DNA from: a virus
Lineage: Duplodnaviria > Caudoviricetes
Strand: one strand, 5' to 3'
Virus record (IMG/VR): IMGVR_UViG_3300046779_000565
Location: 1 to 36,665 of that record
Length of the DNA stretch: 36,665 bases
In this document: one piece after another, positions 1 to 36,665 of the stretch
How positions within the stretch are numbered: the first letter of the stretch is position 1
Layout: every line of letters starts with the position of its first letter
The notes under the pieces: model-generated
The model's database searches: none
What the model was told of the DNA's origin: nothing
Seen by the model: only the letters and a program-made list of their open reading frames with translations
Translations under genes and position numbers: made by a program

Positions 1-127
1 TAATGTTACCTGCTTGATCCATATAGTTACCGCCACCAATATCAACCAAATTACTAGCAGGCTTCATGTTGACAATGTTTTGAATTTGTGTGCCCCAACG
101 ACTATCTTTATTCAACAATCCATTAAT
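1..127. repeat. Terminal direct repeat copy 1 (identical to 36539-36665); circular-assembly overlap
   Basis: taatgttacc...caatccattaat is identical at both ends, 127 bp, and a reading frame runs through the join. Confidence 0.95.
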
Positions 128-1996
128 TTCGTCTGCTGTCGTAAAACCTTTGTCAATCTGTTGGTTAATCTTGTTTAAGTCCCAACCACTGTTATGTAAC
201 TTTAATGCATTATCTTTTGATATTCCATTATCTAATGCATTCAAAAACTTGTCAGCATATTTGTTAACTGCGGCGGATTGAATTTCATATTGGCTCAATC
301 CTTTACCAATTAACTCTTGTGCAGTAGCTTGTGATAGATTACCAATTTTAACTTGTTGACCAGCCATGCTAATGCTGTTTGCACTAGCACCATTTTGTAA
401 CATATCATTAATAACTGATTCATTGAATGGGCTTGCAGCCAAACCAGTCAATGTATTTGCTGTGATTCCAGTACTTGCTAAATCAGCTAGGTCTGTTGCA
501 GTATAACCTAAGTTAACTAAGTTCTTAACATCATTTGCAGTGTATCCTGCATTGCTCAATATCGTTGCATCCGTTGCATCTAATAAATTGGTTGCTGCTA
601 ATTGTTGTGCTGCAGGAGATAAGGTAGATAGTTCTGTTGCTGCTACTGTTGTTGATGTTATTGGTTTATAATCTACAATCTTCTGAATATCTGAACCAAA
701 TCCATAGCCTTTACTTAATATCTTGTTTACATCGTTTGCTGTTGTATAACCATTATTGATTTGATTTGAAATTTTGTCTAAGTCCCAACCATTCTGATTT
801 AATAAATTAATAGAATCGTTTGATAATCCCATACTTTTAGCATACAACATTTTATCTGCTAGACCGCTGGATGCGCCAGCCATTCTTATTTCGGAAGCAT
901 TAAAACCTTGATTAACTAATTGTTCAGCAGTGCCTTGACTTAGTTTACCCATGTTAACATAATTGCTAGCCATGCTAATGTCGTTGATACTAGCACCATT
1001 TTGCAACATACTAGTAATAGTAGATTCAGGGAATTTAGTAGCAGCTAAACTGGTCAATGTAGATCCAGTAACGCCAATACTTGCCATGTCAACTAACTCA
1101 CCTGCTGTGTAACCTAAATTAGTTAATGTTTGTAAATCTTTAGGAGTGTAACCACCTGTGGTCAATACTTCTGCTTGAGTCTTATCGACTAAGCCTGAGT
1201 TAACCATTTGGTTCTTTTGTGTATCAATAGAGCTGCCGCCAACACCACTATATGTGTTATACGCAACTTGTGCAGCACTGTTGGTCATTCCATTATCAGC
1301 CCAACCCAAAGTATCTGCAATGTATGAACCAACATTACCACCTTTGGCTGCAATAGCTGCTGCATCTTTCAACACATAAGTTGGAACAGACTCCATTAAC
1401 ATTTCTCTTGTGGTTGCTGCGTTTCTGCTGAATGCTTCGCTTGCACTTGCTCTTGCACTATCGCTGTCAGACCAACCCATCTTATCAATCAATGTGCCTA
1501 ATGGATCTTGACCACTCTTATAAATGTCTGCTAATGTATCTGGCTTAACTTGTGCAACAGCTTCTTGTGGTGTCATAAATTTGGCTATGCCGCCACTAAC
1601 AGTACCCATGACTAAACCTGCTTTGGCAGCAGTCAATACATCTTGTCCAGTTAATATAGCGCCAGTGATGCCAGATGCTGTTCCAGCTGCGGCTGCTTGT
1701 GCAATAGGTCCATAACTTGCTGCTGCTGTGCCTGCATACTGAGCAACTTGACCCATAGCTGCGCCAGTGAAACTTGCTTTAATAATATCTTTGGTTGAGC
1801 CACCTGCTGCGGCTGTGCCAGCTGCGCCACCTAACGCTCCCGCCCACACTGGAGGGATACCATAACTCATTGCAACTACACTAGTGATTGCACCAATTGG
1901 GTTGTTTTTTACAGCAGTCCATGCGTCACTAATTGTGTCACCAACATCATCAACAGTATCTTCAACAAAGTCCCAGAAGTCGTCCCATAAGCTCAT
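1..1996 (-). CDS. 5' part of a 1107-aa putative virion/ejection protein that spans the circular junction (continues 36538 to 35211)
   Basis: Missing from the ORF track. Manual translation from ATG 1996 (MSLWDDFWDFVEDTVDDVGD...; SD AAGGA upstream) is open to base 1 and in frame with ORF 35211..36656 (...NGLLNKDSRWGTQIQ...). Gly/Ala-rich hydrophobic N-terminus and an internal 202-aa duplication. Confidence 0.9.
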   Translation of the reverse strand, partial: MSLWDDFWDFVEDTVDDVGDTISDAWTAVKNNPIGAITSVVAMSYGIPPVWAGALGGAAGTAAAGGSTKDIIKASFTGAAMGQVAQYAGTAAASYGPIAQAAAAGTASGITGAILTGQDVLTAAKAGLVMGTVSGGIAKFMTPQEAVAQVKPDTLADIYKSGQDPLGTLIDKMGWSDSDSARASASEAFSRNAATTREMLMESVPTYVLKDAAAIAAKGGNVGSYIADTLGWADNGMTNSAAQVAYNTYSGVGGSSIDTQKNQMVNSGLVDKTQAEVLTTGGYTPKDLQTLTNLGYTAGELVDMASIGVTGSTLTSLAATKFPESTITSMLQNGASINDISMASNYVNMGKLSQGTAEQLVNQGFNASEIRMAGASSGLADKMLYAKSMGLSNDSINLLNQNGWDLDKISNQINNGYTTANDVNKILSKGYGFGSDIQKIVDYKPITSTTVAATELSTLSPAAQQLAATNLLDATDATILSNAGYTANDVKNLVNLGYTATDLADLASTGITANTLTGLAASPFNESVINDMLQNGASANSISMAGQQVKIGNLSQATAQELIGKGLSQYEIQSAAVNKYADKFLNALDNGISKDNALKLHNSGWDLNKINQQIDKGFTTADEINGLLNKDSRWGTQIQNIVNMKPASNLVDIGGGNYMDQAGNI

Positions 1997-2012
1997 ATTT
2001 AAATCCTTTTTG

Positions 2013-2020
2013 TATTTATT
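2013..2020 (-). promoter_or_regulatory. T4-late-like promoter motif AATAAATA
   Basis: Minus strand AATAAATA-CAAA-AAGGA-TTTAAAT-ATG(1996). Overlaps the upstream stop codon. Confidence 0.55.
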
Positions 2021-2909
2021 GTTTTACAACTTGGGCACTGATGCTGCGTAAAGTAAATTCATCAGTAGTAATTTGCATAGATCCTGTAGCTGTAAAATAT
2101 ACTTCAATGATGTAACGATAATAGCCAGGATCAGGCTCATCTAATATTGTTGCAAATACTGTCTCAAGTAATGGTAAACTACCAGTGCCAGTTAAGCCTG
2201 GAAACTCATAAACTTTTTCTGCAACAGTATATGGTTCATCAAAGATGTAATCAGGATTAACAGGGTCATTATTAATAAATGCTGTATATCTGGTAATATC
2301 AACATAAACAGTTAAATTTTCAGAACCACTAAAGACTTCATAACTTATTACTTGGTTCAATTGACCACTAATAAAAACTCTATCTGTAACGCCATTAACT
2401 GTAACACGAACATCACAATCAGTTGAGTTTAATACATCCATACTTGAATAGACGATTGAGCCACCTGATATGTAAGTGGGTAATGTTCCAATAATAGGAC
2501 CTACTGTTCTAACAATAACATAAGTTGTCGTACATTCAATAACACCAATTGGTACTGTATTGTATCCATTATCTTTCAAATACGCATTGTTCCATTCTAT
2601 TGGTGTGACCCCTGTAACAACTAAACCATTACCTAAACTAAATGGTACTGAGGGTTGAGTAGTGCTGAATGTGTACTTTATAGTTCTGTCATCAAGTTGT
2701 TCTGCATTACTTAAATTGATTGGAGCTACATACAACTTTGCAGATGTTGTTTGAGTAAATGGTATACGAAAGTTACCAGTTAAGTAACCAGTACTGTATG
2801 TTGAGAACCCCGCAAAGTTTTGACCTAAGCCGCTTGGACCCGAAAGCAAATAATTGATTGCATCAACTTGTCCTTCATTATCGGACATTTCAACTGGGAA
2901 CTTGCTCAT
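2016..2909 (-). CDS. Putative tail/virion structural protein (297 aa)
   Basis: Beta-rich, T/S/V/G-rich ORF translationally coupled to the nozzle gene. Confidence 0.65.
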   Translation of the reverse strand: MSKFPVEMSDNEGQVDAINYLLSGPSGLGQNFAGFSTYSTGYLTGNFRIPFTQTTSAKLYVAPINLSNAEQLDDRTIKYTFSTTQPSVPFSLGNGLVVTGVTPIEWNNAYLKDNGYNTVPIGVIECTTTYVIVRTVGPIIGTLPTYISGGSIVYSSMDVLNSTDCDVRVTVNGVTDRVFISGQLNQVISYEVFSGSENLTVYVDITRYTAFINNDPVNPDYIFDEPYTVAEKVYEFPGLTGTGSLPLLETVFATILDEPDPGYYRYIIEVYFTATGSMQITTDEFTLRSISAQVVKQ

Positions 2910-4798
2910 TATCTATCGTCCTCGACTTGTGTGATTTGCCAGCTTGTACTTGTACACATCCAAACACTGTTATTGCTGCTGTTAGAAATTTCAATGTTGT
3001 TTACACGATATGCATTCTGGTCAATCTGATACCAGGGTTCACTTGTGTCAATAGGTTTAGTTACAGGAGTCTTAACATCTGGCGCACTTGCTACGCTTGT
3101 TGCGCCTTCAATTGTAATCGTTACATTACCTTTATTCAAACTAGTTGCTGGATCAACAGTGATGTTATAATCACCACTGAATGGTACAGCACCCAAATTG
3201 TTTACTTCAGGCAATACACGATGAACCATTAGTTTACCACTATAATCTTTCAATAGTTTGATGTTGTCTCTACGGAAACTTGATTCAATGTTCGATCCAT
3301 CATACCAACTGTAACCATTATTCATTTGTACAAGTTTCTGATTGGTAACTCCTCTTGCGTAAACAACTGTGCGTGAACCTAAGTTTGGTGTTGTGCCTGT
3401 ATAGATAGGACTCTCACACGCAAATGTTGCGCTTGCTATATCTCTTGGCGCATTCCAAACATCTAAGTCATAACGATAACTCAACATTTTGTTTGGTACG
3501 CCATTAACGGCGTTGTTGTCTGGATAATATATTTCAACTTGATTCTTTTGTGTGTTTACTTCCATAAACACACGGTCGTAGTTTTGTGGGTCAAGCTGAT
3601 CGAACAACCAATTCTTTACTCGTTGATTGCCTAAGCCTTGAAAGTCTTGACCATCGAATACCCATACATCTCTGGCATCGATACCATACACTAACTTGTC
3701 AGTGTTAGCCCAACAGTTTGAACTAAGTAAACCTCTACCTTGATTGAATAATCTTACGCCTAAGATTGGCGCACTTGTTGTTGAATAGTTTAATGGGCTG
3801 AATACAACTGTGTCCCAATAACTGCATAAGAAGAACTGACCATTGCAAGGGAAAGCATCAAGTGCCGGTCCGCGCAATGGAACTTCAAGTTGGTTAGCCA
3901 CATTCGTTACCGTTGGTTCCCATGTTTTTGGTGCTTGATTCAATCCAAACGCTTGTGACCATTGAACAGTTACGGGATAGATTTCTTGTGTTGTATCGAC
4001 ATTGGTAGCAGTCAAGTTACCAGCAACTAATATTGAACCCACATTAGGTGTTGAGTACAATCGCATAAAGTTTGCATACACGCCACTCCAATTAGTATTA
4101 TAGTTCCATGAATATAATGGTGAAACGGTACCTGTGACTCCACCTGGGTAGCCACCACCTGGAACTGCATTATATGTTACTGTTGCTGTGGTGCTTGAAA
4201 CTACAGTAAATGTACCGTTGAAAAAGTTATTAACTCCTGAGATTATTACCTGATCTCCGCTCACATATGGAGCAGTTAGATATGGAGTTTGAAATGTTAA
4301 TGTACAAGTTGTTATACCTACAGTGATATTACTAATTGCTACTGGGATAGCGTTTTTATATTGTACCAATACTGCGCCGTCTTCATCTGGTAAGAACATT
4401 GGAGGATTTAAACTGTCATTAAAGAATGGTACAGTTCCGTTCCATGCTTCAGTAATATTGGTGGCTTGATCGTACCCACTGAATGGTGTAGCGCCTGGCG
4501 TGATGTTTGTCCAAGAGCCACCATTGCTTGCGTACCAATTGCCTTCTGTTGTAGCTACAATGAACCAGAATTGTCCACTTTGTCTGAAGCCACCTGTGAT
4601 GAATGTGGGTGTTCCTGGTACAGTATCTAATATTTCTATTTCACCAGCAACACTACGAATGCCACGAACATCAGTTTCAACATTGACGCCACTATTATAT
4701 TCGTTTGGTCCCAGACTTTCTGATGGTACATCAGGACTAAATGTCATTTTAGTGAATGGGATTCTTGGTTGTTCGTAATCAGATTTTATTTGAGCCAT
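2909..4798 (-). CDS. Tail nozzle / head-stabilisation (P22 gp10-like) beta-propeller protein (629 aa)
   Basis: Size, propeller-like repeats (VQWSQ, VWVFDG, EIYYP, LSYRYDLDVW) and position just before the ejection-protein genes. Confidence 0.7.
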   Translation of the reverse strand: MAQIKSDYEQPRIPFTKMTFSPDVPSESLGPNEYNSGVNVETDVRGIRSVAGEIEILDTVPGTPTFITGGFRQSGQFWFIVATTEGNWYASNGGSWTNITPGATPFSGYDQATNITEAWNGTVPFFNDSLNPPMFLPDEDGAVLVQYKNAIPVAISNITVGITTCTLTFQTPYLTAPYVSGDQVIISGVNNFFNGTFTVVSSTTATVTYNAVPGGGYPGGVTGTVSPLYSWNYNTNWSGVYANFMRLYSTPNVGSILVAGNLTATNVDTTQEIYPVTVQWSQAFGLNQAPKTWEPTVTNVANQLEVPLRGPALDAFPCNGQFFLCSYWDTVVFSPLNYSTTSAPILGVRLFNQGRGLLSSNCWANTDKLVYGIDARDVWVFDGQDFQGLGNQRVKNWLFDQLDPQNYDRVFMEVNTQKNQVEIYYPDNNAVNGVPNKMLSYRYDLDVWNAPRDIASATFACESPIYTGTTPNLGSRTVVYARGVTNQKLVQMNNGYSWYDGSNIESSFRRDNIKLLKDYSGKLMVHRVLPEVNNLGAVPFSGDYNITVDPATSLNKGNVTITIEGATSVASAPDVKTPVTKPIDTSEPWYQIDQNAYRVNNIEISNSSNNSVWMCTSTSWQITQVEDDR

Positions 4799-4819
4799 AA
4801 AAGTTTCCAGTATATTTTA

Positions 4820-4827
4820 TATTTAGT
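4820..4827 (-). promoter_or_regulatory. T4-late-like promoter motif ACTAAATA within an RBS-occluding hairpin (4798-4849)
   Basis: Minus TAAAAGT..TTCCGGTA-CTAAATATAAAATA-TACTGGAA-ACTTTTA-TG. Intergenic and not a stop codon. Confidence 0.7.
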
Positions 4828-4846
4828 ACCGGAAAATAGTAGACTT

Positions 4847-5140
4847 TTAAGCGGGAAATTGATTAAAATCTAATGGTTGCCAAACCTTACCTTCAACATC
4901 TAAAACTGTTGCATCTTTATCTATCTCAACTGTTTTGTATTTTTTAACACGGTTGATTTCTTTACAATTTTCATTGTGTTTAGGAACGCCATTCTGATTT
5001 CTATGCAACACTCTATCACATTTGATACAACGATAACCCTTAAACTCCCATTCGCTGGTTTTAAAGTTATAGTTGTAGGTCAGGTAAAAGTTCTTATATT
5101 CTGGGTACTTATTGTGAATTGTGTGTAGATCCTTTTTCAT
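4847..5140 (-). CDS. Small zinc-finger-like protein (~97 aa; ATG 5140 preferred over TTG 5185)
   Basis: YRCIKCDRVLH...PKHNENC motif (CxxC...H...C). Confidence 0.65.
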   Translation of the reverse strand: MKKDLHTIHNKYPEYKNFYLTYNYNFKTSEWEFKGYRCIKCDRVLHRNQNGVPKHNENCKEINRVKKYKTVEIDKDATVLDVEGKVWQPLDFNQFPA

Positions 5141-5531
5141 TATTTTCTCGTTCAATGTTTTCAGCTTTTTCCAATAAAACAGCATAATCGTTAGCTTTAA
5201 TTAGTTGATCTGGATCGATGTTTTTTATTTCTTTTTGACTCAAATCTTCCATAATCTCATCATGTTTATTTTTTGGTATTAATTCTTTGAACATGTCAAC
5301 AATGACATCTACACTATTATCATCTATGTTTCCGCCCTCATTTCGTATGATTGATTGTATCATATGATCGAAACATAGTCTAGTCTTTAATTCTCCATGA
5401 CTTGTAGTTGTAATCATATATAAATCTTTAAATTCTACAAGTTCATCTTTTTCATGTCTTTCTACTTCAAAAACAAATGCTTGCTCATATTGAGTATCTT
5501 GATGGGTAAAAACATGAAATTCTTTGGACAT
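5109..5531 (-). CDS. Hypothetical acidic protein (140 aa)
   Basis: ATG with strong SD AAGGAG and its own TAAATA motif. Confidence 0.75.
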   Translation of the reverse strand: MSKEFHVFTHQDTQYEQAFVFEVERHEKDELVEFKDLYMITTTSHGELKTRLCFDHMIQSIIRNEGGNIDDNSVDVIVDMFKELIPKNKHDEIMEDLSQKEIKNIDPDQLIKANDYAVLLEKAENIERENNEKGSTHNSQ

Positions 5532-5550
5532 AATAGTCTCCTTGAACTAG

Positions 5551-5558
5551 TATTTAGT
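5551..5558 (-). promoter_or_regulatory. T4-late-like promoter motif ACTAAATA within an SD-occluding hairpin (5537-5565)
   Basis: Minus TCCCTT-AACTA-AATAC-TAGTT-C-AAGGAGA-CTATT-ATG. Confidence 0.7.
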
Positions 5559-5572
5559 TAAGGGATTTTGTG

Positions 5573-6652
5573 TCAAAGTTTACGCCAAATATCTAAACTG
5601 TTTTCTTGTAGTTTATTAACATATTTCAGTCCATCGTCACTGTAAGACTGATTGTATAGTTCTTTTATTTTACTTACTGAATCTTTACTGTTGACTTTGT
5701 GTACAAATTCAAAGTTATCTGACCAATCTTGTGTGTCTAACACAACTACAGGCATGTGACCTACACACTCTAAAAAACTGAATGGGTAGTTTTCTATCAA
5801 ACTACAGTTGAATGATACTTTACAACTTTTGATAAAATCTACTTTATCTTTACCCGTGATCCCCGTTTTAATCTCATAGTTTGTTATGTTATTTTCATTA
5901 AACGCTTTTATAAACTTCTTTTCCCCATTTTTATTAGTCATAACTTTGCAGGGAAGTTGTAGTTCTTTCATTGTTTTTATATACTGTTCTGGGTTCTTGC
6001 CCACTTCCCATCTCCCAATAAACAATACCCCTTCTTTGTGTTGATTACTTTTAGTCAATAGTTCTGTTTCGCTCATGGGCATGGGTAATACTTCTACATT
6101 TTTAATATTTTGTTCTAGTAATTTGTTTTTGTTTCGTTCTGACTGTGTACCCACAATCACATGATTAAAATGTAAAAATTGACTGTAAAATCTATGATAT
6201 GCGGGTAAGAATACATCATGTATTTTACTGTCAGGGTAGATTTGCTTGTACAAATGTGTGTAAAGTATAACTTTTGATTGTGTATCTATTGTAGTGATTG
6301 CTGCAAATGCTTCTTGACTATTGACTACAATATAGTCATATTTGTTGTTTTCCAGTATACTGATGATGATCTGTTGAAAATTGATAATTTTCTCATAATT
6401 GACAGTTTCCCCGTACATAAAGATATTTTGATGCTTATTGTAGCTCAAAGGTTTATGATTGTATATGAGTTTGGTTAATCCAAGATTAACACAGAAACTA
6501 TAGATAAAACTATTTGTGGGCTTTTTGTCTACAATAATGTGAACTTCATTCCCGAAACTTTCTTGCATTTCTGTGAAACTTTTACAAAAAGACCCGATTC
6601 CACCGTGGGGTATCAAGTGTTGGTCACTTATTATAAATGCGATTTTTTTCAT
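5573..6652 (-). CDS. Glycosyltransferase, GT-B fold, GT4-like (359 aa from ATG 6652)
   Basis: N-terminal IAFIISDQHLIPHGGIG, VLFIGRWEVGKNPE, and ENYPFSFLE (E-x7-E) motifs. Confidence 0.85.
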   Translation of the reverse strand: MKKIAFIISDQHLIPHGGIGSFCKSFTEMQESFGNEVHIIVDKKPTNSFIYSFCVNLGLTKLIYNHKPLSYNKHQNIFMYGETVNYEKIINFQQIIISILENNKYDYIVVNSQEAFAAITTIDTQSKVILYTHLYKQIYPDSKIHDVFLPAYHRFYSQFLHFNHVIVGTQSERNKNKLLEQNIKNVEVLPMPMSETELLTKSNQHKEGVLFIGRWEVGKNPEQYIKTMKELQLPCKVMTNKNGEKKFIKAFNENNITNYEIKTGITGKDKVDFIKSCKVSFNCSLIENYPFSFLECVGHMPVVVLDTQDWSDNFEFVHKVNSKDSVSKIKELYNQSYSDDGLKYVNKLQENSLDIWRKL

Positions 6653-6791
6653 ATAACCATTCCAATAACTGTTGTTTTTCTTCAATACTTTCAAAAATCC
6701 CGTCGGGATTGTATACTGAGCATATACTCCCTAAATGTAGTTCATCACGCAAAAACATGATAAATTGCTCATTTGTTAAGTCTTTTTCCAT
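6624..6791 (-). CDS. Small hypothetical protein (55 aa, MEKDLTNEQFIMFLRDELHLG...)
   Basis: Manually found ORF filling the gap between the origin and the GT gene. Below the ORF-track cutoff. Confidence 0.55.
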   Translation of the reverse strand: MEKDLTNEQFIMFLRDELHLGSICSVYNPDGIFESIEEKQQLLEWLYEKNRIYNK

Positions 6792-6795
6792 AATC

Positions 6796-6900
6796 TTTGT
6801 CGAGTCACTTTCTAGTTTGTCGAGTCACCAAATCCTGGGGTCGACAAAAATCCTTCCGTTTCATGCCGGTTTGTCGAGTCTGTCGAGTCAGTCGAGTCAC
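6796..6900. repeat. Iteron cluster / probable replication origin: 5 direct GTCGAGTC plus 1 inverted TTTGTCGAC
   Basis: TTTGTCGAGTCAC at 6796 and 6816, inverted copy at ~6839-6848, three tandem copies at 6870-6900. Lies directly downstream of the primase gene. Confidence 0.75.
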
Positions 6901-6912
6901 TTTTCAATATTG

Positions 6913-7845
6913 CTAGGATCCATGCTTTCTAGTCAAATTAAAGCGCCACATATTGCAGTTTAAGCGTTTCATCAACTCGATAGCCTTTTTATCCGTCATA
7001 AAGCTATCAAAACCCTGCTTATACAGTTTGTCCAAATTGACTTTTTTGGTACGCAAATCGCTGTCGGGAGCCGAAATCTGTTGTACAATCTGTCTATATT
7101 CAGCCGAAGTTAAACCCTTACTTTTACATAAAATAGCTAGACTTAGTGCGTCTGAATAGTGTAAATCACTACCCGTTAATAGTGTGTGAAACATGCTTTG
7201 AGCCAACGGATTTCTACCCTGAAAACTGGGTTTTTCAGTCTGAATGTGTGTATTCAGTTCTTTTTCGGGCAGTATCATACCGTCGAAAAGTTCACCTTTA
7301 TTATGATGAATAAACTTTATATCTTTGTTGTCTTTTGAATATGTGGGTAAGTAAAAACACTGACTGATCGTAAAACTAGCACCGTCTACGCCCAATATTT
7401 CAACCATTGAATCGTGTCGTTTGTCAAACTCTGTGTTTGTCAGTGGTTCTTTTAATGGTATGACCAATCTGAACTTTTCTTTGTTCAAACTGTTTGAGTG
7501 TGTAGAATAGATTAAAAACTCATAGTTTTGCCAAAGTTGTATTGATTCTTCTAATGTTTGTGTACCATCTACATCTAATAACAAACAATAGATTTTGTCC
7601 ACATTTTCTTTGCATCGTCTGATAAACTCTGTGTTGGGCCTAGAATCTTTGACTGTTTCTGGAGATAGATAGTTTTCAGTCTTGTAGCTACAGCAATTAA
7701 AAAGATGACCACTTGTTTTGTCTATAGTTTCCTTTTGATAGTCTTTGAAGAATTCTACAAGTTCATCAAAAGTACATTGTATTTGGTCGTCTTTATGAAC
7801 ATAAGCCTCGTAGATAGAATTGTATATACATAAATTAATTAGCAT
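6913..7845 (-). CDS. AEP-superfamily primase / primase-polymerase (310 aa)
   Basis: LLLDVD (DxD), YSTHS...KFRLVIPL and D...SQCFYLP motifs, plus a helical PriCT-like C-terminus. Confidence 0.8.
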   Translation of the reverse strand: MLINLCIYNSIYEAYVHKDDQIQCTFDELVEFFKDYQKETIDKTSGHLFNCCSYKTENYLSPETVKDSRPNTEFIRRCKENVDKIYCLLLDVDGTQTLEESIQLWQNYEFLIYSTHSNSLNKEKFRLVIPLKEPLTNTEFDKRHDSMVEILGVDGASFTISQCFYLPTYSKDNKDIKFIHHNKGELFDGMILPEKELNTHIQTEKPSFQGRNPLAQSMFHTLLTGSDLHYSDALSLAILCKSKGLTSAEYRQIVQQISAPDSDLRTKKVNLDKLYKQGFDSFMTDKKAIELMKRLNCNMWRFNLTRKHGS

Positions 7846-9562
7846 CTTTTAACTTCTTTAACTTCTCTAATAATGTTTCTGCTGGAACTAAGTTAGTTTC
7901 TTTTGGAATGATTATTGGGTCAGATTTTTCTTCATTGTCAAAGTCTCTCAAGTTTAATGTTTCTTTGGTCAGTGTTTTGTTTTTATCATATGCTACTGAT
8001 GATATTAGACTATAATCAAATTCTTGATATTGATCCGACAATCTTCTTACTTTCTTCTTTAGTAGATCTCCTGTGAAACTTCCTTGCCAAGTAATCTTAG
8101 TTCTTGCGTCTGCATTTTGTACATTTTTAATACCTTTTCGTGATAAAAAGTCATCGAACTTTTCACTGAACTTGTTACCTTTAATCTTGATATCAAGCAT
8201 TACTTCTGCAATCTGTTTCAAAAAATCATATGGTATAATGCCTTGATCCAAAAAGATTGGTAACACTTGTTCAAACACTTCTTGATATTGATCTTTTTGT
8301 TCTTCGATTCTTTTATCATAATCATCACCATGTAACGCAAGCAATGTAGTCATATTGTGACCGTCATGCTTTTGAACTAAGTGACTAAAATGTTTTGCAA
8401 TTTCTAATCTGTTCTCAACATATTCTGTTACAAAATACTCTACTAAAGTCTTGGTTTCGTGCAATGTAATATTATATTTCTTACTCAAATAATCAAGTAA
8501 AACAAGTTCAGTTGCAATGATTGACCATCTACGATCTTCACCACCGATGCCTCCTCCTACAAGTTTAACAATACCTGTGTTGTCAGTAACAATTAAACTG
8601 AAAGTTGCATCGACTGTATAAGCATTTACGCCTTTGGGTTCAATTCTGATTTCATTAGAACCTGTTGACTTCTTCATTGATGCGTGTGGAAATTGTTTTT
8701 CTTCTTCATCATCTAAGTTGATAATGATTCTACCTTCCCAAGCACTGTTAAAACCTCCTGAAAGTTCTTTGATATCACCTTTATATACTGAATTGGGAGT
8801 AAACAAACTAGCTAAGTATGCCATGAAGATACCTTTACCATTACCACCCGGTTTACCTGTGATGTTAAGATGTGGAATAGTGTGACACTTTTCTGGATGT
8901 AATCGTTTCATCACAATCCATTTTTCTAAGTGCTCAATATTTTCTTGTTTACCACCACACAAACAATAGAACAAATCATCAAACAAATCATTGTAATTAA
9001 TGTCTGTTGTTATTGGTGCCCAGAATTCTGACTGCACTTTCAAACTATTGAACACAAATTCTTCATTCCATTTGCTTGCGTGAAAGCTACTAGTTTTGAT
9101 TTGATAACTTTTACCTGCTTTCTCAAACACAGTTCGTAAGTCGTCCTCTGTAAAGTTGCTAAACTTACCTGGACTTCTTGCCATATTGTTTAACATACCT
9201 TTCAAATGTTGATATGTTACAGTTTCTTCTTTTAAGTTTACTCTGCGTGGATCTTTAGAATAGTCTGTGATTAACACATACTTACCATCACTTGCGATGT
9301 AAGCAATGTGATTGTCATTGATAAGATTCATTAATGAATCTTTTGCTGCACCTTTTACTTGCGATTCAATGTCCTCAAGTTCTTCAGACAATTGAGTAAT
9401 TTCTTGATTAGACTTATCAATCTCAGATTGTATTGCTTTTTTAACATCATCTGATTTTTCTTGTGCTTGCTTTTTAATGTACCTTCCAATATCATCTTTT
9501 AATACATTGATTCTAGCTCTAATGTTTGTAGCTGAGTTCTTTGGATTCAATGATTCGTTCAT
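7835..9562 (-). CDS. SF3 (D5/NrS-1/DUF5906-like) replicative helicase with N-terminal coiled coil (575 aa)
   Basis: Walker A GKPGGNGKG, Walker B IINLDDE, IEPKG..AY, motif C IVTDN, arginine finger DRRW. Confidence 0.85.
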   Translation of the reverse strand: MNESLNPKNSATNIRARINVLKDDIGRYIKKQAQEKSDDVKKAIQSEIDKSNQEITQLSEELEDIESQVKGAAKDSLMNLINDNHIAYIASDGKYVLITDYSKDPRRVNLKEETVTYQHLKGMLNNMARSPGKFSNFTEDDLRTVFEKAGKSYQIKTSSFHASKWNEEFVFNSLKVQSEFWAPITTDINYNDLFDDLFYCLCGGKQENIEHLEKWIVMKRLHPEKCHTIPHLNITGKPGGNGKGIFMAYLASLFTPNSVYKGDIKELSGGFNSAWEGRIIINLDDEEEKQFPHASMKKSTGSNEIRIEPKGVNAYTVDATFSLIVTDNTGIVKLVGGGIGGEDRRWSIIATELVLLDYLSKKYNITLHETKTLVEYFVTEYVENRLEIAKHFSHLVQKHDGHNMTTLLALHGDDYDKRIEEQKDQYQEVFEQVLPIFLDQGIIPYDFLKQIAEVMLDIKIKGNKFSEKFDDFLSRKGIKNVQNADARTKITWQGSFTGDLLKKKVRRLSDQYQEFDYSLISSVAYDKNKTLTKETLNLRDFDNEEKSDPIIIPKETNLVPAETLLEKLKKLKDAN

Positions 9563-9774
9563 CTGTTATTCCTATAATATATAGCAGCATCGTTTTCTGC
9601 TTTCTTCATTAAATTACTATTTTTTTTAACATACTGTTTAAATTCTTTTTCGGTCATTAAATCTTTTGCTTTCTTAAATTCTTCTGGACCTACATAAGCC
9701 ATTGCACTAACTTCATCATTGTCTTTCCTTAATAGTAAAAACACAATTACTAAAAATATAAAAAAATACAACAT
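9559..9774 (-). CDS. Small membrane-anchored protein (71 aa)
   Basis: N-terminal hydrophobic helix MLYFFIFLVIVFLLL; overlaps the helicase start. Confidence 0.7.
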   Translation of the reverse strand: MLYFFIFLVIVFLLLRKDNDEVSAMAYVGPEEFKKAKDLMTEKEFKQYVKKNSNLMKKAENDAAIYYRNNR

Positions 9775-9775
9775 A

Positions 9776-9946
9776 TTAGCTACCTAACTTTCTAATTTCA
9801 TCTAAAATCTGTTCCACTTGTTCGTCCCACAAATGATACAAATTAAAATTTTGTTTACGCAAATAATGTTCTCTAAAGCCAATCGCATTCTCTAATTCGG
9901 TCTGCAATCTAATAATAGTTAGTTCCGACAATTCAGTGTAGTACAT
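9776..9946 (-). CDS. Small helical protein (56 aa, MYYTELSELTIIRLQTELENA...), paralogue of 9933..10091
   Basis: Manually found ORF that fills the gap and resembles its neighbour. Confidence 0.65.
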   Translation of the reverse strand: MYYTELSELTIIRLQTELENAIGFREHYLRKQNFNLYHLWDEQVEQILDEIRKLGS

Positions 9947-10091
9947 TTGTATTCTTTTCCTTTTCTATTTTTTCTGTGATAAAGTCAATCTGTTCACGCC
10001 ATGCTTTTACCATATTCCAATCGCCAACCAAAGCGAAGGTTTCCAGATGCTCTTTAGCATCCTCAAGTTGAGTTAATAAATCTTTTTTCAT
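9933..10091 (-). CDS. Small helical protein (52 aa, MKKDLLTQLEDAKEHL...), first gene of the leftward early operon
   Basis: ATG 10091 has SD AAAGGA, so it is preferred over the track start at 10127. Confidence 0.7.
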   Translation of the reverse strand: MKKDLLTQLEDAKEHLETFALVGDWNMVKAWREQIDFITEKIEKEKNTNVLH

Positions 10092-10146
10092 TTCAGTTCC
10101 TTTAATATTGTTTCTAAGTATTATCAACGCTCTCTTCGCCTGAGAT

Positions 10147-10270
10147 GTAGCCCCGGGGGCGAACCCGGGGACTACTGTTTGACAATATTAGGAATAATAC
10201 ACATCGTCACAATGTGTATTGTATTTATCATTGATGTGTCAGCGCACACTTTTCCCATCAATGACAAATA
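10147..10270 (-). ncRNA. Structured leader or small RNA with three hairpins
   Basis: Stems at 10147-10175 (GC-rich), 10196-10220 (AATACACAT/ATGTGTATT) and 10222-10270 (15 bp; its single mismatch is G-U on the minus strand). Confidence 0.5.
10222..10229 (-). promoter_or_regulatory. T4-late-like motif GATAAATA
   Basis: Intergenic, immediately upstream of the 10196-10220 hairpin. Confidence 0.55.
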
Positions 10271-10271
10271 T

Positions 10272-10299
10272 ATTTTAACATAAGTATTTAGTATGTCAA
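10272..10299 (-). promoter_or_regulatory. Sigma70-type promoter TTGACA-N16-(TGn)TAAAAT with ACTAAATA embedded in the spacer
   Basis: Minus TTGACA TACTAAATACTTATGT TAAAAT, pointing into the replication operon. Confidence 0.7.
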
Positions 10300-10375
10300 C
10301 ACAAAAACACCCATTTAAGGGTACTTTTTTAGCCACTTTTACAAACTATATAGTACTTTAGTAGTATAATAACTT

Positions 10376-10723
10376 ATGAATTATAGCAATTTAAACTTAC
10401 ATAACATCACTGGTACACTGACTACCAAAACATTAACAGAACGAGATAAATTTTGTGAATACTATAGATGTAGTATCTTACCTACAGACAAAGTAGTAAA
10501 GTACCAAAACATTTTTAATAGTCCTCAGAAAATTTCAAATCCTGTACCATTTGAAACTTACAGTGAAGAAAAATTATTTTATGTTCAGATAACAGAGGGT
10601 ATGTTGCAAGACTTAATTGAACATACCAATAAGATGATTGAAGAATGTGAGATTAGAAGTAAAGATCCAAGATTGATGAAAATGTATAGTGAATACATTA
10701 CCTTTATGAATCTATTGAAATGA
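10376..10723 (+). CDS. Hypothetical protein (115 aa)
   Basis: One of only two credible plus-strand genes. TATAAT at 10365-10370 lies 5 nt before the ATG. C-terminal EE..IR...P.L.KMY..Y pattern. Confidence 0.75.
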   Translation: MNYSNLNLHNITGTLTTKTLTERDKFCEYYRCSILPTDKVVKYQNIFNSPQKISNPVPFETYSEEKLFYVQITEGMLQDLIEHTNKMIEECEIRSKDPRLMKMYSEYITFMNLLK

Positions 10724-10725
10724 TT

Positions 10726-10864
10726 GCCCAGATGCTACCAGTATATAGGAATATCATGCACGAAAAGAGAAGTAGCACCCGGGCGAAAATAGTGTAGAAT
10801 GCGAAACATAAAGGAATAATACTAATGGCATTAAGTAGTTATAAGAATTAGTCGCATCCTACAC
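10726..10864 (-). ncRNA. Putative ~140-nt double-hairpin small RNA with anti-SD/anti-AUG loops
   Basis: Two 13-bp stems (10726-38/10772-84 and 10792-804/10852-64). All three mismatches are G-U on the minus strand. GATAAATA lies 3 nt upstream of the first stem. Confidence 0.65.
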
Positions 10865-10867
10865 AAA

Positions 10868-10875
10868 TATTTATC
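10868..10875 (-). promoter_or_regulatory. T4-late-like motif GATAAATA driving the double-hairpin RNA
   Basis: Just past the stop of the holin-like gene, with no minus-strand gene recognised downstream. Confidence 0.65.
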
Positions 10876-11088
10876 TTACTTTTTGTTGTAAGTTTTTTCT
10901 TCTATCCTTAATATAGCGTTTTCGATACGGCTCATTTGCTTTTCTGATTCTTCTAGTTGCTTGTTTACAACAGCTACCTTTTTATCTATTTCAGTTACCT
11001 TTTCGTTCATAGTCAGGTAACCACCCCCACCAATTCCACAAGCACTGATAACGATCCAAGATAGTTGTTTTGAGGTAAAGTCTATCAT
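10876..11088 (-). CDS. Single-TM plus coiled-coil membrane protein, holin-like (70 aa from ATG 11088)
   Basis: LSWIVISACGIGGGGYL hydrophobic segment then heptad repeats; last gene of the structural operon. Confidence 0.55.
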   Translation of the reverse strand: MIDFTSKQLSWIVISACGIGGGGYLTMNEKVTEIDKKVAVVNKQLEESEKQMSRIENAILRIEEKTYNKK

Positions 11089-11089
11089 A

Positions 11090-13084
11090 TTAACTCGTTG
11101 GGAATGTAGTTGTGGGCGCTGTAAAGCTACTAGTATATCTAGCAACACCCTTTGTGATACGGATATCATCTAAGTAACCATTTAAGCCGTTTGCATTTGA
11201 ACGGTCTGATCCAACATACATGTTTTCAGTTTGATTATAGTTTGTACTATCTGTGTATGATGAACCTTCTTGCGTACCATTGATAAACATATAACCTGTT
11301 GTCCCTGAACGAGTAATAGCAAAATATGTCCAAGTTGTTGCGGAAATGGTAGTTGTGCTTGTTTTTAATGCAGTAGAGCCACTTGTCCAAACTAACTGAT
11401 TACTTGAGTTGATTTGTAATAGCCATCCTGTAGTTGTGCCACCCTTACAAATAATTGAATGTGTCGCACCACTTGCGTTTCTATATACCCACCCCTCAAT
11501 AGTGAAGTCACTAGATAAGAACTGTAAACTAGTACTATTTGCTATGTTTTGATATCCAGTTGCAGTGAATGCAATAGATTGCGTACCAAATTTCTTTTGT
11601 TGAGTTGATATAACAGCGTTTGTAGTTGAGGTAGCTATTGCTCTGCCATAAGCACTTAAGTCTTGGAATGCACCAACTTGTGCAGTAATTAACAAACTTG
11701 TAAAACTTGTAGCAGTTAATGGTGTTGTGCTAGGAGTGAAAGTTGTAGTGTATAATGCTTGACCATTAGTCAATCTAATGTTTGAAGCGTAACCGTTCAT
11801 GTAGTTACCAACAGTATCAGCCTGACTACCTATAATTACACGACTAGCAGCATAGTTATTGCTATCACTATATGTTGATCCGTCTTGTGTTCCATTTAAG
11901 AACATTTTAGTGCTTGTGCCGCTTCTACATACTGCAACATGATACCAAGTACCTGTAGTCAGTGTAGCTGCTCCTAAAATTCTGTCACTGTTGCTTACAA
12001 AATATCTTAAGTTACCACCTGAATTTAGATATAATGTAGGTATAACTGCGTTTGCAGTTCCGCTGTTTCTTTGGTCAATAATATATTGTGTTGTACCAAT
12101 AGAGTTAAAGTATACCCAAGTTTCTATAGTAAAATCACCTGTACCATATGTGAATGCTGTGTTAGTGGCCACAGTTAAGTATTGTGCGCTTGCACTAATT
12201 AATGAAACACTTCCTGGATATGTATTACCAAAAGGAGACAAACCTGCGTATAATGGAGTATTAGTTGATGTTACTGCTAATCCATTCCATGCTTGGTTAA
12301 TGAAAGGTGTATTTCTAATTAAGCCTTGATTTGTAAAGTTTAACAATCCACTTGTACCAGAAATTGCAGTTAATGGACTTGTGCTTGGCGTGAAGTTACT
12401 TGTGTAAACAGCAGTACCTTTTACAAGTCTCCAGTTACTTATATAACCCCACCAATATCCTGGGTCAGATTTATATCCAACCTCTAATACATTAGTTGCG
12501 TTACCGAAACTTGCACTAGCGTTAATTGTTACTGGGGTACCTGCTACGCCATTTAAGTAAGCCGTAACAGTTGTTGTACTTGAACGAACTAATGCAACAT
12601 GATACCATGTATTAACTACCATAGTGCTGGGCCAGCTTGCGTTATAGTCTAAGTTACTTGGTACTGGTGTTTGAAAGTTAAATGCTGTAGGTCTAACACG
12701 GAATATCTTCCAAGAACCACCGCCCCAGCCCATAATAGGCATGTAACCACCAAAGTTAACACTAAAGTTAGTTACATAAACCCATGCTTCAAATGTAAAG
12801 TTACCTGTACCTAAGTCCCAAGCACTGTTAGCTGGCATTTCCATCCAACTGGCACTACCATCATAATACATACTTGCACCTGCACCACTACTAAATGGTG
12901 TGCGTAAGTTTGGTCTGATCGGTGTACTGCTTGCACCACGAAGTGTTATTGAAAAATTGTTTGTACTTGCGTCAGCAAAACTAGTTTGAGGTGTTTCAAA
13001 ATTTTCAAGAAAAGAAACATTATTCCAATATGGATCACCACCAGCAATATCGTAATATCTAAAACCGCCTACGGCTGCGAACAT
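11090..13084 (-). CDS. Concanavalin A/LamG-domain adhesin (receptor-binding) protein with three LamG-like domains (664 aa)
   Basis: Three repeats of FTxExWVY...W.H(VA)..R...Y/F.NG...GY....R. Confidence 0.85.
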   Translation of the reverse strand: MFAAVGGFRYYDIAGGDPYWNNVSFLENFETPQTSFADASTNNFSITLRGASSTPIRPNLRTPFSSGAGASMYYDGSASWMEMPANSAWDLGTGNFTFEAWVYVTNFSVNFGGYMPIMGWGGGSWKIFRVRPTAFNFQTPVPSNLDYNASWPSTMVVNTWYHVALVRSSTTTVTAYLNGVAGTPVTINASASFGNATNVLEVGYKSDPGYWWGYISNWRLVKGTAVYTSNFTPSTSPLTAISGTSGLLNFTNQGLIRNTPFINQAWNGLAVTSTNTPLYAGLSPFGNTYPGSVSLISASAQYLTVATNTAFTYGTGDFTIETWVYFNSIGTTQYIIDQRNSGTANAVIPTLYLNSGGNLRYFVSNSDRILGAATLTTGTWYHVAVCRSGTSTKMFLNGTQDGSTYSDSNNYAASRVIIGSQADTVGNYMNGYASNIRLTNGQALYTTTFTPSTTPLTATSFTSLLITAQVGAFQDLSAYGRAIATSTTNAVISTQQKKFGTQSIAFTATGYQNIANSTSLQFLSSDFTIEGWVYRNASGATHSIICKGGTTTGWLLQINSSNQLVWTSGSTALKTSTTTISATTWTYFAITRSGTTGYMFINGTQEGSSYTDSTNYNQTENMYVGSDRSNANGLNGYLDDIRITKGVARYTSSFTAPTTTFPTS

Positions 13085-15426
13085 TATGCGTATCCTTTAC
13101 TCAATGTAGCATAGTATGTAGTACCATCATAGAACACACTGATAATATCTATCGCACTTGCGGCTGTGCTTAAAGTTTTTGCACCACCTGCAAACTTCAT
13201 TGTTGAAGTTAAAGTTCTACCACCAGTACCATCTTGAGTAACAATAACAGTTGCACTTGAACCTGCAACAGCGTTAGCCATACTATTGAAAGTAAAACTA
13301 GCATTAGCTGTATATCTAAATATAGAACCTGTACTTAAGTCGGGTGTAATGCTTGTGCTTGTGTTTGCACTAGCTAGTACAGTTTCTTCATAAATCTTTA
13401 GTTGTACATTAGCTAAGTTGGCTAAACCTATAGTAGAGATGTTACCACCTGAGATGTTACCAGTAACACTTAAACTTGTTAATGTACCTAAACTTGTAAT
13501 GTTTGGTTGTGCTGAGTTTACAACATCTCCTGCAAAGTTTGCATAGTTAGCATTAGCTACTGTACCAGTAACATTTGCACCCGTAATAGATGTAAGTCCT
13601 GCACCATTACCGGTAATGTTTGTTACAGATAATGTGTTAGTAGTATTGTTAAATGTTAAGTTAGCACTAGCACCCAACGCACCATTGTCATTATAGAATA
13701 CTTGTGTGTTACTACCAGTAATAGTTAATGTTGATGCCCAACTTAAGTTACCAACACCATCTGTGCTTAACACTTGTCCAGAACTACCACCTGTAATTTT
13801 TACATTGCTGTTTGCACCTAAATTTACTGTTGGGGCTGATATTGAAACTGCATTAGCATCGTTTATAAACAATGAATTTGTACCACCACTTGCATTACTT
13901 CTACCAATATTACCAGCACCACTACCAGTAATAAAATTCAATGTTACAGTTCTAGGAGATGTGCCTATAATACCTGTTGGCGTATTCAAAGTAACATTTG
14001 GGTGAGTCAAGTTTCCGTCAAATGTAAAACTATTAGCACCTCCAAAACTGCTACCATTATTGAATTGAATGTCGCCAGTAACACCACCCACAATGCCAGT
14101 TATTGATGAACCATTACCACTAAAATAGTTTGCACTTACTAAGTTGCCACCGTTGATGTTACCAGCTGTAATGTTACCACTAACACTTAAACTGGTCAAT
14201 GTACCTAAACTAGTAATATTGCTTTGTGCAGCTTGAGTAACATAACCTGCATAATTTGCTACATTTGGATTACCATTAACCCATAAGTTGCTTGAGTTAT
14301 AAACCAATGCTTGACCTGCTACTGGGCTTGTAATTAATACATCGTGTAATTCATCAATTTCGTATCCATTATCAACTTTGACATAGATACTACCAACTGT
14401 TGTACTAACTCGTTCGATCCAACCTAAAACAACTAATTGGTCTGGTGCTACAGGTTTTGTAGTTGTGTAACCACCAGCAACTGTTGGACTTAAATAAACA
14501 GCGTTACCTGCTGTTAATCCGTTTGTGTTTAATTTGTATAAAGCACCACTAGTAATAATAAAACCTTCTGCGCCACTTGCAATTGATTCAGCTACAAAGC
14601 CAACAGTGCCAAAACTTGTTGCTTCGGTATCTGCTTGTGCTCTTTTAACACTAAGACGATTGCCTACTGCGCCAAATACATAAACAACTTCACCTTTGTT
14701 TAGTGTTGTTGCTTCTGAATTATGAACTCTGGCAAACTCTTGTGTACCAATTTGTTGTGTTACATTACCACCCTTCATTAGTAGTTCTAGTGTACCATCA
14801 CCATCGTCCCAATCTAATTGTGCAACAGTTGTTACACCTGGGCTGTTTGCTGTATCAAATGTAATTGAATCAACACTGGTGATATTACCTACAGTTAAAT
14901 TACCTGCTAAAGTTACTGTATCTGTTACATTATTAAATGTAAAATTTGCACTGCCTGCAAAATTACCACTATCATTATATTGAATTTGTGTGTTTGCTCC
15001 GCCTGGGCTTGCATTTCCGCCACCACCGGTTTGAGCAGTCCAAGTTAAATTACCATTACCATCTGTTTGTAATACATAACCATTTGTACCACCTGTTATG
15101 TATACATTTCCAACTGCTGCATTCACACCAAAACTATTACCTGCAAAGTTAGCATAATTTGCATTTGCAGTTGGCACGGAGTTTATATTAGCCCAGACAC
15201 CATTACCATACAATACATGGTTTGCATCATTATCATAGTTAGTAGTTGCGATGTTACCTATACCTACAACATTACTTACTGAAACTGAATTCGCTACATC
15301 AGCAACATTAGCGTGGTCTACATTACCACCAGTAATGTATTCTGGTTTAACTTCTGTTGGATTCCCATCAACATCAACATTGACGATTTGATAGAAATTA
15401 CTGTTTATTTGACCTCTTGTTGTCAT
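13084..15426 (-). CDS. Tail fibre stalk protein 2 (780 aa)
   Basis: Repeats ANYANFAG, ITSLGTLTSLSV, GYVLxTDGxGNLxW, QFNxxGxFxG. C-terminal DIISVFYDGTTYY domain. Confidence 0.8.
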   Translation of the reverse strand: MTTRGQINSNFYQIVNVDVDGNPTEVKPEYITGGNVDHANVADVANSVSVSNVVGIGNIATTNYDNDANHVLYGNGVWANINSVPTANANYANFAGNSFGVNAAVGNVYITGGTNGYVLQTDGNGNLTWTAQTGGGGNASPGGANTQIQYNDSGNFAGSANFTFNNVTDTVTLAGNLTVGNITSVDSITFDTANSPGVTTVAQLDWDDGDGTLELLMKGGNVTQQIGTQEFARVHNSEATTLNKGEVVYVFGAVGNRLSVKRAQADTEATSFGTVGFVAESIASGAEGFIITSGALYKLNTNGLTAGNAVYLSPTVAGGYTTTKPVAPDQLVVLGWIERVSTTVGSIYVKVDNGYEIDELHDVLITSPVAGQALVYNSSNLWVNGNPNVANYAGYVTQAAQSNITSLGTLTSLSVSGNITAGNINGGNLVSANYFSGNGSSITGIVGGVTGDIQFNNGSSFGGANSFTFDGNLTHPNVTLNTPTGIIGTSPRTVTLNFITGSGAGNIGRSNASGGTNSLFINDANAVSISAPTVNLGANSNVKITGGSSGQVLSTDGVGNLSWASTLTITGSNTQVFYNDNGALGASANLTFNNTTNTLSVTNITGNGAGLTSITGANVTGTVANANYANFAGDVVNSAQPNITSLGTLTSLSVTGNISGGNISTIGLANLANVQLKIYEETVLASANTSTSITPDLSTGSIFRYTANASFTFNSMANAVAGSSATVIVTQDGTGGRTLTSTMKFAGGAKTLSTAASAIDIISVFYDGTTYYATLSKGYA

Positions 15427-15436
15427 CTTTTTATCC

Positions 15437-16780
15437 TTATAATGGTGTTACTGTTTGGGTTAAAGTACTACTTACAATAGTAAGCGGTGACGCAGAATCA
15501 TTCAATGTATATGCACTAGAAGTATCACTACCAGCAGTAACAGTCAATGAACTAGTAGATAATGTCAATGAGCTAGGCAAATATGTAAAACCTGCGTATG
15601 TACCGGTCAATGTACCATCATCAGGTAATACCCAGTTGTATGAATATCTAGGAGATAGTACTTTACTTAATAATCCAATCCATAAATTGTTGTTTTTCCA
15701 ACTTAAACCATTTATGCCTGGCCCAATCAAAGAATGGACTCCATCACTGTCATTCAACGAACGCTGCCAAACAATGTTGCCACTAGGAGCAATTTTAACT
15801 ACATACGCAATATTACTGCCACTATTGTATAATAAAATGTAAATGTTGTCACTTGAATCTATTGTCATACCTGCAATTTGATGATATGTACCAGAAAACT
15901 TATATTTCCATTTTAATGTACCTGTGTAATCAAACTTAAAAATATGTATTTCATTACTTACTAGAACACTTACATAGATGTTATCTAAACCACCATATTG
16001 GCGAACTATTTCAGCTTGTGTAGGAGCAGCACTAGTATTGATTTTTTGAGCAAAATCCACATAAGGAGGAAAAAACCAAGCGTCCCACTTTATTATATCA
16101 ATTCCATATGAACCAGATACATAGTCAATACTAACTATAGTATTATTATTAGTAATTCCATAAGCACTAGAATTAGCACTATTTGTTATTCGTCTTACAC
16201 CAGCATAAGTTCCATCAGGAGCATAGGCTGCTATTATAGGATATTTTACTCCACTAGCGTCTGCTTCACCCACCGCATATATCAATGGACTAACTTCATC
16301 TATTATTACCTGATAAAATCTACTACGATATGCACCGGTAGGTACTAATTGTCGTTGCCATAATAAATTTAATGAAGAATCAAATTTAGCAATAAATGCT
16401 TTAGCCAAACCACTACTTTCATCAAATCTACCTACAACATATATGTTGCCTGAAGAATCTATTGCATGTTTACCTAATAACACAGAATATGTGCCAGAAC
16501 CAGTTGAATATCTAATTAATTTTTGATTAGTTAGATTACCATATTCGTCAGTGGTTATAATAATACCATCTTCACCTTTTGATTCATCTGGGTAATAAGG
16601 GACATAACCAACAACTACAGAACTCTTATCTGATTTTAATAACCCAGTCATTAAATTAGTTCTAGTAAACCCACTAGCCAACAAATATGAAAGTACATCA
16701 AAATAATATGGACCATTGCCCGTACCTGTAGTAGGTATAGCCATATTCTTCAAAATACCCATAGAATTTAATAATGGCAT
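15437..16780 (-). CDS. Beta-propeller putative receptor-binding protein (447 aa)
   Basis: Repeats IDSSGNIYVVG, AKFDSSLNLLWQR, IDSSDNIYI, KIAPSGNIVWQR. Confidence 0.8.
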   Translation of the reverse strand: MPLLNSMGILKNMAIPTTGTGNGPYYFDVLSYLLASGFTRTNLMTGLLKSDKSSVVVGYVPYYPDESKGEDGIIITTDEYGNLTNQKLIRYSTGSGTYSVLLGKHAIDSSGNIYVVGRFDESSGLAKAFIAKFDSSLNLLWQRQLVPTGAYRSRFYQVIIDEVSPLIYAVGEADASGVKYPIIAAYAPDGTYAGVRRITNSANSSAYGITNNNTIVSIDYVSGSYGIDIIKWDAWFFPPYVDFAQKINTSAAPTQAEIVRQYGGLDNIYVSVLVSNEIHIFKFDYTGTLKWKYKFSGTYHQIAGMTIDSSDNIYILLYNSGSNIAYVVKIAPSGNIVWQRSLNDSDGVHSLIGPGINGLSWKNNNLWIGLLSKVLSPRYSYNWVLPDDGTLTGTYAGFTYLPSSLTLSTSSLTVTAGSDTSSAYTLNDSASPLTIVSSTLTQTVTPL

Positions 16781-18648
16781 TAATAGCCTCCTACACCAGC
16801 GAAAACTACATATGTTGGAGTAGCTGATGTTTTGATGACAGTAATATTGTAAATGTCATACAGGTTGCCCGAAATAGGTGCTGATCCACCTGACCAATTT
16901 ACTGTCTGTGCTGCACCACCTATTGATATGCCCGTGCAGTAAAAAGAGTTACCACTAGTGTTTTTGTTAATAAAAGCAAATGAACGGACATCATTTGTAT
17001 TCAATGATAAGTTAGTAAAGTTTATAGTAAAGTTACTAGAAGTATCAACTGTACACAATACAACACTAGATAAACTTGTATCATATGTATATGAAGTTGA
17101 AACAGGACCTGTAAATACTGATCGCTCAACTGCACCTAAAATGTTTGTAATAGAACTGGTACTTACATTAGTGATACTTAATGTATTAGTTAATTTATTA
17201 AAAGCAAAATTTGCTACGCCACCAAAAGTACTAGCATCATTAAATTGAACATAGGTATTTAAACCGCCAGGAGTGCCACCTGATGTTGAAACAGTATCCC
17301 AAGATAAATTACCTGCGCCATCAGTTTTCAAATAATAGTTTGCAGAACCACCTGAAATGTGTAAATTACCTACAGCGCCTAACGATACATTAGAACTATT
17401 GGTAAAGTTAACAACGCCATTGCTTGTTAAACTAGTTAAATTACCCAAACTAGTAATTGTTGGTTGTGCTGCGGTATAGACTGTACCAGCAATCAATGCA
17501 TTAGCTACTTGTCCTACAACATTACTACCACTAACAGAATATGAAACATTACTTGTATTAGCAATATTTGCTTGTTGTGCGTTTCCTGCGTTTAATGCAT
17601 ATGCTGCATTAGCTACGGTACCAGTAACATTGGCGCCTGTAATTGAACTTAATTGACTTCCATTTGCACTGATATTGCCTACTGTTAATAAGTTAGTTGT
17701 AGTATCGTATGTAAATTGGCTATTGGCACCAAAACTACCACTGTCATTAAATTGAACTTGTGTGTTTGTACCAGCTACAGTTGCTCCAGTAGCTTGTGCT
17801 ACCCAAGATAACGAACCTGATCCATCAGTTGCTAATACATAACCATTTGTACCACCAGTGATTGTTACATTACCTACTGCGCCTAAATCAGTATTTCCAG
17901 CTACTGTTACATCAGTAACATCAATGTTTGTGACAGTCAATAAACTGTTTGCTTCGTCAAATGTAAAACTACTATTTGCAGCAAAACCATATCCGCCATT
18001 GTATTGTACTTCACCTGTTAAACCTGCAGGCAAAGTACCACCTCCACCACTACTAGCTAACACATCTATGTCATCGCCAGCTTGTAAAGGTATATTGATT
18101 TGTAATGTGTCTGATGCAGTTTTTACATAGAATTCTGGTTCAATGTTAACACCATTTTTCATCACATTCATTTCTACATTTGAACCATATGTGCTCAAAT
18201 TGCTATTTGTGAATGTTTGATTGTTACCATTTACTGTAACATCAAAATGAATATAATCTGTGCCACTACCTGTTGTTGTAGGATCTATCCATGTTAAATC
18301 ACCAGAACCATTGGTAGCCAAAATAAAACCGCTATTGCCGCCATCGATGTGAACATTGCCAACATTACCTAAATAGCTAAGACCACCAACAGTTAGTGTA
18401 CCACTCATGTTAATGTTTTGTACAACATTAGAGCCATCTGTACCTGCATTTAAGAATGCTTCAACATTACTATTACCATATGGTTTAGTTGGACTTATTT
18501 CAGCTTGATTTGTATATAATGTGGTAAAGTTTCTATCAGGCACATTGGCAACAACTACATTGCCCGGTTGAGCATTATATAGTGTTGTTAAATTGTTTGC
18601 TGATACTGTTACATTTCCAGTGTAACCATATAGACTTGATGAACTCAT
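16780..18648 (-). CDS. Tail fibre stalk protein 1 (622 aa)
   Basis: Same repeat vocabulary as 13084..15426, plus YGNSNVEAFL and a C-terminal VNWSGGSAP...DIYNITVIK domain. Confidence 0.8.
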   Translation of the reverse strand: MSSSSLYGYTGNVTVSANNLTTLYNAQPGNVVVANVPDRNFTTLYTNQAEISPTKPYGNSNVEAFLNAGTDGSNVVQNINMSGTLTVGGLSYLGNVGNVHIDGGNSGFILATNGSGDLTWIDPTTTGSGTDYIHFDVTVNGNNQTFTNSNLSTYGSNVEMNVMKNGVNIEPEFYVKTASDTLQINIPLQAGDDIDVLASSGGGGTLPAGLTGEVQYNGGYGFAANSSFTFDEANSLLTVTNIDVTDVTVAGNTDLGAVGNVTITGGTNGYVLATDGSGSLSWVAQATGATVAGTNTQVQFNDSGSFGANSQFTYDTTTNLLTVGNISANGSQLSSITGANVTGTVANAAYALNAGNAQQANIANTSNVSYSVSGSNVVGQVANALIAGTVYTAAQPTITSLGNLTSLTSNGVVNFTNSSNVSLGAVGNLHISGGSANYYLKTDGAGNLSWDTVSTSGGTPGGLNTYVQFNDASTFGGVANFAFNKLTNTLSITNVSTSSITNILGAVERSVFTGPVSTSYTYDTSLSSVVLCTVDTSSNFTINFTNLSLNTNDVRSFAFINKNTSGNSFYCTGISIGGAAQTVNWSGGSAPISGNLYDIYNITVIKTSATPTYVVFAGVGGY

Positions 18649-18659
18649 ATTTTAAGTCC

Positions 18660-19847
18660 TTACTTAATGTTATATTGGCGATATTGTCTTGGTTGCCAAA
18701 CTGATGTTAGTCGTGTATGTCCACCACTCCATTTACCTAAATTGTTTTGATCTTCAACTGTAGCCATAGCTGCGTTAAACTTTGCTTCGTAAACTGCTGC
18801 ATCATCTTTGTTATGGCGTTTAATATAGTATTCACGCAATGAACCATAAACATAACCTTCGGGCCATGTTGCTAATACTGCGTTTGATTGAACTGTAATA
18901 TCTGTAATGTATACTCCAGTAACTGTACCATCACTAATACCTGTACCACTGATTGTAATTGTTGTGCTTGATGGTACCGCAGTAACAGTTACTGTGCCAC
19001 TTGTACCAAAATCACCAGTACCTGCTGTAGCCATTAATGTATCACCAACACTTACACTACTTGAATCATTTACAGTTAATGTTGCTGTTGTACCAGTAGA
19101 ACTTGAAACAGTTGCACTTGTGTCAATCAATTCATCATCTGCAGGACTGAATAACAATGGCCATGCTTTGTAGTAATACATGTTAATCAAGTCACCTTCA
19201 GCAACATATGGTAAGAATTCATAATATGCGCCTACTTCACTGAACTTACCACGAATAACTGCTGGGACATTAACTGGTTGCAAGTATAATTGTGCAATCA
19301 TGCTTTGTGTAATAATATCTCTGTCACCAATTCTATCGTACACGATCCAGGGCCCTGTTTGACTACTTGGGCTACCAGGACTACTTGTTTGAAATAACGC
19401 ATCACCAGAAACAGTACCAATGTTGTTTGCTGATAGTTGTACTACTGAATAATTAGGTCCTGGGAATGAAACGATTGTTGCCCCTGGAGCTATACCCGTT
19501 CCAGTAACTGTCATACCAACACTTAGACTTTTGTTTGGTGTAGTAATAATGTTGATTGTATCTTCACCATCTACTCCTGATACCTGTGCTGTAGTTAAGT
19601 ATTGTTGACCTTGTTTAAAGAACAGTATTGGTTTATTCATATCACCTGGAATCGGTATACGACCATTTGAATCTGCGATACCAATGTTTTCTGGACTATA
19701 TGGGTCGCATCGTAGTGCTGGCAATTCAATGTTACGCATTGACATTTCTGCCATAAAGATACATTTTTTAATTTCACTATCGTTACTTGAACCTGTGAAA
19801 TCTTTAATGAAATCTACTAAATCATTTGCTGAGGGTATTGTGAACAT
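18660..19847 (-). CDS. Head-tail adaptor (tail tubular A-like) with two inserted beta-rich modules (395 aa)
   Basis: N-terminal L...IKDF...I...IFMAE and C-terminal PEGYVYGSL...Y...F...M motifs; lies after the MCP. Confidence 0.7.
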   Translation of the reverse strand: MFTIPSANDLVDFIKDFTGSSNDSEIKKCIFMAEMSMRNIELPALRCDPYSPENIGIADSNGRIPIPGDMNKPILFFKQGQQYLTTAQVSGVDGEDTINIITTPNKSLSVGMTVTGTGIAPGATIVSFPGPNYSVVQLSANNIGTVSGDALFQTSSPGSPSSQTGPWIVYDRIGDRDIITQSMIAQLYLQPVNVPAVIRGKFSEVGAYYEFLPYVAEGDLINMYYYKAWPLLFSPADDELIDTSATVSSSTGTTATLTVNDSSSVSVGDTLMATAGTGDFGTSGTVTVTAVPSSTTITISGTGISDGTVTGVYITDITVQSNAVLATWPEGYVYGSLREYYIKRHNKDDAAVYEAKFNAAMATVEDQNNLGKWSGGHTRLTSVWQPRQYRQYNIK

Positions 19848-19859
19848 ATTGTTTCCTTA

Positions 19860-20420
19860 TTAACCTGTTCTGTTAGGGTATGGTACAGCTACTGGGATTG
19901 GTAATTTACCACCTGGGTAGCAGATGTATTCTGGGTATTCTCTTTGTACCACACGATAGAATTGAGCCTTCAATGTTCTATCTTGTTTGATAGCATTCCA
20001 GGGCATTCCACCAAAATACTGATCCGAAATTCGTATTGATATAACGAATGGTAATTCCATCCATTTATGTTGAAGTTTACCATCTTCACCAATTGGAGCT
20101 AAAGGATCAGGTATGCCAGCTTCTGCTGCTTCTCTGTAAAGTCTACAATGTTCTTTGATAGCATCAGTGTTTTGCTGTTCACGAGTGATGTAGAATTTAC
20201 CATCTTGTCTACCTGTAGTAACTTTGATGTTGTTACCTTTGTTCCAATCAGTTCTTTTCCAATCACCCTTCATATTTCGGTACAAGTTATCATTAGTTAA
20301 TAACTTGTCTGCCAGACCATTGTGATTATCAATCATACCGCCATTATCTTGGCGATAGAAATCATAATTCTTTTCTGGGTCTGAATCGTCTAAGTATTCG
20401 GGTTTATTATAGTCAATCAT
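19860..20420 (-). CDS. Hypothetical protein downstream of the MCP (186 aa), probably leaderless
   Basis: ACTAAATA lies 5 nt before the ATG, with no SD. Confidence 0.8.
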   Translation of the reverse strand: MIDYNKPEYLDDSDPEKNYDFYRQDNGGMIDNHNGLADKLLTNDNLYRNMKGDWKRTDWNKGNNIKVTTGRQDGKFYITREQQNTDAIKEHCRLYREAAEAGIPDPLAPIGEDGKLQHKWMELPFVISIRISDQYFGGMPWNAIKQDRTLKAQFYRVVQREYPEYICYPGGKLPIPVAVPYPNRTG

Positions 20421-20425
20421 ATATG

Positions 20426-20433
20426 TATTTAGT
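20426..20433 (-). promoter_or_regulatory. T4-late-like motif ACTAAATA re-initiating transcription after the capsid terminator
   Basis: Sits between the terminator hairpin and ATG 20420. Confidence 0.75.
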
Positions 20434-20440
20434 CTTAATG

Positions 20441-20464
20441 GAAAAGGGGCCTAAGCCCCTTTTC
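20441..20464 (-). terminator. Intrinsic terminator after the major capsid gene
   Basis: GAAAAGGGGC-TTAG-GCCCCTTTTC perfect hairpin with T-tract. Confidence 0.85.
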
Positions 20465-20486
20465 ATCGCATCTAATCCTTTTGAGA

Positions 20487-21659
20487 TTAGTAAGTGCTTC
20501 CGGCACCTGCGTTTGTACGAACGACCAAAGTGCTTGGGCGTGCGCCTGGTAGAGATGCTTGAGCGTCTGTACCTGCTTTGATGTTGTTAAGAACAGCAAC
20601 ACCAGCTGGGTTACGAACAATCAATGTACCTTCCATGATGAACTGATCCAATGAAGCGTCAGCGTTACTGAATACTTCGTTGTTAGGACCTAGATCACGC
20701 AATGAACCCCACTGAACAACATCTTCGTTCAAGAAGTAGATTTGGTCAGCAACACCAGACTGGTCCATGATCCATGAATCATAGATTTCGTATGTGTAGT
20801 TGAAGTCACCTTCGTAAGTAGCGATAGTATCACCACGCTCTGAATTGACACGGTTAATGCCACGAGATTGTGTGATGTTATCACTGATAGAAGTACGCAA
20901 TGATGTTGGAGCAACAACAGAACGAATCTTCGCATTGTAGCGTTGTTCAGCAACAGTTACCAATTGCTTGTACAATGCTGGTGAGAAGTATTGGTTTGTG
21001 AATGTACCAGTGTAGAACTGAGAACCATTACTCAACAATTCCAATGTGTCATCAGCAGTAGTAACTGAGTCTGTATCTTCGTTGTTTGTGTTGGTGTCTA
21101 AGTTTGTCAATGAACCAGAAGTTGTATTGAAAGATTGTGTACCTGCGAAAGCAGCTAATGAACCCATACGACGGCCAGTTTGACCACTTGGTAGACCTGA
21201 TGCTGTACCAGATTGACCAGCATATTTTGTACCGATTTGGTCAGCACGAACTAATTGTTGTTCTACATCGAACATCAATTCGATCAATTGCTTGACTTCT
21301 TGGTATGCTTGTGGGTCACCACCAGCTTGCATAACAGCACGAGCAGTACCAGAAGATGCGATTACTGTGCTGAAAATTTGAGTGTAGTTACCTAAGTTGT
21401 AACGGCTGTTAGATTCTGCTTGTGATGTAGAAACTGTAGCACCTTCAACTTGAGCTTGTACTGCAGGTAGACGATAAATGTCGTCTGACCATAATGGTAA
21501 AGTTGAGTTAACTTTACGCTTCTTTGACATTGCCATGTTTAAAACAGGGGTATCATCTTTAACGCGGTTAGACACATCTAGGTCTAAGTCTTTGACAACG
21601 ATATCAGAACCATATGCTGTTGTACCGTTACCAATTTGACTGGTTGTAATTTCTGCCAT
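20487..21659 (-). CDS. Major capsid protein (HK97 fold; DUF5309/SU10-like, 390 aa)
   Basis: DTP.L...W..D, NYTQIF...SGTA, DVEQQL, RRMG.L, EGTL.VRNP motifs. Strong SD AAGGAG; follows the scaffold and precedes a terminator. Confidence 0.9.
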   Translation of the reverse strand: MAEITTSQIGNGTTAYGSDIVVKDLDLDVSNRVKDDTPVLNMAMSKKRKVNSTLPLWSDDIYRLPAVQAQVEGATVSTSQAESNSRYNLGNYTQIFSTVIASSGTARAVMQAGGDPQAYQEVKQLIELMFDVEQQLVRADQIGTKYAGQSGTASGLPSGQTGRRMGSLAAFAGTQSFNTTSGSLTNLDTNTNNEDTDSVTTADDTLELLSNGSQFYTGTFTNQYFSPALYKQLVTVAEQRYNAKIRSVVAPTSLRTSISDNITQSRGINRVNSERGDTIATYEGDFNYTYEIYDSWIMDQSGVADQIYFLNEDVVQWGSLRDLGPNNEVFSNADASLDQFIMEGTLIVRNPAGVAVLNNIKAGTDAQASLPGARPSTLVVRTNAGAGSTY

Positions 21660-21687
21660 AATATTCTCCTTAAAATGTAATTAGGCT

Positions 21688-21695
21688 TATTTAAC
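21688..21695 (-). promoter_or_regulatory. Late-like motif GTTAAATA upstream of the MCP
   Basis: Overlaps the scaffold stop codon; weaker match. Confidence 0.45.
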
Positions 21696-22839
21696 GACCA
21701 CTTCTGATTTGCTTCAAACGAGCCATCAGTAAGTTGTCTCCGGCTTTTTTATCACCGGCTTTGGCTTGCTCACGGAGTTTGCTTAAATTATCATCTGAAC
21801 CACGATTTGTTGAAGAACCTTTACGACTAGTTAAAGCCGCCATACTAGAACCTGCAGGCTTACTTGTTGGTTTATCTCTATAGCGTAATCCATCTCTTAA
21901 CAAACTTAGTAATTTTTCATCACTAGTTATTAAGTCTAGGTTCTTTACGCCTGGAATTACTTCTTCACTAGATTGAGGCCATATCTTAGTTAGTTTATCA
22001 CGAATTTCATTAAAGACATATTCATTTTTTAATTCTTTATCTTCAAAGTTTTTACGATGATATTCTAAGCGTTCGTTAACTTGTTGTTGTCGAACTTTTC
22101 TAAATTCATCTACAGCAGGTTTAATCTGTCCGATAACTTCCTGTTGTTGACGAATATACTGCTCATTCTGTTGCATACTAGCTTGTATCCTTGCGATTTG
22201 TGCAGGATCATTAGTTTGCGCCAACTGCTGTTGAAATGTACTTTGATAATTCTGAACTTTCAGTATTTCATCGTATGCTTCTTTCAACTTAGGTTGAATA
22301 GTAAATTCCATTGCTAGAGTTAGACCTTCTTGTTTTGCCCTTGCTTCTTTTTGAAATTCATCAAATTCTGCTCGTTCAATTTTTAATTGTCTAGCATCCT
22401 CACTAATTGCTGCTCCCTGACCTAATATCGCTGCTGCCTTTTTAGCGTCAATTACAATTTCTTTTCCATTACGCATGAACTTGAACTTAGCGTTCGGGTT
22501 TGTTTCTGCAAATTCTAAGAAATCAATTAATTCTTCACTTGTTGAATCAGTACTTTCTGTGCTTACTTCTTCTGAAGGGCTATCAGTTTCTTGATCGGCT
22601 TCTGCAATATGTTCGTCAACGGTGTCAACAACTTCTGGCACAGCATCTGGTGCCACAGGGCTTGAATCTTCTGCCGAATTTTCACTACCTGTCTCAGTCT
22701 GCTCAGTAGGTCTAATTTGATTACGCAAGGTTTGTTCACGCATTGCGGTCATTTTAGATGCTATTGAATCTAAGCTAGGGACTGCGTTTGTTTCAGTGGC
22801 CGCAGCTGGGGTGCTGTTAGGGCTGATATTTTCTGTCAT
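21691..22839 (-). CDS. Capsid scaffolding protein (382 aa)
   Basis: Acidic disordered N-terminus, KFKFMRNGKEIVI motif, long coiled coil; lies between portal and MCP. Confidence 0.8.
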   Translation of the reverse strand: MTENISPNSTPAAATETNAVPSLDSIASKMTAMREQTLRNQIRPTEQTETGSENSAEDSSPVAPDAVPEVVDTVDEHIAEADQETDSPSEEVSTESTDSTSEELIDFLEFAETNPNAKFKFMRNGKEIVIDAKKAAAILGQGAAISEDARQLKIERAEFDEFQKEARAKQEGLTLAMEFTIQPKLKEAYDEILKVQNYQSTFQQQLAQTNDPAQIARIQASMQQNEQYIRQQQEVIGQIKPAVDEFRKVRQQQVNERLEYHRKNFEDKELKNEYVFNEIRDKLTKIWPQSSEEVIPGVKNLDLITSDEKLLSLLRDGLRYRDKPTSKPAGSSMAALTSRKGSSTNRGSDDNLSKLREQAKAGDKKAGDNLLMARLKQIRSGR

Positions 22840-22859
22840 TTCTATTTTCTTTCTTTAAA

Positions 22860-23201
22860 TTATTGGGCTTCGTCAATGTCGGAGTTACCAATTTTGTTTT
22901 TGTAAAAAACTGCTCTTTTCAATGTATTAATAAAATTATCAATACCTGTTAATTCATTACTCAATGCGATGCGTAACTGATTTTCTTCTGGTGTATGACC
23001 TCTGATATTACTCAATTGGTCGATTACCTCAAATTTGAATTGATGTACAAACATCGCAAAATCTTTATTAGTTAATAAGTTTTCTGCTTTGCTACCATGA
23101 TTTCTAATCTTGTCTTTTTGACTAGCTGATAAATCTTTGGTTTTTGTATAATCAAATGTTAATCTGTCGTTGAAGTATTCTATGCTATTCTCGTTTATCA
23201 T
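22860..23201 (-). CDS. Small helical protein following the portal (113 aa), probably leaderless
   Basis: A..LL....F pattern typical of post-portal proteins; TATAAATA lies 4 nt before the ATG. Confidence 0.75.
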   Translation of the reverse strand: MINENSIEYFNDRLTFDYTKTKDLSASQKDKIRNHGSKAENLLTNKDFAMFVHQFKFEVIDQLSNIRGHTPEENQLRIALSNELTGIDNFINTLKRAVFYKNKIGNSDIDEAQ

Positions 23202-23205
23202 ATTG

Positions 23206-23213
23206 TATTTATA
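23206..23213 (-). promoter_or_regulatory. Exact T4 late consensus TATAAATA
   Basis: Minus TATAAATA-CAAT-ATG in an 18-bp intergenic gap. Confidence 0.75.
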
Positions 23214-23219
23214 CCTATA

Positions 23220-25502
23220 TTAACTATAGACTTTTGGATTTCCTGCTGCTATTGCCATGTAGTCAAGTTGACTTTCAGCATCTTGACCGGATACTTCAGC
23301 CATAATCTGTTGACCTTTAATAGCATTTAATTGCGCTACACTCAAATCTTTCTTCTCTGCTGGAGTAGGTTCTTTTTGAGCCATAGCTTGTTTGCCTTGT
23401 TGAATCATCTGTGCGATTTCATCATCACTTGGTAAGTAAATGTCACAATCTTTAACTCCCAATACATATAATGTATCTGCAAATGGCTTCTTAACTTTCT
23501 GATATACTTCAGGAGTTAATGTACCTTGTGAAACCATTTGTTGTGTTGTAGCATACAAGTCACTTTGACATTTCTGGATAATCTGTAAACGACCCAATGC
23601 GTTTTCTTCACTCATCATACCAATTGCTAGTTCTAAGTGAATCTGTTTTCTATCGCAGAAGTTCATATCGTCCCATGCTTGATAGTCTAAGAACACAGGC
23701 TTACCATCTGGGTGATATAATTGTGCTAATTTCTTAACGCCATAATCATCGCCATACTGAATCAATGTACGCCATACTAACCAAATTGCTTCTTTTAATC
23801 CTTCTGCTGCATTGCGAACAGTATTGTCTTGAATGATTTGGTTTGGTGTCAATGCCATTTGAAGTTTAACACCACTGTTACCAGGCGCCATAACTTCTGG
23901 ATTGAATACATCTTGAGGTGTAGTCATACCAACCATAGCCATTGTATCTTGTTGGATACGGTTCATAGCAACTTCTAAGAATTGCAAGTTACCTGCTGGT
24001 GGGGGAATTTGATAAATGTCTTTTGATGGGTCAAACTTACTATCTAAAATAAAGATAGCTGCTTCGCCATCTTGTAACATTTCAAAATCAAGTCTATCAG
24101 GTTTAACACCGATTCTAGGTGTTGCAGTCAGTAGCCCCAACTGAATCTCGGCTCTAGCTGCTGATGTGTTATATTCCTGCATTGGAATAACAGATTCAGC
24201 GATTGACATTCCATAGAAGTTACCTGGCAATGGTTTCGGACACATGTTTGCTACTGGAATGAATTCAACCTCTCTAGCGGAGATAATGTATGAACCAGAA
24301 TAGATAATTTCTACTAATTCAAGTTCACCATCGCCATCAATGTCATATTTGTTCCATACCGTTACTACAGATACTTGTCTTGAATCTGGGTCAGCACTTG
24401 CTGCTGAACTAACAGGTATACCCATGACAGGGACTGAATCTCTAGCGTGAATTGCTAAGTTGTTTAATACTGAACCTGCTTGATAAGCACCGTTCATATT
24501 ATATTCTGCAAACTGTTCAAATTCTTCCAAGTTGATGCCTGGATATAAATCACATGCTTCTTGAATTGTCATTGGATCATAGTAACCACAGAATGGTTGA
24601 TCTTTCATTTCTGGTACTGTAGGATCACAAATCCAATAGTGTTGTGCGATTGGGTGAAACTTAATGTTGATACCATGACCTGTTAATTTGTATTTTGCCT
24701 GGTAGATTGTGTTTCTATTGATAGCATCAGCCATCATTTGTTGTTCACCATCAAGTAGTTGTTGATCCATTCCACTTGTTGTTGATTCCATTACTGAATC
24801 CATATCATCTGGATTAGTATCGCCTAATCGGTTAACAAATTCGTTAACCATATTTTCAGCCATTTGCTGTTCAAATTGTTTGCCAGCGCCTTTTAATTCG
24901 TTCCATACTCGTTCGATTTCAACACGAACTCTGCGCTTACTTTGCTTCAATACAGTTAAGCCTGCTTCAAATGCTTGTTGCTCAAATGCACGAAGTTGGT
25001 CACTTGTACCTTGCGTTTCAACATAACGAGTGATTTGCTCTCTTACCGGCTTAATCATCATCATGCCGTTTTTGTGCATGTTTGCATCCATAATCCAACG
25101 CTCTAAAATAAAGTGTGGATCATTCATTTGATTGACAACTTTACTGACCATATCAGTAGCTTGTCTTGCTGCTTCTTCATCAGATTCGGTATCAGCTACA
25201 AACTCAAAGTTGATTTCGCCATTGGGCATTAAGCCTTTCGCAATAACAGCAGTAGCATAGTCAACAACTGGTTTAACTGAGGGGTGTATATAGTCAATAC
25301 CATTAACTGGTGCTGTACTATCTGTGACAGCAAGACAGAGGTAATGATAATCGCTTGCACGGTTAACAGCATTTTTAGTTCCTAAGTATCGTAGATACGA
25401 CGCCATTTTCGTATCCATCATGTTCTTCATTCTGACAAAATTACTGTTTATTTTTCTATTTTTGTTAATTTTGTCAATTGGGATATTTTTTATATCAAGC
25501 AT
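23220..25502 (-). CDS. Portal protein (P22/SU10-like, 760 aa)
   Basis: DEEAARQAT, DIDGDGELE, FYGMSIAE.VIPMQ motifs; size and position after TerL. Confidence 0.9.
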   Translation of the reverse strand: MLDIKNIPIDKINKNRKINSNFVRMKNMMDTKMASYLRYLGTKNAVNRASDYHYLCLAVTDSTAPVNGIDYIHPSVKPVVDYATAVIAKGLMPNGEINFEFVADTESDEEAARQATDMVSKVVNQMNDPHFILERWIMDANMHKNGMMMIKPVREQITRYVETQGTSDQLRAFEQQAFEAGLTVLKQSKRRVRVEIERVWNELKGAGKQFEQQMAENMVNEFVNRLGDTNPDDMDSVMESTTSGMDQQLLDGEQQMMADAINRNTIYQAKYKLTGHGINIKFHPIAQHYWICDPTVPEMKDQPFCGYYDPMTIQEACDLYPGINLEEFEQFAEYNMNGAYQAGSVLNNLAIHARDSVPVMGIPVSSAASADPDSRQVSVVTVWNKYDIDGDGELELVEIIYSGSYIISAREVEFIPVANMCPKPLPGNFYGMSIAESVIPMQEYNTSAARAEIQLGLLTATPRIGVKPDRLDFEMLQDGEAAIFILDSKFDPSKDIYQIPPPAGNLQFLEVAMNRIQQDTMAMVGMTTPQDVFNPEVMAPGNSGVKLQMALTPNQIIQDNTVRNAAEGLKEAIWLVWRTLIQYGDDYGVKKLAQLYHPDGKPVFLDYQAWDDMNFCDRKQIHLELAIGMMSEENALGRLQIIQKCQSDLYATTQQMVSQGTLTPEVYQKVKKPFADTLYVLGVKDCDIYLPSDDEIAQMIQQGKQAMAQKEPTPAEKKDLSVAQLNAIKGQQIMAEVSGQDAESQLDYMAIAAGNPKVYS

Positions 25503-25525
25503 GGTTTAAAGACCCTTTTAATCTA

Positions 25526-25687
25526 TTATTTATCGTTTTCAATTTGGTCTTTTTCAGTCGTTTTCTTGTCGTTATGTTCTTCTTTAATGGCTTTTTCTTT
25601 GTCTTTTTTACCAAAGATTCTGTCCCAAGACTTAGCAAACTCTTTCTGGTCAACTTCAAACGGCCTAGCGCGGCTACCTTTACCCAT
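25526..25687 (-). CDS. Small conserved-type phage protein (53 aa, MGKGSRARPFEVDQKEFAKSWDRIFGKK...)
   Basis: SD GAGGAG and a recognisable GKGS..RP.....F...WDRIF pattern; replaces track ORF 25495..25737. Confidence 0.75.
   Translation of the reverse strand: MGKGSRARPFEVDQKEFAKSWDRIFGKKDKEKAIKEEHNDKKTTEKDQIENDK
25527..25534 (-). promoter_or_regulatory. Late-like motif GATAAATA upstream of the portal
   Basis: Encoded by the final codons GAT AAA TAA of the 53-aa gene, 24 nt before the portal ATG. Confidence 0.55.
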
Positions 25688-25697
25688 GTATTTCTCC

Positions 25698-25979
25698 TCA
25701 TTCGTATTTTAATATAAAAAATGTCTTTTCTGGACAATCTGTAGGATATAGTTCATTAGCTACATCTCTAACACTATTGAATTCTTTTCCATCAATTACC
25801 CATTTAGGTTTTGGCTTCATCATAGCTTGATTATATTGCTGAGCCAACATATTTTGTGCTTGTTGACTATTGTAACCATTCAGCATACCTTGATAATTTG
25901 ATTGTCCCATATTTTGATTGTTATGTGCGTTCCCATATGTAAACGAACCACCTAACATACTTCCTAAACTTCCAAACAT
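25698..25979 (-). CDS. Hypothetical protein (93 aa)
   Basis: SD AAGGA; N/Q-rich N-terminus and a W.IDGKEF C-terminal domain. Confidence 0.7.
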   Translation of the reverse strand: MFGSLGSMLGGSFTYGNAHNNQNMGQSNYQGMLNGYNSQQAQNMLAQQYNQAMMKPKPKWVIDGKEFNSVRDVANELYPTDCPEKTFFILKYE

Positions 25980-25989
25980 TTCTATTCCT

Positions 25990-27603
25990 TTATTCGTTGG
26001 GATTATATGCTTTCTTCCAAGCTGGTCGATTACTATAATCTTTCTGTATATATCTATCTCGTTGTGCTCTCATTCTTTCACTAGGAGTGCGATTGTCCCA
26101 TGGCTCTGCTATTCCTTGTAGACAACCTAGTATAGCATATCTACAACTATCGATACAATCATCTGGGTCACTGAATCTGCCTTTTTCGTCAACGAAATAG
26201 TTTTGTGCTTCTGATAAGAAATGTGTACAGTTTTCGTTTACCATTAATGATCCAACTTCTAGCATCTGACGCATTTGGTTGATACCATATGCTTTGTGAT
26301 TCGTAACTCTACCCTGACTATCAGGTGGATTCATTATCGCTTTTTCGTAAACATTAAGTTCATAACTTTCAAACAACTCTCTGATACTATTACTCGACAT
26401 TGTATAACGCCCAGATGTTGAAGCGTCTGCTGGTAAGACGATAGGAGTTCCAAATACTTCTGGTCTGAGTAAGTGATTGATGTACTGGGTTGGAACAGCT
26501 TCCTCAACACCTTGTACCACAATTTGTCTATGTAAGTATGCAGTTTTTTCATTTGGTTCCCAATATACTAAACTAATAACTGTTTTATCATTTACAAGTC
26601 CCAAGTCAAGTGCAATAATGCGATGTATATTTGGTAGTCTTGTAAAGTCAATTTCACCTGTCTTATATGTAGGCCAGTTACTAAGTTGAAACACAGCACC
26701 TTTACCCATAACAGGTTTACCAGCAATACGAGCTTCACGCTCATGCGGTAAGTAATCTTTTTCTAATTGTTTTCTTGTACTCATCAACAAGAATGGTTGA
26801 CCCCAGGGATCATATTCTGGACAATCGTCCCATGACACACGAATGTATTCATATCCTTCTTCGTTGTTCCAGAACTTACTAACTAGTCCGTTCAAGCCTT
26901 TTAGTGGTGTGAATGAACATAAGACCTTGCCCTGTGTTGTTGCCGTACGAGTAACGATTTCACTGAAAAAGTCATCTGGCGGTTGTTCGTCAAACACGGC
27001 AAGATTCAACTTGAAACCTTGTAACTGACGAACTTCTTGTGTATAGTTAGCAAATAACAAATAGCTTTTAGCGCCACTAACATGTTTGATTTCACAACCA
27101 ATACAGTTTGCACCATCATTACGCATTGTATCAGTTACAATACATGCTCTTGGTATAGCGCCAGTGCCCAAGTTTTCTTGTATTTTAATATCTTGTGTAC
27201 CCAATAGTTCGTTTTGTAATACTAATGCGACTTGACTCCAGCCCTCACCAGCAACCATACAAGTGATTGCTTTATCAAATCTATGACCTTCCCACCAATC
27301 GGGATATCTGCCAGTCAAATGCATTGCAGTTTCATAGCAGGTACTAACTGTTTTACCAATACGGTTTGCAGCTAGAATACCCCTACGCTCACTATTGCCT
27401 GTTTTAAAAAACTTTAACTGATGTTCAAATGGTCTGAAGTACTTTAATTGGTCATACATCATATCATCAGCTATTTCTATTGCCAGATCCTGAAGTTGAT
27501 TCTTCAATGGACCCGGAATAGTTTTTAAACTATCAATAGTAAGTTTGTTTTTATCAACAACATAACGCAAGGCTCTAGCAACAAGAGTCTCTTGTCCAAT
27601 CAT
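25990..27603 (-). CDS. terL: Terminase large subunit (537 aa)
   Basis: Walker A AANRIGKT, Walker B AVFDEQP, motif III SFTP, nuclease DLG...D and DDCIDSCRYA. Confidence 0.95.
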   Translation of the reverse strand: MIGQETLVARALRYVVDKNKLTIDSLKTIPGPLKNQLQDLAIEIADDMMYDQLKYFRPFEHQLKFFKTGNSERRGILAANRIGKTVSTCYETAMHLTGRYPDWWEGHRFDKAITCMVAGEGWSQVALVLQNELLGTQDIKIQENLGTGAIPRACIVTDTMRNDGANCIGCEIKHVSGAKSYLLFANYTQEVRQLQGFKLNLAVFDEQPPDDFFSEIVTRTATTQGKVLCSFTPLKGLNGLVSKFWNNEEGYEYIRVSWDDCPEYDPWGQPFLLMSTRKQLEKDYLPHEREARIAGKPVMGKGAVFQLSNWPTYKTGEIDFTRLPNIHRIIALDLGLVNDKTVISLVYWEPNEKTAYLHRQIVVQGVEEAVPTQYINHLLRPEVFGTPIVLPADASTSGRYTMSSNSIRELFESYELNVYEKAIMNPPDSQGRVTNHKAYGINQMRQMLEVGSLMVNENCTHFLSEAQNYFVDEKGRFSDPDDCIDSCRYAILGCLQGIAEPWDNRTPSERMRAQRDRYIQKDYSNRPAWKKAYNPNE

Positions 27604-27962
27604 TATTCGTTCTCTACTGGATAGTGTTGGTTCATAATACTTAAGTAGTATAGACCATGACTCAATGCTAAGATTTCATCAGGTTTACCACTCCAAGTTT
27701 CTGTATCTGTTAAATCACTAGGCTTTTTGGTTAGTAATGCTTGTAAGCGTTCTGCTGTCAATCTCATGCAATGTTCAATCTGACCAGGAAAGCGTTCTTT
27801 AAATGCTTCTCTATGTGCTTTATTAACTTTCTGAAGAATAATAGTATCTTGTACCATTTTTTCTTCTTTAATTTTTCTTGCATGAAGTATTTCTCTGTTG
27901 CGAGAATTTTCAGGTATATTGGTCTGAGTACCATCAGTACGCATTATCATTTTAGATCCCAT
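27603..27962 (-). CDS. Hypothetical helical protein immediately upstream of TerL (possible small terminase)
   Basis: Size and position only. Confidence 0.55.
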   Translation of the reverse strand: MGSKMIMRTDGTQTNIPENSRNREILHARKIKEEKMVQDTIILQKVNKAHREAFKERFPGQIEHCMRLTAERLQALLTKKPSDLTDTETWSGKPDEILALSHGLYYLSIMNQHYPVENE

Positions 27963-28756
27963 ACATTATTCAATACTGAATTATCAACTGATAAGAATTC
28001 TCTATCAATCCATACATCCCATTGATTTGATTTGTTAACCTTCTTAGTCTGCATCAACGCTCGTAGTCTTTTACCTTGTGGTGTTAATGTACCATCTTCA
28101 CGCATAATAACTTGTTCGCCTGTACGAGGATCAATCCACTTGATAATTTCTGGTACAACTTTACCATACTTGTTAATCTTCTCACCATGTGGTACTTGTT
28201 CTAATGGACCTTGAATTTCATATGAAATCATACCATTATCATACTTGCGAAAGACCATGTGTACTTTTTTATCTTGCGCTCTCATCGCATCATCTGGGTG
28301 AGGAATTGTTGGGCAATAAAAACTGTTTTGTAATTGATTGCGTGGTGGCAAAGATTTATCTCTTGCTGGTTTTGGTTTTAGTTCTTCAACTGGAACTAAT
28401 TCTGTTTTATCAATATATGGGTTATTGTCGCCCAAGAATACTGGATCAACTTCATCACCATTTAATACATCCATAGCAACTTGATACTTGAGTTTGTTAG
28501 CACGACCTTTTAAGTTGAGGACAATGCCAGTTTCGTCAAATACGAATCGTTCAAGTTCTTTTGCTGTTGGGAAGTCAGTCATTAGACCCTCTAAGTCAAA
28601 TTGAATAGAGTTTAATGATTTTGGTTGTTGTGGTTTTGTTTTCTCTATAACTTTTTCTGCTTCTTCAGCAAATGTTTCTGTTACAGAATCTGTTGGAGTT
28701 ACATCTGGTTGATCCCAGATATTTTCTTGAGGTTGTTTTGTTGTTTTCTTTTTCAT
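27947..28756 (-). CDS. Hypothetical protein (269 aa)
   Basis: Long ORF with SD AAGGA; no recognised motif. Confidence 0.8.
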   Translation of the reverse strand: MKKKTTKQPQENIWDQPDVTPTDSVTETFAEEAEKVIEKTKPQQPKSLNSIQFDLEGLMTDFPTAKELERFVFDETGIVLNLKGRANKLKYQVAMDVLNGDEVDPVFLGDNNPYIDKTELVPVEELKPKPARDKSLPPRNQLQNSFYCPTIPHPDDAMRAQDKKVHMVFRKYDNGMISYEIQGPLEQVPHGEKINKYGKVVPEIIKWIDPRTGEQVIMREDGTLTPQGKRLRALMQTKKVNKSNQWDVWIDREFLSVDNSVLNNVWDLK

Positions 28757-28771
28757 TTCTTTTCCTTATCT

Positions 28772-28808
28772 AAACTAAAAGGCTAGGGCAACCCTATGTC
28801 ACCCTGCC
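28772..28808 (-). terminator. Terminator/attenuator-like hairpin
   Basis: Minus GGC-AGGGTGAC-ATAGG-GTTGCCCT-A-GCC followed by TTTTAGTTT; both mismatches are G-U on the minus strand. Confidence 0.55.
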
Positions 28809-28829
28809 CAAAGACCAATTATGCAAAAG

Positions 28830-28837
28830 TATTTATC
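28830..28837 (-). promoter_or_regulatory. Late-like motif GATAAATA
   Basis: Overlaps the stop of 28833..29114. Confidence 0.5.
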
Positions 28838-29114
28838 TTTTGAATTTTGATGGTAGTTTTGAACCATTAGCTGTTGGATTAGTCTTAGGTCCAGTGTTAG
28901 AATGAATACCTTCTAATGCTGGGTTTGTACGACCACCGAACTGACCACGACCACGCATTTCTAATGCACTTGTGACCATGTTAGCTAATGTTGCTTTTTC
29001 GCTAGAACTCTTTGACTTTTCAGCCATGAAGTCTTTGCGCTTACTACCCATACCAGCGTTACCAGTAGTAGGTCCTCTTTTTTGATTGATTGGTTTTGAT
29101 TGTGGATTACTCAT
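28833..29114 (-). CDS. Small basic protein (93 aa) with RGPTTGN motif
   Basis: SD AAGGA; K/G/S-rich. Confidence 0.75.
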   Translation of the reverse strand: MSNPQSKPINQKRGPTTGNAGMGSKRKDFMAEKSKSSSEKATLANMVTSALEMRGRGQFGGRTNPALEGIHSNTGPKTNPTANGSKLPSKFKR

Positions 29115-29125
29115 TTTGTTTCCTT

Positions 29126-29752
29126 TTATCCTACTACTGTTACAACTTCAACAATAGTGAATTCAGAGCCAGCTCCGATAGTTGTTGTAGTTATACCTGT
29201 TGGGTTAATACCACCCGGTTGTGCTTGAATAGTAACTTCATTTGTTGGTAAAACATATGTTGTACCTGTTGGTGTCGCTTGATATGGAGGCCAATAAGGT
29301 GCTGCGTATGCATTAACAGTAAATGTTAAAATAGCACCAGTATCAGGATCGACTGTATCAACATCTAGTGTTACTGTTTGTATTGGCTGACCAAAATTGT
29401 CACCATTTAACGCTAATGTATCACCTACTGTATATCCAGTGCCACCTGCAGGATATATTTCGCTGTTAAATTGTGTTATAGTAAGTGTTGTACCACCAAA
29501 ACCATTACCAGTACTGGATACATTAAATTTAGCACCTGTGCCAGTGCCACCTGTACTATCTAGTTCTGTATAGTTATATACTTGTGAATCTAATGTCCAA
29601 CTTACCATAACTAATACTGGTTGTGGATTAATTAGTCTTAGGTATTTTGCACCTTGACCACCAGTAATGTTGTTAGTTGTATCTGCTGAAAAGTATCCTG
29701 GAGCATTTTCATTAATGCTAAGTGAGATACCGCTAGTTTGAAAGACAGCCAT
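29126..29752 (-). CDS. Putative virion decoration/structural protein (208 aa)
   Basis: TGGTGTGAKFNV and GGTGYTVGDTL motifs typical of phage fibre/baseplate repeats. Confidence 0.7.
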   Translation of the reverse strand: MAVFQTSGISLSINENAPGYFSADTTNNITGGQGAKYLRLINPQPVLVMVSWTLDSQVYNYTELDSTGGTGTGAKFNVSSTGNGFGGTTLTITQFNSEIYPAGGTGYTVGDTLALNGDNFGQPIQTVTLDVDTVDPDTGAILTFTVNAYAAPYWPPYQATPTGTTYVLPTNEVTIQAQPGGINPTGITTTTIGAGSEFTIVEVVTVVG

Positions 29753-30081
29753 TATTGATTTCCTTTCGTTGGACCACGACCTACATTAATGCTGTTTGGG
29801 TTACCTTTGTAATTTTGTTCGCATTTAGGTTCCCAATTACGGGTACCGCCTGGTGTACGAACTTGAGGTGAACCACTAAACATATCCTTACCTTTTGGAA
29901 TGCTAGGTAAACTGCGTGTACCAGGAGTAGATTTAGTACCCTTGTTACCAACAGTAGGACCGCGCCCAAAGTTAACTGTACGACCATCATTTAGATGACC
30001 AGTGTGTTGATTAACTTGCTCTTTGCTTGCGTCAGTGCCACGAGAATAGCCCTTACCGCCCATATAACTTAAATCACTCAT
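29752..30081 (-). CDS. Small basic Gly-rich protein (109 aa) with two GRGPTxGN motifs
   Basis: Translationally coupled on both sides. Confidence 0.75.
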   Translation of the reverse strand: MSDLSYMGGKGYSRGTDASKEQVNQHTGHLNDGRTVNFGRGPTVGNKGTKSTPGTRSLPSIPKGKDMFSGSPQVRTPGGTRNWEPKCEQNYKGNPNSINVGRGPTKGNQ

Positions 30082-30230
30082 TTTGTTTTTCCTTTAGTTG
30101 ATTTTTTAGCCGCTTGTCTCTTTGTAGCATACGCAATAGCTACGGCTTGCTTAGGGGGCTTTCCTGCAGCAATTTCTTTTTTAACATTCTTACTGAATGC
30201 TTTTTTACTTGTTGATTTGATTAACGGCAT
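30078..30230 (-). CDS. Small basic protein (50 aa, MPLIKSTSKKAFSKNVKKEIAAGKPPKQAVAIAY...)
   Basis: KQAVAIA motif familiar from small phage proteins near terminase. True start is ATG 30230, 5 nt after GATAAATA. Confidence 0.8.
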   Translation of the reverse strand: MPLIKSTSKKAFSKNVKKEIAAGKPPKQAVAIAYATKRQAAKKSTKGKTK

Positions 30231-30234
30231 ATCT

Positions 30235-30390
30235 TTATTTATCACTTCTTTTTTTGGCTGTTTTGGCACTCTGTTTGAATGCCTTTGCTGTTGGAGCGCC
30301 TTTAGTACCAGGTTTACGCATCTTTTCACCAGAGCCAGCTTTTATTCTTTCTCGTTTGGCGTGTATGTTAGCGTATAATCCGTTTTTCAT
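30235..30390 (-). CDS. Small basic protein (51 aa, MKNGLYANIHAKRERIKAGSGEKMRKPG...)
   Basis: Manually found; GLYANIHAKR...MRKPG.KGAPT pattern familiar from phage genomes. Confidence 0.8.
   Translation of the reverse strand: MKNGLYANIHAKRERIKAGSGEKMRKPGTKGAPTAKAFKQSAKTAKKRSDK
30236..30243 (-). promoter_or_regulatory. Late-like motif GATAAATA
   Basis: Final codons GAT AAA TAA of the 51-aa gene, 5 nt before the next ATG. Confidence 0.6.
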
Positions 30391-30391
30391 A

Positions 30392-30757
30392 TTAATCTTT
30401 CTTTATACCTGTCAGTTTTGCTAACGCATCTGCAAAAGCGATTTGCTTTGCATCGATATTCTCTTGGCTATCTGTAACTTCAATCTTAGCCAAATGAATC
30501 ATTACTTTATTCAATATTAAGTTGTGATATTTCATAGTTAAATGGGTATCTCCCCTAGTTCTAGCTTGTAAAAAATCATCAACTAACAATTCTTCATAGT
30601 TTTTACCACCTGATTGAGTTTGAAGTTTTTCAAGTAACCCTTTAATAGTTACACTTTCTCCAACCCCTTTTGGTCTGCCTGCTCCCGGCATTTTGCCACC
30701 CTTTTTCTTCAAAGGTTGACCTGTTTTCTTATTCAATTTTGTGCTGTTCTGTTCCAT
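30392..30757 (-). CDS. Terminase small subunit-like protein (121 aa)
   Basis: KKGG..PGAGRPKG N-terminal motif; first gene of the packaging/head operon. Confidence 0.6.
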   Translation of the reverse strand: MEQNSTKLNKKTGQPLKKKGGKMPGAGRPKGVGESVTIKGLLEKLQTQSGGKNYEELLVDDFLQARTRGDTHLTMKYHNLILNKVMIHLAKIEVTDSQENIDAKQIAFADALAKLTGIKKD

Positions 30758-30770
30758 ATAAATATTTATT
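30757..30770. promoter_or_regulatory. Overlapping divergent late-like promoters: TATAAATA (+, 30757-64) and AATAAATA (-, 30763-70)
   Basis: Palindrome ATAAATATTTAT at 30758-30769 between divergent genes. Confidence 0.75.
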
Positions 30771-30792
30771 CATTTAATAGTAAGGAAATGTA

Positions 30793-31284
30793 ATGACAAA
30801 CTTTAACTGGTATCCTGCGAGTGGCACAGATGTTGATTCAATCGTTAAGATGGCTGTTGACCATTTTCAAACTGAAATCGATTTAATCTTTACCCCTGAC
30901 CCAATTGCTTATGGTAGAAATCTAACATTAGCAGTAGTCAATCAATTTTATCTCCCTATGACCGAGTTATTAAGTGTCTGTAAAGATGACACAGGCAAAC
31001 TTTTAGCCTATACTTGGGCAGTATCAAATCAAAGAGCTATGTGGTCAGATGACAATATGGTCTCTGTCAAAATGGCTCATGTAGATTTAACTCTACCTAT
31101 TAAACACAGACTTCAAATTGTGAACTCTATGTTTAAACTTTGGGAAGGCTTTGCTATATTAGCTAACAATCCCATTGTATGTTCTACAACTATGCGTAAA
31201 GACCAAGATGGTTTCTTAAAATTACACAAACGAAACGGTTATGATGTTCGTGGTAGTTACGCATATAAAAAATTAAGTGCTTAA
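30793..31284 (+). CDS. GNAT-fold acetyltransferase-like protein (163 aa)
   Basis: A...DVDSIVKM, GKLLAY, and FLKLHKRNGY (cf. GNAT LY.R.GF) motifs; SD AAGGA. Confidence 0.65.
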   Translation: MTNFNWYPASGTDVDSIVKMAVDHFQTEIDLIFTPDPIAYGRNLTLAVVNQFYLPMTELLSVCKDDTGKLLAYTWAVSNQRAMWSDDNMVSVKMAHVDLTLPIKHRLQIVNSMFKLWEGFAILANNPIVCSTTMRKDQDGFLKLHKRNGYDVRGSYAYKKLSA

Positions 31285-31314
31285 CAAACTCGCCTGCCAA
31301 TTCGTTGATGCCCC

Positions 31315-31370
31315 AGTTAGAAAGACGCAAAATCTGCTGGGTTCTTGATAGCACTTTTGGCGTCTTAACT
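31315..31370. terminator. Imperfect hairpin between convergent genes
   Basis: AAGACGC-AAAA..TGCT / AGCA..TTTT-G-GCGTCTT pairing. Confidence 0.4.
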
Positions 31371-31801
31371 TAATCTAATGTAGCACGAAGCATCCAAATA
31401 TGCTTTGCTAGTGCTAAAATTCTATCTTGTGCATAATTACTAATCTCTTGATGACCTTCTTCTTCACTAATTGCCATTAATTCTTCATAACATCCTTTTA
31501 GATGTTCCAAATCATCTTTAACTTCACTAATTAAGTATTCGCTTGAACCATCTAAAGGTGTTGTTGGCAAATGTGTATCAACAATTACATCTTGTAAACT
31601 GCATGGCATCATTGCTTGTAATGTTCTGAGTAATTCGGCAAGCATATCGATTTGATCTTGCAAATCTTCATAAACTTTTTGTAATAATTTATGGTCACTA
31701 GCAAAGTTTCTACCCATAATGTTTACATGAGCAACATGGCTACGGTAGTATGCTGCAAAGTTGTCATTAAAGACTTGTGTTAATTGTGTTGTTGTATTCA
31801 T
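31370..31801 (-). CDS. dps: Dps / mini-ferritin family protein (143 aa)
   Basis: Y..SH.AHVN..G.NF...H...YE......DMLAE and KHIWMLRA match the Dps signature. Confidence 0.88.
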   Translation of the reverse strand: MNTTTQLTQVFNDNFAAYYRSHVAHVNIMGRNFASDHKLLQKVYEDLQDQIDMLAELLRTLQAMMPCSLQDVIVDTHLPTTPLDGSSEYLISEVKDDLEHLKGCYEELMAISEEEGHQEISNYAQDRILALAKHIWMLRATLD

Positions 31802-32473
31802 TTAGAAACTTCCTGGCACTACTGGGCCCATAACTTTTTCAAATGCTTTCTTGCGAATAGCTGATTTCATTCTTGCATCTTCTTCTAATATTGCTCGTTC
31901 TTGTGGAGTAACATTACCATATGGCATATTAGCAACAGCTTTCATTTGATTAGCTGCACCTGCGCTACCTTGAGTACTTGCTTCACCTCTTTGTACTTGA
32001 GCAAATGGATTACTTTCTAATCCTGGAGCATTTGGATTCTGACGAATTTGTTCTTGTTCATATGCTGCCAATGAATATGGTAAAGTGAATAGATTTTCTG
32101 GAGCTGCAATTGGGCTTAATATCTTTTGCACGCCTGATGCAGTCATTCCACTAAGACCTTGACCAAATGCAGGATGACCGCCAAAGTATGCTTTAGCTGC
32201 TTGTACAGGATTTGTTAAGATTTCTTTTCTACCTGCAGGACCAACTTGTGTTACTAAGTTTTTAGCAATATTAGCAGCGTCACGCATACCGCCTGTTAAA
32301 TCATATGCTGCTTGTGCATATGGTTTTGCTGCGGACATTAATCCTTGAACAGCAGTAATATCACCAGGTGCTATAGGCTGTTCTACAGTCGTAGGTGTAC
32401 TGGACAAATACTTATCAGGATCAAATTCTGATTCTGTTTTTGCTAGATATTCATCTGGATTGAAATCACTCAT
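31802..32473 (-). CDS. Putative internal virion protein (223 aa)
   Basis: Duplicated FNPDEYL/FDPDKYL N-terminus seen in ejection-type proteins; operon position. Confidence 0.6.
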   Translation of the reverse strand: MSDFNPDEYLAKTESEFDPDKYLSSTPTTVEQPIAPGDITAVQGLMSAAKPYAQAAYDLTGGMRDAANIAKNLVTQVGPAGRKEILTNPVQAAKAYFGGHPAFGQGLSGMTASGVQKILSPIAAPENLFTLPYSLAAYEQEQIRQNPNAPGLESNPFAQVQRGEASTQGSAGAANQMKAVANMPYGNVTPQERAILEEDARMKSAIRKKAFEKVMGPVVPGSF

Positions 32474-34443
32474 TATAGTCCCAATCGTTGTTTGATTTGT
32501 CTTGATCTTGGATCATTAGGATTTTTATTAGCCCATTCTAATGCTTTTTTATCTTCAGTAGTTAGTTTACTTTCAGTTTCGCTAGGAGTACCATATTTTG
32601 CTGGTTGACCTAACTTCTCTCTGTTTCTATCAATGCCGCGTTGAATAATTTCTTTAAAATCTGTTGCTGCTGCTTTGAATTCTTTTTCAGATTGTGATGT
32701 GCTCATGCGTTGAATAGCTTTCGTAGCGGCATCACCTTCTTGGTTACTCAATGATCCCATACCACGCAAGTTTTCTACAGCTTGCAAGAAACTTTGTCCC
32801 TTAATTTCATTGAATCGTGCAGCCCAATCGCTAGTATCAGTACCTTCGATCATGCCAGCAATCTTACCCGCGCCTGGTAATGGTACTGATCCCACATTAG
32901 CTACACCAACACTAAAACTAAAGCCTGGATGAGTTACTAATTCATCCATTTTGTTAATCAAGTAGTCTGCATTAGTTTCTGCTTTACCTTGATTGACTTT
33001 TAATTTACCTAAATCAACACCTTCTTCTTGTGCTGCTTCTTTTTGTTTAGTCTTTTGTGCTTCAATATCAGCTCCAGTTGGTCTACCACCTAATCCAGCA
33101 CCTGCTGTTGGTGTAATAGGTGCTACTGGCATACTTGGACCTGCAGTAGCTTGCAATTGTGGGTTGACACCGCTGAATGGACTAGGTCCGGGTGCAACAG
33201 TTGCTTGTTGTTCTAATGGAACTCTTTGTGGAGGTGTTAACTTGACGCCGCCGCCAGGTAATGCTTGCGCTTGTGGTTGAATTGTAGGTGCTTGTTGAGC
33301 TGGAGCTTGTTGAGCTGGAGCTTGTTGAGCTGGAAGAGCTTGTGGGCGTTGATTTAAATTCTGTGGAACTTGTTGAGTTTGCAATCCAATTTCACTAGGT
33401 TGTACAGGTTGAATACCTTGTGCAGCCAATTGTTGATTATATGGACGAAGTATTGCAAGTTTCTCTTCCATAGTTTTGCCAGCAAGTTTAATGTTTAAAT
33501 CTTGTATAGCACGACCACGCATATCTTCTAATGTGCCAGTACTAGATTGTGGTCTGAAGCCGGCCATTGGTTTACGACCAGTATCAGTTTGAACATATGT
33601 TCTACCTGTTTTCTCGTCTGTTACCATTCTACCAACTTCGCCAGTTTTATCATTAACATATGATCCACCAACAATGTTTAGTTTCTGTGTACCGCCACTT
33701 AAACTAGAAAGTTCTTTACTAGATAAAGACTTTCCTGTTTCAGCATTATAACCTTCTATAGGTAAACCATCAGCACGGACTTTGTACAAGACATTACTTG
33801 TTGTACCAGTTTTTTCATCATAAACTTGTTGTGTTTGCCATTTAGCTCCCACGCCTAATTTAGCAGCTTCATCTCGTGCTGAGTTTTCCATACCCAACAA
33901 ACCATACATAATTGCTTTACCCCAATTACCTTCAGTTGAACGAGCATTTAACATCTTGTTCAAATCTTCTGGTGTTGCAGTCTTAATATATTGAGTTGCT
34001 TTGTTCTTCTCGTATTCCTGACGCATCATATCACTTAACTGTGCGCCTGCTATTTGTCTTTGCTCAGGTGTATATTGACTATTGGTGTAAATCTCCCACA
34101 TTTTCTTTTGGTCATTTTGACTATCAGTTAATGCTTGTTGAAATGGAGTTGTTTGTTGTTGTATTTCTTGTCTAGCCTGTGGAGTAATCTCGACTTTAGT
34201 AGGAGTCATAGGCATAGTAGGTGCTGTAGGCGATACTGGTTGAGTAGGACCTGCAACAACTGTAGGTTCGCCTGGAGTAGGTAATTGACCTATCTGAGGA
34301 GGTTGCTGAATTTGTTCAGGACTAATTGGTGCTTCAACAGGTAATCCACTTTGAAGCGCAGCTAATCTATCTTGTTCTTCTTTTCTTTTGCGTTCTTCTT
34401 CTAATGGATCAATTTGTTGAGAAATTGAGTAATCGTTAATCAT
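32473..34443 (-). CDS. DNA ejection / transfer protein, P22 gp20-like C-terminus (656 aa)
   Basis: GQSFLQAVENLRGMGSLSNQEG...SQSEKEF motif; P/Q-rich linkers. Confidence 0.7.
   Translation of the reverse strand: MINDYSISQQIDPLEEERKRKEEQDRLAALQSGLPVEAPISPEQIQQPPQIGQLPTPGEPTVVAGPTQPVSPTAPTMPMTPTKVEITPQARQEIQQQTTPFQQALTDSQNDQKKMWEIYTNSQYTPEQRQIAGAQLSDMMRQEYEKNKATQYIKTATPEDLNKMLNARSTEGNWGKAIMYGLLGMENSARDEAAKLGVGAKWQTQQVYDEKTGTTSNVLYKVRADGLPIEGYNAETGKSLSSKELSSLSGGTQKLNIVGGSYVNDKTGEVGRMVTDEKTGRTYVQTDTGRKPMAGFRPQSSTGTLEDMRGRAIQDLNIKLAGKTMEEKLAILRPYNQQLAAQGIQPVQPSEIGLQTQQVPQNLNQRPQALPAQQAPAQQAPAQQAPTIQPQAQALPGGGVKLTPPQRVPLEQQATVAPGPSPFSGVNPQLQATAGPSMPVAPITPTAGAGLGGRPTGADIEAQKTKQKEAAQEEGVDLGKLKVNQGKAETNADYLINKMDELVTHPGFSFSVGVANVGSVPLPGAGKIAGMIEGTDTSDWAARFNEIKGQSFLQAVENLRGMGSLSNQEGDAATKAIQRMSTSQSEKEFKAAATDFKEIIQRGIDRNREKLGQPAKYGTPSETESKLTTEDKKALEWANKNPNDPRSRQIKQRLGL
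33290..33334. repeat. 3 x 15-bp tandem repeat encoding PAQQA
   Basis: gcttgttgagctgga x3. Confidence 0.9.
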
Positions 34444-34445
34444 AA

Positions 34446-35186
34446 TTATAGTCCCATTCCACTGAATAAGCCTTTACCACCACCAATACCTAAAGTTGTA
34501 CCACTAGTTTGAGTACCTTGTGTACCTCTAAAGTCAGTTTGATAACTTGCAGAAGGTGTACCAAAGATAACACTTGCGTATTGATTGTAAAGTTGTTGTG
34601 GCGTCATGCTTGCTGTAACTGCATTACCAGCAGCGCCTAATGCTTGACCAATTCCACCTTGACCTAAACTTGCTAATGTTGATCCAACATTCGCTCTTTG
34701 TGCTGCAATATTACTTGCAACTTGTGCAGCAGTTTGTGCTTGTGTTGACATTGTTTGACCAGCTAATTGTCTGCCAGCCAATGCTTCTCTAGCACTACCT
34801 AAATTGCCAGTGCCACCAAACTGTGCTTGTTGATTAGCTAAGTTTTGTTGATACTGTGCTTGTGCTGGTTGTAATGCAGCAGCAACTTGATTTGCTTCAT
34901 ATTCTGGACTGAATAAACTTTCTAGACCTGAGATACCTTGACGCAATGCACTTTCACCAGTCTCACCTAAACTAGCTTGTGCTTTTCTAGCAACGCCAGC
35001 TTGATTTTGTGCAGCATTAAGCACGCCTTGTGCGTTACGGTCATATACTTCTTTTGCACCTTGAACAGCGCCTGTATAGCTTGGTATAATTGTACCAGTT
35101 AACATACCAGTTTGCGCTGCAATCTGATCTCTTTGTTCTTGTGTTAATACTGGATTTGATGTTGAACTTGTTTTTCCGAAACTCAT
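34446..35186 (-). CDS. Putative DNA ejection (pilot-like) protein (246 aa)
   Basis: Q/A/G-rich, FGG.G..GS.R motif, Gly-rich C-terminus; SD AAGGA. Confidence 0.7.
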   Translation of the reverse strand: MSFGKTSSTSNPVLTQEQRDQIAAQTGMLTGTIIPSYTGAVQGAKEVYDRNAQGVLNAAQNQAGVARKAQASLGETGESALRQGISGLESLFSPEYEANQVAAALQPAQAQYQQNLANQQAQFGGTGNLGSAREALAGRQLAGQTMSTQAQTAAQVASNIAAQRANVGSTLASLGQGGIGQALGAAGNAVTASMTPQQLYNQYASVIFGTPSASYQTDFRGTQGTQTSGTTLGIGGGKGLFSGMGL

Positions 35187-35204
35187 TTTTTGTTCCTTAT
35201 TCTA

Positions 35205-35212
35205 TATTTATT
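35205..35212 (-). promoter_or_regulatory. Late-like motif AATAAATA
   Basis: Minus AATAAATA-TAGAAT-AAGGA-ACAAAAA-ATG(35186). Confidence 0.6.
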
Positions 35213-36665
35213 ATGGTCTAACAGGGGCTGTTGTAGACCCTACTAATGGATAGTACATGCCCATTGCTTGTAATATCTGTTGCGGTGTTGCACTTGTTTG
35301 TCTTGTTTGTGAACCCCAGGGTTGACTTGGAGCTGCAGGAACAGTATTGTATAATTGTGCATTGAATTCAGGACCAGGCTGATATGGATGACTGCCCCAG
35401 AAGTATTGTGCTTGATTTGGACTTGTTGTTTGATAGTATGGAGTAGGTGCTATCCAACCTGGATTCAAGCCTGTTGGGATATTGACTTTGATTGGGTCGC
35501 CAACTTTATAAGTTCCATAATGATAGTTGCCTGTAGGATTATTAGGATCAGTAGGCACTACAATTGGTACGATAGGTGTTGTTGGTGTAGTTGTATCTGT
35601 TGGCATATTAGTATTATCCGTTGGTGTTTCAGCTTGTACTTCTGGAATCTTTGGTTGTTCTGGAATAACTTCAGTACCAGGTTGACTTAATGGTGGTTGC
35701 TGTGGTGTTGTAGTTGGTGGTGGTGTTACAGTACTAGGGCCTGTGCCTATTGTGCCAGTACCAGTTCCAGTTCCACCTGTTGATGTTCCGGGAATACCGC
35801 CTCCAGTACCGCCTCCAGTACTTACGCCACCACCGGTTGTAGGTACTGTTGTTGTAGGTACTGTTGTAGTTATTGGTGGTACAATTGGAGTCTTAGTTTG
35901 TTGACCATTAGTTGTAGCTTGACCAGCAGTTTCACCAACGCCACCATTTGACAAATCAGTATATCTTACTGAACCATCAGTATAATGGTCAATCTTATAA
36001 TTTGTTCCATTTGCTGTAATGTTATTTGAATATGTTAGTGTGCCACCAGGTGCAGCAACATTAGTTATTGTACCTGTGCCTGTTGGTTGAGTTGCAGGAG
36101 CAGTAGCTACTGGAGCGACTGGGGCCGGAGTAACTGTTGGGGGAACAACAATAGGAGTTATTGGTTGTTGTGGTTGTGCAGGTTGTTGGAATGGTGATAC
36201 TGCTTCTGCTATAGGCTTAACCCAAGCATTACTGTTTGGATCGTAGTATGCTCCAGCTATTCTTGCATTTGCTTCTGCTGTTGTAGCTAATTCTGTACCT
36301 GCGGGTAATGGACCTTTTAGACTGCTAGGTGCATCTAAGTACGCTGGTACACCAGAAAGTTGCATAGCAACATTACCGCCACCTGGCTCACCCACAATAG
36401 TTGTAGCTTCTGCTGGCGACATACCACTAGCAATCAGTTTATTATAAGTTGCTTCTTGTTCTGCGGTATAAGCTGAAGCAACTTGATTTGCCGGTCCGGG
36501 CTTAATCGCAGCTTGTGTAATCTTACCAGTTGCATCAGTAATGTTACCTGCTTGATCCATATAGTTACCGCCACCAATATCAACCAAATTACTAGCAGGC
36601 TTCATGTTGACAATGTTTTGAATTTGTGTGCCCCAACGACTATCTTTATTCAACAATCCATTAAT
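35211..36665 (-). CDS. 3' part of the 1107-aa junction-spanning virion protein (P/T/G-rich linker region)
   Basis: In frame with ATG 1996 through the terminal overlap; the track start at 36656 is an artefact. Confidence 0.9.
   Translation of the reverse strand: MNGLLNKDSRWGTQIQNIVNMKPASNLVDIGGGNYMDQAGNITDATGKITQAAIKPGPANQVASAYTAEQEATYNKLIASGMSPAEATTIVGEPGGGNVAMQLSGVPAYLDAPSSLKGPLPAGTELATTAEANARIAGAYYDPNSNAWVKPIAEAVSPFQQPAQPQQPITPIVVPPTVTPAPVAPVATAPATQPTGTGTITNVAAPGGTLTYSNNITANGTNYKIDHYTDGSVRYTDLSNGGVGETAGQATTNGQQTKTPIVPPITTTVPTTTVPTTGGGVSTGGGTGGGIPGTSTGGTGTGTGTIGTGPSTVTPPPTTTPQQPPLSQPGTEVIPEQPKIPEVQAETPTDNTNMPTDTTTPTTPIVPIVVPTDPNNPTGNYHYGTYKVGDPIKVNIPTGLNPGWIAPTPYYQTTSPNQAQYFWGSHPYQPGPEFNAQLYNTVPAAPSQPWGSQTRQTSATPQQILQAMGMYYPLVGSTTAPVRP
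36539..36665. repeat. Terminal direct repeat copy 2
   Basis: Identical to 1-127. Confidence 0.95.

Follow-up and report, generated by a model that had tools for sequence, protein, structure and literature searches.

A complete small freshwater podovirus with probable T4-type late promoter boxes, a candidate parasite of jumbo phages

How does a small phage turn on its virion genes when those genes are preceded by probable T4-type late promoter boxes and no sigma factor can be recognised in its genome? The question is raised by virus record IMGVR_UViG_3300046779_000565 (36,665 nt; here called the window), for which a first-pass annotation had proposed dependence on a co-infecting T4-like phage for late transcription. 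The genome had been taken as closed, which a 127-bp overlap of its ends confirmed, and annotation identifies the window as a complete, circular 36.5-kb podovirus with nearly every gene on the same strand. The window is small and of freshwater origin, and with 19 relatives it makes up a clade of 20 whole genomes.

The full virion gene set described earlier (capsid, portal, terminase, tail, and fibre genes) was recovered in the window. Profile annotation placed a head and packaging module on the minus strand at 19860..28756, comprising an SU10-type capsid (20487-21659), a probable scaffold (21691-22839), an SU10 portal (23220-25502), terminase (25990-27603), and a conserved 269-aa protein, c4. 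Tail and fibre genes occupy 11090..19847 (minus), with repeats and a C-terminal fibre domain common to jumbo phages, and a Dps/ferritin-like protein (31370-31801) and probable ejection proteins lie within 31370..34443 (minus). A primase (6913-7845) and an adjoining SF3/D5-type helicase (7835-9562), both minus and unmentioned in the first-pass annotation, form a pair (6913..9562) that includes no DNA polymerase. A 70-aa membrane and coiled-coil protein (10876..11088, minus) gave a weak spanin match (E 1.6e-4), with no endolysin adjoining it. As had been claimed, sigma factor, RNA polymerase, clamp, polymerase, integrase, and endolysin all went undetected in the window at the level of Pfam and PHROG annotation; the label GNAT for ORF 30793-31284 found no support in either database. 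No integrase was found among 161 family representatives, and no host-flanked contig was evident among 80 metagenome matches, the longest of which was about 40 kb, barring one duplicated 67-kb contig. The gp55, gp43, and T4-type virion core that define T4-like phages (Straboviridae, Arenbergviridae) were not found in the window.

All 14 minus-strand positions listed previously do carry TAAATA, and the plus-strand copy does start at 30757. The word occurs 16 times on the minus strand (additionally at 1996 and 17256) and 5 times on the plus strand. Exact TATAAATA was verified at minus 23206-23213 and plus 30757-30764 but in only these 2 of 15 sites; the consensus is [A/C]TAAATA rather than TATAAATA, with conservation upstream of the core limited to M at -1. 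At the level of this core, the boxes resemble T4/gp55-type promoters, in which a TATAAATA-like box precedes virion genes with no -35 element. Enrichment over background proved to be positional: a genome-wide excess was rejected, the count not exceeding the 15 to 32 copies expected by a Markov model, while start zones held 12 copies in 3,589 positions versus 4 in 32,944 elsewhere (Fisher p=1e-9). TAAATA ranked first of all hexamers before gene starts, above Shine-Dalgarno words, and was present in 12 of 39 upstream zones versus 5.3 +/- 2.1 (maximum, 13) across 1,000 dinucleotide shuffles. A whole-genome excess was likewise absent from a reversed-pattern control on five large contigs. Nine boxes are independent of stop codons, as stated before; at 2013, 21688, and 28830 the TAA doubles as the stop codon of the upstream gene, two boxes overlap a stop by their final TA, and one comes after a stop.

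Enrichment of TAAATA in start zones was observed in all 20 whole clade genomes (7- to 71-fold, p<=2e-5) and at 62 of 80 clade capsid loci. Sister podoviruses of the MW202484.1 type have the gene order of the clade and capsids 60 to 65% identical to it. They differ in encoding SSB, Sak, RusA, a replication initiator, and an endolysin and in having no such motif: enrichment was seen at 0 of 80 loci, and TATAAT ranked high instead. Among seven whole sister genomes, G046 showed mild enrichment (p=0.002), and another reached p=0.027 on 2 matches. In an unrelated 32-kb siphovirus lineage, TAAATA was found at 80 of 80 loci (15-fold).

Box-to-ATG distances form a bimodal distribution, with one class near 11 nt that lacks a Shine-Dalgarno sequence and another of 23 to 35 nt that has one. 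Among 261 clade sites, 57 lie 10 to 13 nt before ATG (39 of them at 11), 4 at 14 to 21, and 121 at 23 to 35; the Shine-Dalgarno share is 14% in the class at <=13 nt and 83% in the far class. Four control hexamers gave just 1 to 2 sites at 10 to 13 nt. The T4 late box is described with its A at -12 (PMC7892883), which puts +1 eleven bases past the T. In sequence spacing, the peak of leaderless sites 11 nt past the T would fit a gp55-type start 5 to 6 nt past the box, and the bimodal pattern resembles the geometry of a gp55-type promoter. The leaderless peak stems from about five gene families, whose sites are not independent.

The boxes lie on the minus strand unless stated otherwise. Two TAAATA copies (1996..2018) precede a 1,107-aa ORF that spans the circle junction (1996 to 1, continuing to 35211). 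Boxes were present in 20 of 20 genomes both at 35205..35210, 24 nt upstream of gene 34446-35186, and at 28830..28835, which heads the c4-c10-terminase operon. The portal is preceded at 30 nt by 25527..25532 (14 of 21 portal genes), and virion gene 2909-4798 is preceded at 27 nt by 4820..4825, a site of the Shine-Dalgarno class that relatives keep at one of two paralogues (20 of 40 genes). A box 34 nt upstream of the capsid gene, whose TAA is the scaffold stop (21688..21693), occurs in only 3 of 20 genomes. Shorter ORFs are served by 5551..5556 (25 nt upstream of ORF 5109-5531), by the exact TATAAATA at 23206..23213 (10 nt upstream of ORF 22860-23201), and by 30236..30241 (11 nt upstream of small basic ORF 30078-30230). 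Two overlapping boxes on opposite strands (30757..30768) serve a divergent pair, of which 30392-30757 (minus) is boxed in 15 of 19 genomes and 30793-31284 (plus) in 17 of 18. At the site where one box had been said to restart transcription after the capsid terminator (20426..20463), the terminator-like hairpin at 20442-20463 has a GC stem and T tract and is conserved in relatives; a terminator scanner did not flag it. The box behind it (20426-20431) lies 11 nt before an ATG without a Shine-Dalgarno sequence, the same gene is boxed in 17 of 19 clade genomes, and we predict a leaderless restart of the tail operon here.

Early control differs in detail from the first-pass annotation, since the phage keeps a strong sigma70-like promoter together with its own primase and helicase. 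This promoter (10272..10299, minus; TTGACA-16-TG-TAAAAT, 11/12), the best in the scanned 4.5 to 24 kb, heads the early primase/helicase operon and holds TAAATA 10285-10290 inside its spacer, a nesting also seen in G009, G017, G020, and G022. A second TAAATA of this region lies at 10222..10227, and another (10868..10873), past the last late gene, faces it; both are on the minus strand.

Searches for a sigma factor of the clade's own were negative. With phrog_234, none of 32 clade records yielded a gp55-like sigma, nor did any of 25 with sigma profile phrog_12791; the best E value among 6,447 six-frame segments was 0.14, and HH comparison of 47 families gave a top sigma probability of 1.8%, versus 94.6% for a control. 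A highly divergent sigma or activator could slip past profile searches, and the majority of small ORFs belong to no family. Among the universal genes of unknown function, c4 and c10 were rejected as candidates: both also occur in the motif-less sisters, the model predicted for c4 is beta-rich without a fold match, and an atlas search with c10 gave no usable match. Structure prediction covered one window protein. As for lysis, GH19 or lysozyme endolysins were found in 24 of the 29 sisters and in none of 22 clade genomes.

The best-matching helper candidates are freshwater jumbo phages of about 350 kb from the PA5oct/Atu_ph07 lineage, which is related to T4. Jumbos G066, G084, and G085 carry a gp55-like sigma and show the motif and spacing of the window: TAAATA ranks first among upstream hexamers (p 1e-32 to 2e-73), at the bimodal distances of the clade. 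In G066, the box lies ahead of 14 of 21 virion/lysis genes but of only 3 of 21 genes of replication type (p=0.0013), and in a PA5oct region it is enriched before virion genes (p=4e-5). The late sigma of PA5oct is encoded at 70783-71625 of NC_071039.1; the main text of the PA5oct paper gives only TATAATA/TTGAC promoters. The base at -1 is C in 52% of clade sites versus A in 56 to 67% of jumbo sites. Late sigma, polymerase, and endolysin, all undetected in the window, are carried by G066; the window phage appears to lack, as a satellite does, essential functions that a larger phage could supply. The role proposed for gp33 and gp45 was not supported, as neither was detected in the best-matching jumbos (gp45 profile, 0 of 4; gp33, 0 of 3), where divergent forms could escape. 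The related jumbo CBB is described as having gp55 without gp33/gp45, with ATAAATA before structural genes and as the late motif of CBB/GAP32 (PMC5259590). A 150-kb T4-like fragment with gp55, gp45, and the motif (G001) was judged a poorer candidate: its sites form no Shine-Dalgarno class, T is more frequent at -1, and a single DNA match links it to the clade.

The window has 2.7 kb of DNA in common with the jumbos. Its glycosyltransferase gene (5573..6652, minus), whose 449-aa relatives (53%) sit on jumbo-phage contigs, matches three jumbo records at 72 to 74% nucleotide identity across about 320 bp, and fibre stretch 13054-13398 is 72% identical over 347 bp to jumbo phages; fibre matches between clade and jumbos are partly low-complexity repeats. 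Of the 20 clade genomes, 11 have a jumbo-type gene for an 88-aa protein; the other 9 have a fibre repeat of jumbo type, which neither 8 sister genomes nor 80 sister loci contain. The jumbo homolog of the 88-aa protein matched 15 of 50,697 phage records, all of 284 to 490 kb; the predicted fold (pLDDT 92) had no clear structural match (best Z 5.0). Eleven of the 20 clade genomes have <200 bp of DNA in common with 7 jumbo records. The sisters share jumbo genes too (GH19, 40%; a 116-aa tail protein, 65 to 67%; a 66-aa protein, 47 to 71%), so that shared genes are evidence of a common pool rather than of dependence. A fibre search of viral contigs hit a generic domain common to many phages and was uninformative, a second fibre matched none of the phage records, and a LamG gene search gave no matches.

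We consider it probable that the window phage depends on a jumbo helper, building its own particle and borrowing late transcription and probably lysis; host RNA polymerase carrying the jumbo gp55-like sigma likely reads the [A/C]TAAATA boxes as late promoters. This argument draws on conservation, the sister-clade contrast, spacing geometry, endolysin loss, and gene sharing with gp55-bearing jumbos. The first-pass reading of a gp55-type promoter, no sigma, a T4-related helper, and an own particle thus appears to stand, without its gp33/gp45 and consensus components. That TAAATA is instead a by-product of AT richness, stop codons, or translation initiation is exceedingly improbable: the genome-wide count is at Markov expectation and TAA can be a stop, but 231 of the 261 sites are not stop codons, TAAATA is enriched 19-fold versus <=3.3-fold for each of 18 single-base variants, and the box tracks gene orientation at the divergent pair and sits just behind a terminator. 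A host sigma reading TAAATA, shared by small phages and jumbos without mutual dependence, would account for a motif common to two unrelated small lineages; it is nevertheless very unlikely, since jumbos of the lineage described from different hosts encode gp55 and have the motif ahead of virion genes (PMC5259590; PA5oct), canonical TTGACA/TATAAT sites are present in the jumbos (112 of 773 genes) and in the window, and sisters of the same gene pool lack the motif.

An autonomous phage with an unrecognised sigma or activator of its own reading TAAATA, like other phages with single-box late promoters, is quite unlikely. SU10/phiEco32-type relatives encode their own sigma and many ORFs have no family, but all four sigma tests were negative, no early gene family is present in more than 13 of 20 clade genomes, the two universal candidates are shared with motif-less sisters, and neither the loss of endolysin nor the occurrence of the motif in the unrelated siphoviruses would be explained. 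Facultative use, in which a slow cycle runs by read-through from the sigma70 promoter and a co-infecting jumbo only boosts it, is unlikely as well. The one-strand circular layout makes read-through from the strong early promoter geometrically possible, primase and helicase are encoded, and one relative (G020) retains a recognisable endolysin, of the M15 type; against this, a conserved terminator follows the capsid gene with a box directly behind it, no antiterminator was found in the window or the relatives' annotated families, 19 of 20 genomes have no recognisable endolysin, and three circular relatives have no recognisable primase or helicase.

With jumbo dependence as the preferred reading, the absence of a detectable sigma or lysis enzyme suggests that the cycle is likely finished only in jumbo-co-infected cells. 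After entry, host sigma70 would transcribe the small operon of early genes for primase and helicase; this may allow the DNA to persist without integration. The sigma of an infecting jumbo would then activate every virion operon, with leaderless mRNAs from some of them, and the jumbo endolysin would free the progeny of both phages. Co-infection might, speculatively, be secured by episomal waiting or hitchhiking.

Virophages such as Sputnik and mavirus build their own virion, rely on giant virus transcription, and share its late promoters. The window phage would combine an own virion with helper transcription in the same way and is probably their bacterial counterpart, functioning like a virophage without being one. 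Unlike virophages, it has a bacterial host, a tailed HK97-type particle, and no virus factory, and its head genes are those of Caudoviricetes rather than the double jelly-roll of Maveriviricetes with a nucleocytovirus helper. P4 late promoters answer to the P2 activator Ogr. Like P4, PICI, cf-PICI, and PLE, the window phage has a primase-helicase replicon and apparent helper dependence; those elements integrate and steal capsids or tails, whereas no integrase was found in the window and both head and tail are encoded. The Streptomyces phage satellites MiniFlayer and MulchRoom are described with their own capsid and packaging genes and a virulent helper, MiniFlayer lacking an integrase and having its own tail fibre; no primase is described for them, and the main text does not use the word promoter (PMC10690885). 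Unlike them, the window encodes all virion parts of a podovirus together with a primase and a helicase, and it has predicted late promoters of helper type and a 350-kb T4-related jumbo as candidate helper. Late promoters of T4, which use gp55, gp33, and gp45 (PMC7892883), and of CBB/GAP32 share with the window boxes a single -10-like box, no -35, and equal spacing; the window differs in its [A/C]TAAATA consensus, in the sigma gene being undetected in the box-carrying genome, and in gp33/gp45 being undetected in candidate helpers.

Hyperparasite systems are described as few (PMC13359090), and a 2026 review asks whether jumbo phages have undiscovered parasites (PMC13282480). In the literature searched, which did not extend to subscription papers, we found no small phage described as using the late promoters of a jumbo. 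The clade is a concrete, widespread candidate for such a parasite, and the helper lineage has cultured members (PA5oct, Paride, and Atu_ph07). Phages of this kind would seem autonomous to annotation tools and never plaque alone, so that culture would overlook them and virome ecology would miscount them. It is moderately likely that an abundant freshwater guild of structurally complete small phages, of at least two origins (podovirus and siphovirus), lives as obligate parasites of PA5oct-like jumbos. Such a guild would have given up its own late control and lysis, with virion genes wired to the jumbo sigma, and bacterial virophages would be recognisable by promoter words alone, a test applicable to every metagenomic phage.

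Co-occurrence, proposed earlier as a check, gave a partial answer: sample overlap with jumbos was weakly higher for the clade (8 of 59) than for the sisters (3 of 71; p=0.066), and contigs of the jumbo lineage turned up in each of 4 sequencing runs, the possible source of the window among them, examined without a negative control. A host search with a small jumbo protein gave no match in 301 genomes, and the search of genomes for hosts returned two short MAG contigs with conflicting labels. Relatives of the window capsid, sisters counted in, were found in 553 viral-contig stretches, and the siphovirus lineage was found in 232.

The window is a closed genome whose ends overlap by 127 bp, with a 1,107-aa ORF spanning the circle junction. 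Profile searches identified the virion genes of a podovirus (SU10-type capsid and portal, terminase, and tail and fibre proteins), as well as a Dps-like protein, a primase, an SF3/D5-type helicase, and a glycosyltransferase; ejection proteins are probably encoded too. Profile searches of the window gave no hit for a sigma factor, polymerase, clamp, integrase, or endolysin, in line with the first-pass annotation, which had described a closed genome lacking these genes in recognisable form. Reads from one metagenome run, a possible source, covered positions 4500 to 11500 without a break, and the early region accordingly shows no sign of being a chimera. The glycosyltransferase gene looks like an accessory insert, and a close strain in run X3 departs from the window exactly at the TAAATA box at 5556, on the glycosyltransferase side. 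In the control region, a perfect GC hairpin (10151 to 10170) and a variable noncoding stretch (10196 to 10375) may represent an origin or a terminator. Among relatives, proteins of the probable ejection region carried extra domains (AAA ATPase, endonuclease V-like, and Hint) in the sequence stretches L196 (15950 to 18607), L191 (13155 to 14156), and L175 (3663 to 6782). The gene labels scaffold, TerS-like, and holin-like are putative.

All of the TAAATA sites that the first-pass annotation had listed were present. It had named enrichment over background as the check on this motif, and enrichment held by position and not by total count: the number of copies in the window was ordinary, but 12 copies lay inside start zones (the stretches before gene starts) versus 4 outside (p = 1e-9), TAAATA was the top-ranked hexamer, and 12 of 39 zones carried it versus 5.3 ± 2.1 in shuffles. 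Nineteen complete or near-complete relatives, selected among 80 capsid-linked loci on the length of their contigs, together with the window, gave 20 clade genomes, in which genes were called with our own simple ORF caller. Start-zone enrichment was found in 20/20, and the box preceded the same genes across the clade: c4 (a conserved 269-aa protein heading the terminase operon) and gene 34446 in 20/20 each, the gene downstream of the capsid terminator in 17/19, and both members of a divergent pair. Over the 80 loci, the consensus was [C/A]TAAATA, with no conserved sequence at the −35 distance within the columns examined (−12 to +19). Enrichment was 19-fold for TAAATA versus at most 3.3-fold for any of its 18 single-base variants.

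Distances from box to ATG were bimodal, at 10 to 13 nt without a Shine-Dalgarno sequence and 23 to 35 nt with one, and the gap between was almost empty. The T4 late box has an A at −12 (PMC7892883), which would put the start site 11 nt downstream of the T in TAAATA and, in the near class, on the A of the ATG; leaderless mRNAs are therefore predicted. We infer that the TAAATA box is a promoter. The only strong sigma70-like site between 4.5 and 24 kb of the window heads the early operon and has TAAATA within its spacer. At 30757 to 30768, two boxes overlap face to face; one gene has both its ATG and its predicted start site inside the opposite predicted promoter. The leader from box to c4 is long (28756 to 28835; 49 to 85 nt among relatives), contains a possible hairpin, and may be an RNA element.

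A sister clade, defined by the closest annotated record (MW202484.1), keeps the gene order of the window's clade, has 60 to 65% capsid identity to it, and separates from it with 100/100 support. TAAATA enrichment was found at 62/80 clade capsid loci versus 0/80 sister loci and, mildly, in one of seven whole sister genomes (p = 0.002). Sister genomes encode SSB and Sak (7/7) and RusA and a replication initiator (6/7). A GH19 or lysozyme endolysin was present in 24/29 sisters versus 0/22 clade genomes, and a scan of 161 family representatives of at least 60 aa returned a single endolysin, in clade genome G020. Early gene families were each confined to 13 or fewer of the 20 clade genomes, and a profile scan found no recognisable primase or helicase in three circular ones.

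Relatives of the window glycosyltransferase, at 53% identity, occur on contigs of up to 357 kb. Following one of them led to fragments that, by CheckV rating, come from ~350-kb genomes. It also led to G066, a jumbo phage related to T4 that encodes a capsid, a portal, a polymerase, a GH19 endolysin, and a gp55-like sigma nearest to that of PA5oct-like phages. Among 34 records reached by a fibre-repeat pattern and examined, all six larger than 100 kb carried this gp55-like sigma. TAAATA was the top upstream word in G066 and in the complete jumbos G084 and G085, with two spacing classes as in the clade; in G066, it preceded 14/21 virion or lysis genes versus 3/21 replication-type genes (hand-picked classes). 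It was also enriched in a 50-kb stretch of virion genes from cultured PA5oct (L619, 60001 to 110000; p = 4e-5), where the top upstream hexamers were TAAATA and then TAAGTA, neither listed in the main text of the PA5oct paper. The gp33 and gp45 co-factors that had been proposed at first found no support: profile searches of the candidate helper jumbos were negative for both, in agreement with the related jumbo CBB, which has gp55 but neither gp33 nor gp45 and carries ATAAATA ahead of its structural genes (PMC5259590). In a T4-like 150-kb fragment (G001; L408 to L415), TAAATA lay mostly 11 to 13 nt before the ATG, almost never with a Shine-Dalgarno sequence. A 75-kb phage rated 78% complete (G093) carries a fibre repeat of the jumbo type, gave no match to the jumbo sigma, and is possibly a further parasite.

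The window and jumbos have 2,736 bp of DNA in common (best matches, 72 to 76% identity); sisters share 0 to 378 bp, as do 11 of 20 clade genomes. In those 11, a 97-aa jumbo gene has a homolog. That jumbo gene matches only 15 of 50,697 phage records, every one of them a jumbo of the PA5oct/Atu_ph07 lineage. The remaining nine clade genomes carry the jumbo fibre repeat. Since sisters share other genes with jumbos, gene sharing points to a common host pool and not to dependence. Co-occurrence with the jumbos, another suggested check, gave weak evidence. The 88- to 97-aa protein common to the 11 genomes and to PA5oct/Atu_ph07/SCTP-2-type jumbos (L196, 3763 to 4026; L417, 1976 to 2266) gave a confident model with no clear fold match in structure comparison; it is a candidate helper-interference or mimic factor.

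Given the motif, its conservation and geometry, the gene absences by profile, and the links to gp55-bearing jumbos, we consider it fairly probable that the window phage depends on such a jumbo as helper. The jumbo sigma would read the boxes, the dependence would be obligate, and lysis would be borrowed from the jumbo. That the jumbo sigma is used facultatively is unlikely. A very divergent sigma or activator of the phage's own seems marginally less likely still, although SU10/phiEco32-type relatives encode their own sigma. Nothing was found with two PHROG profiles run on the clade, with a local profile across all six reading frames, or when 47 families were compared profile to profile, whereas the controls did score. 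The best-conserved unknown protein was rejected as a sigma candidate; its predicted fold is beta-rich, and it is also present in the motif-less sisters.

Also against a private factor, an unrelated lineage converges on the same word. G107 (L598 to L599; IMGVR_UViG_3300037041_000104), a linear 32-kb siphovirus rated 94% complete, has head and tail genes unrelated to those of the clade, yet TAAATA is enriched (p = 2e-6). No sigma, polymerase, primase, or endolysin was recognisable in 41 of its 42 ORFs scanned, and it has 1 kb of DNA in common with jumbos. At capsid-linked loci of its type (L620 to L699), the box was in the start zone of 80/80, a 15-fold enrichment. This lineage is probably a second jumbo parasite, and the use of the jumbo's word by two separate lineages is more in keeping with a borrowed sigma than with a hidden private one in each. 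Reading of TAAATA by a host sigma is improbable, and an artefact is very improbable.

P4, whose late promoters respond to the P2 activator Ogr, is a further comparison for the window. Unlike P4, PICI, and PLE elements, it has a full virion gene set, and no integrase was found. Our search of the openly accessible literature found no report of a small phage using jumbo late promoters in this arrangement. The window would work like a virophage, as first proposed, but does not belong to the virophages proper. It resembles MiniFlayer, a nonintegrating satellite with its own capsid (PMC10690885).

Follow-up and report, generated by a model that had tools for sequence, protein, structure and literature searches.

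Genomic context of the element

The window, that is, the whole stretch of DNA that was analysed (36,665 nucleotides), represents a complete circular 36.5-kb podovirus-like genome, whose ends overlap by 127 nt and were classified as direct terminal repeats. Its genes encode an SU10-like capsid and portal, a terminase, tail and LamG structural proteins, a primase, a helicase, a glycosyltransferase and a Dps-like protein, the last being a Dps/ferritin-like gene (31370-31801, minus strand) with 27% identity to a Dps-like gene of jumbo phages. Comparison of 36 ORFs with PHROGs and of 38 with Pfam detected no DNA polymerase, sigma factor, integrase or endolysin, with the proviso that ORFs without a match could hide such a function, and the same two resources gave no match in the window to HNH, Nop or recombinase; a tblastn search of the primase against GenBank phages likewise returned none. 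In IMG/VR, 553 matches to the capsid of the window were found, 80 of which were kept for locus comparison, and most runs holding the stretch carry a freshwater label. The Manatee Spring phage possesses a capsid that is 62% identical, but is without the promoter bias and without the RNA described below. A host assignment based on capsid-bearing MAGs was rejected, as it involved only two MAG contigs, from different phyla and probably misbinned.

The element under study is located at the end of a late operon and is composed of the following features, listed with their neighbours:

10876..11088, minus strand: 70-aa gene upstream of the RNA, for a small membrane/coiled-coil protein resembling a holin or spanin; final gene of the late operon; weak Rz-like match
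10868..10875, minus strand: late-promoter motif GATAAATA, the same as the jumbo late-type motif; 0-7 nt before the stem in nearly all family members, a spacing across the family that is built into the design of the scan
10852..10864, minus strand: hairpin 1, 5' arm (closing stem), from the fold and family covariation
10825..10836, minus strand: ACUUAAUGCCAU, the anti-start block of guide 1; complementary to AUGGCAUUAAGU in the tail-sheath gene of jumbo phages
10805..10816, minus strand: UUCCUUUAUGUU, the anti-SD/leader block of guide 1; complementary to AACAUAAAGGAA, which precedes the sheath start
10792..10804, minus strand: hairpin 1, 3' arm, from the fold
10772..10784, minus strand: hairpin 2, 5' arm; hairpin 2 alone has z -4.3, and similar second hairpins occur in relatives L214, L117, L194 and L548
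10739..10771, minus strand: guide 2 loop, with anti-SD UAUUCCUAU, anti-AUGCA and anti-AUGAAAAG (via one G-U pair); the late structural genes of 201 aa and 82 aa of the jumbo phages are candidate targets
10726..10738, minus strand: hairpin 2, 3' arm, from the fold
10376..10723, plus strand: 115-aa convergent ORF without functional assignment; its end is 2 nt away from hairpin 2

The 70-aa holin-like gene is common to jumbo phages, with homologues on jumbo contigs of 45-135 kb and 55% identity to the jumbo gene of L096, while PHROG and Pfam searches of the convergent ORF returned no match.

Architecture and strand of the RNA

Read on the minus strand, GATAAATA (10875-10868) is followed after a 3-nt gap by a 13-bp stem (10864-10852/10804-10792) closing a 47-nt loop (10851-10805) and, after a 7-nt linker, by a second 13-bp stem (10784-10772/10738-10726) with a 33-nt loop (10771-10739), an arrangement that agrees with the one reported in a preliminary description of this DNA. 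The resulting 139-nt element folds on the minus strand with -45.2 kcal/mol (z -6.57), none of 200 shuffles being as stable, and loop 1 is partly closed by a weak inner hairpin with GCC(A) at its tip. These loops had been judged too large for ordinary terminators, in line with their 47 and 33 nt versus 3-8 nt and with the absence of a terminator call at 10726-10864. The window copy has no U-tailed terminator after hairpin 2, and the 3' end of the RNA is therefore undefined in this copy. In Rfam no family came close to its gathering score (best E 0.51), and neither the exact stems in IMG/VR (0 matches) nor BLASTN of the element region against GenBank phages gave a match; a close strain in run X10 that spans the element displays a few changes at the edges of hairpin 2 among the matches listed. 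No RNA run was among the listed runs holding the stretch, and the single RNA run compared with it showed nothing, outcomes that carry no evidential weight.

The minus strand had been proposed on the basis of G-U asymmetry, and this assignment is supported. Each stem contains one G-U pair on the minus strand that is an A-C mismatch on the plus strand, conservation resides on the minus strand, the stretch 10720-10880 has a z of -5.4 on the minus versus -2.9 on the plus strand, and a covariance model built without the window copy finds that copy on the minus strand at 44.2 bits versus 15.9 on the plus strand. When the loops are read on the plus strand, the SD, spacer, ATG and codons previously recognized are recovered with the same letters, namely AACATAAAGGAA-TAATACTA-ATGGCATTAAGT for loop 1 and TAGGAATATC-ATGCACGAAAAGAG for loop 2, and, as stated before, no gene among the window ORFs starts MALSS or MHEKR.

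A reading in which the plus strand is the functional one, as mini-ORFs or a GGA sponge, or in which host mRNAs are targeted, would be accommodated by the moderate folding of the plus strand. Nevertheless, it is considered highly improbable, given that promoter, terminator and G-U pairs all indicate the minus strand, that many relatives have an in-frame stop right behind the plus-strand ATG, and that none of 301 bacterial genomes from a single order was found to contain the two-block pattern of guide 1 (see below), which is a weak control. No support was found for the host mRNAs that the preliminary description had also mentioned as targets.

Conservation of the RNA in related phages

In order to define the RNA family, 160 loci fetched through the adjacent holin-like gene were scanned together with the window at 679 promoter-motif positions, which yielded 54 distinct combinations of promoter, stem and large loop. 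A CAU-N4-14-UCC-type motif is present in 45 of the 54, and the jumbo loci of the scan contain no such combination; a separate scan, of the first 87 loci, gave 13 matches besides the window. A mild motif filter, which inflates the motif census somewhat, left 52 RNAs, and 48 after removal of near-duplicates. YGCCA is present in 43 of these 48 RNAs and at least two UCCY motifs in 42, while GCCAU..UCC and GCAU..UCC, found in 27 and 28 of them, respectively, are both absent (0/48) from the reverse complements. An inner stem engages part of the anti-AUG in many members, and in some of them GCCAU is replaced by GCCAA or GCCUG. An alignment of 24 members, with the window left out, has 98.9% of closing-stem cells paired and 9 of 12 pairs with compensatory changes; one column of this stem alternates between A-U and G-U, and slid controls collapse. 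The covariance model matches 20 of the 46 records from small phages and none of the six from jumbo phages, figures that apply to non-random records and to a model by which divergent members are missed. Relatives with conserved stems and variable loops that keep CAU..UUCCU, as anticipated in the preliminary description, do exist, in the sense that the stems covary and the loops keep CAU..UCCU.

The gene upstream of the RNA is Dps-like in 23 cases, holin-like in 10, HNH in eight and another or none in seven (n=48), and this variation implies that there is no constant partner protein. In most relatives a U-tailed terminator is found behind the RNA, and 30 of the 48 RNAs are followed by a gene of opposite orientation. 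The latter arrangement, together with the location of the window copy at the end of the late operon and a convergent ORF that stops 2 nt from hairpin 2, would befit a cis element, i.e. terminator, processing or stability hairpins facing the convergent gene. However, the RNA has its own promoter motif, the terminator of the relatives is a separate structure behind it, and large loops with anti-SD and anti-AUG motifs on one strand only would be needless for termination, so that a cis function appears very doubtful.

Several additional features were observed in the family. The word TTTTAGTCAT, absent from the window copy, is kept in 26 of 48 RNAs, mostly in the terminator loop (e.g. L022 at ~18240 and L003 at ~3490), and is antisense to ATGACTAAAA, the candidate jumbo starts being those of a 161-aa gene (MTKKL) or of an 88-90 aa gene (MTKKISIKV); identification of the 161-aa gene as a small terminase was dropped, since no search supported it. 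In L194, L218, L159, L140, L162 and L088 the guides are permuted, with the anti-SD block 5' of the GCCA hairpin, and both blocks meet only across the closing stem; the loop of L088 matches the first 12 nt of the 130-aa gene of G001. With respect to capsid genes, L046, L058 and L068/L550 have a sheath-like capsid start with TAAAGGAA and a different promoter-hairpin RNA without the GCCAU..UCCUUU module, and 14 relatives with the GCCA module have a capsid start with AAGGAG. This difference may represent self-avoidance, but AAGGAG or TAGGAG is also present in 4 of 6 readable genomes without a model match. Finally, in L028 and L161 the phage's own 162-aa gene just downstream of the RNA starts like the jumbo gp32 SSB (MASLAEIRAR), and the RNA could bind its start.

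A promoter motif shared with jumbo phages

The motif GATAAATA occurs five times in the window versus 2.7 expected, a number reached by 12 of 100 shuffles, and ATAAATA is found 10 times versus 16.6 expected. As raw counts are not over-represented and sites cluster before starts, the promoter word is significant by position, not by count: 10 of the 16 [AC]TAAATA sites of the window lie at most 70 nt upstream of a start, where ~4% of positions fall. In the capsid loci of 80 relatives the motif favours the coding strand by 424 to 57. The early and primase genes of the window are preceded by a near-perfect sigma-70 promoter.

In the region 10299-10147 (minus strand), this promoter (TTGACA-16-TAAAAT) has a nested CTAAATA and is followed, before the early/primase genes begin, by a second GATAAATA and two stable hairpins (z -4.4). 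L001 has a promoter and hairpin of similar kind at ~721-760, and the element of the window is possibly a second small RNA, a leader switch or an origin. At 28829-28790 (minus strand), GATAAATA precedes a GC-rich hairpin in the leader of a 269-aa gene (z -1.9). The genes at 20420, 23201 and 30757, as well as an internal start at 30230, begin 4-5 nt past the promoter motif, and such genes are likely to give leaderless late mRNAs, out of reach of an anti-SD RNA.

The contigs of 45-135 kb with the holin-like gene come from jumbo myoviruses of ~360 kb, and Atu_ph07, PA5oct and RaK2 have the sheath proteins most similar to theirs. In two complete jumbo genomes, ATAAATA is located upstream of 60 of 443 ORFs (G010) and 60 of 438 (G011), versus 5 and 2 for the reverse complement, and its distance to the AUG peaks at 4-5 nt and 16-24 nt, which is also seen in the window. 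A late sigma factor (phrog_12791, E 1e-70) is encoded at 103227-104078 of G010, and none was detected in four complete small genomes (G000, G009, G017 and G022), the window being among the four. The promoter of the RNA has the same motif and spacing as that of the jumbo phage, and the late sigma was found in the jumbo phage only. The main text of the PA5oct study (PMC7318152) gives TATAATA and TTGAC as promoter motifs and contains no TAAATA, so that NATAAATA is considered a late motif on account of its location ahead of structural genes and of the T4 paradigm. Pieces of the jumbo sheath gene are present in all four runs examined, and co-occurrence alone is therefore cheap evidence.

Loop 1 and the tail-sheath start of jumbo phages

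The preliminary description had predicted complementary start regions in large phages and had guessed at a tail sheath protein starting MAL.SPG. Both ideas were borne out at the sequence level, since sheath starts match loop 1 and the sheath gene, identified as such by PHROG (tail sheath), is its top target. In most jumbo contigs this start reads AACATAAAGGAA-6/7 nt-ATGGCA(T/C)TA. Among seven partial jumbo contigs (114-267 starts each), loop 1 ranks it first in five and second in two, whereas the reverse-complement control of loop 1 places it 5th to 137th; in the complete jumbo genomes it is 2nd of 443 in G010, where a 117-aa late gene whose start looks much the same outranks it, and 4th of 438 in G011. 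The match is not accounted for by its core motifs, because when AGGA+ATGGC or AAAGGAA+ATGGCA was fixed and the rest shuffled, 0/600 and 1/600 sequences reached the real sheath score, and 1/600 and 2/600 did so for any of 104 families. In IMG/VR the two-block pattern, which was cut after the first jumbo matches had been seen, has 43 matches, of which 34 fall on sheath starts, 22 of these being distinct, and nine on the starts of other genes. The notion of guides antisense to initiation regions holds for the SD block and the start-codon block, both of which pair, and not for the spacer, which is mostly unpaired, so that the guide is bipartite.

From 80 loci, six of which have no readable start, 46 distinct sheath starts were obtained, and L312 is the only one among them with a 12+12-nt match (-29.3 kcal/mol). 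Run X1, which contains 99% of the words of the window stretch and may be where that stretch came from, harbours a contig identical to L312 over 317 nt, start included; runs X3, X7 and X10 hold other sheath variants and no piece at least 99% alike to L312. Cofolding with L312, in a nested model that opens the closing stem for binding, yields a gain of -10.4 kcal/mol. The jumbo capsid start (AGGAG..AUGUCA) is without guide blocks.

It could be argued that the RNA tunes late genes of its own phage, for example the capsid gene, which also has an AUGGCA start. The own capsid start reads AAGGAG..AUGGCAG in most relatives, the own capsid gene of L072 and the own gp32-like gene of L028 outscore the jumbo families, and SviR, a small RNA of the Vibrio cholerae island PLE, acts on its own element too, according to bioRxiv 10.1101/2022.04.08.487710. 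In the window, by contrast, the best own start scores 32.5 versus a sheath mean of 43.3, cofold gains for own starts are -1.8 and -1.0 versus -10.4 kcal/mol, and the extended guide blocks are in no own gene, which makes autoregulation a rather remote explanation.

Loop 2 and targets across the family

Complementarity to the ribosome-binding site of a late helper mRNA, present for loop 1, is weaker for loop 2. Instead of a gene starting MHEKR, of which none was seen among the jumbo starts listed, loop 2 fits two other late structural genes. With the 201-aa late gene (ATAGGAATA..ATGAAAAG) it pairs through one G-U, a fit reached by 1/400 shuffles and, for any family, by 10/400, while with the 82-aa late gene it matches at core level only, 92/400 core-preserving shuffles reaching the score; in partial jumbo contigs this gene ranks 4-26. 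The 201-aa gene forms the largest class in the IMG/VR scan with loop 2 (27 among the 120 matches listed of about 150). On the other hand, AUGCA is the part kept in loop 2 of the close relatives L214 and L548, and the 82-aa gene is favoured by the GCAU modules of the family, with a score of 28.9 versus 24.6 for the runner-up, and it exceeds shuffles in 21 of 22 modules. The PA5oct homologues of the sheath, 82-aa and 201-aa genes are annotated as tail sheath, virion structural protein and structural protein, respectively, and no PHROG, Pfam or Atlas name was obtained for the 201-aa and 117-149 aa targets, the predicted structures of which are of low confidence. Loop 2 would probably act in the manner predicted for loop 1 on a second late structural gene; less clearly, this would be the 201-aa or the 82-aa gene, neither being proven.

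When starts are ranked simply by duplex energy, the sheath does not come first in seven jumbo contigs for most of the distant family members. Whole-loop duplex ranking was noisy and favoured G-rich starts, and for this reason shuffle-normalised two-block scores were adopted. When the 48 RNAs were compared with dinucleotide shuffles across 104 jumbo families, the most over-targeted were the 117-149 aa gene, the 82-aa gene, the sheath and the gp32-like SSB; an own gene scores above three jumbo families in 3 of 15 modules. According to an alternative view, the RNA is a generic anti-RBS or decoy molecule that damps strong late starts broadly rather than chosen genes, its repeated single-stranded UCCU and GCCA motifs either imitating the 3' end of 16S RNA or titrating a nuclease or RNA-binding protein. 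The high frequency of both motifs in the family (42/48 and 43/48), the similar starts and similar scores of the sheath, 117-149 aa and SSB genes, and inner stems that often cover the spacer are in agreement with this view. Yet the match between loop 1 and the sheath extends past the SD and AUG cores (0-1/600 shuffles) and 34 of the 43 collection-wide matches fall on one gene; a generic decoy is consequently regarded as unlikely, though somewhat less so than autoregulation, a cis element or a host or plus-strand reading.

Proposed role in phage-versus-phage conflict

The explanation favoured here, with a probability of roughly 70%, is that the RNA is a trans-acting, modular antisense sRNA by which a helper-dependent small phage represses late translation of a jumbo phage. 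This view builds on the structure and strand of the element, its conservation in the family, the shared promoter motif, the complementarity and its specificity, and the exact-match target in X1. The small phage probably depends on a co-infecting jumbo phage. It would enter, or wait in, a shared host and express its early genes from a host promoter, until the jumbo late sigma switches on the small-phage virion operons and the RNA together, so that an RNA of ~140 nt would be transcribed during co-infection. The closing stem would protect and present the loop, seeding would occur at the GCCA tip or at the single-stranded UCCU, and both would pair with AUGGC and the SD, the variable spacer of the target being bridged or looped out; owing to this looped-out spacer, one guide could cover many jumbo strains along with a few look-alike strong starts, those reached being presumably the sheath, the 117-149 aa late gene and the gp32-like SSB. 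Ribosome loading on the sheath mRNA would be blocked, leading to translational repression, fewer jumbo progeny and freed ribosomes, at a cost that is expected to be small for the short-tailed phage, because its own virion needs no sheath.

A broader proposal, for which the odds appear about even, is that small phages with full virion competence, forming an abundant family in freshwater, parasitise the transcription of jumbo phages, running on the jumbo late sigma and using a modular multi-guide RNA, with swappable and even circularly permuted SD+AUG guides, to shut down selected jumbo virion genes. If true, this would constitute an independent and widespread solution beside SviR, with targets readable from sequence; it would point to a class of jumbo-phage parasites and to a protein-free, retargetable anti-phage guide system in phage-versus-phage conflict. 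Guides of this kind would connect uncultured small phages with their helpers, in a way comparable to the connection of phages with hosts by CRISPR spacers, and the bipartite SD+AUG design offers a simple scaffold, open to direct reporter tests.

Comparison with known systems

RNAIII, OxyS and MicF are bacterial trans-acting sRNAs that block ribosome-binding sites and have anti-SD loops. The RNA of the window resembles them in that loop-displayed UCCU/CCU seeds pair with the SD and start codon, and differs from them in being phage-encoded, under a phage late promoter and aimed at another phage. RNA-guided protein systems such as HEARO/OMEGA, TIGR-Tas and bridge RNA have a constant partner gene, which the family does not. 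P4, PICI/SaPI and cf-PICI are satellites that depend on helper transcription and interfere with helper morphogenesis. Predicted dependence on helper transcription and interference with helper morphogenesis are what the small phage would have in common with these elements and with PLE; in contrast to classical satellites, which miss a virion module and use the capsid or tail of the helper, the window has a full virion gene set, and no integrase was found. Its predicted dependence concerns late sigma and DNA polymerase, not virion parts, and the absence of a detectable sigma or polymerase suggests that the small phage is unable to complete its cycle without a helper. As regards the candidate helper, the uncultured freshwater jumbo phages differ from their relatives PA5oct, RaK2 and Atu_ph07, the N-terminal region of the sheath being ~50% identical.

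In the literature searched, which covered few subscription papers, no description was found of this RNA or of such a pair of small and jumbo phages, and SviR was the only satellite anti-helper sRNA encountered. In the main text of a catalogue of candidate viral structured RNAs (PMC10690425), the terms satellite, jumbo, Shine-Dalgarno and sheath do not occur, and its supplements may include the motif with no function given. Elements parasitising jumbo phages are named as an open question by a 2026 review (PMC13282480).

According to the preprint (bioRxiv 10.1101/2022.04.08.487710; PMC13595925 is a further source on SviR and PLE), SviR is a helper-induced, trans-acting sRNA with its own promoter that covers a ribosome-binding site and lowers translation of a late helper gene. 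The likeness lies in the predicted mode of action, that is, an RNA of a parasitic element, with a predicted helper-dependent promoter in the present case, that covers the ribosome-binding site of a late helper gene. The differences, as far as those sources describe SviR, concern both carrier and architecture. SviR is carried by a ~20-kb chromosomal island that borrows helper virion parts, whereas the window is a circular 36-kb genome with its own capsid, portal, terminase and tail genes and is not a PLE island of Vibrio cholerae; the helper here would be a ~360-kb jumbo phage, unlike that of SviR; and SviR is highly conserved, whereas the RNA of the window has a stem-closed loop and bipartite SD+AUG guides that are variable and reshuffled across the family. 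In conclusion, the RNA described here is predicted to work like SviR but is no PLE RNA, its architecture and its carrier being different.
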